Position numbers and translations under genes: made by a program
In this document: positions 1 through 64,000 of the stretch, one piece after another
Layout of the letters: every line of letters begins with the position of its first letter
Numbering within the stretch: position 1 is the first letter of the stretch
Assembly: GCA_965219455.1 (NCBI GenBank)
Contig: OZ244744.1
Location: forward strand, 4,608,001 to 4,672,000
Source of the DNA: Candidatus Latescibacterota bacterium
GTDB lineage: Bacteria; Latescibacterota; UBA2968; GCA-2709665
Length of the DNA stretch: 64,000 bases
Direction of reading: 5' to 3'
Notes under the pieces: model-generated
The model's database searches: none
Told to the model about the DNA's origin: nothing
What the model saw: the letters and a program-made list of their open reading frames with translations, nothing else

Positions 1-28
1 GAGTCTTACCGCCGTAGTTGGGAATCTT

Positions 29-1384
29 TTGATCGGAACGTTCATGGTGATTCCTGTATTGGTTCTGTCAGCTTCGATCGAGTGGTGGGTTCCGATCGTG
101 ATTTTCGGCCTGATGGTGCCGTCTGTTTGTGTTCAGCTCTATTACGAACAAAAGGCGTGGAACGTAGAGGCGCGACAAGCAAGTCTTCAAAGGCAGGTCG
201 GGATCTTCGAAAGGATCCTGACTTCGAAGGAATTCGCAAAGGAGCTTCGGTTGTTCGGGATCCAGTCGTTGATCCTCGATCGTTGGAAGGATAAGTTCTG
301 GTCTGTCTTCAGAGAAAGCTACGAGGTGACGAGGCGTGGAACTTATCAGATTCTATTTTGGTCGCTACTCAGCGTTGTCGGAGTCGGTGCGCCGTTCGTG
401 TACGTTGTTCTCGCAGTCTTGGATGGGCGTTTTTCGGTCGGCGATTTAGCCCTCTACGTTGGTCTTGTGTACCAGGTACAGCGCAGCATCTTCATCCTGG
501 TCGACAATACGTCCAGGCTTCGGACTGTTGGGTTAGCTATCGGGCCTATCTTTCGCATTCTCAATCTTGAACCGGAACTGAAGGATCAAGGCGGAGAAAT
601 CGTTGAACGAGATGAAACAGCCATTGACATTGACGGACTGTCCTTCTCGTATCCCGGTGAGACTCGTCTTGTACTGAAAGACATTAATCTGAGACTGCGA
701 GCCGGGGAGACAGTTGCAATTGTTGGAGAGAACGGAGCAGGAAAAACCACGCTTGTAAAGTTGCTATGTCGGCTCTTCGACCCTGTGAAGGGATCAATTT
801 CCTGGAATGGTATGGATATCAGGGAAATTGGCTTAGCGGATCTAAGACGAAGAATCGGTACGGTGATGCAGGACTTCGCACGGTTTCCGCTTTCGGGGGC
901 AGAGAACATTGGCATCGGGTCAATTGACAACCTGTGTGATAGGGATGCTATTGAAGCCGCAGCCACCGGTGCCGGACTTCGTGAGGTCCTTAAGACGCGG
1001 CCAGGATTTATGGACAAGCACTTAACAAGGGAACTCGATGACGGTATTGAACTATCTGGGGGGGAGTGGCAGCGGGTAGCACTTGCTCGAGCCTTCATGA
1101 GGCTGTCGCGATGCAGCCTGGTAATCCTGGACGAGCCTACTGCGGCCCTGGATCCGAAAACGGAGTATGAAATACACTCCGTTCTGGCAGACATTGCTAA
1201 GGACAAAACTTCCGTGATTATTACACATCGGCTTTCCCTCGCTCGAATTTCTGACAGGATCGTTGTTCTTGAAGATGGTAGAGTCGTGGAGGAGGGCACG
1301 CATGAGGAGTTGATGTCGATCAAGGGCGTGTATTCATCAATGTTCATGCGGCAAGCCATTCGTTACACGGATAATCTGGCATAG
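29..1384 (+). CDS. ABC transporter ATP-binding/permease (5' probably outside window)
   Basis: TM helices, then Walker A GENGAGKTT, signature LSGGEWQR, Walker B ILDEPT. Confidence 0.9.
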   Translation: MIGTFMVIPVLVLSASIEWWVPIVIFGLMVPSVCVQLYYEQKAWNVEARQASLQRQVGIFERILTSKEFAKELRLFGIQSLILDRWKDKFWSVFRESYEVTRRGTYQILFWSLLSVVGVGAPFVYVVLAVLDGRFSVGDLALYVGLVYQVQRSIFILVDNTSRLRTVGLAIGPIFRILNLEPELKDQGGEIVERDETAIDIDGLSFSYPGETRLVLKDINLRLRAGETVAIVGENGAGKTTLVKLLCRLFDPVKGSISWNGMDIREIGLADLRRRIGTVMQDFARFPLSGAENIGIGSIDNLCDRDAIEAAATGAGLREVLKTRPGFMDKHLTRELDDGIELSGGEWQRVALARAFMRLSRCSLVILDEPTAALDPKTEYEIHSVLADIAKDKTSVIITHRLSLARISDRIVVLEDGRVVEEGTHEELMSIKGVYSSMFMRQAIRYTDNLA

Positions 1385-1443
1385 TTATGAGTATAGCAAG
1401 CTCATCGAAATGACGTACTCGATTTTGATAAAGGGGACATGAA

Positions 1444-1605
1444 ATGAAGACGTATGGACGATGTCACGATCAATTTGTTTCTCAAGAATTTGGAAGCGAA
1501 GGGTTGCTGCTCAGTCTTCAAACGGGGCAATATTTCTCACTGAATCACACTGCTATTGCAGGCACCCAGTTCACGGAGTTTCCACGACCGATTACAGTGG
1601 GTTAA
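1444..1605 (+). pseudogene. Truncated PqqD/RiPP-recognition-element-like ORF (53 aa)
   Basis: Manual translation MKTYGRCHDQFVSQEFGSEGLLLSLQTGQYFSLNHTA, resembling the PqqD N-terminal half; RBS aagggga upstream; runs into attC. Confidence 0.5.
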
Positions 1606-1679
1606 TGCTGCGCCGCCTTCAGGCGGCTTGGCCTTCGCCAACCGGCTAAGCCGGTTCACAAACCCACAAAACGTTACCT
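1588..1679 (+). repeat. attC-like site
   Basis: GTGGGTT/AACCCAC stem, AACCGGCTAAGCCGGTT sub-hairpin, ends AAAAC-GTTACCT; R'' degenerate. Confidence 0.7.
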
Positions 1680-1719
1680 GCAATGCGCCGCTACGGCCGG
1701 TTCCGGGCCGAGAAAACCA

Positions 1720-2697
1720 ATGGAATCCCGCTATCCCAGATCTAGAGACGAAACGGGCCCACTGCCTGATCAGCCGGAGATCACGGAACTCTGCAAGCGA
1801 TTCTGGGGTCTGGAAGTAACAAACGTCCGCAGGGCGAATTCACGGTGCGTCTTCTTTTGCGACAGTTTGCGGGACGGACTCGTTGTGTTCCGCGTGAATC
1901 CGGGATGGGACGGTTCGACCCATCCCAAAACCATTGTGGAATTCGTTCGACACCTTGCCGATCGCGGCGCGCCGTGCCCTGATATCCGTCCAACCACGGA
2001 TGGCAGCCCCTGCAAATCCGTTCGAGACCTCGTGATTTCGGTCGAGAGCTTCCTGGAAGGAGAGGTTGTAGACCGCGTCGATACGCTCCGCAACGTGGGG
2101 GAGGCTCTCGCACGGGTTCACGATGCGAGCGAAGACTTTCCGATCTACAGTTCAGAAGTCAAAGATGCGCGGCTGTACATCTCGGATGCTCTCGAGTATT
2201 GCGAGAGGACGAGGTTCTCCTCGAACGCGGCAGATGCAGTCACTCGGCTTCGAGCACAGTTGAAATACACACCGAACAAGATGAACGTTCGTTGGCTCTT
2301 CTGTCGTGGAGATGTGCGAAGTTGGAACACGATTGCTTCCCCGTCAGGTGAGGTCCGATTCACCGACTTTAATTCTGCTCACTTCGCTCCGGCGCTTGTG
2401 GATGTGGTGATGGTCCGGATGCAATGGCTGATGGGGACCGTGGGTCGACAGCTTACAGACGAGGAAATGCAGCGGTTCGTGGAGGGGTACTTCTCAGTCC
2501 GGCCTCCCTCAGATGATGAACGTACCGCACTCCCGCTTATCTTCGCGGCCTACTATGCCAGGCGCCTCTGCCAGCTCCACCGGAAATGGGGTCCGAGGTC
2601 GCCTAATCGGAAAACCTGGAAACTGGAAGACCGAATTCTCGCTCTCCCGCATGCGGCGATTCGTATGGGCGAGGCTGCAATCGAAGGCATAGATTGA
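1720..2697 (+). CDS. APH/choline-kinase-like phosphotransferase
   Basis: LARVH, degenerate Brenner motif RGDVRSWN, TDFN. Confidence 0.75.
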   Translation: MESRYPRSRDETGPLPDQPEITELCKRFWGLEVTNVRRANSRCVFFCDSLRDGLVVFRVNPGWDGSTHPKTIVEFVRHLADRGAPCPDIRPTTDGSPCKSVRDLVISVESFLEGEVVDRVDTLRNVGEALARVHDASEDFPIYSSEVKDARLYISDALEYCERTRFSSNAADAVTRLRAQLKYTPNKMNVRWLFCRGDVRSWNTIASPSGEVRFTDFNSAHFAPALVDVVMVRMQWLMGTVGRQLTDEEMQRFVEGYFSVRPPSDDERTALPLIFAAYYARRLCQLHRKWGPRSPNRKTWKLEDRILALPHAAIRMGEAAIEGID

Positions 2698-2797
2698 AAG
2701 GCAAGAATCAGGCAACCCGATGCTCGCCGACCCCCGAGGCCCGAATTCATCGCGCGCAAAGAACAGAACCATTCCAAACCAAAATGTGAGGTAACAA

Positions 2798-3754
2798 GTG
2801 GCGGCATCCCAAGTGATTGAGCTTGCGGAATTTCGGCGAAAGCTAAGCGCAATTCTACCGGAAAATTGTAGACCTTTTGTGTGTCAAGGGTCACCTTACG
2901 ACTGCAAGGTTTTTGTCGTAGGTCTAAATCCCGCCACCCCAATGAAGGATGTCTTCTGGCAGTATTGGAGTGATTCTACAGGTTTTGACAAAGATTCCTG
3001 GTTCGAAGCCTACAAGATTGAAAGGAAGAGTCGCCCCCTTAAACCAGGAAAGAAGAGCCGTCGTGATGTTGGCACTACTCGGCGCAATTTGAACAAACTC
3101 GCTGATTTAATTGGTACTGACGAAATATTGGAGACGAATATCTATTCGAAGCCAACCGAACATTACACTGAACTTCGGGCTGAGGAGAAGGATACGGTAG
3201 TTTTCGAGTTCCTTATGACTGAAATCAAGCCAAAGTTAATCATTTCGCACGGAAAAGATCCTGCGAGATATTTCGATCGTAAAGTTCGAGAGTTTGGCGA
3301 TTTTGAGATAGAAACGGTCATCAAAAAGGGCAATAGCTATGATATCATGAGTGTGCCACACTTATCAATAGGCTGGTCAACTAAAAAATTGGCAGTATTG
3401 GCTGATATCATATACAATAATATCCGAACTGCGAAGGGCAGCGTTTCCGCGAATTCAATTGTCGAACGTAACCAAGAACCTGTGGGCTTAAACAGCCGCG
3501 ACGTCCTAGATTTTCCCGATTGTTTAGAATACGTCAATGAGAATGGTCATGCGAATTCTATTGCTGCGATCCATAGGAGTAAAGCCAATTTGGATCCAAG
3601 CATATCAATTGAGTATTGGTGGGGCAACGCTGAAACGCCATCAGAGCGCGCAAGATGTATTCGTGGAGCGATTCGTAGAATCTCTGCTGAGCTATTGAAA
3701 GAGGGAAGATGCTCCAAGAATTTCAACGCAACATATCGAGTCGTATCTGGATAA
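2798..3754 (+). CDS. Uracil-DNA-glycosylase-like fold protein with extra C-terminal domain
   Basis: VFVVGLNPA, ETNIY, IKPKLIISHG, VPHLS motifs; AT-rich relative to neighbours. Confidence 0.6.
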   Translation: MAASQVIELAEFRRKLSAILPENCRPFVCQGSPYDCKVFVVGLNPATPMKDVFWQYWSDSTGFDKDSWFEAYKIERKSRPLKPGKKSRRDVGTTRRNLNKLADLIGTDEILETNIYSKPTEHYTELRAEEKDTVVFEFLMTEIKPKLIISHGKDPARYFDRKVREFGDFEIETVIKKGNSYDIMSVPHLSIGWSTKKLAVLADIIYNNIRTAKGSVSANSIVERNQEPVGLNSRDVLDFPDCLEYVNENGHANSIAAIHRSKANLDPSISIEYWWGNAETPSERARCIRGAIRRISAELLKEGRCSKNFNATYRVVSG

Positions 3755-3840
3755 TTTCAGAGCGAGACAAAATTCCAATGGTGTGCGTTGTAGGTCAGCC
3801 ACTCTAAGGCTTCGCTCTTGATTGGCGCGCGCTGCCATCA

Positions 3841-3930
3841 TTTGACACCGCGTCTGCGCTTCAGTCGCTACGCTCCATCGGCCATTCGGCAACCCGCTTC
3901 GTGGGTTCGCAAGTGAACAGAACGTTATCC
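3841..3930 (+). repeat. attC-like site
   Basis: GGCAACCCGCTTCGTGGGTTCGCAA family core, R' GTTATCC at 3924. Confidence 0.7.
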
Positions 3931-3933
3931 AAC

Positions 3934-4707
3934 ATGAAAACGCACAGATTTAGTGGTCTTTTCTTTGACCTTTACGGTACAATCCTTGTTTACGGGGACA
4001 TGATAATGGCCTGGGAAGATTGGTTTGACTCCATCCGTGAGTCAATGAAGGAATTTGGAGTGAATGTCGAGAAAGACTGCCTTCGAAAAATCTGCACTGG
4101 ATTTTTCAGCAAACCGGAACCCCCTATGGATGGCGTCAAAGGCCTAACGCCGTATGAGCGACGTATTGGGGCTTTGGGAGACCAGCTTGGAGTCGAATTT
4201 ACAGCGCGAGAGATGTCAGACATTTCGGAAAGGAGTGTACACTCTTGGTCACGACACACCTTTCCCGATCCTCAAGCCCAAAGCCTACTGAACGATTTGA
4301 GGGGCTCGCATCGAATGGCCCTAATCACGAATTTCGATCATCCACCCCATGTACATTCTCGCCTCGCGGAACTGGGACTCAGACAGTATTTCGATGCTGT
4401 TGTTGTATCGGGAGAGGTAGGTTCAAAAAAACCCGATCCAGGGATCTTCACCCTGGCGCTGGACAAGATTGGAATGGCAGCAGAGGACGTTGCGTTCATT
4501 GGCGATTCTATTGAGGACGACATCGGAGGGGCTAAAGCAATTGGAATGACTCCAATTCTGATTGATAGAAAAGGCAGGGGCACCGAGCCGGCCGCCCGAG
4601 ATTTCGGCAGCGAGAATTCTGATAATGAGCCAGGTTCCAGCACAGCATGTATAGATGGCGTACAGATTATTTCGTCGTTAGGTGCGCTTCGAAACATACT
4701 CATATAG
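3934..4707 (+). CDS. HAD family hydrolase
   Basis: FDLYGT, ITN, KKPDP, IGDSIEDD. Confidence 0.9.
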   Translation: MKTHRFSGLFFDLYGTILVYGDMIMAWEDWFDSIRESMKEFGVNVEKDCLRKICTGFFSKPEPPMDGVKGLTPYERRIGALGDQLGVEFTAREMSDISERSVHSWSRHTFPDPQAQSLLNDLRGSHRMALITNFDHPPHVHSRLAELGLRQYFDAVVVSGEVGSKKPDPGIFTLALDKIGMAAEDVAFIGDSIEDDIGGAKAIGMTPILIDRKGRGTEPAARDFGSENSDNEPGSSTACIDGVQIISSLGALRNILI

Positions 4708-4721
4708 TTTGTTTTCACGTC

Positions 4722-4797
4722 GGATAACAGCGCGGATTGCGCTGTGGCGCCTTCGGCAACCCCCTGCGCGGGTTCGCAAACCGGCGAAACGTTATGA
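4722..4797 (+). repeat. attC site
   Basis: R'' GGATAAC, GGATTGCG/CGCAAACC L boxes, R' GTTATGA. Confidence 0.85.
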
Positions 4798-4800
4798 GAA

Positions 4801-5565
4801 ATGCCAAAGCAATACTATTGCTTGCCGACAGGGGGTCTCCAGCCCGTGAATAACCAGCCAAACCGCTCACCGATTAGTTGGGACGAGGCGTTCGCACACC
4901 GCTACGTCGAATGGTCCGCTCATATGACCGCGGATGTTGCTTTCTACGTTGAAATTGCGCGCAGGACTGACGGAGCCCTCGTCGAGCTTGCCGTTGGGAA
5001 CGGCCGTGTTGCCATCCCTGTAGCACAGGCGACAGGCCGGAGAGTGATCGGCATTGATTCCTCGCCCATAATGCTCGAACAAGCAAGCGCCCATGCGGCC
5101 GAAGCCGGCGTAGAACTAGACCTGCGAGAGGGCGACATGCGTGACCTGACGCTCGATGAGCCGGCGGCGCTGATCTACTGTCCATTCCGGGCGCTCCTGC
5201 ACCTGCCCACGTGGGACGACCGCCGGCGCACCTTCGAACGGGTCGCCGCGGCGCTGCGGCCAAACGGACGATTCGCTTGGAACGCTTTCGCCTTCGATCA
5301 CCGAATCGCTGCGCGGCTGGATGGCGAACATCAGGACAAGCCCGTCCCGCATATGATCCGTTACGCGGTAGGCGAGAACAGGATCGACATTACGCTCGAC
5401 GACGGCGGGAAGAGCTCCGTCTGGTGGGCAACCAAGAATGAATGGCTCGCGCTCGTCGATGTCGCGGGCCTTCAGGTGGAGGCGCTTTACGGCGGCTTTG
5501 CCCGCGAACCTTTCGGGGACGACAGCACGGAATACGTGTTCCTCGCAACCCCCAGGCCACCTTAG
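4801..5565 (+). CDS. Class I SAM-dependent methyltransferase
   Basis: VELAVGNGR, GIDSS, GDMRD; true start may be GTG near 4846. Confidence 0.85.
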   Translation: MPKQYYCLPTGGLQPVNNQPNRSPISWDEAFAHRYVEWSAHMTADVAFYVEIARRTDGALVELAVGNGRVAIPVAQATGRRVIGIDSSPIMLEQASAHAAEAGVELDLREGDMRDLTLDEPAALIYCPFRALLHLPTWDDRRRTFERVAAALRPNGRFAWNAFAFDHRIAARLDGEHQDKPVPHMIRYAVGENRIDITLDDGGKSSVWWATKNEWLALVDVAGLQVEALYGGFAREPFGDDSTEYVFLATPRPP

Positions 5566-5725
5566 CAGCCCGTTGAAAAAGTCCATCCGGGCTGCGTCCG
5601 GCCCTTGTGGCCGAATTACTGCGTTGCGCTCCCTCCCCGAATCCCCCGATTCGACGCGGTCGCGCGCCTTGTCTTCGGCCACAATGACTCGGCCTCGCCT
5701 GCAGAGCGACTTTATCAACGGACTG
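5566..5725. mobile_element. 160-bp MITE (IS5/IS1182-like ends), intact copy
   Basis: 18-bp TIRs CAGCCCGTTGAAAAAGTC / CAGTCCGTTGATAAAGTC, flanked by TTAG duplication; first TTAG includes the gene stop. Confidence 0.85.
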
Positions 5726-6160
5726 TTAGCGGGCGAAGGGAACCTGAGTGGGCGACACAACTAGCTAGTGAACCGGTCGCCTACGGCATGCATACTACGC
5801 CGTATACATGTCCGCGCAGGCGTGGTTTGCGGCGATGCGACCAGGTGAAATAGTTGACAATCACACAGGCTTATTAAACCTGCTGTCCAATCAGATTCAC
5901 CAGCGTTCCCTGTTTCCAATGCAATGGAATGTGTCGTGTAAAGGCTGTTCAGAACTTTCTTCGATTTCGTTTTTGGGCCATCCCGAAACGGCTCGAATTG
6001 ACGACAGAGTGGAACCCCTATCACGACCCAGCTTAGAATAATTTTGGCCGCGGTTCGGTATGTTGCTATTTGCAACGAGGGATCGGCGTCTAAAGCGAAA
6101 TATTGACGAGTGGAAGAGGCAGCGCAATAGCACACGACTTAGGTGTTCTGACTAATTTCA

Positions 6161-6601
6161 ATGAAAACCCGTCACAGAGCCTACGCCTATATAACCAGCG
6201 GGAGCCGGCTGCTCGTGTTTACGCAACCGGGGGCGCCTGAAGCCGGAATTCAGGTTCCAGCGGGAACGATAGAGCCAGGTGAGAATCCTCGGGATGCGGT
6301 GATGCGAGAAGCAAGAGAGGAGACGGGTTTAGCCGAGCTCAGATGTGAACGGTTCCTGGCCCGGGATACCCGGGACATGCGGGATTGCGGGAGCGATGAA
6401 CTACAGTATCGCTGGTTTTTCCATTTGTCTGTGGAAGGACCAACAGAAGAAACCTGGCGTCATGGAGAATATTCTGAGGAAGGATCTCTCCTCCATCCGT
6501 TCGATTTCTTCTGGGCGGATGTCAGGGCACTTCCCAAGCTCGTTGCCAATTACGACGACAAGATTGACTTACTGGTAGAGTCAATGGACGCTGGCAATTA
6601 G
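6161..6601 (+). CDS. NUDIX hydrolase (copy 1)
   Basis: PAGTIEPGENPRDAVMREAREETG NUDIX box. Confidence 0.9.
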   Translation: MKTRHRAYAYITSGSRLLVFTQPGAPEAGIQVPAGTIEPGENPRDAVMREAREETGLAELRCERFLARDTRDMRDCGSDELQYRWFFHLSVEGPTEETWRHGEYSEEGSLLHPFDFFWADVRALPKLVANYDDKIDLLVESMDAGN

Positions 6602-6611
6602 CGCAATCGTC

Positions 6612-6724
6612 CTATAACAGCCCGGTTTGCGCTGCGTCGCGGAGTTTATCCTGAGCTTGTCGAATGGCGCCCTGGCCTTCGTCAACCAGGCTGCGCCAGG
6701 TTCGGCAACTGCAAAACGTAAAGT
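6612..6724 (+). repeat. attC-like site containing REP half-site
   Basis: R'' CTATAAC, L'' GGTTTGCG, internal GAGTTTATCCTGAGCTTGTCGAA, degenerate R' GTAAAGT. Confidence 0.7.
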
Positions 6725-6825
6725 GCCATGCCGGGGACGAAGTAAGGCAGCCTTCTAAGACCAGGTCATCCCGGATCTGTCGAAGTTCCGACACACGCAC
6801 TGGCAAAACATATAGGGTTTATGAA

Positions 6826-7473
6826 ATGAGCCATCTCTTTCTGTTTGGCGTGCTCACGATTCTACTGGCAGCAACGCCTCGCCACGAAGCGGCCTCAGGT
6901 CCGGAGGACGACTATGGACGGAGCCACCCGGACGGCCTGATCATCCCGTGGCAGTCGCTTCTTCAGGGCAAGGGCCTCGAAGGCTGGCGGGCGACCACGT
7001 CATCCGGAGCGTGGTCGCGCGTCGGTGACACCGTTGTGGGGAAGCTGGATGGCAAACGCAAGTCCCATATGTTCCAGGGCGATTCCAACTGGAAGAACTA
7101 CGAATATTCGCTCTTTGTCACGCTGGAAAAGGGCTCGTGCATGCAGTTCCCTTTCCGCGTTACTGACGACAGAAAGGGTTTCTACTTCGTCGAATTCGAT
7201 TACGCCTGGCAGTCAATTAACGTAACGTTGCGTGAGCCGGACCGTCATGGCGTCACCAAGCTCAGCGTCGTCAACTATCCCCTGGAGAAAGGACGCGAGT
7301 ACCACCTCATCATCTCGGCCAGGCAGCGCTCGCTGACTACCTATATTGACGGGAAGCTCGTCAACCAAGTTACCGATGCCAGGTACGACGGAGGCGGCAT
7401 CGGAATCGCAATGTGGTGGGACACTCGAGCGAAGTACCGCGATCCGAAGATACGGCACTACAAGTGGCCTTAG
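6826..7473 (+). CDS. Secreted DUF1080 (3-keto-disaccharide hydrolase-like) protein
   Basis: Signal peptide; LEGW, WKNYEY, YIDGKLV, GGIG, YRDPKIR. Confidence 0.75.
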   Translation: MSHLFLFGVLTILLAATPRHEAASGPEDDYGRSHPDGLIIPWQSLLQGKGLEGWRATTSSGAWSRVGDTVVGKLDGKRKSHMFQGDSNWKNYEYSLFVTLEKGSCMQFPFRVTDDRKGFYFVEFDYAWQSINVTLREPDRHGVTKLSVVNYPLEKGREYHLIISARQRSLTTYIDGKLVNQVTDARYDGGGIGIAMWWDTRAKYRDPKIRHYKWP

Positions 7474-7694
7474 TGCTCGATCCCGGAAAAAGATCGGCGA
7501 AATCCGGTCGACCGGAAGCAGTGAAGACAGCTATCAGCTCTCAGCCGTCAGCTTGAATCAGTAACCCGATCGGTTGATGTCACCGCCGTGAAGAGGCAGA
7601 TCGAGTACGGGCGCAGAGATTGCACTTCGAAAAGCTCAGCACAAGCAACGCAGCGAGACCGGATGCATGGATGCCCTCAAGTAGAGCACGCATC

Positions 7695-7747
7695 CTGTAA
7701 CTGCACGGACCGCGCTTCGCGGGTTCGCAAACCAGGGTTCGTTAATT
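7695..7747 (+). repeat. attC-like site (short)
   Basis: CTGTAAC ... GCTTCGCGGGTTCGCAAACC ... GTTAATT. Confidence 0.65.
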
Positions 7748-8019
7748 GACAGGGCGGTTTGAAAGGCCTATTGGAAAAACTCTGAGGAGTAGAATTGGTA
7801 TCCCACGAGTCCTTATTCGGATTTTGCTTACCGATGCAGATTTCGTTACATTTCCGGAAGGATTTCATCGATAATATCCGCATCGCAAGGAGAACAAAGG
7901 CCTAAAATCTTTCGGTTCTTCGGTAACATCATTCGCATGTTTTTCGAACCGAGAACACAGTGCTATCAGCCAAATTTTCATGCCTATTGTCACGATAACC
8001 TTGCCGTTTACGCTGTGGA

Positions 8020-8303
8020 TCACCGCTGTCCAGGAACGAAGCCGATTTTGGACAGGTGTGACCTTTTGTGTTTTTGTGCCTTTTGTGGCAAATGTTTTTT
8101 CGCGGCAAACTGGTAGAGCGGGACAATAGCCACAAAAAGCACAGAAGGCACAGAAGGACTACAAGCCAAAGGGTGGGTGAAAAAACGTCTGCAGTCCGTA
8201 CGAAATATTGGCGTTTTTCGCAGCTATTCAGTCGTTCACGAAATAAGCTTTTTTGCCTTATGTCACTGTTGTCCAAGAACGAAGCAGATTTTGGACAGGT
8301 GTG
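8020..8303. repeat. Direct-repeat pair enclosing an inverted GCCACAAAAAG-type repeat
   Basis: 34-bp direct repeats 8027-8060 and 8270-8303 (2 mismatches); inverted repeats 8062-8089 / 8129-8157. Confidence 0.8.
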
Positions 8304-8459
8304 GCTGTGGATGACATAGAACTGATCGCAGGGACCTTGCCACGCCGTCAACAACGATTCGTCGAAGCCTGGGCGGAGTTGCATCAGGAGGAGCTACTTG
8401 AAGATTGGGGTCGGCTCCAATCCGGGTATCTTCCCTTGCCGATCGATCCGCTCCGTTGA
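8304..8459 (+). pseudogene. DUF4160 (DhiT-like toxin) C-terminal remnant
   Basis: GTLPRRQQRFVEAWAELHQEELLEDW...IDPLR; N-terminus missing. Confidence 0.75.
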
Positions 8460-8470
8460 GGGGGTTTAGA

Positions 8471-8776
8471 ATGAGTCATCCAATTTATCGAGTCGTTTCG
8501 TTCGAGATTGTCCAGCCACATCGGATTAAAGTCAGATTCAACGATGAGACGACTCAGGTCATCGATTTTCGACCAGTTCTTGAAGGCGAGTTGTTCGGAC
8601 CTCTGATGGATGAAGTACTCTTCAATCAGGTGCGTATCGATACTGAGGTGCATACACTCGTCTGGCCGAATGGTGCTGACTTTGATCCAGCCACGCTTCA
8701 CGATTGGCCAGTTCATGAGAAAGAATTGAGGAAAATGGCCGGGCGTTGGTCAGAAGCACTGGCAGGAAATGAATGA
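8471..8776 (+). CDS. DUF2442 (DhiA-like antitoxin)
   Basis: FGPLMDEVLFNQV, TLVWPNGADFDPATL. Confidence 0.85.
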   Translation: MSHPIYRVVSFEIVQPHRIKVRFNDETTQVIDFRPVLEGELFGPLMDEVLFNQVRIDTEVHTLVWPNGADFDPATLHDWPVHEKELRKMAGRWSEALAGNE

Positions 8777-8917
8777 AATCAGGGGGTGATCGTTGCCTGT
8801 CGAACTCTACTGTGATTTGACAGACCACCACATCGGTTGATACGGCACCTCCGGCAACGGGGGTGCCGAGAATGTTACAGGACCTGTGAGACAAGGATCT
8901 CTCCAACCCCAACTCCG

Positions 8918-9358
8918 ATGAAAATCCGCCACAGAGCTTACGCCTATATAACGCAGGGGAGCCGGTTGCTCCTCTTCACTCAACCCGGGGCTCCGGAAGC
9001 CGGCATTCAGGTTCCCGCGGGGACGATCGAGCCGGGGGAGAATCCTCGGGATGCCGTAATGCGAGAAGCAAAAGAGGAGACGGGTTTAACCAAGCTCAAT
9101 TGTGAACGGTTCCTGGCCCGGGATACCCGAGACATGCGGGATTGCGGCAGCGATGAACTACAGTATCGCTGGTTCTTTCATTTGTCTGTGGAAGGACCAA
9201 CAGAAGAAACCTGGCGTTACGGCGAACATTCGGAGGACGGATCTCTCATTCATCCGTTCGATTTCTTCTGGGCGGATGTCAGAACGCTCCCCAGGCTCGT
9301 CGCCGGTTACGATGACAAGATTGACTTATTGATAGTGTCAATGGGCGCACACAAGTAG
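8918..9358 (+). CDS. NUDIX hydrolase (copy 2, paralogue of 6161-6601)
   Basis: Same 441-nt length and near-identical protein. Confidence 0.9.
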   Translation: MKIRHRAYAYITQGSRLLLFTQPGAPEAGIQVPAGTIEPGENPRDAVMREAKEETGLTKLNCERFLARDTRDMRDCGSDELQYRWFFHLSVEGPTEETWRYGEHSEDGSLIHPFDFFWADVRTLPRLVAGYDDKIDLLIVSMGAHK

Positions 9359-9428
9359 AATAACGTCCTGTAGCGGCTAGGCGCCGTAGGCAACCGTTTC
9401 GCGGTTCGCGCGCGGCGAGGACTTGCAC
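9358..9428 (+). repeat. Degenerate attC-like site
   Basis: GAATAAC, GTCCT/AGGAC stem, GGCAACCGTTTCGCGGTTCGC core. Confidence 0.55.
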
Positions 9429-9449
9429 AGATGATGACCGGCCAGTCCG

Positions 9450-10319
9450 GTGTCGGAGTGGATAGAAGAAATGACTGAACGAATCAACTGCGATGACTTC
9501 GCCGAGCAGTATTCAGCGATGGCGTCAGATATGGATGCTGGCGGAGATCTTGACCAACGCGATCAGGCAATTCGTACGGAAGCCGATGGACTGCTTGGGA
9601 CAAAAGGCTTGAGAGGTCTACTCAATGACTACGGTACTCCTCATGTCACGGGTAGTTACCCTTAATTCGACAAAAACAGCAACGCGGCGCCGCGACGAAA
9701 CCTTCCGAAACGGGCCGAAAAGGTCGTCCGGAAGGACATTTTTTCCGTTCACGTCCAGTGACCTGAAGTATCCTGGAAATCCGACGTCAAATCGCCTTTA
9801 TTCACTTGCGTATATTCGAATTAAAGTCCCCGAAAAATGTCGAATCAAGGTTACGCTCTGCACTTGATGACCTGGAGGGATCTCGATATCTATCTGGAAC
9901 AGCCAAATCTATCTGTCGAATCGTTCTTTCGTTTGGGAGGCAGGATCGCATCCTGCCTGGCTCCGGTAAGAATGAGTTTTCGCAATGAACGTATTAACCG
10001 GACACCAAACCTACCGTTGGGTCTTTATTGGGGTGTCTATCTCGGGGACGAAAGGAAAGGCGCCTGGAAGATTGATATCTGGGCCGTTGATTCTGAAGAA
10101 TGCGAGCGCCAGCTTCAGTTTAATCGACGACTTGCAGCGGCCCTGACACCTTCATTTCGTAGTAAGATTCTCAGCATCAAACAGGCCTGTTGGAAGGATC
10201 CTGGCTATCGGAAGACGTATACGAGTCAAGACATATACCGTGCGGTGATAGAACAAGGCATTGAGGATGTTGATGGCTTCAAAGACCTCATGGAGGGCAG
10301 GGGAGTGAGCGTCTGTTAA
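9450..10319 (+). pseudogene. Nucleotidyltransferase-like gene interrupted by a MITE
   Basis: Removing 9660-9854 restores the frame PHVTGSY-ALHLMTWRDLDIY (GS...DxD); later WKIDIW. Confidence 0.75.
9660..9850. mobile_element. 191-bp MITE with IS1380-like ends
   Basis: TIR CCTTAATTCGACA / CCTTGATTCGACA, 4-bp duplication TTAC (9656-9659, 9851-9854). Confidence 0.85.
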
Positions 10320-10389
10320 CACCATGGCGGCTGCGGGCTTTTCGGTTCTTCGCACAACCGATACGACGGCACATACTCATAGGTTCCGA
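10314..10389 (+). repeat. Degenerate attC-like site
   Basis: TGTTAAC overlapping stop codon, internal hairpins, ends GTTCCGA. Confidence 0.45.
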
Positions 10390-10439
10390 GAAAGTCACGC
10401 GTCACTTGCATTCCGATAATTCATCGCCTCAGGTTTTGC

Positions 10440-11399
10440 ATGACCGCGCCAAAACCTCTGCTTCCATACCAGGAATTCATCGAATATGAAATCTCGTTTT
10501 CGGTGGCGCAGGCTATTTGCTTAAAAGCCGGTATTCCAGAACCGAGGTCGATCCGTCGACTGAGGCGTGGTGAAGTGAATGCGATCTTTTTGCTGGAGTT
10601 GCCCGGTGTTGACTTGCTTGTTTTGAAGATTTGGGTCAGATGTTCAGACGATGAGGTGATGCGAAGCGAAGAAGGCGTTGTCAGAATTGTCCAGCGTGAA
10701 TCTTCGGTGCCTACGCCACCCTGGGTCTACGTCTCATCGGGTGACGCCCTTGTCCCTTATCCTCATGCGCTGATTGAGTACGTGGGCGGCGTCGATGTTG
10801 ACCAGATTTGGAGCGAGATAAACATCGAAGACAAAGAGAAGATTCTTGTTCAATGCGCGTGTCATTTACGGGCCCTCCACTCAATTCCTCTCGGGCCGCG
10901 TGCCGCCGCCATTCTCGGCGACCCAATAAGCGGATATGAGTGGCGGAAGTCTGAGGAGAACAGATTCCAACGGGCAATCGGGCGTCTCCGGAAGCAAGGC
11001 TGGCTTGGGAAAGGCACCCTTGATCGTTGCACCGTTCTATGGGCGGACCATGTCGATTCTCTGGGAGAAACGGAAGTTGACGCCATCGTGCACCATGACT
11101 TTCAGCTGCAGAATCTTCGTTTAGATCCGGGGACCCGGAATCTAATGGCGGTTTTGGATTTTGGAAATGCCGGGTGTGCACCGGCATTCACCGACTCGCG
11201 GGATCTTTATCTCAGCGTCTTCCTCAAAACACCAGAACTATCTGATTGCTTCTGGCGAACCTATGGAATGCTGGGTGCTGATCAAGAACTCGTCCTGAAA
11301 CTCCACTCCCTTGCAAGGGTGTTGGACATCCTCGCCGCATACCAGGGTCCGGCGCCGGCAGGCTGGGACCGAACAACCGTGCTGAAGCTCCTCGAATAG
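10440..11399 (+). CDS. APH-family phosphotransferase
   Basis: VLKIW, VHHDFQLQNL, LDFGNA. Confidence 0.85.
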   Translation: MTAPKPLLPYQEFIEYEISFSVAQAICLKAGIPEPRSIRRLRRGEVNAIFLLELPGVDLLVLKIWVRCSDDEVMRSEEGVVRIVQRESSVPTPPWVYVSSGDALVPYPHALIEYVGGVDVDQIWSEINIEDKEKILVQCACHLRALHSIPLGPRAAAILGDPISGYEWRKSEENRFQRAIGRLRKQGWLGKGTLDRCTVLWADHVDSLGETEVDAIVHHDFQLQNLRLDPGTRNLMAVLDFGNAGCAPAFTDSRDLYLSVFLKTPELSDCFWRTYGMLGADQELVLKLHSLARVLDILAAYQGPAPAGWDRTTVLKLLE

Positions 11400-11481
11400 A
11401 CGGCGGCCTGCAAACCACCGCCTTACACGACGGGCCGCGAAATTGGGTGCCGCAATTTCGCACACCGGCAAAACGTCACGC
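11400..11481 (+). repeat. Degenerate attC-like site
   Basis: GCGAAATTG/CAATTTCGC stem, ends CGCACACCGGCAAAAC-GTCACGC. Confidence 0.5.
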
Positions 11482-11484
11482 GAC

Positions 11485-12096
11485 ATGGTAATGGGACATC
11501 GACGAGTAAAACTCGCTTCTCCGAAGCACCGGATCGGTCGGCGGATCCATGTGGTTGGTAATAGTTGCTCTGGAAAGAGCACGCTGGGCAAACAGTTGGC
11601 GACTGCGCTTCAGGTCCCGCTTGTGGAGTTGGATGCACTCAATTGGCGACCCGGCTGGGTGGGGTTGAACGAAACAAACCCGAAGGAACTTGAGAGTCTC
11701 ATAGCGAAGGCGACTGATGGAGATGGATGGGTTGTCGCTGGTTCATATATGAGTTTTTCGCAACGTGTTTTTTGGCCGCGATTGGAGACGGTGGTTTGGC
11801 TGGATTTACCCATGTACCGGCTCGTCTGGCGCGTACTCTCGCGATCGTGGCGACGCTGGCGGTCAAAGGAACTGCTTTGGGGCACCAACTATGAGCGGTT
11901 TTGGCCCGCGCTGAAGATTTGGAACAAGGAAGACTCTCTCGTGTGGTGGATTGTTACGCAGCATGCGCGCAAACGTCGGAACATGCGAGCCTACATTTCA
12001 GAGCCCCGCTGGCAGCACATACAGTTCATGCGTCTTGGATCATCGGCCGAAGTTGCTGCATTTTCTCATGTAAATGGACTTAAGCCTTATACCTGA
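11485..12096 (+). CDS. Adenylate-kinase-like P-loop protein (FlaR/topology-modulation type)
   Basis: RIHVVGNSCSGKST, ELDALNW, WVVAGSY, VVWLDLP. Confidence 0.85.
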   Translation: MVMGHRRVKLASPKHRIGRRIHVVGNSCSGKSTLGKQLATALQVPLVELDALNWRPGWVGLNETNPKELESLIAKATDGDGWVVAGSYMSFSQRVFWPRLETVVWLDLPMYRLVWRVLSRSWRRWRSKELLWGTNYERFWPALKIWNKEDSLVWWIVTQHARKRRNMRAYISEPRWQHIQFMRLGSSAEVAAFSHVNGLKPYT

Positions 12097-12181
12097 TTCT
12101 CGTGTGCAGTGTCCCTCTGAGTGAGCAGAAGCGTCGAAGGGAAACCCCGGCAATGCCTGAGCGGAAGTCACATCCCACAGC

Positions 12182-12345
12182 CTATAACAGCACGGTCTAG
12201 GCTGCGGTCGCGGAGCCTGTCCTGAACTCGCCGAACGGCGTAATGGCCCTCGGCAACCCCTCGAAACGCTTCGACGCTCTTCTATAGGCTCAGAGTTAGG
12301 GCTCAGCGGCCGAGCTCGGCGTTCGCGAAACGGGTACAGTTTATG
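12182..12345 (+). repeat. Expanded attC-like site with REP-like inserts
   Basis: R'' CTATAAC; CCTGAACTCGCCGAA; GGCAACCC; GGGCTCAGCGGCCGAGCTCG shared with 56583. Confidence 0.6.
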
Positions 12346-12437
12346 CAAAACTGGCGCACGGCCAAACCACTCCATCCTGGAATTTTCCAAAGTGAGTTGG
12401 CACACATCTTCGGTACAGGCGATATCTGGGCTTGACG

Positions 12438-13061
12438 ATGATCAATCCTTGGCTGAATGTTCCCGTCGCTGATTATAAGATGCACATGGATCATGAGTCG
12501 GTTCGCCAGGGCGAGATGATTCGGAAGCATCTTAATGATTGCCTGATACGGTTTGACCCGAAATCCCTCATGTATTTGGGTGCTGGTATAGGTAACGGTT
12601 TGGAGGGCGCTCAAGCTTCCGGGTTAAGCGATATTCTGGCCGTGGACGTTAATCCTGAGTATCTGGCAATCCTTCGCAAAAGCTATAAGATGCTTACAGC
12701 ATTGCGAACAGAACAATGCAGTTTTCCAGAAGGCTTCAGTGACCCAGGCTGTTTTAATCTGGCTTACGGCGCGTTGTTTTTTGAGTACGTGGATTTGGAG
12801 TCATCGCTGGCAGCTATTGCCGCGCATCTCACCCCAGAGGGTCACCTGGTAGCACTCCTACAGCAGCAATCGGAACAGGGACGAATGGCGAGGTCCGGGG
12901 TGGCTTCTCTTGAAGCGATCCTGCCAATCATGTCGCTTCACACTCCATCTACATTCACGGATATAGCAGACCAGGCTGGTGTGTTCAGGCACGTTTCAAC
13001 GATGCATATTGTGAGCCCCTGTGGAAAGCCGTTCTGTGAAATCACACTTCAAACGGCCTAG
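12438..13061 (+). CDS. Class I SAM-dependent methyltransferase
   Basis: YLGAGIGNG, AVDVNPEYL, ALFFEYVD. Confidence 0.8.
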   Translation: MINPWLNVPVADYKMHMDHESVRQGEMIRKHLNDCLIRFDPKSLMYLGAGIGNGLEGAQASGLSDILAVDVNPEYLAILRKSYKMLTALRTEQCSFPEGFSDPGCFNLAYGALFFEYVDLESSLAAIAAHLTPEGHLVALLQQQSEQGRMARSGVASLEAILPIMSLHTPSTFTDIADQAGVFRHVSTMHIVSPCGKPFCEITLQTA

Positions 13062-14603
13062 GAGCCTGTCGGAATACGTATGGATAAGGGTTTGAATACA
13101 GTGTCGACAGGAGGAATGAGAGGTGGATGGAGCGCGACGACGAGTTACGGCCTCGTCCTATGCGGGACTGGGAAGCCAGTCATGCCGATAGAGCTTCAGG
13201 AGGTTGTGGGTGATGCAGATGAGGGTCCATTCTGCGGTGACTTTTTTGATGCCTCTGAAGGTGAAGCGGTCGAAGCCTCGAAGTTGCTTGATCTGTCCAA
13301 ACACGGGTTCCACGATGTGCTTTCGTTTTGCGTAGGTGCATCGCCCTTTGATGGTGCGTAACTTTCTGGCCATTCTCTCTTTGGGCGTTGCGTTTTTGGG
13401 GATGCGGCCGCGTGGGGGCTTGGGATCCGGGTCTGTGTGTTTGTGTTTTTGGGTGGCAATGTAAGCATCGATGCCTTTGGGTAGCTTCTGTATCTCGTGT
13501 TGGTTGTAGTATCCTGAATCCGCGGTTAGGCGTTTTGGATTCTGGCCCGTATGGGTCTTGATCCGCTTGACCATGGATACCGTCTGATTTTTGTCGTTGG
13601 CGTCCTGGGTAACGTCGGCCGCCAGGATGATCTGCGCCTTCTCATCAACGGCAGCCTGACAGTTGTAGGCTTGCAGGAAGGTGCCGCCCGAAAGCATAAT
13701 CCGTGAGTCCGGGTCGGTGAAATTGCGCTGTTTTTTGGCATCCGGTTCTTTGGAAGGGGGTCTTGGCTTCCTCCCGGGGCGTTTGCGTTTCTCGCGCTTT
13801 TTCAATTTTTCTTCATAGGCCGCCTGTTTGGTGGCATACTCCGCTTGTGCGTCGGCTTCCAGTTCGGCCATCGCCTCGCGGATCTTTGCCAGACGCCCTT
13901 TCCCGAACGCCCAGCCTTCGGCGGGCTCGTCGCCGCGCTTGCCCTTGCCATAAAGCGCATCTTCGGCAGCGTCCGTCGCTTCGGCCTGCGCCAGAAGACG
14001 CTTGACCTCGACCTCGAGTTCTGACGCCTTCTTCTTCATGCGGCCATAGCTCATCGCTTTGTGCTTCGAGGCGTTCGCCTTGACTTTCGTGCCATCCAGC
14101 GCCACGTGTCCCAGTTTGACCAGACCGCCCTTCTGGCAAAGCCCGAGTACCTGAGTGAACATACCGGACAGCGCCTTGAGATGACGCTCTCGAAACGCCG
14201 CGATCGTATCGTGATCCGGATGCTGATCCAAACTCAACACGCGGAACGCCACAGAGTCATACGTGGCATGCTCGATCTTCCGCGAACTCGTGATGCCTTC
14301 ACAATAGGCATACAACAGTAGGCCTACCATCATTCTCGGATCGTACGGCGGTTGGCCACCCTTCGACCCATCATACGACCCATAGATCGACGACAAATCC
14401 AGTTGCCCGACGATGTCTAAAATGAAATACGCCTTGTGCTGGTTCGGAAGCCAGTCCCGTAGATCCGCAGGCAACAGCATCATTTGCTCTGGATGGTATT
14501 CGCGAAAACGCGTGGGAGTGTCCATCACAACCTCTAGTTTAGGGTCCTTGCCGACACTCCTATTATACGAAACTTTTACCCTGTTGGGTACTCCGACAGG
14601 CTC
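13062..14603 (-). mobile_element. IS1182-family insertion sequence A
   Basis: TIR GAGCCTGTCGGA(A/G)TA at both ends, flanked by CTAG (13058-61, 14604-07). Confidence 0.92.
13158..14528 (-). CDS. IS1182-family DDE transposase
   Basis: PPYDPRMM, SSRKIE, PDHDTI, LDGTKVKANAS, NFTDPDSRIM, ADSGY, VEPVFGQIK. Confidence 0.95.
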   Translation of the reverse strand: MMDTPTRFREYHPEQMMLLPADLRDWLPNQHKAYFILDIVGQLDLSSIYGSYDGSKGGQPPYDPRMMVGLLLYAYCEGITSSRKIEHATYDSVAFRVLSLDQHPDHDTIAAFRERHLKALSGMFTQVLGLCQKGGLVKLGHVALDGTKVKANASKHKAMSYGRMKKKASELEVEVKRLLAQAEATDAAEDALYGKGKRGDEPAEGWAFGKGRLAKIREAMAELEADAQAEYATKQAAYEEKLKKREKRKRPGRKPRPPSKEPDAKKQRNFTDPDSRIMLSGGTFLQAYNCQAAVDEKAQIILAADVTQDANDKNQTVSMVKRIKTHTGQNPKRLTADSGYYNQHEIQKLPKGIDAYIATQKHKHTDPDPKPPRGRIPKNATPKERMARKLRTIKGRCTYAKRKHIVEPVFGQIKQLRGFDRFTFRGIKKVTAEWTLICITHNLLKLYRHDWLPSPA

Positions 14604-14607
14604 CTAG

Positions 14608-16241
14608 GAGTCTGCGCCGCAGAAAAATTCATTTCAATGGACAGGTAATGGTAGGTATAATGGGTCGTGCAGTTGAGAAATGTCAAGCAGTAAAGAGGTT
14701 GTGAGTTGTGTCAACGGAGGAAGCTATCGATGCCGACGACCTTTCGTGCGTATCACCCGGACCAGATATTGCTGTTGGCGCCTGATCTTCGGGAGTGGGT
14801 GCCTGAAGGTCATCTGTCGCATCAGGTGAGCGATCTGGTGGATTCACTGGATCTGGGGTCGTTCTACGCGCCCTATGAAGGCGATGGGCGTCGCAACGCG
14901 CCTTATGAGCCATCGATGATGTTGAAGGTATTGATATATGGGTACGCGACGGGTGTGCATTCGTCTCGTGCGATCGCTCGGAAGCTGGAGGAGGACGTGG
15001 CGTTTCGTATGTTGGCGGCAGGCAATTTTCCACAACACCGGACGATCTGCGAGTTTCGCCGTCGTCACCTAAAAGATTTCGGGCGTTTGTTCGTGGAGGT
15101 GGTTGGTGTGGCGCGGGAGATGGGTCTGGTACGTTTCGGGACGCTCTCTTTAGACGGCACGAAGGTACGAGCGAAGGCGAGCAAGCGTAAGGCCATGAGT
15201 TACGAGCGGATGTTGAAGGAACAGGCTCGTCTGGAGAAAGAGATCGAGGCGTTGCTTTCGGGGGCTGTGTCGATTGATGCCGAGGAGGACGCGCGTTACG
15301 GCGCGGATGTTCGTGGCGACGAGTTGCCGGTCGAGTTGCAGCGCAGGCAGGTTCGTCTGGCGGCGATCAGGGCGGCTCGGGAGCGTCTAAAAGCATCGCA
15401 ACGAGCCGTCGACGATGCGCGCGGGCGCAAACCCGGACAGAAGCGCAACCCGAAGGGCGGGCGGCCGTACAAAAGAGCTTATGGCGAGCCCGACCCGAAG
15501 GCTCAGAGCAACTTCACGGACCCCGAGTCACGGATCATGAAGACGAGCGCGGAGGGTTTCCAGCAGTGCTACAACGCGCAGACGGTGGTGGACGCCGAGC
15601 GTCAGATCATCGTGGCTGCGCATCTGGGGTCAGCGGCCACCGATCAGGGCTTTATGCTCCCTTTGCTGGATGGGGTGCAAGAGACATTCGGGGTCAAGCC
15701 CGGTGCGGTTCTGGCGGACGCGGGCTACTGCAACGAGGAGGACTTGGCCACGCTTGAGGAACGTGGCATCGATGGTTACGTGGCGCTGGGGCGGGAGGCC
15801 AAGGAAAGGGTGGACGTCGATTCGGAGACGCTTCCGGCGACGCATCGCATGGGCGAAAAACTGGCCAGCCCGGAAGGTCGGGGCCTGTATGCGAAGCGCA
15901 AGTGGCTCTCGGAGGCGCCCAACGGATGGATCAAGGAGATATTGGGCTTCCGACGCTTCAGCTTCCGGGGTCTGGAAAAGGTGCGTGCCGAGTGGGACCT
16001 GGTCTGCCTGGCGTTGAACGCCAAGCGGATGGCAGCGTTGACGATGTGTTGAGGCATGAGTTAGGGCGTCCTGTGCTTGTGGACTCCACATACGGGAAGC
16101 CACGATCCCTAATACCTCGCCCTCAACACGACTGCCTGCCACGATGACCGCGCTCGAAACTCATCATACCATTCCCAACATAACGCCGAACCCGACACCG
16201 ACACCTATCGCCCTTTGTAAAAACTCCTGCGGCGCAGACTC
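14608..16241 (+). mobile_element. IS1182-family insertion sequence B
   Basis: Perfect 15-bp TIR GAGTCTGCGCCGCAG, flanked by CTAG (14604-07, 16242-45). Confidence 0.92.
14730..16052 (+). CDS. IS1182-family DDE transposase
   Basis: APYEPSMM, SSRAIA, PQHRTI, LDGTKV, NFTDPESRIM, LADAGY. Confidence 0.95.
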   Translation: MPTTFRAYHPDQILLLAPDLREWVPEGHLSHQVSDLVDSLDLGSFYAPYEGDGRRNAPYEPSMMLKVLIYGYATGVHSSRAIARKLEEDVAFRMLAAGNFPQHRTICEFRRRHLKDFGRLFVEVVGVAREMGLVRFGTLSLDGTKVRAKASKRKAMSYERMLKEQARLEKEIEALLSGAVSIDAEEDARYGADVRGDELPVELQRRQVRLAAIRAARERLKASQRAVDDARGRKPGQKRNPKGGRPYKRAYGEPDPKAQSNFTDPESRIMKTSAEGFQQCYNAQTVVDAERQIIVAAHLGSAATDQGFMLPLLDGVQETFGVKPGAVLADAGYCNEEDLATLEERGIDGYVALGREAKERVDVDSETLPATHRMGEKLASPEGRGLYAKRKWLSEAPNGWIKEILGFRRFSFRGLEKVRAEWDLVCLALNAKRMAALTMC

Positions 16242-16444
16242 CTAGGATCCTGTTCGAATTCGCTTTATTTTCCTGTCCTATAAAGCAGCGAACGCGTCCA
16301 CGCGATCGATCACACAGACGGGTCCAGACGACGTGACGACAACGGATGTCGTTTCGATAAGAATATTCGAGAACTTCCGGCCTGCCTGCTTGCAATTCGT
16401 GAGGATGATGTGCGTCAGTGCAGTGCCTGGGTAGGGAAAACCAG

Positions 16445-17278
16445 ATGATGAAGACGTTGGCGAACAGAGTAGCCGTCGTGACTGGAGCTAGTCGAGGCGG
16501 GGGGAAGGGGATTGCCACTGCGCTCGGCGAGGCCGGCGCGACTGTTTACGTGACGGGACGCAGCATTCGCGGGAACCAGACCACAGACATCCCCAGCGAA
16601 ACCATAGAAGATACGGTCGAAACGGTGGGTGAACGAGGGGGTGTGGGGATTCCTGTCCAGGTAGATCACTCGCAGGATGAGCAAGTTGAAGAACTCTTCG
16701 GTCGAGTAAAGAGAGAACAAGGACGGCTGGATGTGCTTGTGAATAACGCCTGGGGCGGCTACGAGATGGACGACGGATTCTGGGGGCGAAAACGGTTCTG
16801 GGAACTCCCAATGCGACAGTGGGAACTCATGCACGGAGCCGGGTTGAGGTCCCATATGACCGGCGCACGGGGCGCTATTCCGATCATGCTGGAACAGGGG
16901 CACGGTCTGATCGTCAACACCACCTCTGGGCTCACTCCAGACAGCAAATTCCACCCTAATCTGTTCTATGACACCTTTAAGGCCGCGATATATCGAATGA
17001 CAAAAGGAATGGCACGGGAATGCCGGGAGAACGGTATAGCAGTCATCCTGCTGTCGCTTGGCGACGAGCACCTCTACATGCGAACGTGGGAACCGGACGC
17101 GAACACCAAACCTGAAGATCTGGAGAATACTTTTACACCAGTGTACTCGGGCCGGGCGATCGCAGCCTTGGCCGGTGATCCCGAGGTTATGTGCAAGGCC
17201 GAAACGAGACCATATCTTGAGATCCCCGATTTGGCACGAGAATACGGATTTAGAGACGTCGATGGACGACAGCCCTGA
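16445..17278 (+). CDS. Short-chain dehydrogenase/reductase (DHRS1-like)
   Basis: TGASRGGG, LVNNAWGG, YDTFK. Confidence 0.9.
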   Translation: MMKTLANRVAVVTGASRGGGKGIATALGEAGATVYVTGRSIRGNQTTDIPSETIEDTVETVGERGGVGIPVQVDHSQDEQVEELFGRVKREQGRLDVLVNNAWGGYEMDDGFWGRKRFWELPMRQWELMHGAGLRSHMTGARGAIPIMLEQGHGLIVNTTSGLTPDSKFHPNLFYDTFKAAIYRMTKGMARECRENGIAVILLSLGDEHLYMRTWEPDANTKPEDLENTFTPVYSGRAIAALAGDPEVMCKAETRPYLEIPDLAREYGFRDVDGRQP

Positions 17279-17413
17279 CGATTCACTTCGGGAGAGTTGC
17301 ACCAACGCAGAAAGGTCCACCTGCGCTCTATTCGCGGCGTTTATCCTGTTCTTGCCAAAGGGCTACCTTCTTCCTGATTACAGAAATGTAAGTAGAAAGA
17401 GGGAGAAACAGGC

Positions 17414-18123
17414 ATGTGCATCCAGAACGATGTTCCCGAAATGGTGCTGATACCATCCGGGGAATTTCTGATGGGCGCTGTAAATGACGATGATATGGGC
17501 TTCACCGGGGCCTCCCGTGAAGAGAAGCCCCAGCACATGGTCGATCTGGAAGCATACACGATCGATACCCATCTGGTTTCTGTAGAGCGGTATCACAGAT
17601 TCATACAGGCAGTGGACTATCGCCCTGAGAGTTGGCAGGACAACTGGCTGAATGCCCCCTTGCAGCCTGTAAGGAGTATATCATTGTCAGATGTTCTTGA
17701 ATATTGTGATTGGGCGGGAAGAAGGCTGCCCACGGAGGCTGAATGGGAGAAGGCAGCCCGAGGAGGGCTGGTCAACATGCCGTATCCGTGGGGTGACGAT
17801 GCATTTGATGGATCGCAAGCGGCAGATCGCAAGAAAGAAGAAGGCCCTCCGGACGTCGGCATGTTTCCACCAAACGGGTATGGTCTTTACGACGTGGTTG
17901 GCTCCTTGTGGCAATGGTGCAGAGACGACAGGCGACTTTATACCAATGACCGCAGACACCGTCCCGTGGGCCCCCTGGGAGGCGAAACGCGTTCGGCGCG
18001 GGGAGGCCGGACTGGTATTCCAGCCCGTTTCATAAGAGATGCTCCAGGCGGGGGAGTGTGCGTTTGGCAGGTGGGTCGGGCAATCTGGGATTCCGATGTG
18101 TTCGCGACGATCTCAAGGACTGA
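17414..18123 (+). pseudogene. Formylglycine-generating enzyme (SUMF1/EgtB) family, frameshifted
   Basis: FLMG, RLPTEAEWEKAARGG, PNGYGLYD; the C-terminus DWYSS...NLGFRCVRD is in a shifted frame after ~18009. Confidence 0.8.
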
Positions 18124-18289
18124 TTGGGCGGCGTTGACGACGTGTCTTTTCGACTTCGGCAAGGAAGCGCTGCAGCAGACTTTATTGCTTGGCTGGAATA
18201 GGAGACGTGGCTATCATATTCCGAGCGTTCACCAGTTTAGCCTCAAATGAGGCACGCTCCCATTCCGCCTCGTTTGTCATCCCAGCCCG

Positions 18290-18319
18290 TTGACCCGCTC
18301 GGGCGTCCCGTTGTATGAT
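18290..18319 (+). promoter_or_regulatory. Candidate sigma70 promoter
   Basis: TTGACC-18 nt-TATGAT upstream of the DUF362 gene. Confidence 0.45.
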
Positions 18320-18362
18320 GGGTCCACACCAGAACCGCCGTTTACGCGAGGAGAGCATAGAG

Positions 18363-19571
18363 ATGAACCATGAATTCAGCGTTCGTGCAGTCCATTGCGA
18401 TCACCGGGCCTCCGATGAGGAGGTCTACGAGAACCTCGTTCGAGCCACCGCCCCCCTTGAGCGCTCCTGGGAGAAGCTGCGGAAGGCGGGCCGCATCGCT
18501 CTCAAGTTCAACATGGGGCATACGAATGTGATTCATTTCGAGGGCCGCCGTCGAGAGCTTGTCGACGACGCTGTCTGCCGCGCCGTCCTTCGGCTCCTGC
18601 GCGAGCGGACTTCATCCACACTTGTCGCAGCCGACACATTCTGCCGGGCCGCGACCGGGGCCGCGACGGACTACTTCAACTACCTTCCGCTGCTCGAGGA
18701 ATTCGACGTCGAGTATGCGGAGTCAAACCTGCCCCCCTTCGCCGAGTACGACGTGCCGGGAGGCGGCTGCATGTTCCAGCGCTACACGCTCAGCCGCTGC
18801 TTCAGCGAAGCAGATGAGGTCGTCTCCGTCGCCAAGATGAAGAACCACCTCTTCATGGGCGTCACGCTTTGCACAAAGAACCTGTTTGGCCTCACGCCCA
18901 CGATCCCGCCGGAGGGACGCGTGCGCACCTATTTCCACCACGCAATCCGGCTGTCCTACGTGCTCCCCGATCTGGCGCGTATTACCAACCCGTGCCTCAA
19001 TATCGTCGACGCCACGACAGGTCAATGGGGTCGTGAGTGGGACGGCGAGGGCCGCCTGTGCAACGCCCTCATCGCTGGCGACCAGATTATAGCCACCGAT
19101 GCCGTCGGCGCCCACCTGATGGGGCACGATCCCGCGTCAGATTGGCCCACGCCACCATTCCGTCGCGACCGCAACCATCTGCTCGTCGCCGCGCAGAGCG
19201 GATTCGGAACGGTCAATCTCGACGAAATTGACTTCAAGAGCGAGGTCGAGGGTCCGTTGAACGAATTCGACTCTGTCGAGGAAGATCCGCCTGCTATCAT
19301 GGCCACGGTAAGGGAAACGGCTTGCGAGCAGGGACTCTTCTATCGCGATCGTATGCAGGCGATGATCGAGGAACACGGAGGGAACTTCGTCTATCTGCAA
19401 GACGGCGAGGTCAAGTGGAGCGGCGAGAACCCGGCGCACATCAGGAGCCATCGCGAGTTTACCGGAAAGAAACCCGGCAGCGCGTTGTTCCTCAAGAAGG
19501 TCGATCCCGAGGAACGCGAAGGAGAGCGCTTTGAAGCCTATGAGGATTGCCTCAGGCGCATTCGCGCCTGA
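18363..19571 (+). CDS. DUF362 domain protein
   Basis: ALKFN, VVSVAKMKNH, GVTLCTKNLFG, LNIVDA, ATDAVG. Confidence 0.85.
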   Translation: MNHEFSVRAVHCDHRASDEEVYENLVRATAPLERSWEKLRKAGRIALKFNMGHTNVIHFEGRRRELVDDAVCRAVLRLLRERTSSTLVAADTFCRAATGAATDYFNYLPLLEEFDVEYAESNLPPFAEYDVPGGGCMFQRYTLSRCFSEADEVVSVAKMKNHLFMGVTLCTKNLFGLTPTIPPEGRVRTYFHHAIRLSYVLPDLARITNPCLNIVDATTGQWGREWDGEGRLCNALIAGDQIIATDAVGAHLMGHDPASDWPTPPFRRDRNHLLVAAQSGFGTVNLDEIDFKSEVEGPLNEFDSVEEDPPAIMATVRETACEQGLFYRDRMQAMIEEHGGNFVYLQDGEVKWSGENPAHIRSHREFTGKKPGSALFLKKVDPEEREGERFEAYEDCLRRIRA

Positions 19572-19640
19572 GTCTCCCTCATCCATTTCCTATCAAGGTG
19601 CTTTCGACACATTATCCTGAGCATAGGAGGACCAATTGGG

Positions 19641-20444
19641 ATGGCTCAGAGACACTTCTTACTCCCCTGTGTATTCGTGCTCAGCTTCGCATTGCCAGTC
19701 GTTGGCGAAGTCGAAAGCAAGGGACCAAGTATGACACGTGAAGACATTTTCAAAGCCGTCCAATCTCTTTCAAAGGAAAAAGATCTATTCTCTGCCAGCG
19801 AATTTGTACTCGGACTTAAGAATGAAGCAGAAATTGTTGGGGCTTACAGCAACCTTGTTCTCGACTGCTACCAGAAGGCCAAATCCACGGAGCAGGTGCT
19901 TCACTTTGCAAATGCCGGCATCCACTACTGCCTGGCTCGAGCATCAACGTACGATGGAAAGGATGATGATGCGGCAAAAAAGCTTCGATTTGCTGCCAAG
20001 AGGATGGCGACGAACGCAGCATCTTCTACCTGGACCGGCTGGGAGGAGCCCGGGGTGACGATTTTTCCAGACCAGATGCGACAGGGTCTTGCAATGGCCC
20101 GATATAGCGTTCGGCAATTGCACGAGCTCGATCCGAGCGCTGCTCAGCTGGCGTTCACTTACTGGTTTCTCGGCGTACAACTCATTGCTCAGGAGTCACA
20201 TGGGGAAGCCCTTTTAGTCCTGGTACATGCTCGCGATTACAGCAAGGCGCACGGCACCAGCCCTGATGAACTAGCCATGTTAGAGGGCTATATCGGGCTG
20301 ACAAGGATCCTGAATGGCGAAAAAGACGTCGGCGAATCGGAGTTCGGCTCCTCAGTCTCGGCCCTGGAATCACGCGAGAACCAGGATGCCAAGTTTTATG
20401 CGAAGCAGCTACTGAGTGTACGTGCCTTCTTTGTGAAACAGTAA
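19641..20444 (+). CDS. Hypothetical secreted helical (TPR-like) protein
   Basis: RBS aggagg, signal peptide, NAASSTWTGWEE. Confidence 0.7.
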   Translation: MAQRHFLLPCVFVLSFALPVVGEVESKGPSMTREDIFKAVQSLSKEKDLFSASEFVLGLKNEAEIVGAYSNLVLDCYQKAKSTEQVLHFANAGIHYCLARASTYDGKDDDAAKKLRFAAKRMATNAASSTWTGWEEPGVTIFPDQMRQGLAMARYSVRQLHELDPSAAQLAFTYWFLGVQLIAQESHGEALLVLVHARDYSKAHGTSPDELAMLEGYIGLTRILNGEKDVGESEFGSSVSALESRENQDAKFYAKQLLSVRAFFVKQ

Positions 20445-20497
20445 AAAGCAGGACGACGATCGCTTCTTCGATCTTTCGGCTGGAAAAACAACACGGC

Positions 20498-20581
20498 TCT
20501 TAACACGAGCACCCACGGCTTCGGGGCTTCGCCCCTACGCGCAACCGCTACGCGGGTTCGTGGGTGCCAAGAACGTTATGT
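20498..20581 (+). repeat. attC site
   Basis: R'' TCTTAAC, GCACCCACG/CGTGGGTGC stem, R' GTTATGT. Confidence 0.85.
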
Positions 20582-20657
20582 GCCCTGGCATTTTTTGACT
20601 GAGCATGCAGGAGAGCGGGGACACAGCAGAACCATTGAGACATTGTGGAGACCCGGA

Positions 20658-20831
20658 ATGGACGATCGTGCGTTTTCAGAGATTCGGGATATGCTGGATC
20701 AAGGGATTGCCATCGAGGAGACGCGGGAGCAGGTTAGCCAGGGTTTTCGGGATGTGGCCGACGCGCTGACCGACTATCATCAGGCTCTCGATGCGATGCG
20801 ACAGTGGCAGCAGTATTACAATCACCAGTGA
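20658..20831 (+). CDS. Small hypothetical protein or gene remnant
   Basis: Short ORF just after attC, GGAG upstream. Confidence 0.35.
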   Translation: MDDRAFSEIRDMLDQGIAIEETREQVSQGFRDVADALTDYHQALDAMRQWQQYYNHQ

Positions 20832-21107
20832 CCGCATTAGACGATTCAGTATCTCTGTCCGATCGACTATTGCCGCGGCGATCCTGCTTCTCGTACCGCA
20901 CAACGCGACCAGAAACTCGTGCAGGGCGCCCAACGTCGCAGGATGTATTGGCAAACCAAATCCGAAATCTCAACCTTACAAACCTCTCACATCCAAAAAC
21001 ACGCCGATTGTCTCACTTTGAAATAGGCAAAACACGTTGTCTCTTGTCGTGTAATTGAAAACTGCATGACCCTGTGTCAGGTATGTCATATTGGGAGCAC
21101 TTTGATT

Positions 21108-21554
21108 ATGGTTGAAATCTCCGTACGACTTGCCACCGATACCGACATGGACTGGTGCAAATATACCCTGACACTCGACTCCGGCTACCCAACTCATCAG
21201 CTCCCCGGTCTGAGTGAGTTGATCGTAGCTGAATCAGATGGCCAATTGGTAGGCGTGTTACACCTTGCGCATTTGTGGCCAGGCCAACAAGGAGGGACCC
21301 CATATATCAGCGGAATCATCGTGATCACGGAATATCAACGCAGAGGAGTTGGAAAGGCGCTTTTAGGTTTTCTGGAGCGTCTTTTGAAAGAACGAGGTCA
21401 GAGGGTTCTGCTGAGCTCGTGTGTTATCAACGAGCATGTACCTCAATCCTGGCATAGGCACGTGGGCTTCAAGAACTGTGGGAATCTGGAGGGAATTCCC
21501 TTTGATGATGAATTGGGAGAGGTGTTCTTCTACAAGCGACTGGATCCGGGGTGA
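21108..21554 (+). CDS. GNAT N-acetyltransferase
   Basis: YQRRGVGKAL, WHRHVGF. Confidence 0.85.
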   Translation: MVEISVRLATDTDMDWCKYTLTLDSGYPTHQLPGLSELIVAESDGQLVGVLHLAHLWPGQQGGTPYISGIIVITEYQRRGVGKALLGFLERLLKERGQRVLLSSCVINEHVPQSWHRHVGFKNCGNLEGIPFDDELGEVFFYKRLDPG

Positions 21555-21555
21555 A

Positions 21556-21711
21556 TTCTCTTGAGGCGATCCTGCCAATTATGTCGCTTCACACTCCTGG
21601 CGCATTCAGGGATATCGCAGACCAGAGTGGCGGGTTAAGGCACGTTTCCACGACGCACATTACGAGCCCATGCGGGAAGCCGTTCTGTGAAATTACCCTT
21701 CAAAGGGCATA
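21556..21711 (+). pseudogene. 3' fragment of a paralogue of the 12438-13061 methyltransferase
   Basis: Nucleotide similarity to 12905-13061 (GCGATCCTGCCAAT...AAGCCGTTCTGTGAAAT). Confidence 0.85.
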
Positions 21712-21806
21712 AGAATCTGTCGTAACTCGATTGATTGTTGCATCCTAATCCGTGGCGAACGTGTACAGACGATCTATAGCGTAGATCATTCAGCTCGGAG
21801 AGTGAT

Positions 21807-23048
21807 ATGAACGGGCGAATCCGTATCCTACTGTTGTTGGCAGCACTGTTGTTGAGCGGGGCAACAATCGACGCGAACGAAAATCCAACCTTGAATACCA
21901 ACGTGGAAGAGATCGTAACCGAGGTTGCTCCCGGATTGGTTCGGACGCACATTTCCGCGGACTCGACCAGCGAGGGTCTTCCCCAGAATATTCACGTGGC
22001 GCAGATGGACCTGCGGAAGTACCGATTGAAGTTGGTTATGGCGATGAATCAGATCATCGGGCAGGAGGCGACAAGCGACATCGCGAGGAGATACAACGCG
22101 CTTGTGGCCGTTAATGCGGGATACTCGTTTTCGAACAACCCATGGAACATTTTTCACGGCGACCCAAGCGAATTCTTTGTTCTGGATGGGAAGATCCTTA
22201 GCGAACCAAGAACGCCCGGTCGCAGGAGCGTTGGAATCTGCACGAGGAACGACAGGCAGACCATGATCGTCGCGGAACCACTGCTAAGTGTAGCGGTTGC
22301 AATGGATGGGAGGGAAGAAAACGAGGTGACCGGGATCAACCGGAGACGAAATGAAGTCCGAGGCTGGGATAAAGATGGGGAGGAAAAAGAGGAACTCGAC
22401 AAAAACGACCTCATCCTCTATACACCTGAGTGGAACCGAAGTACATTAACCGACCAGGCGGGTGTCGAGGTGATCGTGCGGGAAGATACGGTTTCAGCCA
22501 TCCACGTGAATGTGGGATCCAGCCTAATCCCCTCCGACGGATACGTCCTTTCCGGATCGGGCAGGTACGCAGCCTGGTTGAAACAGCACGCCCGTGTGGG
22601 CTCAAAGGCGAAGATCAGCCATCAGCCGACCTCCCGAGAAAATCCTGGGAGCCCCCTTCCTCTGGAAGACTGCAGCTATACGAGTGCTGGAACGCTGCTG
22701 ATCCGAGATGGTCGGCGGTTTACTGAGTACGCGAGTGAGGCCTTTGAACCCTGGTTCTTTGATGGAAGACATCCAAGGACGGCAATTGGCATATCGGAGG
22801 ACGGAAACACGCTGTGGCTGATAGTCGCTGATGGTCGTCAGCCCAGTCTGGCCATGGGGATGACCCTACCGGAACTCTCGGATCTCCTTGCAGACCTTGG
22901 CGCGCACAATGCCTATAACCTGGACGGAGGGGGATCCAGCACGATGGTGGTTCGGGGGGAGGTGGTGAACAGTTACTCGGACATTCACCGGGGTGGCGTA
23001 CGCAAGGAACGCCGCCGATGCGATGCAATATTGGTGTTTCCACGATAG
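21807..23048 (+). CDS. Secreted phosphodiester glycosidase (NAGPA/DUF2233) family protein
   Basis: Signal peptide, AVNAGY, HPRTAIG, VADGRQ, AYNLDGGGSSTM. Confidence 0.9.
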   Translation: MNGRIRILLLLAALLLSGATIDANENPTLNTNVEEIVTEVAPGLVRTHISADSTSEGLPQNIHVAQMDLRKYRLKLVMAMNQIIGQEATSDIARRYNALVAVNAGYSFSNNPWNIFHGDPSEFFVLDGKILSEPRTPGRRSVGICTRNDRQTMIVAEPLLSVAVAMDGREENEVTGINRRRNEVRGWDKDGEEKEELDKNDLILYTPEWNRSTLTDQAGVEVIVREDTVSAIHVNVGSSLIPSDGYVLSGSGRYAAWLKQHARVGSKAKISHQPTSRENPGSPLPLEDCSYTSAGTLLIRDGRRFTEYASEAFEPWFFDGRHPRTAIGISEDGNTLWLIVADGRQPSLAMGMTLPELSDLLADLGAHNAYNLDGGGSSTMVVRGEVVNSYSDIHRGGVRKERRRCDAILVFPR

Positions 23049-23283
23049 ACAAATGGACAGCCCGGCCTGCCACAACCGCTCCGCGGTTTCGGGCACGGCG
23101 ATATGTTTTGCGAAACTGGCGCAAGAGCGAAACCCAACGTCCCCAGCCCGATAACGCCCAAGACCCCAATCCCTGCCCTCACCGAACCAGCTACCATGAA
23201 GTTGTTCTCGTTGAGGATTGTCCTGAAGATGCGATTATCTCCATACTGAGTGTTTTCTGAGAGTCCAGGTTAAGGATATTGAC

Positions 23284-23823
23284 GTGCTGGAATTGAAACC
23301 TTTCGCAAGAGACGATTTTGAACGTCTGATCAATTGGATCCCTTCTCCGGAGCTTCTATTGCAGTGGGGAGGTCCGAGCTTTACTTATCCGTTGGATAAA
23401 ACACAGCTTGAAATGTACATTCGGGAGTCGGAAGGTCATCGGCCTAAAAGGAAGATTTTCAAGTCGGTGGATACCGCTTCCGATTCAGTTATTGGTCATA
23501 TTGAACTTAGCGGCATTGATCTACAGAACAAAAGTGCGAGAGTTTGCCGTGTTTTGGTTGGCGATCCATCCTATAGAGGGAAAGGAATTGGCACTCAGAT
23601 GATGAAGCAAATCCTGGCCCTGGGATTCAATCAGTACGGTTTGCATCGCATCGATTTGGTTGTGTTTGACTTCAATACGTCCGCTATCAAATGCTACGAG
23701 AAGCTTGGCTTCGTAAAAGAAGGGTGTTTCAGAGAATGTCGCAAGATAGGCGACGAATACTGGAGTCTTTATCAGATGAGCATCTTGGAATCTGAGTGGA
23801 GAACATCACTGGCCGAGTCTTGA
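23284..23823 (+). CDS. GNAT (RimJ/RimL-like) acetyltransferase
   Basis: YRGKGIG, FNTSAIKCYEKLGF. Confidence 0.9.
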   Translation: MLELKPFARDDFERLINWIPSPELLLQWGGPSFTYPLDKTQLEMYIRESEGHRPKRKIFKSVDTASDSVIGHIELSGIDLQNKSARVCRVLVGDPSYRGKGIGTQMMKQILALGFNQYGLHRIDLVVFDFNTSAIKCYEKLGFVKEGCFRECRKIGDEYWSLYQMSILESEWRTSLAES

Positions 23824-23976
23824 AGGAGAATCGGTTGCACTTATTCTCCGGTCACATCCGGTGAACTCAAGAATTGTCCAATTGTAAAGTCAAATCGCCT
23901 TTGTTCTTCTGGGCAAATTCAAACTAACCTCGCCGAAATATGCCGAATCAAGGCTAACGCCTTGAGAGGCTTCTGA

Positions 23977-24879
23977 ATGATCAGATACGAGAGCCGTCCA
24001 ATTATCGTGCTGGGGGTAGAGCGCAGCGGGACCTCTGTCGCTGCCGAGATGGTACATAGATGGGGCGCCTATGCTGGCGCTTCCGAAAGGCTGCACGAAG
24101 CTGATACCCATGCGCCCAGAGGATATTGGGAATATCTGCCGTTATGGGATTTTCTGGCCGAGTTAGGTGACTTTGCTTCCGGAGCGACGTGGTGGGACCG
24201 TGACTTCCAGCAGCGAATAGAAGACAAAGCCACTGAACCAGGGTACAGAATTAAAGCCGTTGAACTGATGTCAGAAATGCATAACGGTGGTCCCTTTTTC
24301 TGGAAGGACCCTGCGCTCGCCCATTTTTTGCCGTTTTGGAAACAGATATGGGAAGAGGCGGTTTATGTAATCACGATTCGCAACCCTCTCGATGCAGCAG
24401 TGTCGTGGCAGAAGTTCATTATGCCGTCCAATGTGAAGGTTCGAGTCTCTTTTGTCGCGTTGAATTTGCTGCGTTGGCAGCGCATGATGACACTGATACT
24501 GCATCACACAGAAGATTCGGCGCACCGGATCTTTCTTGGCTACGAAGACATCATGCTCAAACCACGCGAGCAGGCCAGGAGATTATCAGAATTCCTGAAC
24601 TTGAAGTTTGAGAACCGCCCTTCAAGAATTCAGGCGATGGTTGAGGCAGTTGACCCTCGACTGTGGCGGAATTATTGCAGGATCCCCTTTGAGGAAGTGC
24701 CTGAAGCTACAGATCAACAGAAAGCGCTCTATATCTTTGCAAGGCAGAAAATCATCAATCCATTCGAGCACTTCGACATCGCAGAGTACCCACTCCCGCC
24801 TGGGCATCTTGAGTTCCTGAACGTTCAAGAGGCTCTTCTGAAAGCCTGTCGTGACCTTGAAACGCCAACGAACGCATAA
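23977..24879 (+). CDS. Sulfotransferase family protein
   Basis: VLGVERSGTS, WKDP, RNPLDAAVS. Confidence 0.85.
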   Translation: MIRYESRPIIVLGVERSGTSVAAEMVHRWGAYAGASERLHEADTHAPRGYWEYLPLWDFLAELGDFASGATWWDRDFQQRIEDKATEPGYRIKAVELMSEMHNGGPFFWKDPALAHFLPFWKQIWEEAVYVITIRNPLDAAVSWQKFIMPSNVKVRVSFVALNLLRWQRMMTLILHHTEDSAHRIFLGYEDIMLKPREQARRLSEFLNLKFENRPSRIQAMVEAVDPRLWRNYCRIPFEEVPEATDQQKALYIFARQKIINPFEHFDIAEYPLPPGHLEFLNVQEALLKACRDLETPTNA

Positions 24880-24953
24880 CTCCGTGCCCCGCGTCGGCGC
24901 AGGGACACCTTAGTTTAACCGCTGCGCGATTCGGTGGCACTGCGACGTTTTAA
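24874..24953 (+). repeat. attC site
   Basis: R'' GCATAAC overlapping stop, GTGCC/GGCAC stem, R' GTTTTAA. Confidence 0.7.
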
Positions 24954-24995
24954 ACTAACGGCAATAAACCGAAGCCTGGCAGTTCGTCGAGAGAT

Positions 24996-25208
24996 ATGGG
25001 AATGGTTGTCCTGGTTACCGGCGCCTTCGGAAAAGCTGCCTTCTCCATCGTAGAGGCACTAAACGAAGGTGGCCACGTTGTTAGAGGATTCGATCTGCCA
25101 GAAACGGACTGTCCCGATTGCACGAGACGTAATCTGAAAAAAACCATACTGGGGAGGGTAGAGAATTTCGGAGAGGTCGAAGTCGCCATCCGCCTGAATA
25201 ATGCATGA
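24996..25208 (+). pseudogene. NAD-dependent epimerase N-terminal remnant
   Basis: VLVTGAFGKAA...GHVVRGFD, truncated. Confidence 0.65.
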
Positions 25209-25292
25209 ACTGTCACGGATTGCGGTTTCACGAAGCAGAGACAGCTTCCGAGCGAATCCCAATGTATAATCCATTCTGGATTTGAATTGTTC

Positions 25293-25552
25293 AAAACAGA
25301 CGAGACCTACCCCCTATCCCCCTTCCTGAGAGGAAGGGGGAACTGTGTTCGGTTGATGAACGATTGGATAGGATGAAGAGGTCTCGATTGATGAAAAAAT
25401 CCGGGCGAAATATCGTGATTGGTCGGCGAGTTGCGCTTGGAAAGTGACGAGATGGCGTTCTCCAATCAATCAGAGTTTATATGATACAGCATTTACGCAA
25501 CGCTTGGATCAACTCCCCCTCTCCTCGCAGGAGAGGGGGCTGGGGGGAGAGG
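25293..25552 (+). mobile_element. Hairpin-flanked mini-element (DUF559-derived), copy A
   Basis: CCCCCTTCCTGAGAGGAAGGGGG and CCCCCTCTCCTCGCAGGAGAGGGGG hairpins; homologous to inverted 45303-45565. Confidence 0.7.
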
Positions 25553-25632
25553 TTCGTGCAGGTTAAACGCTTGCACCAGGAACCCGCAGCCTTTGGAGCC
25601 GAGCACAATAATAACACAGGAGGTGGAGAGCG

Positions 25633-26028
25633 ATGGCCCGAGAGATCATTCATCCGGCGAGTGTCCACTCGACGGCGGGGGTGGGTTACTCTCACGTAGC
25701 GAAGGCCGGCGACACGGTCTACATCGCCGGTCAGATTGCGCTGGACGCGGACGGCGCTCTGGTAGGGAGAGGCGATATCGAGGCGCAGACTCAACAGGTC
25801 TACGCGAATCTTCAGGCCATCCTGGAGGAACTCGGAGGTGGTCTGAAAGACATCGTCAAGTTAACCACTTATCTGACCGAACGCAGCCATCTGGAGGCCT
25901 TTCGTCGTGTCCGAAACCGCTTTTTCAGTGACGCTTTCCCCCCGAACACGCTGTTGTTCGTCAGCGGCCTCGCTCATCCCGATTACCTCGTTGAGATTGA
26001 AGCCGTAGCATTCCTTCCAGGCAGTTAA
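25633..26028 (+). CDS. RidA/YjgF family protein
   Basis: GYSHVAKAGDTVYIAGQI, PPNTL, LVEIEAVA. Confidence 0.92.
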   Translation: MAREIIHPASVHSTAGVGYSHVAKAGDTVYIAGQIALDADGALVGRGDIEAQTQQVYANLQAILEELGGGLKDIVKLTTYLTERSHLEAFRRVRNRFFSDAFPPNTLLFVSGLAHPDYLVEIEAVAFLPGS

Positions 26029-26049
26029 AACGATTGGTGGATTAAAGAT

Positions 26050-26994
26050 ATGGACACTTTGGCGATTGCTCCCTGGAACGACGAAGATCTGGAGCCGGTG
26101 ATCGACCTCTGGCAGCGGGTGTTTGCAGACCGGAAATATGATTTCCATATGGATGAAGCGGGGTTTCGGCAGCGCGTCTTGGCTCATCCGGATTTTGATC
26201 CGGAGGGGGCGTTAATTGCACGGATGGACGCAAGGGTTGTCGGGTTTGTTCTGGCGGTGGCGCCAGGACCAGGGGAGACGGGCTACCTGAGCGTGTTGAT
26301 GGTGGATTCCGGTTTTAGGCAAAAGGGGATTGGGGGCATGCTCCTGGATGCAGCGGACGGATATCTGGCGGGTCGCGAAAAGAGCGAGATGCGGATCGGT
26401 TACAAGGGCAATCCAATCTCATTTGCAACAGGTGTCGACATGAAGACGCCGGCCTACACGTTTTTCCTGAATCGCGGATTCCGCAACCGCGGGTCGGCGA
26501 GTCTGTTTATGGAAACGACGTTTGCGGAGTTTGAGCTTCGGGAGGAGATCGAAGGATACATTGAAAATAACCGATCTCGAGGCATCCTGTTCGGGATGTG
26601 CGAAGCCGGACATCGGGAGGCGCTGTGTGGGTTTATGAAGGCACTGTTCCCGGGCGGTTGGGAGGCTTCTGTGAAAGGATGTATGGACGGAGATCCACCA
26701 TATCCCGTGCTGATCGCCACGGACGGGCCGACAGTGGTGGGTTTCGCCGGGCCGGCCCACGTGGGCAAGGATGGAAGCGGCGGCTTTACCGGGATCGGGA
26801 CACATCCGCACTACCGGCGGGGCAAGATCGGTACGGTGCTGTTCAACCTGATGTGCGCGGAGTTCAAGAAAGGTGGTGTGGCACGCAACACGCTCCATAC
26901 GGGACTGAATAATCCGGCTCAGGAGATCTATTTCGGCGCCGGGTATCGTGTGCGGCAGTTGGTGGATTATGGTCTGGTAAAACGCTTGGGGTAA
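26050..26994 (+). CDS. Tandem GNAT acetyltransferase
   Basis: FRQKGIG and YRRGKIG motif A in two domains. Confidence 0.85.
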   Translation: MDTLAIAPWNDEDLEPVIDLWQRVFADRKYDFHMDEAGFRQRVLAHPDFDPEGALIARMDARVVGFVLAVAPGPGETGYLSVLMVDSGFRQKGIGGMLLDAADGYLAGREKSEMRIGYKGNPISFATGVDMKTPAYTFFLNRGFRNRGSASLFMETTFAEFELREEIEGYIENNRSRGILFGMCEAGHREALCGFMKALFPGGWEASVKGCMDGDPPYPVLIATDGPTVVGFAGPAHVGKDGSGGFTGIGTHPHYRRGKIGTVLFNLMCAEFKKGGVARNTLHTGLNNPAQEIYFGAGYRVRQLVDYGLVKRLG

Positions 26995-27212
26995 TATGGT
27001 TTCACTCAGAGGAGTTGCATTCGTTGAGACGTTGGAGGATATATGCCTTCTGTGGCGTTTTTTTGACGTAAATCTTTGTTTTAATAAAGTTATAGTATAT
27101 ACAACAGGCTTAATGGGGACGGTGCAGGGGCGCCTCACATGGTGGATCGAGATGCCCGGCCTTTCGGCCAGTAACGGGCCGCTCCACCTCCCATAACCCT
27201 TCGGATGAAAAA

Positions 27213-27683
27213 GTGCACAGAAACTGTCCGTTTTCCGGTGGGTGTCGGTGCGGAGATGCGCGTTACGGACTTCGGAACCCGCCTCTCTTCGTTCATGCAT
27301 GTCATTGCCTTGACTGTCAGAAAGCTTCGGGTTCTGCCTTCGGGATTACAACCATTGTCCTGGAGAGCGATCTCACGTACGATCAGGGGAAAATTGTCGC
27401 GAAGCCTGTCGCGTCGCATCGAACGACGTTCGTCTGCGAATCCTGCGAGGATGTAATCTACAGGACTGTTGCTCATCACCCTGGCACCGCGCTACTCAGG
27501 TCGCAGACGTTGGACGACATGAGGGAACTTGAGATAAATGCGCACATCTGGACCAAAGAAAAGCACGCCTGGCTCGAGCTGCCGGCACATATTCCTCAGT
27601 TTGAAGAAGGATACGACAGGAACAAGGTCTGGCCTCAAGAGAGCCTGGACCGACTGGGCAATGAACTGCGAAAAACAACCTGA
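27213..27683 (+). CDS. GFA (CENP-V) family protein
   Basis: GGCRCG, CHCLDCQKASG, CESC, AHIWT. Confidence 0.9.
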   Translation: MHRNCPFSGGCRCGDARYGLRNPPLFVHACHCLDCQKASGSAFGITTIVLESDLTYDQGKIVAKPVASHRTTFVCESCEDVIYRTVAHHPGTALLRSQTLDDMRELEINAHIWTKEKHAWLELPAHIPQFEEGYDRNKVWPQESLDRLGNELRKTT

Positions 27684-27894
27684 ATCGCCGGAGTCGGCGG
27701 GCTGCACAGGCCGCCAACCCGACGGTGCGCGGCTCGGTACATTCGCACCCTCGCCCCACTGTCCTCGGCAGCGCACGCACTGCGGTAATGTTCGATGACA
27801 CGGACTAAGCGAGTTGGGAAAACGAAATGCGGGCCATTCTTTTCAATCCATATGAAACGTTGAAAACGGAATACAATCCTGATCGACACAGTTT

Positions 27895-28000
27895 GCGCTT
27901 CGACACCCCTCGACAAGCTCATAGCAAGGATCAGAGAACTGGCTCCGGGTGCCGGCTTACCGGCCGAGCTCGGGGTTCGCAAACCGTGGAAACGTTATGG
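27895..28000 (+). repeat. attC 3' part with REP-like insert
   Basis: CTCGACAAGCTCA; GGGTTCGCAAACCGTGGAAAC-GTTATGG. Confidence 0.65.
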
Positions 28001-28042
28001 GCATGCCGTAAAAATTGAATCTGATTCACGAATACTTACTCT

Positions 28043-28375
28043 ATGAAGTTGCCTAACGGAATAAATGCGGCCATCCCTACCGAGAAAGTCAAGCAATATC
28101 TGCTTTCCGATGTACATGCCGTAGGTCGAGCAAAAGCGAAATTCTTCCGTGGTTTTGGGTATGGGCAGGAGGACCCCTCTGTCATCAAAGCTGATTTAGC
28201 ATCCATTGCGCGAAATGAGTAAGTCTCCGAAGCCATAGAGACACGTCATGGCACCAAGTATATCTTGGATGGTCGTGTGAAAACCCCATCGGGTTCGAGT
28301 GTTCGGATTCGGATGGTCTGGATAGTAGAATCTGGTTCAGATAGGCCTCGTCTGGTGACAGCCTATCCAGCTTGA
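28043..28375 (+). pseudogene. DUF6883 putative toxin with internal stop
   Basis: MKLPN...YLLS..H..GRAKAKFF...GF...PRLVTAYP; in-frame TAA at 28220. Confidence 0.8.
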
Positions 28376-28390
28376 TCAAGGAGGATTGAA

Positions 28391-28624
28391 ATGACTGAAT
28401 TGGATATGGTGGTTCTCAAGGAGTCGATTGTAGAGCACGGTCTGGTGGCCGGAGATGTGGGCACGGTGGTACATAGATATGCGGACGACGAGGCGTCGGA
28501 GGTAGAGTTCGTGGATACTCAGGGCACCACCATTGCAGTTCTGACTCTGGAAGATTCAGCAGTACGCCCTCCCCTGGCGGGTGAGATCTTACATGTTAGA
28601 GACGTGTCACCTGCCACCTCCTGA
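28391..28624 (+). CDS. DUF4926 protein (putative antitoxin/immunity)
   Basis: ELDMVVL, GLVAGDVGTVVH, EVEF. Confidence 0.9.
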   Translation: MTELDMVVLKESIVEHGLVAGDVGTVVHRYADDEASEVEFVDTQGTTIAVLTLEDSAVRPPLAGEILHVRDVSPATS

Positions 28625-28655
28625 ATTTTCAATGAGCGCTATTGCGTGCCACGGT

Positions 28656-28748
28656 CCATAACAACACAGTGTTGCGCTGCGGCGGCTTTTTCCGCCCCGG
28701 TCTTCGACAACCCTCTGCGCGGGTTCGCAGCCCACGGGAACGGACGGC
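28656..28748 (+). repeat. attC site
   Basis: R'' CCATAAC, GTGTTGCGCTGCG, CAACCCTCTGCGCGGGTTCGCA; R' degenerate. Confidence 0.75.
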
Positions 28749-28861
28749 GCAGGATTTCGAGCATCGCACGTTCCTTCCTTGTCCGCATTTCTGTTACCCT
28801 GGTCGTCGCAGTCGTTGCGCTCGAAACGCCCGGCGCGAACCCGATAGAGGAGAAGAAAATA

Positions 28862-29932
28862 GTGTCCGAATCGAAGCGCGAGCATCTGAGCAAGGTTCTG
28901 GACGTCGAAAGGACGCGTGTCTGGACCCGTATCATCAGCGCGTTTCACGACATGCTTCGGGCGCCGGGTCAAACGGAATGGTCGCCCGCGCGGCTTCAAG
29001 GCGTGCTGGGCAATGCCTTCAGTTTCGAAATGAAGAAAGGCGGCGGGGACGTCTGGCAGGAGGGGAACCTGGACTGGTGGCTGGTCTTCGAGACCCGCCC
29101 GGAAGAGGAACTGGGCTGCCGAATTCAGCGCTTTCAGACGCGCCAGGGGGATACGGACCCCGACGAAAGCAGGAAGATCAAGGCTGCCGCCTGGGACGCC
29201 GTTCGGGCAAGCATCGACCGCGGGATACCGGCGGCTGCGTGGGCCCCTATGTATCCAAAAGAGGACCCAGCCCGCGATTGGGGTCTCCTGGTGGGTTACG
29301 ACGAGGCGGACGAATCCTACATCGTTCGCCGTCGCGGCGGGGAATTCGGTGTTCGCTACGACGCGATCGGAGACGTCGGCCCTCCCGAAGATTTTTGTGT
29401 GCTCGTCTACGATGGATCGGAGCAGGTGGACGTGCCGAGCACCCACGTCAAGGCACTAAGGAACGCGGTCGCGTTTGCGAACGGGACTCGATACGATACG
29501 GACAAAGCCCCAATCAAAGTGGCTGCTCGGGGCCTCGCCGCCTTCGAACTCTGGCGGGACGCCATCGCATCGGGAGCGAGTCCCGATCCCGGTCAGCGGC
29601 ATCCGAGGAGCCACGGAATCGTTAAGGATACTCAAAGCCACGCAGGAGTACTGACGTCACTCCGCGGATACGCCGCTGCTTATCTGCGGGACCTCACCGA
29701 TGTATTCCCGGTGGCCGCCTCCGAACTCGAATCAGCAGCCGGTCACTACGATCGCGTCGCCGAAGCGTCTGGTAAGCTCTATTCGGTCTGCGAGCGCTCC
29801 AGGGATGCGGACGAATTTACCGATGACGCGCGCGCCGAGGTGAGCAGGCTCATTTCGACCGCGCTCCAGGCGGAACGAGACGCAATTGCCAGTGTCAAGG
29901 CGGCACTCGCGCTTATCGAAGCGACCGAGTAG
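28862..29932 (+). CDS. Hypothetical protein, BtrH/C39-like fold suspected
   Basis: SIDRGIPA, DWGLLVGYDE, GLAAFELW; start uncertain. Confidence 0.6.
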   Translation: MSESKREHLSKVLDVERTRVWTRIISAFHDMLRAPGQTEWSPARLQGVLGNAFSFEMKKGGGDVWQEGNLDWWLVFETRPEEELGCRIQRFQTRQGDTDPDESRKIKAAAWDAVRASIDRGIPAAAWAPMYPKEDPARDWGLLVGYDEADESYIVRRRGGEFGVRYDAIGDVGPPEDFCVLVYDGSEQVDVPSTHVKALRNAVAFANGTRYDTDKAPIKVAARGLAAFELWRDAIASGASPDPGQRHPRSHGIVKDTQSHAGVLTSLRGYAAAYLRDLTDVFPVAASELESAAGHYDRVAEASGKLYSVCERSRDADEFTDDARAEVSRLISTALQAERDAIASVKAALALIEATE

Positions 29933-30246
29933 GTGCAATCGCATAGAAATTGTAGGTATCTGCACGTGGCACGCCCGCCAACATGACCGCGCGGCGGAAA
30001 CGTCAGCGTATATGTATAACGCCTATAGGTCGAATAAAGACCTGGGTTGGAAGAATAGCCAGAAGATCCCACGATCACTGCTTATTTAGATGACCATCTC
30101 CTGGAAACAACCTGTTCGTCTATGCGGCTGCTACGCCGCCACGGTCTTCCGTAAACCTGGATGGCGCCACGCAAGGTGATCTGAAGACGGTCCAATTGCA
30201 ATTAGATGGTAGTTCAGGTCTTCTGATCGAGGAAGACAAAAAACTC

Positions 30247-30284
30247 CAATACTAATTGCAACGGTATTGAATAGTGGCTATCTT
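30247..30284 (+). promoter_or_regulatory. Candidate hicBA promoter/operator
   Basis: TTGCAA-17-TATCTT with CAATAC...GTATTG inverted repeat spanning -35. Confidence 0.5.
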
Positions 30285-30338
30285 TGATGCGTTGGAAAGC
30301 ATCTTTGGAGGGAATAGTCGATAGTCGGGGACAGCGAA

Positions 30339-30560
30339 ATGAGCAATATCAAATTCAGGGTACTCATCGAGCAGGACGAAGACGGCATTTTTGTGGCCGA
30401 GGTTCCCGCTTTACCAGGGTGCATTTCGCAAGGGTCTACTCGAAAGGAAGCCCTGGAAAATGCGCAGGAAGCGATGGAGCTCTTTATTGAGAGTCTGGAA
30501 GCCCATGGGGACCCGATTCCTCCCGCGATTACGGAAGAAATCATCGAGATTAAAATTTGA
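30339..30560 (+). CDS. hicB: HicB family antitoxin
   Basis: EQDEDG, VPALPGCISQGSTRKEALENAQEA. Confidence 0.92.
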   Translation: MSNIKFRVLIEQDEDGIFVAEVPALPGCISQGSTRKEALENAQEAMELFIESLEAHGDPIPPAITEEIIEIKI

Positions 30561-30781
30561 GCCCGCTCCCGGTTGTGTCCGGTCGCGATGTTGTCAGCGC
30601 ATTGGGAAAGATCGGCTATGAGTACGATCGTCTACGCGGAAGCCACAACGTATTACGACTGAATCGAGAACCCTATCGCCGTATCGTAGTTCCCAACCAC
30701 AGGCAGGTAGCCAAAGGAACTCTTCGAGCGATCATTCGCGAGGCCGGTTTGACCGTGGAAGAATTCCGAGCCCTGATGTGA
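30557..30781 (+). CDS. hicA: HicA family toxin
   Basis: RGSH, VVPNH, KGTLRAIIREAG; overlaps hicB stop. Confidence 0.92.
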   Translation: MSPLPVVSGRDVVSALGKIGYEYDRLRGSHNVLRLNREPYRRIVVPNHRQVAKGTLRAIIREAGLTVEEFRALM

Positions 30782-30919
30782 ACTGATTTCCAACATCGTC
30801 TACGGCAAAATTGGTACGCCTATCAGGAAAAAAACACGAAACGGGGTGATGACCGCCCCGTTGTTTCTTTTGATGATCTTTCAGATTCACGTCTCTTCCA
30901 ATGCATCCACTTATGCTAA

Positions 30920-31037
30920 GGTGACCGAAGACAAGGCGCGCTCCCTCCCCGAATCCCCCGATTCGGGGAGGGAGCGCAACGCAGTAATTCGGCCACAAGA
31001 GCCGGCCGCAGACCGGATGGACTTTTTCAACGGGCTG
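30920..31037. mobile_element. Truncated copy of the 160-bp MITE
   Basis: Ends GACTTTTTCAACGGGCTG-CTAA; other TIR missing. Confidence 0.8.
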
Positions 31038-31151
31038 CTAAGGTCGGTAGAAAGCCAACAGCTCAGCAGGCCTGTTAACGTTGCGCGGTTCGTGGTCACG
31101 GACGACGTTTTCTGCAATAAAATGACTTCCCTGACACGGGAGGCAAGCGGC

Positions 31152-31964
31152 ATGGTCAACACAAATCTGCCGGTGATTACACGAAGCAGGTTGGTATCAG
31201 ACTTATCGAAACTGGGGCTTGCCGCTGGCGACACCTTGATGCTGCATGCTTCTGTCAAGGCAGTCGGCTGGATCGTAGGGGGCCCTGAAATGGTGCTTCG
31301 GGCGATCCTGGACGTGCTCGGTTCAACGGGGACCTTGATGATGTACGTGAAGTGCGAGGAGCCGTTGAACGAAATCGAAGATTGGCCGGAGGAATGGCAG
31401 AAAGCCTATCTGGAAGAATGTCCGCCATTTGATCCTTCCCGGACTCGCGCATTTCGTGAGTGGAGCATCCTTACAGAGTACCTGCGCACGTGGCCAGGGG
31501 CACGTTGCAGCGCCCATCCCGAGGCACGAGTGGCAGCAGTTGGCGCGAGGGCGGATTGGATAACGTCAGACCATCCGCTTCAGTTTGGTTACGGCGCGGA
31601 TTCCCCCCTCGAGAAGTTGTGCGAAGTTCGGGGGAAAATACTCCTGCTTGGACAGCTTTTCGATAGCCTCACCATTCTCCACTACGCGGAACACATTGCT
31701 GACGTGCCCAACAAGAGAACAGAGCGCTATCGATGGCCGGTTTTGCGCGGCGGCACGTGCGAATGGATAGCGTTCGAGCAGTTCGATACTTCCAATGGAA
31801 TCGTTGACTGGCCCGATGGCAGCTATTTCCAGTCCATTTCAAAAGAGTATATGGCTCGCGGACGCTACGCGGAGGGGCGGGTTGGAGCCGCAGACTCGTA
31901 TCTGTTCGACGCCCGGGATCTGGCAGACTTCGCGATCGCATGGATGGAAGAACAGTTCGGTTAG
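31152..31964 (+). CDS. Aminoglycoside 3-N-acetyltransferase family (AAC(3))
   Basis: LGLAAGDTLMLHASVKAVG, GTLMMY, SAHP, SPLEKL, TILHYAEH. Confidence 0.9.
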   Translation: MVNTNLPVITRSRLVSDLSKLGLAAGDTLMLHASVKAVGWIVGGPEMVLRAILDVLGSTGTLMMYVKCEEPLNEIEDWPEEWQKAYLEECPPFDPSRTRAFREWSILTEYLRTWPGARCSAHPEARVAAVGARADWITSDHPLQFGYGADSPLEKLCEVRGKILLLGQLFDSLTILHYAEHIADVPNKRTERYRWPVLRGGTCEWIAFEQFDTSNGIVDWPDGSYFQSISKEYMARGRYAEGRVGAADSYLFDARDLADFAIAWMEEQFG

Positions 31965-32166
31965 CCGTGGTCAGGGTGTGCGCTGCGGTCGACCTCACGG
32001 TTTGTTCGGTGCCGCCGTTCGGTCGCCCGTCGGCCTATAGGTATAGCTGCCCTTGTCACACCGCTTGCTGAACGTAACACACAACACCGGTTTCCGGATC
32101 GACAAGACCATGTAGATAAGCGCAAGAACTGTATCCACCACGCCTCAGCATTCTGCCGGAGGACAA

Positions 32167-32739
32167 ATGACAACCGATGGCAAGGAACTGCGACCGTACA
32201 AGACCCTTTCGCGTCGCACAATTCTAGATCACGGACCATATCTGACTGTTGAGAGTCACACCGTACAATGGCCGGATGGACAGGTCATCACCGACTGGCC
32301 GTGGATACTCAGCCCGGATGCATCGATCATACTCCCGGTCAACTCTGAGGGCAAGTTCCTTTGCTTTCGGCAGACGAAATACGCGATCCAGGGAACGACT
32401 CTGGCGCCGGTAGCAGGTATGATTGAACCCGGTGAGGATCCATTAACGGCTGCAAAGCGTGAACTGCTGGAGGAGACTGGATTCGAAGCGACGGAATGGA
32501 TCGACCTTGGCAGCTACAAGGTCGACCCCAATCGCGGTGTTGGCGTTCGGCACTTGTTCCTGGCACGTAAGGCACGGCAAGTAACTGAACCTTGCAGTGA
32601 TGACATTGAGGATCAACAACTTCTGTTTCTTTTCCGGCAGGAGTTGGAAGATGCGTTAGGCTCCGGAGAGTTCAAGGTCCTGACGTGGACTGCTGCAATT
32701 TTATTGGCTTTGCAATACCTGGCTCGCGCCGACGAATGA
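32167..32739 (+). CDS. NUDIX hydrolase (ADP-ribose pyrophosphatase-like)
   Basis: AGMIEPGEDPLTAAKRELLEETG. Confidence 0.9.
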   Translation: MTTDGKELRPYKTLSRRTILDHGPYLTVESHTVQWPDGQVITDWPWILSPDASIILPVNSEGKFLCFRQTKYAIQGTTLAPVAGMIEPGEDPLTAAKRELLEETGFEATEWIDLGSYKVDPNRGVGVRHLFLARKARQVTEPCSDDIEDQQLLFLFRQELEDALGSGEFKVLTWTAAILLALQYLARADE

Positions 32740-32812
32740 GGACTTTAAAACAAAACCGGGACTCGTCGAGGGTGTCCGTTTGGATGTTGCAACTCCGAAG
32801 ACCTTTGTAGAC

Positions 32813-32935
32813 GTATAACATGTCCTCTTGTGCTTCGGCGCAGAGTTTATCCTACGCGTGCCGACGGGCGCCCTGGCCTACGCAACCCGCTTCGCGGGTT
32901 CCCAAACCGGCCATCAGTCATGCTGGACGTTATGC
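32813..32935 (+). repeat. attC site with REP-like insert
   Basis: R'' GTATAAC, GCAGAGTTTATCCT, CAACCCGCTTCGCGGGTT, R' GTTATGC. Confidence 0.75.
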
Positions 32936-32982
32936 GCAACGCCTTTCTTGCCTGATGTTGCGTCGGGAGAAAGCGGAAGTCG

Positions 32983-33936
32983 ATGATCGAGTATGTAGGA
33001 AATGCTCCATACTGCTATGCCAATTCAGCAGCGATGTTGTTGAAATCCATCGGCGAGGATGTCCCGCCGGGCAAGATCGAGGTCCTCACGGGAGTTGGCC
33101 TGGGAGCGATCTGGCAGGATGATGGACTCTTCTGGTTGTCCAATCCCTACTCTCCGCCTGACATCGGATTGAGTGCGGCCCTCGGTATTCTCGGTTTTCA
33201 ATTCGTCGAAGGGTCGAGCGAGAAGCCGGATCCGTGCCCACTGGAGGAGCTCGAAGAATTGCTTCAGACAGGTCCGGTCGTTCTGGGTCCACTCGATATG
33301 GGCTACCTGGACTACCTGCCGTTCAGCGCCCCCGGAGCGGACCATTTCGTTTTGGCTTACCAGATTGCGAGCGGTCATGTTTTTTTGCACGATCCGGAGG
33401 GTTTTCCAAACGTGTCACTTCCGCTCTCTCGACTCGCGGACGCGTGGAAGGCTGAAAGAGTCGATTACCGGCGAGGATACTACCGATACTGGACTGCTCC
33501 CACTCGAGTCGAGAGTACCGTCGATGATGAAATCTACGCGAGAGGAATCGAACACTTCGTGGCTTGTTACCAACAATCGGAGGAAATCGCAGCGGAGATC
33601 GGCTGGACTTTCGGACCGCATGCGGTCACCGCGCTGGCGGAAAGAGCAGAATCACAGGATCTACCGAAATTTCTGATCCAGATGATGAAAACCTTCCATT
33701 TCTGTCTGGGGGCGCGTAGAGCCCTGGATTATGCTGTCTTCTTTGATGGCAGGAACTCGCAATTGGCTGAAATCAAACGGGATCAAGCTCAACTTCTTGG
33801 ACACTGCCACAGACTCGCGGCAGAGTCAGATTGGGCCCAACTTGCAGTTGAGCTGAAACAGTTCGCAATGACAGAGGATGCCATCTCGAAGGAGTTATCG
33901 AAGGAGGAGAAAACAGAAGCCCGTTTGCTCCCGTAA
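32983..33936 (+). CDS. Hypothetical protein, BtrH-N/peptidase C39-like
   Basis: YCYANS, GPLDMGYL, DHFVL, LHDP (Cys-His-Asp arrangement). Confidence 0.6.
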   Translation: MIEYVGNAPYCYANSAAMLLKSIGEDVPPGKIEVLTGVGLGAIWQDDGLFWLSNPYSPPDIGLSAALGILGFQFVEGSSEKPDPCPLEELEELLQTGPVVLGPLDMGYLDYLPFSAPGADHFVLAYQIASGHVFLHDPEGFPNVSLPLSRLADAWKAERVDYRRGYYRYWTAPTRVESTVDDEIYARGIEHFVACYQQSEEIAAEIGWTFGPHAVTALAERAESQDLPKFLIQMMKTFHFCLGARRALDYAVFFDGRNSQLAEIKRDQAQLLGHCHRLAAESDWAQLAVELKQFAMTEDAISKELSKEEKTEARLLP

Positions 33937-34003
33937 CAGATCAGATGAACTTTAAGAACGGCGTTGCGCTCTTGCGGGTTCCCAGGAACCTTGCACGTCA
34001 TGC
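33931..34003 (+). repeat. Degenerate attC-like site
   Basis: CCGTAAC overlapping stop ... GCGGGTTC ... GTCATGC. Confidence 0.5.
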
Positions 34004-34058
34004 AGCATGCTCCTGAGTCAAGTCTCAATATCGTGAATCCGTTGACAGGTTACCTTTC

Positions 34059-34610
34059 ATGATCGAATTGCGTGGCAAAAAAGCGGTATTGCGGACAATG
34101 GAACGCCAGCATTGCCGCACACTATGGGAACAGTATGAGCTCGAGGAGCCAATTCCGACCGAACCGGTGAGGCCTGGTCATTCACTCGAGGGCTCGGAGA
34201 AATGGTTTGACGAGATCCAGCAGCAACAGGGCAAGAGTCAAATTTACCTGGGCATCTTCGATAATGATGGAAATCTCGTCGGTGATATTCAGCTTTCTGG
34301 AATCGACTGGAGGAGTCGCACGGCGAGTCTCGGTTTTGGAATCGCACTCAGACAGGACAGAGGGAAGGGGTATTGCACGGATGCTGCGCGGGTCATGCTT
34401 CGGTTCGCGTTCGAAGAATTGGACTTGTACAGGATTTCGGCTGCGACGACTTCAAACAATGCAGGCGCTATAAGAGTTCTCGAGAAGCTGGGATTTGCAC
34501 AGGAAGGACGGGAGCGTGAGGCTGCATATTGGTCCAATTGCCGATGGGATAGGCTCTTGTTCGGTTTGTTAAAGACTGAATTTGAGTCCAGGCATGGATC
34601 CAGGCAATGA
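34059..34610 (+). CDS. GNAT (RimJ/RimL-like) acetyltransferase
   Basis: RGKGYC, NAGAIRVLEKLGFAQEG. Confidence 0.9.
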   Translation: MIELRGKKAVLRTMERQHCRTLWEQYELEEPIPTEPVRPGHSLEGSEKWFDEIQQQQGKSQIYLGIFDNDGNLVGDIQLSGIDWRSRTASLGFGIALRQDRGKGYCTDAARVMLRFAFEELDLYRISAATTSNNAGAIRVLEKLGFAQEGREREAAYWSNCRWDRLLFGLLKTEFESRHGSRQ

Positions 34611-34781
34611 GTGCTTTTTCAGGTCGGACTGGAATCGCAAACATCCCGCTCGTTTCTCCCGCGTGGGTCGTCGGGGGCCGCATAGCAGATCCATGACCCC
34701 GGCTTCGGGCACGGCGTGAGTCAATAGCCGAAAGCGCGCCCTCGAACAACCGGCGCTGCCCATCCGAGGACCGCGGTCAAC

Positions 34782-35654
34782 ATGTATGAATCATTGGATC
34801 CGCAACTCCCGGTACAGGAGGAAGACACGGCAGGTCCCGTGTATTTCGTGCATATCAGTGACACTCACTTGGGACATTCGAGTGATTGGACCGCGCTGGG
34901 CAACAATCCTTACCATAACCTGCTGCGGGTCCTTGAAGCTATAAATAGCCTTCCGACCCAACCTCAATTCATAATCCATACAGGCGACGTAGCGAACCAT
35001 GACACCGAAGTCGCTTACGAATTAGCTGCCGAGGCATTTGCTCAATTCAATATTCCCCTGTACTTCGTGACGGGAAACCACGATACGCATACCTATATGC
35101 GCAAACATCTAAAGATGGGGCCCAAAGAGGATGTGCTATCCAGTTCGGATCTGAACTGTTATCGATTCTCTATCGAAGCCGAACGGTTTCTTGTTCTGGA
35201 TACCCAGCAGCCATACGACGAATTCGGTCACTTTGGTAGAGTATCGGAAGACCAGCTTGATATTGTTCGAGCGGAAGTGAGCCGTCATAACGGCTCATTG
35301 ACTGTATTTGTTCATCACTCGCCGCTGGATATGGATTCCAGGTGGTATTCCAAATACGTTGGAATGCTGAATGGCACCGAATTACATGAAGCGCTGTTGC
35401 CGGCAAGAGATCGTATCCGAGGCGTTTTCTTCGGACACGTTCATCGTGGGACGCATATCCAGAAGGACGGTATTGCGTATATCAGCGTCGGAAGCACGTT
35501 CTGCCAGCTCAACTATTGGCCCGATGAACAGAAAGTGAACTTCGACGAAGAGCATGCGCCGTGCTTCAACTTTGTCTCCCTTCATGCGGATAGAATGATC
35601 GTCAAGGAGCATTCAGTATCACAGAACGGACCAAATGTCGCCGACAGGACGTAA
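34782..35654 (+). CDS. Metallophosphoesterase (Icc/CpdA-like)
   Basis: SDTH, TGD, GNHD, HH, GHVH. Confidence 0.9.
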   Translation: MYESLDPQLPVQEEDTAGPVYFVHISDTHLGHSSDWTALGNNPYHNLLRVLEAINSLPTQPQFIIHTGDVANHDTEVAYELAAEAFAQFNIPLYFVTGNHDTHTYMRKHLKMGPKEDVLSSSDLNCYRFSIEAERFLVLDTQQPYDEFGHFGRVSEDQLDIVRAEVSRHNGSLTVFVHHSPLDMDSRWYSKYVGMLNGTELHEALLPARDRIRGVFFGHVHRGTHIQKDGIAYISVGSTFCQLNYWPDEQKVNFDEEHAPCFNFVSLHADRMIVKEHSVSQNGPNVADRT

Positions 35655-35727
35655 CCATGCCCGGCTATGGGCCATTCGGCGCTTCATCCAACGGATGCAC
35701 GGTTCGCAGTAGCCGGGGACGTTTCAT
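35649..35727 (+). repeat. attC site
   Basis: ACGTAAC overlapping stop, CCCGGCTA/TAGCCGGG stem, GTTTCAT. Confidence 0.7.
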
Positions 35728-35764
35728 GCTATGGCAGTAGCCAGACATCGGGAACGAGCCCGAT

Positions 35765-37084
35765 TTAACGCTGCGGGAATGCAATATCCGTCAGGTTATC
35801 GTACCAGTGTACGAATTTGGCTCCGTCCACGTCGACCTCTCCGGATTTATCGACGGAGACGTTTTCGCATTCAGGGTGGCAGTAATGTCTCCTGAGTAAG
35901 GTACGGCCTTCGGCGGTCAGGAAACTCTCCGTGAAGACAGAGTCAGGCTCTTCGGGATCTCCCTCGAGCTCAAGGACCCGTAAACACGAGAAAAAACGAC
36001 CGTCTACGCGAACTTCGTGATTTCCTGCCCCCGCTTCTTCGCATGATTTGTCGGTTCTGCAAAACGCCCGCGGCGCCACCTCGTCAAGTGACCCCTGAGG
36101 TTCAAGCTTCCGTACAGAATCTCGCCAGAAGGCCTCACTCAGGAAGGTCTCGACACTGAACTTACCGTTTCGTTGAAAGACTGCGAGGTACTGTGCCTTA
36201 TCTTCGGTGAGACGTCCGACCATCGAGCAGACTTTACTTGCAAGGTGCGTTTGCACATTGATTTCCGTCACCTCTATTTCGATACCTTCGACACCGTGAA
36301 CCTCAGCGATTCCAGATGCTTCCAGTGTCATGACCGAGGTCAATGTCCACCGGTTCGGACTATAGGTTGCGACGAGCACCGACTCATCAATTGTGGGTAC
36401 CGCGAACCACCATCTGAGTTCGGGGCAGTCCACGGAAAACGGTGGACGCTCCGACCTGTTGATCTGAATTCTTGGCCGTTCGTGAGGAAATCGATGCTTC
36501 AACTCCCGAGAGCCAAGTGCTGGCATTTCTGTCCTCCTTCTTTGTGCTGTCACGCCAAGTACATCCCGTATTCGATTGCGGCCGGTTGACAGCCTGCGTT
36601 TGATTGTACCATCGGAACGTCCGGTACGATTTGCGATTTCTGCAATTGTAAGACCTCTGAAGTAGAAGTCTTTGATGGCGTTCGCTTCGTAATTTGGTAT
36701 TTTCTCTATTGCGCGCCTGATCCGCCGAATCGATTCCGTTTGATTGTGCGGCGTGGACCGTGACTGATTCAGAATCCGCTCCAGCTCAATTTGCGAAGTC
36801 GGCAATTCTCTTCTGTGCTTTCCTCTGAGGAAATCACGGGAGCGGTTTCTCGCAATCTGGAAGAGCCACGGCCCGATCCTTGACGGATCCCGAAGCTGGT
36901 GTTGAGTAGCCCAGGCCTGGAGGAGCGTATCCTGAAGCACATCTGCCGCATCATCTTCATTGTCAATGAAGTATCTGATCAGGGTTGTCAGTCTATCCTC
37001 GAAGTGCCTGACAACGGCGACAAACGCTTCGGGGTTCCCCTCTGAGGATTGCCTGACGAGTTCTTTGGGCGGTCGTCGATGCAT
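35765..37084 (-). CDS. ECF sigma-70 factor with long C-terminal extension
   Basis: DAADVLQDT, WLFQIARN (region 2); LTIAEIA...GTIKRRL (region 4); ~250-aa extension. Confidence 0.88.
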   Translation of the reverse strand: MHRRPPKELVRQSSEGNPEAFVAVVRHFEDRLTTLIRYFIDNEDDAADVLQDTLLQAWATQHQLRDPSRIGPWLFQIARNRSRDFLRGKHRRELPTSQIELERILNQSRSTPHNQTESIRRIRRAIEKIPNYEANAIKDFYFRGLTIAEIANRTGRSDGTIKRRLSTGRNRIRDVLGVTAQRRRTEMPALGSRELKHRFPHERPRIQINRSERPPFSVDCPELRWWFAVPTIDESVLVATYSPNRWTLTSVMTLEASGIAEVHGVEGIEIEVTEINVQTHLASKVCSMVGRLTEDKAQYLAVFQRNGKFSVETFLSEAFWRDSVRKLEPQGSLDEVAPRAFCRTDKSCEEAGAGNHEVRVDGRFFSCLRVLELEGDPEEPDSVFTESFLTAEGRTLLRRHYCHPECENVSVDKSGEVDVDGAKFVHWYDNLTDIAFPQR

Positions 37085-37364
37085 TCGGTCTATGTCCTCT
37101 CAATATCATGGCGTAATAAAGGGAGAGAAGGTTCGGACGGAATCACGAGATTCTGAAGGCGACGTCGGATCCAACCGCACGTCATACGCGATCGTCGTAT
37201 CACCGAACCTGCAATCGCAAGCGGATTTTCTTATCACCTGGTGAAGTGGCACCCAGCCCGATCATCGATCCGGGCTCCGCCTCGGCTTTCCAGAACCGGC
37301 CATTGTCCTGCATTGAGCACCGCCTCAGTTCCGGGTCTTTTGGTCAACGAAGGAGGCAGCGTTC

Positions 37365-37748
37365 ATGGGCAATTCATCGAATTTCCCCGATTCGGTTGAG
37401 TTGGGGCGCATGGCGCCCGGTATCACGGTCAGCAATATCGAGGCATCCGTCGCATTCTACCGATCCATGCTGGGAATGCACAAGACGTTTGAGAACGGGA
37501 ATCCGGTCGGCTTCGTGATCATGAAGAAAGGCCAGGCCGAGCTGCACCTGTCATTGTGCCGTCAAAGGAAGCCGCAGACACACAATGTCGCGCACCTGAA
37601 GGTGAGTGACGCGAAGATGCTTTACGATCACCTGAGCAAGTCAGGAGTACGGATAATCAAGGGACTGCGCGATCAGCAATACGGTCTTCGGGACTTTGTC
37701 ATCGCAGATCCCGATGGCAACCGAATTGATATAGGGCAACCGATATAA
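37365..37748 (+). CDS. VOC/glyoxalase (bleomycin-resistance-like) protein
   Basis: SVAFY, YGLRDFVIADPDGNRI. Confidence 0.9.
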   Translation: MGNSSNFPDSVELGRMAPGITVSNIEASVAFYRSMLGMHKTFENGNPVGFVIMKKGQAELHLSLCRQRKPQTHNVAHLKVSDAKMLYDHLSKSGVRIIKGLRDQQYGLRDFVIADPDGNRIDIGQPI

Positions 37749-37990
37749 ATTGTCCCAATTGAAGATTGCGATGATCGGGCCGGTACACGTCGTTAATCTT
37801 GACTCCTGGTGGCAAATGATGAAAACCGAAAACCAGGAGGCTGTGATCAGGGCAGGCTTTCGGGGTTCGCAAACTGGTAAAGCCCCCGGAAGCGGTATTT
37901 GCAGACAAACCGAAAAGAAAAATCACTCTTGAACCCTGGTCTGTAATTTGCGATTATGTGGAATAACCAACAACGCACGGAGGAACTGAA

Positions 37991-38185
37991 ATGAAGCTTT
38001 ATCTGGATCTCACAGAATCACAAAACGAAAAGTTGGATTCAACCGCAAAACGCCTTGGCATACGTCCGGAGCAGCTTGCAAAAGCTGCGTTGGACGATTT
38101 GCTTGATAAGCTTCAAGAGGATTTTGAAGTTGCAGCACAGCGTGTTTTACGCAAGAATGAGGAACTCTATAGAAGGCTGAGTTAA
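37991..38185 (+). CDS. Antitoxin of Doc module (RHH-like)
   Basis: Small protein ending KNEELYRRLS, overlaps doc start. Confidence 0.8.
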   Translation: MKLYLDLTESQNEKLDSTAKRLGIRPEQLAKAALDDLLDKLQEDFEVAAQRVLRKNEELYRRLS

Positions 38186-38571
38186 TGAGGTATCTTTCTT
38201 TGGCAGAGGTGATCGAACTTTACGGACGCGTTGTTGATCAAAGTGGCGGAGCATCGGGGTTGCGAGATACAGGCAGATTAGAGTCGGCCGTCGCGCAACC
38301 CCGTATCACTTATGGGGGGCGTGATCTCTATCCTTCGTTGATCGAGAAAGCCGGTGCGTTATGCTTTTCCCTCGTGCAGAACCACCCGTTCGTCGATGGG
38401 AATAAGAGATTGGGCCATGCAGCGATGGAGGTATTTCTGATTCTGAATGGTCATGAAATCAGAGCCAGTGTGGATGAACAAGAGTCGCTTATTTTAGGTG
38501 TTGCTTCCGGCCAGGTTTCAAAGGAGAGTCTGATTGAGTGGTTGACCCAACATGTATTTGAATCGGATTGA
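38185..38571 (+). CDS. doc: Doc/Fic family toxin
   Basis: HPFVDGNKR, GLRD.G.LESA. Confidence 0.92.
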   Translation: MRYLSLAEVIELYGRVVDQSGGASGLRDTGRLESAVAQPRITYGGRDLYPSLIEKAGALCFSLVQNHPFVDGNKRLGHAAMEVFLILNGHEIRASVDEQESLILGVASGQVSKESLIEWLTQHVFESD

Positions 38572-38681
38572 CGATAGTTAAATCCCACACGAAGTGTACA
38601 CGAACATTCGGGGAGTTTTCTGACCCGGCTGTATTTCCGTGCCTGCTCGAGAATGCCGAAGTTAATTTGAAAGGAGATCGC

Positions 38682-39050
38682 GTGTTCAAAGAGGCCATAC
38701 CAATTTTGGGCGTGTCGAGTTCGGAAGCTTCTGAGAGGTTCTATTGCGGAAAGCTCGGGTTCCGTCGCGTGTACGCCTGGAGGCCCCATCCGGCAAAACT
38801 CGACCCCTGCTATATGGGAGTCGTCCGGGATGCGGCCCACGTCGTTATTTCCTCGTTTCCAGGCGATGGTCCGCCCGGGACGCGGACGGTTCAGATCTAT
38901 GTCGAGGACGCGGCAGCCGTCTACGAGGAGTTCAAGCAAGCGGGTATCCCGGTTGGACGGCTCCGGGATCAAAGCTGGGGCAATATTGAGTTCAGTTTCG
39001 AAGATCCCGACGGAAACAGTCTTTGTATTGCTCAAGACAAAAACGGATAG
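38682..39050 (+). CDS. VOC/glyoxalase (bleomycin-resistance-like) protein
   Basis: FYCGKLGF, SWGNIEFSFEDPDGN. Confidence 0.88.
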   Translation: MFKEAIPILGVSSSEASERFYCGKLGFRRVYAWRPHPAKLDPCYMGVVRDAAHVVISSFPGDGPPGTRTVQIYVEDAAAVYEEFKQAGIPVGRLRDQSWGNIEFSFEDPDGNSLCIAQDKNG

Positions 39051-39226
39051 TTTCCGCCTGATATGACGACATTGTTTGCACTGGGTTCTTTCGCTTCAGC
39101 CTGCCGGGAACCCTGGCCACATTTCCCTGGAAGGCTGGTACGCTGTTGGCCAACTATCACAAGACGTCAAATCGAAAGCCAAAAGCCTTCATTGAGACGA
39201 ACTACTCAGGTCAGGAAAGCGACATA

Positions 39227-39889
39227 ATGCCATTCAAGATTGCTGACGATCCGGATATAGATTATCGAGCGCTTGTCAGGGCGGCCTACAACCGCTGTGC
39301 GATGGAGTATGCATGGCAACGGCGCGCCACTGCCGATGCTGAGCTCAGCCTCATCACGGAGCGTCTGACACCTGGTTCGAGCACTCTTGACGTCGGCTGC
39401 GGCGCCGGTGTCCCGGTCGCGCGACATCTCGCGAAGACATTTAGCGTCACTGGGATCGACGTCTCCTCGAGCATGATTGCGCTGGCCAGGAAAAACGTTC
39501 CTTCGGCCAGGTTCATCCACGCCGACGTTATGGAGGTTGAATTCCCCGAGCGCAGTTTCGATGCAATTGTCAGCTTTTACGCCATTTTCCATATCCCGAG
39601 GCAGGAGCATCTGAATCTCTTTCGTCGATTCGTACAGTGGCTTCGGCCAGGCGGCCTCCTTCTGTTTACGGTTGCCAGGAATGACGACGGGCCTGGATAT
39701 ACTGAAGATGGCTTCTTCGGGGAGACGATGTACTGGAGCAACTTCGGACCCTCGACCTACAGGAAGTTTCTTGCTGATACCGGGTTTGAGATCGAACGGG
39801 AGGGTATCGTAGGAGCGGGGATTACCAGTGTCGATGCGCTGGAAGAGGTTCACCCGTTTTTCTTCGCCGTCAGAAACGGGCGGATGTAA
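39227..39889 (+). CDS. Class I SAM-dependent methyltransferase
   Basis: LDVGCGAG, GIDVS, LRPGG. Confidence 0.9.
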   Translation: MPFKIADDPDIDYRALVRAAYNRCAMEYAWQRRATADAELSLITERLTPGSSTLDVGCGAGVPVARHLAKTFSVTGIDVSSSMIALARKNVPSARFIHADVMEVEFPERSFDAIVSFYAIFHIPRQEHLNLFRRFVQWLRPGGLLLFTVARNDDGPGYTEDGFFGETMYWSNFGPSTYRKFLADTGFEIEREGIVGAGITSVDALEEVHPFFFAVRNGRM

Positions 39890-39975
39890 TTGAGTCCTGT
39901 TCGACGCCTCTTTGCTGACATCCTGCTCAGGGCTGGCGCACTCGGCGAAGCAACATCTGAATAGAGGCCCTGCCT

Positions 39976-40812
39976 ATGGTGCTTGACGAAGATCGCCTGA
40001 AGTCGATTCTGAATCAGGACCACTCCTATTACGGCTCGCGGCCGGCGAAGTACCGCACTGACTCAGACATTGCGCCTCGGGCAAGGGAAATTATCGCGTC
40101 GCAGTTTCGCCCTGAGATGCGAGTCCTGGATATCGGGTGTGGGAAGGGCGGGACTCTGGTACAGAATGCCGATTGCTTTGACTCAGCTCTCGGTGTCGAC
40201 AACGACCCCAGCCACATAGAACTGGCTGAAGAGGCCCTGAGAAACAGCAAAGCGCGGAACGTAGAGTTCAGGCTTCTGGACTTCCTTGCGGAAGGAGAAA
40301 CCCTGGCGCCTGAATCGTTTGACTTTGTCTACACCGAACGGGCACCCATCGGGTATGACAGCTTTGGAGTACAGGCCGCTTTGCGAGTCCTGAAGCCGGG
40401 AGGTCTCATATTCTGTGAACTGATAGGGGAACTGCACCATCAAGAGGTGGGCGAGGTTTTTGGCGACAAGACACGGCTGAGCCAGATGATCACCGTTCAA
40501 GACCAGATGCGCGTCTCAATGGAAAGGAACGGCGTAGGGATTCGATTTGCAGCCGACGTCGTTGAGAAACGGATCTATCCGGACGTTTACGAATGGCTTC
40601 AGTTTCAATGTTCTATCTGGGCCTGGGGCGGGGGTTCGCTTCCCCGTTATGACGACCCTCGCCTGAAGCTGTTCGCTGAGCGCAATACCACGTCATCCGG
40701 CGAGATCGAGACCACGCACCACGTAACCTGGGTAGGGGGAGTCAAGCTCTCCGAAAACCCTTATCCGGAGTTCGATCAATTTCAATCCCATAGCAAACCA
40801 CATGAAAAGTGA
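39976..40812 (+). CDS. Class I SAM-dependent methyltransferase
   Basis: VLDIGCGKG, LKPGG. Confidence 0.9.
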   Translation: MVLDEDRLKSILNQDHSYYGSRPAKYRTDSDIAPRAREIIASQFRPEMRVLDIGCGKGGTLVQNADCFDSALGVDNDPSHIELAEEALRNSKARNVEFRLLDFLAEGETLAPESFDFVYTERAPIGYDSFGVQAALRVLKPGGLIFCELIGELHHQEVGEVFGDKTRLSQMITVQDQMRVSMERNGVGIRFAADVVEKRIYPDVYEWLQFQCSIWAWGGGSLPRYDDPRLKLFAERNTTSSGEIETTHHVTWVGGVKLSENPYPEFDQFQSHSKPHEK

Positions 40813-40824
40813 GGCGGATATTCC

Positions 40825-41505
40825 ATGGCAAGATTTGTAGGTATCGGGGAGTGTGAGTCTGTCTCGGGTGCGGCAGTTGTTATCGATGTGATGCGAGCGT
40901 ATACCGTAGCCGCGTGGGCGATGCATCTGGGCGCGTCGCGTATGATTCTGGTTGACGACCTTGAAGAAGCCCTGAAACTCAAGTCACGGCTTCCTGGATC
41001 CCTAGCGTTGAAGGATGGTGCGCCGGCAAAGGGTTTCGATCTGTATAATTCACCCGCGGACCTGCAGGACGCGGACATCCGGGGCAAAACCATCGTGCAA
41101 CGGACAACGGCCGGAACGATTGGCGCGGTTGCCGTGCGCCATTGCAAACCACTGATCTGCACGGGCTTCGTCTGCGCATCGGCAGTCGCCCGGAGAATAC
41201 GCGACCTGGCGCCGGATGAGTTGACCTATGTCGTAACAGGTGAGGAGGGAACGGCAGAGGAGGACCTGTCTTGCGCTGAATTTATCGATGCTCTCGTTCG
41301 AGATCCGCGAACGGAGCCGGCCCCGTACATCCGCAGAGCTTCCGAATCCAAAGCAGCGGTCGATATCCGCCAGGCAGCGGCTGCGGGCGAAGAGGGTATC
41401 AATCCACGAGACGTCGAAATGTGTTTAGATGCGGACCGGTTCGACTTTACGCTTGAGGCCTTAATGGAAGATGAGCTTCTCGTCCTGAGGAAGCTGGAGA
41501 CATAG
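40825..41505 (+). CDS. 2-phosphosulfolactate phosphatase (ComB) family
   Basis: VVIDVMRAYT, NSP, TTAGT, EEDLSCA. Confidence 0.88.
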   Translation: MARFVGIGECESVSGAAVVIDVMRAYTVAAWAMHLGASRMILVDDLEEALKLKSRLPGSLALKDGAPAKGFDLYNSPADLQDADIRGKTIVQRTTAGTIGAVAVRHCKPLICTGFVCASAVARRIRDLAPDELTYVVTGEEGTAEEDLSCAEFIDALVRDPRTEPAPYIRRASESKAAVDIRQAAAAGEEGINPRDVEMCLDADRFDFTLEALMEDELLVLRKLET

Positions 41506-41581
41506 ATTCCGTTCATTGCTGGTTCAGCTTGGACGTTATCCGCCCTGCATTGTGACATTGTCCGCTTGAAAGAGCACAGCC

Positions 41582-42190
41582 ATGGAATCTTCGAAGATCA
41601 CCTTTGTCAGCGATCGGGATGGGACCTTCGATCTCTTCGTTATGGATGCGGACGGAAGCAATAAGACGAACATCACCCGTACCGCGGAATGGGAGGAAGA
41701 TCATCCGAGATGGTCCCCCGACGGCACGTGCATCGCATACTGCGACCGGCGTCACGGAAAGGGTGAGATCTACCTGATAGACGCAGATGGGAGGAATCCG
41801 AAGCCACTGACCCGCAATTCGGCTCCCGATCTACGGCCACACTGGTCGCCGGATGGACAGACGATCATCTTTACCACTGATCGCAACGACGGGGATCCTG
41901 CCTGGTCACCGGACGGGAAGTGGATTGCCTTCAACTCGGACCGCGACGGTGACACCCAGGTCTACGTCATGAGAGCGGATGGGTCCCACCCCAGACGCCT
42001 CACCAACCTTGAAAAGGGTGTTGGAGAACTCTCATGGTCTCCGACCTGTCATCAGATCGTCTTTACAGCCAACAGAGACGGACGTCAGCAGATTTACCGG
42101 ATCGATTTCGACGGCGGGAACCTGATCAATCTCTCCAACAGCCCGTCCAATGATTTTGCCGCCGATTGGGGGCCAAAGATCGTGCAGTGA
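41582..42190 (+). CDS. TolB-like PD40 repeat protein
   Basis: Repeated P.WSPDG..I.F. Confidence 0.88.
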   Translation: MESSKITFVSDRDGTFDLFVMDADGSNKTNITRTAEWEEDHPRWSPDGTCIAYCDRRHGKGEIYLIDADGRNPKPLTRNSAPDLRPHWSPDGQTIIFTTDRNDGDPAWSPDGKWIAFNSDRDGDTQVYVMRADGSHPRRLTNLEKGVGELSWSPTCHQIVFTANRDGRQQIYRIDFDGGNLINLSNSPSNDFAADWGPKIVQ

Positions 42191-42267
42191 GCATTCAGGA
42201 GTTCTTATTCGGTGGCGGGCCCGGCCGCGCCACGCCGGAGATTTGTGAAGAATGACGGAGGTTCACA

Positions 42268-42639
42268 GTGCGATTTAACGGCATTTGTATCGTTACAGAC
42301 AATGTGCCTGGCTTATGCGCCTTCTACAGGGAGATTTTAAAGCTTGAACCTGAAGAAGCGAATATCTTCGAGATTATTCCGACGGAGGGGGCGGTCCTGT
42401 CGATCTACTCCTCGGAACGCACGGAAAAGGCAGCGCCCGGATGCCTGAACGGGGCTGGAACCGGCAGCTATACAATCGAGTTTGAGGTAGAAGACGTCGA
42501 CGGGGAATTCGAACGCCTGACGGCGATGAATGTCGAGATTGTCAAACCGCCCACAACCCAGCCGTGGGGTCGTCGGTCCGTCTGGTTTCGGGACCCGGAC
42601 CGGAACATCATTAATTTCTATGCCAATGTGCAGGATTAG
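42268..42639 (+). CDS. VOC/glyoxalase protein
   Basis: FEVEDVD, PWGRRSVWFRDPD. Confidence 0.9.
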   Translation: MRFNGICIVTDNVPGLCAFYREILKLEPEEANIFEIIPTEGAVLSIYSSERTEKAAPGCLNGAGTGSYTIEFEVEDVDGEFERLTAMNVEIVKPPTTQPWGRRSVWFRDPDRNIINFYANVQD

Positions 42640-42693
42640 AATGGATGCGAACGGTGTTAACGAAGTGGATCAAGTTCGTGGAGTTTCACGATA

Positions 42694-43524
42694 ATGAGGC
42701 GCCGAATGGATCGGATTGCGGCACATTACGGTAAAAAGAGTGAGAGCCAGCGTCTCCTGGGCGGCAGAGGCGAACTGGAATTCGTCCGTACAAAGCAGAT
42801 TATAGAGCAGTATGTGCCGGACAAATCCGGACTGTCGATCGCGGACGTCGGCGGAGGTACCGGTCCCTACGCGTTCTGGCTTGCGGGGAAGGGACATCGG
42901 GTTTCACTGTTTGATCTGGCGCCTGAACACATCGATGAGGCTGTGTCGATCAACAAAACCGCGCGAAGGCCGCTTACCCGGATCGAGGTCGCCGATGTCA
43001 GGTCAATTGAACCTGGATCGGGACAATATGACGTCGTGCTGCTCCTGGGACCCATGTACCATCTCACCAGCGCAAAGGAACGCATGCAGATCCTGCGGAA
43101 AGCCGCCGACTGGCTGACACCCGACGGCGTTGGGCTTGTGGCCTATATCTCACGGTTTGCATCGATGTTGGACGGTTTCACGCAGCGCCTTTACGAAGAT
43201 CCGGAATTCCTGGATATTGTGAGGCAGGACCTGGAAACGGGCGTCCACCGCCCCAGCCGGGACAATACGAGGTATTTTACCGATGCGTATTTCCACCATC
43301 CGGATGAGATCGAGCGGGAGGCCAGGAAGGCGAATCTACAGGTCGTGGACCTCGTCGCCGTAGAGGGAATTGCGTGGATGTGGCAGAATTTCGACGAGAT
43401 GTGGGCGGACCCGCGAGAACGCGCCATCATGCTCGAGATGATCGACCGATCGGACCGGGACCGTTCTCTCATGGGCGTAAGCAGCCACATTCTTTTGGTT
43501 TTCAAAAAGCGCGGCGTTGCATAA
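42694..43524 (+). CDS. Class I SAM-dependent methyltransferase
   Basis: DVGGGTG, LLGPMYHL. Confidence 0.9.
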   Translation: MRRRMDRIAAHYGKKSESQRLLGGRGELEFVRTKQIIEQYVPDKSGLSIADVGGGTGPYAFWLAGKGHRVSLFDLAPEHIDEAVSINKTARRPLTRIEVADVRSIEPGSGQYDVVLLLGPMYHLTSAKERMQILRKAADWLTPDGVGLVAYISRFASMLDGFTQRLYEDPEFLDIVRQDLETGVHRPSRDNTRYFTDAYFHHPDEIEREARKANLQVVDLVAVEGIAWMWQNFDEMWADPRERAIMLEMIDRSDRDRSLMGVSSHILLVFKKRGVA

Positions 43525-43830
43525 CAACACGATTCTTGCCTCACCGCTTACGACCCTTCGTCCTGGTGGGCAACCTCGCGACGCCTTCGACGAACTCAGG
43601 GCAGAAGCTCAGAGGCCTCGCGCCCAAGCAACTGATCGGGTACGGCTTTACATGCCACAGCTTTGGAGCGGGGCTCAATGACGTTCGTTGAGCTTGTCGA
43701 AACGCCGACATTGAGCCTGTTAAAACGTGGCCGTCGCCGGCCCTTCGACCCTTCGACAAGCTCAGGGACCAAAAGCGCAGGGAGCCGGCTCGGCTTCTGC
43801 GACTCCGCCTCAAGGGGGGAGTGATTGGGC
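43519..43830 (+). repeat. Degenerate attC plus cluster of REP-like repeats
   Basis: GCATAAC at stop; TTCGACGAACTCAGG, TTGAGCTTGTCGAA, CCCTTCGACCCTTCGACAAGCTCAGGG, CTCCGCCTCAAGGGGGGAG. Confidence 0.6.
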
Positions 43831-43907
43831 CGCCAAGCGGGCTTGCGTGTTGACTTCCACCTGTTTGTTTGCGGCTGAGAAAACGAAGCCGCGACTGGTA
43901 CAACTCG

Positions 43908-44729
43908 ATGCAGGAATTACCTCAGGGAAGGAAGAGCCGGATCGAGGTTCTTCCAGGCGGTAGCAAGATAAAAAAAACATACAACGAAAACGGAGCGCCA
44001 GCGCAGAAGTACCGCCGGGAGGTTGGATTCTACATTCACTATGGCGAGTCCGACTTGATTCCGAGACTGATCCGGTCCGAAATGGATAAGAATATCACCA
44101 TCGAAAGGATTTCAGGCCAGAGACTTGCAGATCGGTTGCCGCTCCCGCGCGAGATGTTGATTTCCCTTGCAGACGACTACACTCAGAGTTTGGTGGAGCT
44201 CTTTGCAGTCTCAACCGGCATCGATAGCAAGGCCAGGGAAGAGTACTATGGCGGGCTGGGCGCGGAGGATAACCTCGCATTGCTGCTTGCAGGGCTCGAT
44301 CGCCTGGGCGATCAGTACGATAGGCACCCTATCATTGTCGACCTTCGCAGTTCAGTTGGTCAGATAGAGCTTGATGAGGAGCTCTTGATAAAGCTCGATT
44401 GGAATCTTGGGAACGTCTTCTTTCGTCACGGCAGGATCCACAAATTCATCGACTTCGAGCAGGCGTTTGTCGGCACGAAGGCAATTCTGGCCGGCATCCT
44501 GCTCCACAACCCGATATGGCCGGCTGTTCGGATCTTTCGTGGATTGAAGGATGGCGGATTTATCAAATCTGGTGTCAGAGATTTCCGGAAATATATCTCC
44601 TACGGTTTCGCGGCAGTCCTCGTGGACTCGATCGATAGGCGAGGGGGCATCTGGGCTCCGGAACGACTCGAGTCTGCCTTCGAAAGACACGTGACAGCCC
44701 GCTACAGCGAGATCGCAGAAGCAATGTAA
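43908..44729 (+). CDS. Protein-kinase-like/APH-fold phosphotransferase
   Basis: IKK, REV, KLDWNLGN, IDFEQA. Confidence 0.7.
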   Translation: MQELPQGRKSRIEVLPGGSKIKKTYNENGAPAQKYRREVGFYIHYGESDLIPRLIRSEMDKNITIERISGQRLADRLPLPREMLISLADDYTQSLVELFAVSTGIDSKAREEYYGGLGAEDNLALLLAGLDRLGDQYDRHPIIVDLRSSVGQIELDEELLIKLDWNLGNVFFRHGRIHKFIDFEQAFVGTKAILAGILLHNPIWPAVRIFRGLKDGGFIKSGVRDFRKYISYGFAAVLVDSIDRRGGIWAPERLESAFERHVTARYSEIAEAM

Positions 44730-44774
44730 AAGCGAGCGAACAGGCCGTCTGCGCTGATCAATGGAGTCCACTGA

Positions 44775-45251
44775 ATGCGATCGTACACGCATACGCCGGA
44801 CGGGTACAGATGTCCATTCTGCCTGGTTGTGAAGGGAATCGAGAACGAAGTCGTTGCTACAAAGCAGCAGGACATCGTGTTTCGTGATGGTAACGTAACG
44901 GCGTTCATCTCTTCCTCCTGGTGGCCTGAGAATCCCGGTCATGTTCTCGTTATTCCCAATGAACACATTGAGAATATCTACACGATGCCAACCCGCTTGC
45001 TGGCCAGAATCCAGGAACTCGCCAGAGAGGTTTCTATCGGATTCAAAGAAATCTACGAATGCGACGGGGTCTCATCGCGCCAGCACAATGAACCTGCCGG
45101 GAACCAGGATGTTTGGCACTATCACCTGCACGTCTTCCCTCGATGGAAAAACGACCGGCTATATCACGAACATCGCAACTCCACGACTCCAGAAGCGCGA
45201 AGACCCTATGCTGAAAGCCTGCGAGCGTGGCTGAGTACGAGACTGGGTTAG
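44775..45251 (+). CDS. HIT family protein
   Basis: CPFC, GHVLVIP, HYHLH. Confidence 0.92.
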   Translation: MRSYTHTPDGYRCPFCLVVKGIENEVVATKQQDIVFRDGNVTAFISSSWWPENPGHVLVIPNEHIENIYTMPTRLLARIQELAREVSIGFKEIYECDGVSSRQHNEPAGNQDVWHYHLHVFPRWKNDRLYHEHRNSTTPEARRPYAESLRAWLSTRLG

Positions 45252-45302
45252 AACACACCGCAGAAGGATAGTCTGAATAAACGGATTGCCAACAGGTAAG
45301 GA

Positions 45303-45565
45303 CCCCTCCCCCCGGCCCCCTCTCCTGCGAGGAGAGGGGGAGACGAACGAAGTGGTGAGTAAACAATGTTTTATTCAAGTTCTGATTGATTGTTAAACGC
45401 GATCTCGTCACGTTCTCAAGCGCAACATGGTGACCAATCAAGATATCTAGCGGGGATTTCTTCATCAATCGAAACGTCTTCAGCCGATTTAGCCGTTCAT
45501 CAACTGATCTGTGTTCCCCCCTTTCTCTCAGGAAGGGGGATAGGGGGTAGGTCTGGTCTGTTTCA
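45303..45565 (-). mobile_element. Hairpin-flanked mini-element (DUF559-derived), copy B
   Basis: Reverse complement aligns with 25293-25552, including both hairpins. Confidence 0.7.
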
Positions 45566-45658
45566 AAATAACGAAATCGAGAGTGTTCCGTACATTAAGC
45601 CACGGACATCGTTTCATTTGGTCAGCCAGACGTAACAGAAGAAAGGACTGGATAAACC

Positions 45659-46975
45659 ATGAACCGGATCCAATTGAGATTCACACTGATGTTGCTCGCT
45701 ACGTTGGTCCCCGTCTCTTCGGTTTCGGCGGACGATTGGCCGCAGTGGCGAGGACCGGCCCGGGACGGTGTCTGGCGTGAAACCGGGATAATCAAAGCAT
45801 TCGACGGGACGGAGATCCCGATCCGCTGGCGAGTGCCAATCGGCAGCGGCTATAGCGGCCCCAGCGTCGCAGACGGGCGCGTTTACGTTACGGACCGTCT
45901 TGCGAAACCGAAACAGGTGGAACGGGTTCACTGTTTTGCTTGGGAAACGGGAGAACTGATCTGGTCCTACACGTACGATTGCGAGTACAGGATTGAATAT
46001 GTTGCAGGTCCCCGCGCGACAGTTACCGTTCACAATGGCCTCGCTTACGCCCTTGGGGCGATGGGGCATCTCCACTGCTTTGACGCGGCGACGGGCGAAT
46101 TGAAGTGGAAGCGAGACTTAAACACCGAGTACAATATTGCGATGCCAACGTGGGGAATTGCAAGCGCGCCGATCGTTGAAGGATCAAACCTGATTATCCA
46201 GATCGGAGGTACGCCCGGAGCATGTATCGTCGCTTTCGACCGCGAAACCGGAGCTGAAAGATGGAAGGCTCTTGACGACAAGGCATCTTACTCCGCGCCG
46301 ATTTTAATCACACAGGGCAACGCGCGCGTCCTGGTCTGTCGGACAGCCGAGAGTATCGTCGGTCTCAACCCGAAGACGGGCGGCGTGTATTGGCGCCATC
46401 CTTTTCCGCCGCATCGCATGGAGATCGGAATCGCATCTCCTGTTTATTATCGCAACGAGTTGTTTTTCACTGATTTCTCTGATGGATCGTTGTTGCTGAG
46501 ATTGAATCCGGATAAGCTGACAATGCAATTCGGTTGGCACCGTAAGGGTAAAGACGAGCGGAACACGGAGGCCCTCCATTCCACGATGTCAACGCCGATC
46601 CGACTTGGCGATTTCATCTACGGTGTGGATAGCTACGGGGAACTCCGCTGTCTCGATGCCCGAAACGGCGATCGGATCTGGGAAGACCTCACCGCGGTAC
46701 CCAAAGCCCGCTGGAGCAACATCCATTTTATCAGGAACGGCGATAGGGTCTGGATGTTCAATGAGCGCGGCGAACTTCTGATTACCACCCTCTCGCCGGA
46801 CGGGCTGAATGTCATCAGTCGCGCAAAACTGATCGAACCGACGCGCGACCAGTTGAATCGTCGAGGCGGCGTCACGTGGGCGCATCCTGCGTTTGCTTAC
46901 AAACATGTGTTTGCTCGAAATGATGAAGAACTGGTCTGTGCCAGTCTGGCGAAAAGCGAAAACGGGAATGATTAG
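45659..46975 (+). CDS. Secreted PQQ-binding-like beta-propeller protein
   Basis: Signal peptide, DWPQWRGP, repeated A.D..TG...W. Confidence 0.9.
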   Translation: MNRIQLRFTLMLLATLVPVSSVSADDWPQWRGPARDGVWRETGIIKAFDGTEIPIRWRVPIGSGYSGPSVADGRVYVTDRLAKPKQVERVHCFAWETGELIWSYTYDCEYRIEYVAGPRATVTVHNGLAYALGAMGHLHCFDAATGELKWKRDLNTEYNIAMPTWGIASAPIVEGSNLIIQIGGTPGACIVAFDRETGAERWKALDDKASYSAPILITQGNARVLVCRTAESIVGLNPKTGGVYWRHPFPPHRMEIGIASPVYYRNELFFTDFSDGSLLLRLNPDKLTMQFGWHRKGKDERNTEALHSTMSTPIRLGDFIYGVDSYGELRCLDARNGDRIWEDLTAVPKARWSNIHFIRNGDRVWMFNERGELLITTLSPDGLNVISRAKLIEPTRDQLNRRGGVTWAHPAFAYKHVFARNDEELVCASLAKSENGND

Positions 46976-47003
46976 GAGTCTTATGGAAGCTGACGGGGCT
47001 TGA

Positions 47004-47984
47004 GTGGATAAGCGATCGCTGCAGACCTTATCAAAAGACGAAAGAACAACAGTATTGCACGAGCTTGCCGAAGCCAGTCTTGCTGACTTCGATTTGACGG
47101 GAGGCTCGCTCATGTTGCTGCAGGACCTTGTGAATAGCTCATTCAGGGTTCAACACGACAGTCGGCAGTGGTACCTTCGCATTTACAATCCCCACAGGCA
47201 TAATGCCTCGGTTATCGAGTCGGAACTCCTGTTCCTGGGAGCGCTCACCAAAGTTGGCTTTCCAGCGCCTCGGCCGTTGCGTACGTGCAGTGACGGGATG
47301 CTTTGGGTGGCGTCACAGAGCCCGGTTGTAGAACCAATTCGAATATCAATATGCTCCTGGCTTCCGGGTGAAATATCGCGGCATGGCAAGACACCGCGGC
47401 ACTATGCCAGGCTGGGAACTGTGTTAGCGCGACTCCACGAGTTCTCCGCCAAATGGAATCCACCCGAAGGGTTTGAGCGACCCCGTTGCGATTGTGAAGG
47501 TATATACGGCAATCGCGGTGCTTCAGCACCGGAAGTTATGCGAGGCTGGGATAACATCGACCGTCCTCTTCGCTCGGATCTCGAATATGCAAAGAGAGCA
47601 CTTGAACAGGCGGAAAACGCTATTGGAACTGAATGCGTTCGGTACGGTTTGATCCACGCTGATCCGAGTTTCGGCAACGTCCTGTTTGATGGGGAAATAC
47701 CGTACCTGATCGATTTCGATGATATCGGGTACGGCCACTATGTATTCGATCTCGCGGTTGTCCTTGCTGGCGCATGGGGCAAGCCTGATTTCGAAGCGAA
47801 TCGCGCGGCTTTGTTGAAAGGATACGGGCAAATACGAGAATTGTCATCGGCAGAAATTGAGGCATTGCCAGCTGCCATGGCAGCAAGGGCGGCATCGCTG
47901 ATTTTCTGGCCCGCAGCTCAGGCATCGCAGCATCCATGGATTGAAGGACAATGGCAGCGCCTCAAGGAATACACGGAATCGTGA
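47004..47984 (+). CDS. APH/homoserine-kinase-like phosphotransferase
   Basis: LIHADPSFGN, IDFDDIG. Confidence 0.88.
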   Translation: MDKRSLQTLSKDERTTVLHELAEASLADFDLTGGSLMLLQDLVNSSFRVQHDSRQWYLRIYNPHRHNASVIESELLFLGALTKVGFPAPRPLRTCSDGMLWVASQSPVVEPIRISICSWLPGEISRHGKTPRHYARLGTVLARLHEFSAKWNPPEGFERPRCDCEGIYGNRGASAPEVMRGWDNIDRPLRSDLEYAKRALEQAENAIGTECVRYGLIHADPSFGNVLFDGEIPYLIDFDDIGYGHYVFDLAVVLAGAWGKPDFEANRAALLKGYGQIRELSSAEIEALPAAMAARAASLIFWPAAQASQHPWIEGQWQRLKEYTES

Positions 47985-48008
47985 TCGAAGTAAGGCATTA
48001 AATATCAA

Positions 48009-48126
48009 TCATAACACAGCGGTGTTGCGCTGCGGCGCAGAGTTTATCCTGAGCTTCTCGACGGGGTGGCTTGGCCTTCGGAAACCCTCGCCAAGCCTGG
48101 GCTTCGCAAACCGTGAGACGTTATCA
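48009..48126 (+). repeat. attC site with REP-like insert
   Basis: R'' TCATAAC; L'' CGGT[G]TTGCG pairs with CGCAAACCG leaving one extra base; R' GTTATCA. Confidence 0.85.
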
Positions 48127-48290
48127 ATGTGCCAGAAGACATTGTCCAAATGCCCGATTGATGGTTCTTCCGAACCGCCTCCACGTCAGGAAATTTCCAG
48201 GCTGCAACTTCACTTCGTTCCGCCCAAATTGAGAGAGCGTTGCGCGTGGCAGCGCGATTCACACTGCGCAGCCAGGACTTCGAGTTTTAA

Positions 48291-48848
48291 ATGAGTGATT
48301 CCGTGCCATATACAGTCGCTGTAATTGCAGATATCCACGGCAACGCCGTTCTCGAGGATCTGAAGCGTCGACCCTATGACTGTCTGGTTGTCGCCGGCGA
48401 CCTGGTGCTGAACGGACCCCGCCCGGGCGAGAGCCTGGACACGATACGAAATCTGGGGGCACCCACGATTTACGGGAATGCAGACCTGTTCGTCTTTGAT
48501 GAAGAATATTCCTTCGACGGCGTGGACTGGGTGAGAGAGAGGCTTGGATCAGATGGTTTGAACTATCTGAAGCGTCTGCCGTTTGAGCACAGGATAACCC
48601 CGCCGGGAGGCACGTCTCCGGAAGATGATCTTCTCATCGTTCACGCAACGCCTGTTGACGTGACCGGTGTGCTGGTTCTCCAGCCTGATCCATTCGGGCT
48701 TCTGACGGTTACGCCGGAGGAGGAGGCCAGGGTACTGCTCGGGGATGCGGAGGCCAATCTGATTGTGGCGGGGCACCTCCACTACGCGCCCTTTGGCGAG
48801 TCGTCGGCCCAAAGGATCCTTCAAGCCAGATTCAGACCAACCATGTAG
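48291..48848 (+). pseudogene. Metallophosphoesterase (YfcE-like), probably truncated
   Basis: ADIHGN, AGDL, GNAD, VHA, GHLH; lacks the usual C-terminal NPGS region. Confidence 0.6.
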
Positions 48849-49246
48849 AGTCGGAATCCCGAAAATACACGCTTGAAATGGTGGAGCGGACATTCTTGTC
48901 TGCTCACGTACATCAACACTTTCACACGCGCATCCTAAACGTCACGACGAGCCAATGTGCGGGTGTGAAGATGATTGATTTTCGACTAAAGCAGCGTGAC
49001 TGGCTCGGACGAAGACCTCTGGACTGGCCGCCTGAGTCGCGGCCGCTTTCGAGTATGTGGCTTAGGTACTCGGGTAGGAAACTAAACTGTGCGAAATGAC
49101 AATGCGTGTTATTAATATATCAGGTTAGAAAAATCCGGGTCCGAGTTTAACGCAGTATATTTGGGAGGAGCGGAGATCCTGAAACAACAGAGCGAGCGTA
49201 AGTTGGCAAAAACGGAAGTGGACGGCCAGGTTCGGATCACGACGAT

Positions 49247-50281
49247 ATGAATAACTCTGCGGCAATCGAAGCCATCTTGATCAAGCCTCACCTCGACCGA
49301 TTCTGCGAGGAATTCGGACTGTCGTCTGGAGAGCTTGAACCCGATTTTACCGGTTGGTCAAAGCATATTATCAAGTCTCCGGAACTCGTCTTTCTGTTTC
49401 CACGCCATCCCAGGTATCAGAATCAACTGAATACCGAGCTAAAACTGTATAAGCAGTTGAATGCCGTGGACGGGTTGCCGGTACCCCGATTCGTCAGGTC
49501 AGTCAATAGTTGCCAATGGAGCACGTACCCGTTCGGAGTTGTCACGCGCCTTCATGGGATGTTGCTTGGAACGATCGAACGATCCTTGCGTTCGATAGAT
49601 TATGAGCAGGTCCTCCGTACGGTTGGACGGCTTGCAGGAATCTGGCATAACCTTCAATTGGGCCCGGAAACAGGCTTCCTGAAACCGTTGACACAGGATC
49701 TCAAAGGCGATCATGCCGACTCGTATCGATGGATGTACGGGGCGCTCCAATCGAGGGCTCCGGAGGAAGTGCCGAGGCTATTCGAATCACTATTTCGGGG
49801 TCACGCTTCCAGCAATCTGAAGGACGAATTCAAAGCGTTGACTTCTGCAAACAATGTCGCCAGGTGGCAACAGTCGATTGCAGAGCTTGCCGGCATGGAC
49901 AATGTGCTTCTTCATGGCGATATCCACGAAGACCAGGTCCTGGTCCGGTCGGATCGTGACCTGGAAGTGACAGGGATCCTGGATTGGGGAAACGCAGGCG
50001 TCGGAAATCCCGCCCTCGAGTTCAACTTTGGCGAATGGGGAGGAGAGATCTGGCGTTACCGGGACGAATTTTCAGTATTTCGACAGGCTCTTTGGGGTGA
50101 GTACCTGGACGCAAGGGGACTTCACGGGCCGTCGTGGGAGTCGGTTCATCTCCTCTACAGCCTGCAGGAACTCATTTGGACAATGACTGCGCGAAAGTCC
50201 ATCGGGCACGGAGGAGGATCATATGAATCCGAAGTGGAACGTCTGCTTCGGACATTGAAGGAGACGACGGAAGCGCTATGA
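49247..50281 (+). CDS. APH-family phosphotransferase
   Basis: LPVP, LLHGDIHEDQ, ILDWGNA. Confidence 0.88.
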   Translation: MNNSAAIEAILIKPHLDRFCEEFGLSSGELEPDFTGWSKHIIKSPELVFLFPRHPRYQNQLNTELKLYKQLNAVDGLPVPRFVRSVNSCQWSTYPFGVVTRLHGMLLGTIERSLRSIDYEQVLRTVGRLAGIWHNLQLGPETGFLKPLTQDLKGDHADSYRWMYGALQSRAPEEVPRLFESLFRGHASSNLKDEFKALTSANNVARWQQSIAELAGMDNVLLHGDIHEDQVLVRSDRDLEVTGILDWGNAGVGNPALEFNFGEWGGEIWRYRDEFSVFRQALWGEYLDARGLHGPSWESVHLLYSLQELIWTMTARKSIGHGGGSYESEVERLLRTLKETTEAL

Positions 50282-50363
50282 GATCGGTGCTTGCAAACCG
50301 TGAAACTTATGGCGCAATGCCACATTCTCGATGAACCAGGATAAGGCTAACAGTCCGTTGATA

Positions 50364-52311
<1,948 letters not shown>

Positions 52312-52547
52312 AAGTCGCTCTGCAGGCGAGGTCGGGTCATTGTGGCCGAAGACAAGGCGCACGACCGCGTCGAATCGGGGGATTCGGGAAGGGAGTGCAA
52401 CGCAGTAATTCGGCCACAAGGGCCGGACGCAGCCCGGATGGACTTTTTCAACGGGCTGCTAAGGGTGCAGGCTAAGCTGAGGAAGGTTTCTGCACATCAG
52501 TTTACACGATCATTCACGCTTCGGCAATTTCCGTACATTCGCGGAAA

Positions 52548-53057
52548 GTGAGAAATGCAGTGGACGGGACGGTTATAAGGGAGTTGTCAGAATTCGACCC
52601 GGAGTGGCGGCACAAATACGATGTTGAAAAAAGAGGGCTTCTCGCAGTCTTCGGGGATGCAGCCCTCGAGATCGAGTATATCGGCAGCACATCCATCGAC
52701 GGTCTGGCCTCAAATCCGATCATCGACATTGCCGTTATGATAGAGCGCCACAATGACGCCGATAGCTTCACACAAGCCCTGGCTGCTGCGGGTTACACGT
52801 TCCATTCATTCAGTACCGAGCGGCATTTCTATGTGAAGGGGCGCCCGCGCGAGGTGCACCTGTCTGTTGCGTACGCCGACCAGGGTGGTTTCTGGCCAAG
52901 GCAGATCTTGTTCCGCGACTATCTGCGCATGCATCCGGCAGTGTGTAAAGAATACGCACAACTCAAGGCAGAACTGCTGAGGAGGGATCCGTCAGGTGAA
53001 TCGTACTCAGAGGGGAAGACAGGCTTCGTGTATCGAATCCTTGAGTTAGCCGGTTGA
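52548..53057 (+). CDS. GrpB family nucleotidyltransferase-like protein
   Basis: IEYIGSTSI, PIIDI, LFRDYLR, YAQLK. Confidence 0.9.
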   Translation: MRNAVDGTVIRELSEFDPEWRHKYDVEKRGLLAVFGDAALEIEYIGSTSIDGLASNPIIDIAVMIERHNDADSFTQALAAAGYTFHSFSTERHFYVKGRPREVHLSVAYADQGGFWPRQILFRDYLRMHPAVCKEYAQLKAELLRRDPSGESYSEGKTGFVYRILELAG

Positions 53058-53062
53058 TCAGG

Positions 53063-53866
53063 ATGGCCACAGAAATCTCCGCGAGGCCGCGCCAATACTG
53101 GGATAATCACGCGTCCCGGTTCAAGAACAAAAGCCTGGCCGACGCCTACGGACTTCGACCTCCATATCCGGAAGAGACGTACGACATTCTCAGGGACTTA
53201 CTTGGTGAGTCTTCGGGCAGGGTATTGGATGCTGGATGCGGTCCTGGGAAGATCGCGCGGCTGCTTGTGGATTACACGGAAGGCGTGGACGCAATCGACT
53301 TTTCACAGGAAATGATCCGTGTGGGAAAGTCGCTGCGGAACGGTGACCATCCACGCCTCAGATGGATCCACGGACGCGTCGAAGACGTAGAATGGAACCC
53401 GCCGTACTCCCTGGTGACAGCGGGCGCAAGTATTCACTGGATGGAGTGGAGTGTGGTCTTTCCACGATTCAGGAATGCGATGTCGGATGGTGGGCGCGTC
53501 GTCATTATCGACGGAGACCGTCCATTGGAGTCGCCCTGGCGTGAAGCAGAGCTTCAGCTGATCCGCAAGTATTCGACCAACCGGCACTACGAGGACATCG
53601 ATTTGATTCAGGAACTCCGGAACCGTGACCACTTCCTGCCGCTGGGCGATAAGCTGACCAGCCCCGTTCGTTTTTCACAATCGATTCGGGACTACGTCGG
53701 ATCGTTTCATTCGCGGGAGAGTATGTCAGTCGAACACATGGGAGCGGATAACGCAACGGCTTTTGACGCCAGGTTGTCGAGCATCCTCCTCGAGTATGCT
53801 GACGAAGCGGGGATTCTCAGCTTCGATCTGCAAACACGGGTAGCCTGGGGACGGCCGCGCGCCTGA
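53063..53866 (+). CDS. Class I SAM-dependent methyltransferase
   Basis: RPPYP, VLDAGCGPG, ASIHWM. Confidence 0.9.
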   Translation: MATEISARPRQYWDNHASRFKNKSLADAYGLRPPYPEETYDILRDLLGESSGRVLDAGCGPGKIARLLVDYTEGVDAIDFSQEMIRVGKSLRNGDHPRLRWIHGRVEDVEWNPPYSLVTAGASIHWMEWSVVFPRFRNAMSDGGRVVIIDGDRPLESPWREAELQLIRKYSTNRHYEDIDLIQELRNRDHFLPLGDKLTSPVRFSQSIRDYVGSFHSRESMSVEHMGADNATAFDARLSSILLEYADEAGILSFDLQTRVAWGRPRA

Positions 53867-53911
53867 AAAGTGACCCGCGACGCCTAAAGTGTTGCGGAGA
53901 CTGGCAGCTTC

Positions 53912-53990
53912 GGCTAACACGTCCGTGCGCGGGTCGGTGCATACGCACCCTCGCCCAATTGCTTCCGGCAGTTCGCAACGGCGGGGCCGC
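53912..53990 (+). repeat. Degenerate attC-like site
   Basis: GGCTAAC, CCGTGCG/CGCAACGG stem; related to 27715-27795. Confidence 0.5.
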
Positions 53991-54057
53991 CAGCGGTCAC
54001 CGTGTGTTTTGTGTATAGATAGAGCCAAATCAAATGGAACCATGAGGGGATTCAGGG

Positions 54058-55119
54058 ATGGAGCTATCCGATCCAGTTACAAATGTGAAGCAAATCCCGC
54101 CTGCAGCGTTGACCGAAAGACTGGTTCGGAACGGTTTCATACGATCCGGACGGGTTATATCGGTCGAAAAGACGGATTCCTTTGAAACTTCCGCGGCCAA
54201 GTGGGATCGGCTCACCGTTGAATTCAGTGATGATTACGATGGCGATGTATCGGACGCAATAGTCCTGAAGGTTTTCAGAAAAGGATGGTTCGGGGGTGGC
54301 GTGCTCGAGTGGGCTTTTTACAACGAACTTGCGCCAAGTACACCCGGGGCGCATGTCTGCCCCGTTTATGATGGCGGAATCGACCATGAAAATAAGATTT
54401 GCCACCTTATTATGGCCGACCTTTCCAGGACACACACCGAACCGCCAATGAACGCGAAGGATCGCCCCCACGAGCAGGTCGTCGCGGAATTGCTCAAATA
54501 CCACGTTCGGTGGTGGAACCGTCCGCGGCTGGAAACATGGCCCTTTTACGTTCGCCATGGCGGTCCGCTAAGGATGGCGCAGGCCATCGCCGAAAAGGAC
54601 GTTCATGCGAGTTGCCGCGCGTTCGAACCTGCGCTTGAGGATTTCGTGAAAGAGGCAGGCGACGAACTGCAGCCCGCCTGGATCGAGACAACCGAACGGG
54701 CGATTGCAAGGTACCCTAAGGTATTTCTCGCACGCGTCTCAGATGGGCGGAATATCACTTTATTGCACGGCGATGCCCATATGTGGAATCTCTACTACCC
54801 GAAGAATAAGGCGTCTGACAAGCTGATCCTTTTTGACTGGGAGACGTATAAACGCGGCATCGGCGCCTATGATCTCGCATATCTGCTGGTTCATGGTACG
54901 AGTGGGCGGCGCCAATTTGAGAGCGGCCTGATGAACCAGTATTACAATGGACTGATTGCTGGTGGAATCAGCAACTATTCCCGTGACGAATTCGAATACG
55001 ATTTCCGTCTTTCGATCATTTCGTGCATCTTTTGTCCGCTGATCTGGAAGCGAGTGATTTCGATGAAATTCGCAATCGAAGCCTACGTGGATTGGGGTTG
55101 CGAGGAACTCTTGAGATAG
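54058..55119 (+). CDS. Ecdysteroid-kinase/APH-like phosphotransferase
   Basis: VLK, EWAFY, LLHGDAHMWN, FDWE, DLAYLL. Confidence 0.88.
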   Translation: MELSDPVTNVKQIPPAALTERLVRNGFIRSGRVISVEKTDSFETSAAKWDRLTVEFSDDYDGDVSDAIVLKVFRKGWFGGGVLEWAFYNELAPSTPGAHVCPVYDGGIDHENKICHLIMADLSRTHTEPPMNAKDRPHEQVVAELLKYHVRWWNRPRLETWPFYVRHGGPLRMAQAIAEKDVHASCRAFEPALEDFVKEAGDELQPAWIETTERAIARYPKVFLARVSDGRNITLLHGDAHMWNLYYPKNKASDKLILFDWETYKRGIGAYDLAYLLVHGTSGRRQFESGLMNQYYNGLIAGGISNYSRDEFEYDFRLSIISCIFCPLIWKRVISMKFAIEAYVDWGCEELLR

Positions 55120-55238
55120 CCCGGGTATTCAATTGTCTGTCAATGGCCGACGCGCCCATCTTATCCTGTCGCCGAGTAAATTTGCGTCAGACTCGACCTG
55201 CCGCGATCCGGTTCAAATGACAGCTGGAGGAAGGAATA

Positions 55239-56063
55239 ATGAGCACCGTTGATCCGGGCAGAGCCATGACTTTCGTACTTAACGCGAATGATCCCGTTCT
55301 TTCAGGTTTAGCCAAATATGCAACTGGCGATTGCAGTCGTGAAGAGGCAATCGAAGCTCTCAGGATCAATCAGAGAGAGGATGGTGGCTGGACCAGAACT
55401 GACAAGGATTTTCAGGGAGATTTGTCTATCATCACCGCAACATTTGTCGCGCTGCAATGGTTGAACTGGGTTGGAGATCGGAATAGCTCTGTGCTTCTGA
55501 ACACGCTGGACTTTCTCCGAAGAATCCAGCGTGAAGATGGACACTGGGATGAGCCGGAAGAGATTGTCAGTTTCAACCCACCTTTTTGGATGTTGCCCGG
55601 CCGCTACGGGAACCAGGTGTGGTTGACCTCTGCAATATGCTGCAAATTGAAGGAATTAGGCCAGGCACATCAAGTGGATTTTGCAAAAGCACTGGAATTT
55701 GTCCGGCGGGGATGGAACGGCGAGAGATTTCCAGACTACGCGCACACGCATTGGATGGCAATGCCTCTGTTTCGCCTGCAAGGGTCCGGCAGTGGGACAG
55801 ATGAGCAGATTATCAGAGGATGTAAGAAGAGACTGTATGAGGCCGTGGAGAGAGACGAGGCAGATCCTGGAGACATAATCTCGATTGCCTACGCCAGCCT
55901 TCTTGCCGGTAATGTTGCGGAAGACCTTTTTGAATTGTCACTGGCCAGGGTGAAGAGCAATCAACAAAGTGATGGGGGCTGGATCACAAATCATGGAGAA
56001 AAACACCGAGCGAGTTTTACCGTGGAAGCCCTGTTTCTGTTCAAAAAGTGCGGCCTGATATGA
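55239..56063 (+). CDS. Prenyltransferase/squalene-oxidase (QW) repeat protein
   Basis: QREDGGW, QREDGHW, QQSDGGW. Confidence 0.8.
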   Translation: MSTVDPGRAMTFVLNANDPVLSGLAKYATGDCSREEAIEALRINQREDGGWTRTDKDFQGDLSIITATFVALQWLNWVGDRNSSVLLNTLDFLRRIQREDGHWDEPEEIVSFNPPFWMLPGRYGNQVWLTSAICCKLKELGQAHQVDFAKALEFVRRGWNGERFPDYAHTHWMAMPLFRLQGSGSGTDEQIIRGCKKRLYEAVERDEADPGDIISIAYASLLAGNVAEDLFELSLARVKSNQQSDGGWITNHGEKHRASFTVEALFLFKKCGLI

Positions 56064-56087
56064 GTGCCAAACCTGGTTGAGGAAAGA

Positions 56088-56501
56088 ATGAAGACGATCG
56101 TTCGCACCTCAGGGATTCTGATTACGCAGGATGGCCTCTTGCTGGTGAAGTGCGATGGCATCGAGGATTACCTCTTGCCTGGCGGAAAGCTCGAGGACGG
56201 TGAGTCGGATCTGGAATCGTTGCGGAGAGAACTGATGGAAGAGCTCAATATTACCCCCACGGATCCTGAATTCTTCGGCGAATACGAGCATCTGGCCTAC
56301 CCTTCGAAAACCGGTGAGAGGTACCGGGTTAGAGTTCGAGCATACGTAGCAGGTTTTGAGGGAGAACCTGTTCCGGACCAGTACGAGGTGCTCGAAATCG
56401 CCTGGGCATCAATGGAGGATCTCGAATCGGGGAAATATCCACTGAATCCTATCTTGCGGAAGTACATCGTGCCCGAACTTAAGCAACAGCAACGGCTATG
56501 A
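56088..56501 (+). CDS. NUDIX hydrolase
   Basis: PGGKLEDGESDLESLRRELMEEL. Confidence 0.9.
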   Translation: MKTIVRTSGILITQDGLLLVKCDGIEDYLLPGGKLEDGESDLESLRRELMEELNITPTDPEFFGEYEHLAYPSKTGERYRVRVRAYVAGFEGEPVPDQYEVLEIAWASMEDLESGKYPLNPILRKYIVPELKQQQRL

Positions 56502-56502
56502 T

Positions 56503-56669
56503 GACCTTTCGACAGGCTTCGACTACCCTTCGACCCTTCGACAAGCTCAGGGCCCGCAGATTCAGGGCAAAGGCTCAGGCCAGGGCTCAGCGGCCGAGCT
56601 CGCGGTTCAGCGACCGGCGGAATGTTCACTGAAATTGCGTCGGGCTCGCAGCCCGCGGGCACGTTGTGC
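56503..56669 (+). repeat. REP-expanded attC-like site
   Basis: Stuttered TTCGAC / CTCAGG units, GGGCTCAGCGGCCGAGCTCG, ends GTTGTGC. Confidence 0.55.
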
Positions 56670-56707
56670 GCCGTAACGCATTTTCGATGAACCCGGGTGA
56701 GATTCCC

Positions 56708-57400
56708 ATGATTTCGGTTCTGCTGTTCGATATTGGAGAGACCATTCTCGATGCCGGAGGTCAACAGGATGCCTTGATGGAGGCGCATCGTACTACTCTC
56801 GGCAAATTCGGCTTTGCGTTGTCTGTGGACGAGTACAGGCAGTTGGACAGCGACAAGATATCGCAGTTCGTTCCGAGCGCCATGCACGCCATCACGTGGC
56901 ACTTTGCCAGGTCTGACGTGAGTCTCTTCAATGAGATTACCGAGGACGTGCGATCACACTATTCGGAGATTCGGTCTCTCGGGTACCAACTTTATCCCGC
57001 GGTCGCTGTGATTCTGGAGCAGTTGGCCGAAGAATACACGCTCGCGTTGGCTGGCAACGCACCAGCGAGTATCACGGACACCCTCGATGATCTTGGTGTG
57101 TTGCGCTGGTTTCGCCATAGGGATGTGTCAGGAAGCATTGGAATCAAAAAGCCTGATGAACGTTTCTTCCGTACAATTCTCGAAAAGGCCGGATTCTCGC
57201 CTTCGGAGGCGATCATGATTGGTGATCGCCTCGACAACGATATCATTCCGGCAAAGCAGGTGGGCCTCCGGACCATATGGTTTCGGCAAGGCAGATATGT
57301 GGCCTTAGAACCTCGTGTGCCGGATGAACTCCCGGATGTGACAATTTTCGACCTGGAAGACCTGCCCTCGGCGGTCCGTTCGATCGCCGAAACTGATTGA
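56708..57400 (+). CDS. HAD family hydrolase
   Basis: FDIGET, KKPD, IGDRLDNDI. Confidence 0.9.
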   Translation: MISVLLFDIGETILDAGGQQDALMEAHRTTLGKFGFALSVDEYRQLDSDKISQFVPSAMHAITWHFARSDVSLFNEITEDVRSHYSEIRSLGYQLYPAVAVILEQLAEEYTLALAGNAPASITDTLDDLGVLRWFRHRDVSGSIGIKKPDERFFRTILEKAGFSPSEAIMIGDRLDNDIIPAKQVGLRTIWFRQGRYVALEPRVPDELPDVTIFDLEDLPSAVRSIAETD

Positions 57401-57488
57401 ATTTGGAGGGGGCGCTGCGCATAATGCCGCGCTTTCCGCATCCGCAAAAAGGATCAAAGAGCAAGACGACGTATAGAGGCTGATCAAG

Positions 57489-58373
57489 ATGGACGACGAC
57501 GTGCGCGATATCCTGGCAAAGATGGGGTTGTGTGACTCCCATCCGGAGAGGGTCGAGCCAATCCGGAAGAAAAACGGTAACCACCTTTATCGGATCGCAT
57601 TTGAGGGTTCAACTTATGTTCTGAAAGTATTCATTGATCCGGATGCCTCGAGGGAAGTTAGGGCGTACGCGATGCTCAGGGATCTTGGAGTTCCGACCCT
57701 TCGCGTCATTTCGAGTACGAATGATGCGCTTCTGCTTGAGGACCTTTACGCCAGCGAACATCTCAGGCTTGCCTGCCAGGAGGATATCGGAAATCCGGAA
57801 GTTGGCGTCGCTCTAGCCAGTTGGTATCACGCGCTCCACCGTGCAGACTGGAAGTCGTGGACGCGTCACCACGGGCCTTCACTCGTTCGGCGTGAAATTG
57901 ACGAACTTACGCCCGATTCGATCCTGGAGGTGGCGTCCAGGATACGCGGCCCATATCAGTCCAGGTGGGTGACTCTCGCCGACAATATCGACAGAATCAG
58001 GAATGCCGCGATAACTTCCGATGAAACGCTAACTTACAATGATTTTCATTGGACCAATCTGGCATTGTCTCGGAATGCTAAGCCGATCAGGGCCGTTGTG
58101 TTTGACTATCATCTTCTGGGGTTGGGATTGCGGTATTCGGATTGCAGAAACGTGACGGGCTCTCTTGGCCCCGTTGCTGCGGATGCATTCCAATCTGTAT
58201 ACGGTGAGACCGATCCCGGGGAGAAGGTTCTGGACGACTTAATAGCTCCTCTGTATGCTCTGGTTGAAGCCTTCCGTCGGCCCAGGTTTCCGTCCTGGGC
58301 GGAGGAAAGCCTCAAACTTGCAGAGAGTGGGGAAATTCACGGCAGGTTTGAACGGGTTAAAGAGGTTTTGTGA
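57489..58373 (+). CDS. APH-like phosphotransferase
   Basis: YVLK, LLLED, TYNDFHWTN, FDY. Confidence 0.8.
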   Translation: MDDDVRDILAKMGLCDSHPERVEPIRKKNGNHLYRIAFEGSTYVLKVFIDPDASREVRAYAMLRDLGVPTLRVISSTNDALLLEDLYASEHLRLACQEDIGNPEVGVALASWYHALHRADWKSWTRHHGPSLVRREIDELTPDSILEVASRIRGPYQSRWVTLADNIDRIRNAAITSDETLTYNDFHWTNLALSRNAKPIRAVVFDYHLLGLGLRYSDCRNVTGSLGPVAADAFQSVYGETDPGEKVLDDLIAPLYALVEAFRRPRFPSWAEESLKLAESGEIHGRFERVKEVL

Positions 58374-58448
58374 GAGAAGCTTTGGGGTAGGTCCGCTCTA
58401 CAGGCGTTGCGGCGGCTGCGACGCCGAAAATACGGATGTGGCGCGAAC

Positions 58449-59006
58449 ATGGACCGTACGCACTTCGATGCGATCATCTCCAAATACCCTGTCCTGGGCG
58501 AGGAGCAGGGGCAGCTACGTCCCGGTGTCCACTTCCGCAGATTCGAAAACGAACTGGCTTCGACCATTTGCGGCGCATCCTATATCATTCCCTTTGTCTC
58601 GGACAGTCAATGTCTCGTGACCAGGCGGGCCAACGGGAAATGGGTCCTGCCTGGAGGCACCCTCGAACCCGGCGAGAATTGGGAGGAGGCCGGTCGTCGC
58701 GAACTGCTGGAGGAAACCGGGAGCATCCTGGGGAAACTTCATCCGATCGGGATGTATCACTGTGTTTCCCGAGACGACCGCCCCAGGTTGCCCCACTTTC
58801 CCCACCCGGAGCATGTCCGAGTCGTATCGTGGGCGGATGTCGTTCGAAAAAATGAAGACAGGGCAGACCCGGATCCGGAAAGCAGGATTGTGGTGGTTCG
58901 GGCCGTCCATTTCAGACAGGCGGCAGAGCTATTCGGCCCGGAGTCGGCGGACTTCGGGGAACTCTACCGATTCGCTCATGATATGAAGCGTTCCCGGCGC
59001 ACGTGA
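58449..59006 (+). CDS. NUDIX hydrolase
   Basis: PGGTLEPGENWEEAGRRELLEETG. Confidence 0.9.
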   Translation: MDRTHFDAIISKYPVLGEEQGQLRPGVHFRRFENELASTICGASYIIPFVSDSQCLVTRRANGKWVLPGGTLEPGENWEEAGRRELLEETGSILGKLHPIGMYHCVSRDDRPRLPHFPHPEHVRVVSWADVVRKNEDRADPDPESRIVVVRAVHFRQAAELFGPESADFGELYRFAHDMKRSRRT

Positions 59007-59029
59007 AGGTCAAACTGGTGGCTCTCTAT

Positions 59030-59492
59030 ATGGTCTTGAAGCAGCTCTCGGTGTGCGCGCTGAACTTCTCGCGCTGCAGGACTATTCCATAAACTGGGAG
59101 AATATTCCCCTCGTATCCGGAGCCATTATCTGGGATTGGCGCGGCAGGAATAACGCCATCTATCCGGATATGCGATTGGGCCGGGCCGCTTTGAGAGTAG
59201 CCCGTACAGGCGTCTTTCCTCAAAGAGCAACCCTTCTCACGAAAACACAACTTTGACGCTGGTCGTTACCAACCGCCAATTGGAAGCGGGATCTCTCCAT
59301 CAATTGGCTAAACAGGTTCATAGCTCCATGTCGCAGGCCATTCAGCCCTTTCACACCCAATATGACGGTGATATCCTGTATGCCGTTACCACCAACGAAG
59401 TTAAGACAAAAACCCTGGACGAACTCGATATAGGATTTATAGCTTCTGAACTGGCCTGGGACGCCGTGTTAACGTCTTACGGGGACAGTTGA
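59030..59492 (+). pseudogene. Peptidase S58 (DmpA/P1 family) remnant
   Basis: IPLVSGAIIWD...IYPD, then TLVVTN, IQPFHTQYDGDILYAVTT; internally deleted and frameshifted. Confidence 0.7.
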
Positions 59493-59564
59493 TTTGTGCG
59501 AGCAACTGACTTTTGAGAGGAGATGATTCGTGTGGGAAAGTCACTTTCGAAGAAGGAGGAATCA

Positions 59565-60953
59565 ATGCAGTTTCAATTCCGAACGGTCGTGATCCTGGCA
59601 CTTCTATGTGTAATCACTTCGGCGCCGGCGGAAGCCGCGAGAATCATTTCAGGACCGCTTGTGGGCCATACCACGACGACGTCTGCAACAATCTGGGTTG
59701 AAACGGACGCCGCCGCGAAGGTACGTATCGACTACTGGGTCGAGCCTCGGATCATGTTTCACCGCACGTTCAGAGAACCCATGATCCGGGGTTCGGCGGA
59801 AGGAACAACGGAATCGACGACGCCATATACGTGCGCCATCGAACTTTCCGGACTGCCACCCGGGCGGCTGGTCTATTACGATGTCAACGTCGACGGTAAA
59901 TTAGTCCGTCCCCAGACCGTCCAGGTGTTTCCACTCATGCCGCCCGAATCGATCTCCGAAACAGAACCCGATCGAATCACTGAATTCACAGTCGCCTTCG
60001 GATCGTGCAATCTACCCGCGAGAGTGCCTGTTCAATCGATCTGGTCACAGGTTGCGAGGTTCCGCCCGGCCGCCTTTCTGTTTATCGGCGACAACAATTA
60101 CATGCCGGGCAAGGCGGAAGGGTATGATCTCCCCGAAGCCGGCGTCAGAGAGATCATGTCCCTTTACCATCGCAGATTCCGGCAGGTTCCCGGGCTCAGA
60201 GACATCGTCGCCACAACACCCAGCTATGGTATCTGGGACGACCATGACTACGGACCGAACAATTCCGACCGGACATTCAAGTGGCGAGATCTCGCAATCG
60301 AGACGTTTCGCCGTTACTGGCCGAACCCATACGCCGAGTCCTCAGGAGTGCCTGGCGTCTTCCACCGGTTCCGGATAGCAGACGTTGAATTCTTCATGCT
60401 CGACAACCGCTCTCACAGGGACCCAAACGAAGCGGAGGATAGATCCACAATGTTTGGAGAAGGCCAAATCCAATGGCTCAAGGCCAAACTGAAAAGCAGC
60501 ACGGCCACCTTCAAGGTGATCGCTTCCGGGGGCACGGCGGTTGTTGATGGAAGCGGCGAAACATGGTCGAATTTTGGTGACGAACGTGATCGGTTTTTCG
60601 CGTGGCTCTTTGCCGAAGATATCACCGGCGTCCTTTTTCTCGCCGGGGATTGGCACTCGGGCGTACTCCATCGCCTGGACCGCCCGGGGTTTGATTATCC
60701 ACTCTATGAACTCATGAGTTCCAATCTGGCCGTCCGCCGACGCAACCCGGACCCCACGCCCGACGGCAGTAGCAACCGTGGCGGAGGGCGTCAATCGGCC
60801 GCGCCATACGTCAATGACTACAACTTCGGACTGCTACGATTTGTTGGAGAAAAAGGCAAGCGGGAAGTCTATCTTCAAATCGTTGACGACTCAGGCAAAA
60901 TAAGAATCAGCCAGCTACTCTCGGAACAATATCTGAGGGCGATAGCGGACTAA
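59565..60953 (+). CDS. PhoD-like alkaline phosphatase, secreted
   Basis: Signal peptide, FGSC, GDNNY, WDDHD, LDNR, AGDWH. Confidence 0.9.
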   Translation: MQFQFRTVVILALLCVITSAPAEAARIISGPLVGHTTTTSATIWVETDAAAKVRIDYWVEPRIMFHRTFREPMIRGSAEGTTESTTPYTCAIELSGLPPGRLVYYDVNVDGKLVRPQTVQVFPLMPPESISETEPDRITEFTVAFGSCNLPARVPVQSIWSQVARFRPAAFLFIGDNNYMPGKAEGYDLPEAGVREIMSLYHRRFRQVPGLRDIVATTPSYGIWDDHDYGPNNSDRTFKWRDLAIETFRRYWPNPYAESSGVPGVFHRFRIADVEFFMLDNRSHRDPNEAEDRSTMFGEGQIQWLKAKLKSSTATFKVIASGGTAVVDGSGETWSNFGDERDRFFAWLFAEDITGVLFLAGDWHSGVLHRLDRPGFDYPLYELMSSNLAVRRRNPDPTPDGSSNRGGGRQSAAPYVNDYNFGLLRFVGEKGKREVYLQIVDDSGKIRISQLLSEQYLRAIAD

Positions 60954-61055
60954 GGGGCGGGTCCGCAAACCGGAAGACGTAATGTTACATTCCGGACTGT
61001 TGTATAGCCGCGCCGCATCTCAATTCCGCTCCGGAACCAACAGTCTGAGGCAGAA

Positions 61056-61855
61056 ATGGACGATACGAAACCGCTGGCATCGCTCATAGAGGCTGCACGG
61101 GAAGCTGATGTTCACCAGAGTTTCTCTTACCACGGGTGGGTCGTGCCCGAGTACAAATGCCTGTGCATGACGATCTAAAAGTCGCCTGCACGACGGTAAA
61201 GGTGACGCTCTACCATCTGGCTGGGAACCAGGTGCCGACGGAATCGAACCACATCCACGGCCTCGACTTTGGGATGTTTCTCGGCGACTACAGCACTGAA
61301 GAGATCATTGAGATACTGACCTCGCCCGAATGGGTGAGATTCTGCTTTGTCCGGAATCCGTACCATCGACTGCTGTCCGCCTACAAGTCGAAGATCGGAA
61401 ACCCGTCGGACAGCCAGTAATTGTGGCTGCACGATGCGATCCGGGAGAAGTTCAATTACCCTGCCGGGGATGGATGTCATCCTGTCCTGGAAACCTTCGC
61501 TGACTTCGTACATTTCCTGTCAGACTGTGGCGGGAAGGTACGCTATGAGCTGAAGCCGGACGCCATCTATGACGGACACTTCAATGCTCAGACACGGATT
61601 CTTAGGCAGGACTTGATTAACTATGATTTCATCGGCCGTTTCGAGAACTTCGCAGACGATTTCAAGACGGTCCTGACACGGCTGGGCGCTCCGGAGGAAA
61701 CCATCGCCCTTGCCTCGGAGAAGCGGAACGCTACGGCCCACGTGCCACTGAACGCTGCGTACAGTCGCGAATTGGCGGCTCTGACCTATGATCTCCACCG
61801 CGACGACTTCGAGGCGTTCAAATACGACAGGGATAGCTGGTTTTGCGACTCATGA
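61056..61855 (+). pseudogene. Sulfotransferase family 2, disrupted
   Basis: KVACT, FVRNPYHRLLSAY, YDFIGRFE; frameshift near 61176 and TAA at 61418. Confidence 0.8.
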
Positions 61856-61906
61856 TCCGTAGTCCGTTACTGTCTGTGACCAGAAGCCTGACGGCCCCAA
61901 AACACC

Positions 61907-61932
61907 GGGCGCCCACAAGGGGCGCCCCTACA
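61907..61932 (-). repeat. GTAG-type REP
   Basis: Minus strand TGTAGGGGCGCCCCTTGTGGGCGCCC. Confidence 0.7.
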
Positions 61933-62059
61933 AGTCGAGGAGGAATGAGTCCGGGCGGAGGGTGCTTGATTGGGTACCGCAAACTGGCACTTTTGGATAC
62001 GTTTGTAGGACCATCGCCTTTAACGTACCAAGCGACCCGTAAGCCTTTAAAATAAAGCC

Positions 62060-62133
62060 ATCGACAGGCTCTGGCAACCCGCGGAGATTTGGGCGATCCG
62101 CTACGCGGATTCGCGCACGGCTGCACGTTATAC
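62060..62133 (+). repeat. attC-like site (3' part)
   Basis: ATCCGCTACGCGGATTCGC ... GTTATAC. Confidence 0.6.
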
Positions 62134-62388
62134 GCAGGCAGTCAGGTTGTTAGACTCTTGGACTGACTATTGAACAACAACGCGTCTTCCGGAATCACTT
62201 CTGTTGAGCTGTATACACCGGGGGAGCCGTGTAATCCAAACCCAACAGTCGAAGGTAGTTCTGGCCCAAGGCGACATTTCGGAAGGCATTGTCGTCCAGG
62301 TGACGATTTATCCGATTGTTATTTCTTCTCGAGATTAACGGCATTGAACAACGATAGATATTCTGGTTTGAATTCATTGAGGCGACCG

Positions 62389-62925
62389 TTGAAATCTAAG
62401 GTATGGGCTGTTCTGTGCATTTTTGTCCTGGTTTCTTGCGCAACGGTAAAGGCCCGTAAGGAACCACCGGAGATTCGCCCCGAGGAAATTTGCAAAGATC
62501 AGACAACACAGACCAAATGTTGGCTTCCTTTAATATCTCCGACCCCGTGTTATTATTGGCGCACCGATGATTAGAATCACACTGTTACATGGTCGGGAGC
62601 CTGCTTGGGCAAAGTTCCACACGGTAGAGGAACCTTGACGATAACTTGGCTAAAGGTGCCGCCTCCGCCAGATATAAAGGATCTGAAGGATTGGTCTGGT
62701 GTTTGGGAGATATTTTACACAGGATTTATGAATTATGGCCAGCGACACGAGGTGTGGATGGAAGACTCACCTTTGGGTAACTATACTGCAAAACGGACTT
62801 ATAGGTATGGCAAACTGATTAATCATTTGATGCGGAGCACTCCAGGTTCTTGTAGTCAATTTGTGTATAGATCAGGTAAGTCTATTGGTATTCGGAAAGT
62901 AAATCCGATATTGTGTGATTGGTAA
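62389..62925 (+). pseudogene. Cys-rich lipoprotein with internal stop
   Basis: Lipobox LVSC; CYYW..(TAG 62572)..TVTWSGAC...GRGTLT read in frame. Confidence 0.6.
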
Positions 62926-63157
62926 GGCACCATGGTTGAATCAAAACAGACACAGAGTAATTGCCTTGATTCTCCTTTGGGGAGTCGGCTTGTTGATTAC
63001 CGGCGGAATCGCCTGGACATCAGTGTGGGCGGTAATGGGACATTCGCATTAATGTCGGAGTTCCTTACCCTCTATCTCAAATCGTGGGATCTCGCATGGT
63101 CCTTTTCCATTCACCACCTGAAGTTCTGAATCCCGTTGTATGCAATGAGTTCGCGAT

Positions 63158-63715
63158 ATGTCCGAAATTGCAATCCGTGGATGTTTGGTAGATCCGACTC
63201 CTGTCCAACTTGGGCTGATTCGGGAGATTCATGGTGCGTTGACAGTTCGCTTGATCCCGCACTGGCTGGGTGGGGGCTGGGCGGTTGACTTTCTGTTAGG
63301 CGAAGTCTCGCGCTTACACGGCGACATCGATTGGGCAATATGGAAAACAGATGCGCCGGAGGTGACCGCGTGTCTTGGTACTTTGGGGTATTCCAAAAAG
63401 GAAGTCCGGCATCCCGAAGAACATATCGGGTTTTTCAGACTCGATCAGTATGTCAGTTTTGGACTACTCGAGAAGACCCAATCCGGAGACGTGGTCACCT
63501 CTGGCCGTTGGACCGATTGGCCTTATCCGCGTGGAGCCTTTTGTTCACCGGAGGGGCGGCTGGACGACCTATCCTGCCCGATCCTCAGCGCCGAGGCCCA
63601 ACTGGACGAGAAGGTCAACTTCCACAAACACCCTGCTGGCGAACCTCTGAGAGATGTAGATCTTACCGCGATCCAGAAGCTGCGCATGTATATTGCGGCT
63701 CAGCGCCGCAAATAG
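63158..63715 (+). CDS. ANT(2'')/Lnu-like nucleotidyltransferase
   Basis: WLGGGWAVD, RLHGDID. Confidence 0.8.
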   Translation: MSEIAIRGCLVDPTPVQLGLIREIHGALTVRLIPHWLGGGWAVDFLLGEVSRLHGDIDWAIWKTDAPEVTACLGTLGYSKKEVRHPEEHIGFFRLDQYVSFGLLEKTQSGDVVTSGRWTDWPYPRGAFCSPEGRLDDLSCPILSAEAQLDEKVNFHKHPAGEPLRDVDLTAIQKLRMYIAAQRRK

Positions 63716-63930
63716 AAGAAGCGTCACGAAGGGGTTATCACGTCCATGTCCGGTTTCGGGCTGACCCTTCGCGAAACTCCTTCGGGGTTCGGGCAGGGCG
63801 GGACCTCACCGGCAATATCGACGCCGAAAAAGACTGAGGATTCGGCTCATTCCGTGTGCGCAGAGTATCGCAACCAGGAATCCGCAACTCCTGATGGTCA
63901 AACAACCACGCCGGGACGATAGGAGAAGCA

Positions 63931-64000
63931 ATGAAGACGCGTAATGCCTGCCGATCTGCCGTCGGCGTCGCGCTCGCGACAGCGGTCATCCTCATGTGGG
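63931..64000 (+). CDS. Membrane protein, partial (runs off window)
   Basis: RBS aggaga, MKTRNACRSAVGVALATAVILMW. Confidence 0.5.
   Translation, partial: MKTRNACRSAVGVALATAVILMW

Follow-up and report, generated by a model that had tools for sequence, protein, structure and literature searches.

What defines integron integrases is an additional domain, regarded as essential for recognizing folded attC sites. Search tools rely on this domain, and arrays without it are therefore classed as orphan CALINs, with no known origin. The locus analyzed here, a 64,000-nt stretch of a Latescibacterota genome (in the following called the window), raises the question of whether a long row of short genes, with attC-like repeats and no integrase in view, is an integron array and, if so, which recombinase served it.

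Gene calling and a Pfam scan of 79 ORFs delineated approximately 70 cassette-type genes on the plus strand across positions 1–64000. They are predicted to encode GNAT and NUDIX proteins, APH-family kinases, SAM methyltransferases, glyoxalases, HAD hydrolases, AAC(3)-like and ANT(2'')-like proteins, HicAB and Doc, a predicted content typical of cassette arrays. The toxin-antitoxin cassettes are HicAB (30339–30781) and a Doc pair (37991–38571). The initial annotation had stressed that nearly all genes face the same way, and 64 of the 67 called genes are indeed on the plus strand; co-orientation alone is not diagnostic here, because the whole neighborhood from 4.50 to 4.76 Mb shares this bias.

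Two types of mobile elements occur in the window. Two back-to-back IS transposase genes (DDE_Tnp_1 and DUF772 according to Pfam), of which both this genome and congeners have multiple copies, are inserted in the array at 13158–16052, and a group II intron with an RT/maturase ORF lies at 50390–52311 on the plus strand (Rfam RF02003, 107.9 bits; RF00029, 49.2 bits; ORF assigned by Pfam). We rejected its assignment as a group IIC-attC intron, as it resides inside a copy of a 168-nt dispersed palindrome and not in an attC site. This palindrome at 5560–5730, which has 96 BLAST matches genome-wide on both strands, its inverted copy beside the intron and a repeat of ~400 nt at 25209 and 45252 were likewise rejected as attC sites; they are dispersed throughout the genome.

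The consensus proposed before, ATAAC-N5-GGTTTGCG ... GGGTTCGCAAACC-N-AACGTTAT, was found in the sequence. Read along the plus strand, these sites consist of nnnTAAC (R''), a spacer of 4–5 nt, an 8-bp L'', a center of 33–102 nt bearing two small hairpins, an 8-bp L', a spacer of 7–8 nt and GTTAnnn (R'), and thus show the unpaired central spacer (4–5 versus 7–8 nt) and the variable terminal structure of attC sites. A custom covariance model of the best sites had been suggested; ours was built from 33 sites (R2; detection threshold E<0.05). Run with filters off, it yielded 14 matches in the window, all on the plus strand; up to E=10 there were 26 plus-strand and 3 minus-strand matches, and an earlier model (R1) had placed 55 of 55 matches on the plus strand. 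At least half of the length was intergenic in 18 of the 26 plus-strand matches, with an intergenic share of the window of only 19.8%. The attC family is specific to this lineage. The earlier count of about 20 spacers is fair when weak and half sites are included; only seven of the 14 window sites score above 30 bits.

The first site in the window (1589–1679; 50.1 bits, E 3.9e-10) closes its L box on the bottom strand (z −3.17) and is followed by a site at 3840–3930 (50.7 bits). All five sites singled out in the initial annotation were recovered by R2. Among these, the site at 4722–4797 (55.7 bits) is complete, with R'' ATAAC, L'' GGATTGCG, L' CGCAAACC and R' GTTAT, and the best site of the window, at 20498–20581 (80.2 bits), has fully compensated L boxes (CACCCACG / CGTGGGTG) and closes its L box in the fold (z −2.54). 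The other three are a long, eroded site at 32813–32935 (19.5 bits, z −0.13) with kept R boxes and non-complementary L boxes, a site at 35649–35727 (22.7 bits) with a mutated R' (GTTTC) that still closes its L box, and a long site at 48009–48126 (20.8 bits) whose L'' is longer by one base (GGTGTTGCG versus CGCAAACC). Sites at 27712–27796 (58.2 bits; minimum-energy fold without attC shape) and 53912–53995 (43.0 bits) are variants of one subtype. Weaker matches comprise a 5' half with a gene directly after it at 6612–6724 (19.1 bits), a site at 10314–10400 (22.3 bits), a long site with degenerate R'' at 27878–28000 (20.7 bits) and a site 3' of a DUF4926 gene at 28656–28749 (23.7 bits). The 3' half matching 6612–6724 was identified by sequence at 7700–7745 (GGGTTCGCAAACC...GTTAA), and the last detectable site lies at 63733–63811 (33.2 bits). 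All of these are on the plus strand. As noted before, R'' overlaps a stop codon at 10314, 24874 and 35649.

The pairing is retained across the family. For 32 distinct sites, in an alignment fitted to the model, 89.7% of the cells were paired compared with 74.6% after shuffling, a value reached by none of 500 shuffles, and a MAFFT alignment (A1) gave the same pattern. Double changes occur in 14 of 18 pairs, and slid controls were paired in 27–42%. Pairing reaches 91% for the R pairs, whose AAC/GTT cores do not vary, and compensatory changes are found at seven of the eight L pairs; like attC sites, the family therefore combines conserved R''/R' cores with L boxes in which the pairing, not the sequence, is maintained. 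Folding of individual bottom strands was less uniform: the L box closed in three of eight window sites, and z was at most −2.5 in only two (−2.5 and −3.2), being near 0 or positive at the rest. Attachment sites of the attC type carry one or more conserved extrahelical bases in the L box. The unpaired L'' base reported at 48009 is present there, but it is not a feature of the family, as none of the 32 distinct best sites has an inserted L-box base and all have eight contiguous L pairs.

Such structured spacers might also be REP- or MITE-like intergenic palindromes, or terminators, spread through a conserved genomic island whose genes are not cassettes. This genome is rich in dispersed palindromic repeats such as the 168-nt element, the region is largely collinear among species and the whole neighborhood is biased to one strand, all of which would fit. 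We nevertheless consider this explanation very improbable. Matches to the 3' half of the sites are not dispersed but concentrated at 4.55–4.74 Mb, with a small cluster at 2.54 Mb; strand use is strict in both models; the cores stay invariant where the L boxes covary; and the sites bound indels between species and are linked with a tyrosine recombinase as well as an att-like GTTA junction, as described below.

The array is considerably longer than the window. We detected 45 attC sites (R2, E<0.05) across ~125 kb, from ~4.5475 Mb to ~4.672 Mb of the genome, on the plus strand throughout. The array had been thought to start at 1588; this did not hold, as 31 better sites lie in the 57 kb upstream. 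The density is one attC per 1.85 kb at the array head, 57–60 kb upstream of the window, where dense, well-kept sites accompany recombinase remnants, versus one per 4.6 kb in the window, where ~45 of ~65 spacers have no detectable attC. Of the earlier picture of a large, decaying integron array, the integron type, the lineage-specific attC family and the decay within the window were thus retained, whereas the window does not cover its whole extent. From these sequence features, we regard it as likely that the window represents the eroded distal part of a chromosomal integron-type gene-cassette array, formally a CALIN. The weak folds of the window sites and the many spacers without attC count against this reading.

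Conserved gene order across relatives had been named as an argument against an integron. It was found for about half of the genes: in each of four congeners, 34 to 41 of the 72 window genes are present, mostly in the same order. The differences are cassette-sized presences or absences bounded by the 3' parts of attC sites. For example, congener G013 joins window position 4794 to 7721 via a single attC, lacking a 2.9-kb block whose left border is the site at 4722–4797 and whose right border is the half site at 7700–7745. Because about half of the genes are collinear in four congeners and the differences are cassette-sized, this stretch is old and was passed on vertically from before the diversification of the genus. 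The proposed superintegron therefore stands as an old, largely frozen array and not as a fast-turning one. Such large collinearity across species is unlike active superintegrons.

To identify the recombinase, we searched for canonical IntI (TIGR02249, cut-off 265 bits). The earlier observation that the window contains no integrase was confirmed, and the own genome yielded only fragments below the cut-off. None of the 15 genomes of the genus (own and 14 congeners) has a match above it, and no match spans model positions 175–234; because of this, the array is a CALIN by the usual definition. A search of the flanks for intI and attI had been advised. Canonical IntI was not found there, but the array head holds a short IntI-like tyrosine recombinase without the additional domain, truncated in each of its three copies. 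This genome also has six copies of an attI-like block. Compared by tblastn with an intact orthologue from G013, this genome retains only fragments, covering residues 1–149 plus 278–332, 248–332 and 237–332. As the gene survives only as these three truncated copies, the array is presumably frozen in this genome. The intact orthologue scores 214 bits against TIGR02249 and lacks ~41 residues at the IntI additional domain.

Upon closer comparison of formal definitions, the locus has the one-strand attC cluster at cassette spacing of a complete integron (45 sites on the plus strand) and no IntI with additional domain beside it. It has at least two attC sites and no IntI nearby, as a CALIN does, and it exceeds the >19 attC sites that, alternatively to presence in all genomes of a species, define sedentary chromosomal integrons (PMC4889954), again without the IntI these require. 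The additional domain is described as necessary for attC recombination (Messier & Roy 2001, cited in PMC9668308), and a recombinase without it is thus an unexpected partner for attC sites. We lean, on the sequence associations, toward a short "integron-like" tyrosine recombinase without this domain, and not canonical IntI, as the platform recombinase. At eight of ten recombinase loci (in G020, G013, G038, G011 and G016), attC sites follow downstream on the same strand, totaling 37 downstream and 6 upstream; in G016, the recombinase gene and the attC sites are on opposite strands.

Alternatively, a canonical IntI with additional domain may have built the array before the genus lost it. The short recombinase, together with the block behind it, would then be an unrelated mobile element, akin to IS91-associated recombinases, with a tendency to land at or next to att sites. 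Canonical IntI does occur in G017 of the same family (465 bits) and in G036 of the same order, and the reported need for the additional domain (PMC9668308) points the same way. In G020 and G017, the related recombinase is part of IS91-type elements, with Y2_Tnp/Zn_Tnp_IS91 directly after it at six and three loci, respectively; the copies in G020 are multi-copy and IS91-linked in six of six cases, and in G017 an IS91-type element lies immediately downstream of canonical intI at two loci. Five of the eight supporting loci could therefore reflect IS targeting and not platform function. Still, we consider this alternative rather unlikely. The genus has the attC family in 13 of 14 congeners despite the missing IntI. 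No Y2_Tnp transposase, the partner of an IS91-family accessory recombinase, was found in this genome. In a quick tree, 21 of 22 IS91-linked rows formed one clade (SH-aLRT 93), with the genus recombinase outside. We read the locus as a decayed integron-type array that a non-canonical integrase probably served.

The sequence behind the recombinase gene also argues against loss of a canonical IntI. A conserved block after the stop codon, present in 9–10 copies with differing downstream DNA, ends at GTTA and is a candidate attI. When 11 rows including relatives were aligned, the homology ran up to GTTA and no further, with eight different sequences beyond it. Relatives of the recombinase followed by attC sites of the array's type, with the recombinase standing alone, were also found in Paenibacillaceae and in an archaeal MAG, and there too the block accompanies these attC sites. 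In other phyla, seven of eight R2-positive loci consist of a stand-alone recombinase and same-strand downstream attC sites, and these loci share an attI-like GTTCG..AAT..GTTA motif. The putative module occurs in the Latescibacterota lineage, Paenibacillaceae (Bacillota), Spirochaetota and a DPANN archaeal MAG. Complete integrons are reported to be absent from Bacillota. The case for a distinct integron class appears evenly balanced to us; in such a class, a stand-alone short recombinase without the additional domain would be the platform, its gene would point into the array, the attI would carry GTTCG..AAT repeats with a GTTA crossover ~150 nt past the stop codon, and a conserved attC type would lack a fixed extrahelical L-box base.

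Xanthomonas-type sedentary chromosomal integrons have inactivated integrases and stable arrays. They resemble the present locus in their toxin-antitoxin and small-molecule-modifying cassettes. Further shared features are a long chromosomal array, lineage-specific attC sites, a broken integrase and partial conservation among related species, but here IntI with the additional domain was not found in the genus, and the recombinase gene is oriented as the cassettes are, with the candidate att site past its stop codon. Having 45 attC sites but no IntI-specific domain close by, the array would be called a CALIN by the logic of IntegronFinder (Cury et al. 2016, PMC4889954); its size far exceeds the CALIN average of 5 sites, and its head has specific-recombinase pseudogenes and an attI-like site that would be invisible to a pseudogene search based on intI_Cterm. 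In "inverted" (Treponema) and archaeal integrons, the integrase gene also runs with the cassettes and is directly followed by attI (PMC4889954, PMC9668308), to which the candidate attI here would correspond, but their integrases are reported with the additional domain where the recombinase here is ~41 residues short. The closest IntI homologs without the IntI insertion are "integron-like" tyrosine recombinases, including IS91- and IS3-associated ones (Smyshlyaev et al., bioRxiv 10.1101/542381). As in that subgroup, the G020 and G017 relatives are accompanied by a Y2 transposase of the IS91 type; unlike it, the genus copy stands alone and heads attC arrays, a role not known to be described there.

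Each cassette consisted of a single gene or small operon with an attC of the lineage-specific family behind it. By analogy with integrons, the folded single-strand attC would be cut at G|TT and exchanged with the attI-like site close behind the recombinase gene; incoming cassettes would therefore enter at the head and displace older ones distally. The locus documents the ageing of a cassette array: the head is well preserved and the tail eroded, the recombinase is dead and about half of the cassettes are fixed across the genus.

A structurally covarying attC family is physically tied, across several genera and phyla, to a recombinase without the additional domain, and an attI-like junction follows the same recombinase. 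If the distinct class is real, some of the unexplained CALINs would be accounted for, and the evolution of single-strand attC recombination would gain a natural "pre-insertion" stage or, alternatively, a parallel solution. If the recombinase is active on these attC sites, the definition of integrons would widen, part of the CALIN puzzle would be explained and the proposed evolution of IntI from a Xer-like ancestor would become testable with natural proteins.

The motif shared among the spacers of the window (4608001–4672000), as described in the initial annotation, was confirmed at the positions given there. Matches to a profile of its 3′ half cluster on the plus strand at 4.55–4.74 Mb of the 5.84-Mb, single-contig genome, with a second small cluster at 2.54 Mb. 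The copies upstream of the window show the textbook arrangement of (A/T)TAAC, a 5-nt spacer, an 8-nt L″ box, the centre, a complementary L′ box, an 8-nt spacer and GTTA, and their L boxes vary from site to site yet always complement their partner. In an alignment of 12 sites (A1), RNAalifold chose this L helix, with compensatory changes in all seven pairs. A custom covariance model, R1, bore the family out, yielding 55 matches to E = 10 in 280 kb, every one on the plus strand. From the 33 matches with E < 1e-4 we built a second model, R2, and counted covariation on 32 distinct sequences. Paired cells amounted to 89.7% compared with 74.6% in shuffles (equalled in 0 of 500) and with 27–42% in controls slid out of register, and double changes were found in 14 of 18 pairs. 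This 32-site alignment is model-fitted; the same pattern appears in a MAFFT alignment.

The R″–L″ spacer measures 4–5 nt and the L′–R′ spacer 7–8 nt, each in 31 of the 32 sites, with centres of 33–102 nt and complete sites of 76–145 nt. Of the 32 distinct sites, 14 have a perfect L box and none has an inserted L-box base. Judged by sequence and covariation, the repeats can be identified as attC sites. The array is very probably of integron type; formally, it is a CALIN, a cluster of attC sites lacking an integron integrase. More general scans were of little use: strict RYYYAAC...GTTRRRY pairing, with just five pairs per strand, is too strict for this family, a loose structural regex was uninformative (162 matches on the plus and 144 on the minus strand), and Rfam, which has no attC family among its models, returned a group II intron only. 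The small cluster distant from the main array (L020, 2542942–2546677, plus strand) holds three good attC sites of 59–67 bits, with no sign of a recombinase remnant next to them.

Within the window itself the sites are sparser. Upstream, 31 attC sites lie between 4550739 and 4607471, corresponding to one per 1.85 kb versus one per 4.6 kb in the window, where only seven sites exceed 30 bits. Run without filters, R2 gave 14 window matches at E < 0.05, all on the plus strand, and 26 on the plus and three on the minus strand to E = 10; 18 of these 26 are at least 50% intergenic, while intergenic sequence makes up 19.8% of the window. When the bottom strands of eight window sites were folded as DNA, the L box closed at 20498, 1589 and 35649, and z was −2.5 or lower at just two of these three. 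We also found attC 3′ halves alone at 7700–7745, 50287–50320 and 60958–60990, and a 5′ half alone at 6612–6663. At 6612–7745 one attC is seemingly split: its 5′ half stops at the start codon of a DUF1080-type gene (269 aa), and the 3′ half follows 230 nt past this gene, as if the gene lay within the attC centre. The window is the eroded tail of the array.

Self-trained gene calling placed 64 of 67 window genes on the plus strand, in agreement with the initial annotation. We discounted this co-orientation as evidence for an array, because the entire 260-kb neighbourhood at 4.50–4.76 Mb is biased toward the plus strand and the bias is not peculiar to the window. Inside this neighbourhood, coding-potential scores are lower from ~4.553 to ~4.680 Mb. 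Pfam assignments for 79 ORFs show content of the environmental-cassette-array type, including GNAT acetyltransferases, NUDIX hydrolases, APH-family kinases, SAM methyltransferases, glyoxalase/bleomycin-resistance proteins, HAD hydrolases, an AAC(3)-type and an ANT(2″)-type enzyme, GrpB and HIT, as well as HicAB (30339–30781) and a Doc pair (37991–38571). PF07638 and DUF1080-type genes may point to Planctomycetota.

Other elements interrupt the array. Two diverged IS copies (DDE_Tnp_1 and DUF772) lie back to back at 13158–16052, and this IS occurs in multiple copies both here and in three congeners (G003, G011 and G013). The group II intron predicted by Rfam at 50390–52311 sits within a 168-nt palindrome, inverted relative to the copy at 5560–5730, that has 96 BLAST matches across the genome. 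A group IIC-attC intron was rejected, since the intron has ~11 full-length copies genome-wide (87–99% identity) and the window copy lies in the dispersed palindrome, not in attC. A ~400-nt repeat occurs as an inverted pair at 25209–25632 and 45252–45658, with G-rich and C-rich palindromic ends of the GGGGGAGAGG type and parts scattered through the genome (44 matches). Neither this repeat nor the palindrome is a variant of attC, because both are dispersed genome-wide.

A search for intI outside the window, as proposed in the initial annotation, found recombinase fragments and no integron integrase above the TIGR02249 cut-off in this genome. The fragments lie on the plus strand at 4547491, 4556745 and 4583289. 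Within the genus, all 15 genomes stay below this cut-off, and among 41 related genomes only two exceed it, G017 from the same family and G036 from the same order. An intact 333-aa orthologue exists in the congener G013, scoring 214 bits with TIGR02249 (cut-off 265) and 218.6 bits with NF040815 (cut-off 220). It has both the SAM-like and the catalytic domain but lacks ~41 residues at precisely the place of the additional domain in G017's canonical IntI (465 bits). Ghaly et al. (PMC9668308) present this domain as defining IntI, and Smyshlyaev et al. (10.1101/542381) describe an insertion specific to IntI and an ‘integron-like subgroup’. By tblastn with the G013 protein, one fragment covers residues 1–149 plus 278–332 with an internal deletion, and the others residues 248–332 and 237–332; the same search returned two Xer-like genes at 33–34% identity.

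The 3′ end of the recombinase gene together with the next ~150 nt recurs in six copies, at 4547432–4547796, 4556997–4557298, 4583331–4583698, 4603461–4603657, 4733671–4733805 and, isolated, 2047697–2047888. Aligned with two copies from G013 and with G011 and G038, the conserved block terminates in ...GTTCGGTAAT.CC.TAGTTA, and past GTTA all sequences diverge except the syntenic pair G013/c4547. The attC sites likewise have GTTA as their R′ core, and a block ending there with variable sequence beyond would be what an attI crossing over at G|TT leaves behind. At four of the six copies one gene follows, then an attC. The copy at 4733671–4733805 stands isolated 60 kb past the end of the main array; ~1 kb on come two attC sites, one of 53 bits and the other weak (whole stretch 4733671–4736800). 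Window positions 1–1400 hold the 3′ part of an ABC-transporter gene, of which a 99% identical second copy (2059892–2061291) lies ~12 kb downstream of the isolated copy at 2047697–2047888.

Among relatives, the attC family occurs in 13 of 14 congeners; more widely, 19 of 21 genomes from the same family carry it, as do 10 of 19 from a sister family. Eight recombinase loci (five in G020 and one each in G013, G038 and G011) have same-strand attC sites downstream, 37 in total, and six upstream, all in a single locus. No attC was found around the gene at one G020 and three G017 loci, and in G016 the sites are on the opposite strand. The main rival explanation is that a canonical IntI built the array and was then lost, the short recombinase being a hitch-hiker and kin of IS91 elements. 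Indeed, all G020 and G017 copies have an IS91-type transposase (Y2_Tnp and Zn_Tnp_IS91) within a few bases 3′, a complication for our interpretation. In G017, which belongs to another genus, a canonical intI scoring 465 bits at locus L116 (C1:2485000–2504999) is followed at once by a same-strand IS91-type element, comprising a short recombinase and a Y2 transposase (8505–11961 for the whole arrangement); a second locus repeats this arrangement, but its intI is truncated. However, the recombinase stands alone in G013, G011, G038 and G016, and no Y2_Tnp was found in this genome. A quick tree groups 21 of 22 IS91-linked sequences in one clade (SH-aLRT 93) that does not contain the genus recombinase. 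Canonical IntI joins the overall group on a long branch, and all of these are set apart from Xer, a placement that fits the ‘integron-like subgroup’ of Smyshlyaev et al.

Scanning one genome per species showed that relatives of the short recombinase are spread over many phyla: 596 were identified and 80 loci kept, 20 of them IS91-linked. R2 gave 12 matches at E < 1 in eight of the 80 loci, all on the recombinase strand, and seven of these loci combine a stand-alone recombinase with attC matches downstream. In Saccharibacillus kuerlensis, three attC sites of 42–48 bits follow the gene 3′ at cassette spacing; its post-stop block contains GTTCG..AAT repeats, ends in GACGTTAT, and is common to a Paenibacillus locus as far as that end and different beyond. 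A Micrarchaeota MAG has one 43-bit site. According to Cury et al. (PMC4889954), complete integrons are absent from Firmicutes and no intI pseudogene can be recognised in 95% of CALINs. In the openly accessible literature we found no description of attC arrays with an insertion-less recombinase at their head. Judged by sequence comparison, the short recombinase is about as likely as not, or slightly likelier, to be the platform enzyme.

Conserved gene order, named in the initial annotation as an argument against an array, was partly observed: window DNA is matched at 73–95% identity in all 14 congeners, mostly collinearly, and the cassette signature stays. When 72 window proteins were compared by tblastn with syntenic 60-kb blocks from four congeners, we detected 36 in G008, 34 in G009, 41 in G013 and 40 in G003; 60 occur in at least one block, 14 in all four and 12 in none. 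The genomes differ in individual genes or in small groups of them. At base-level resolution, G013 joins window positions 4794 and 7721 via one attC; therefore, this genome has an extra 2.9 kb, lying between two copies of attC 3′ parts. Detectable attC sites are few in these blocks, with 0 (G008), 7 (G009), 13 (G013) and 8 (G003), all on the array strand. The collinear matches, shared proteins and small differences argue that this part is a cassette array of considerable age, most of which became fixed before the genus diversified, and the array appears to be frozen in this genome.
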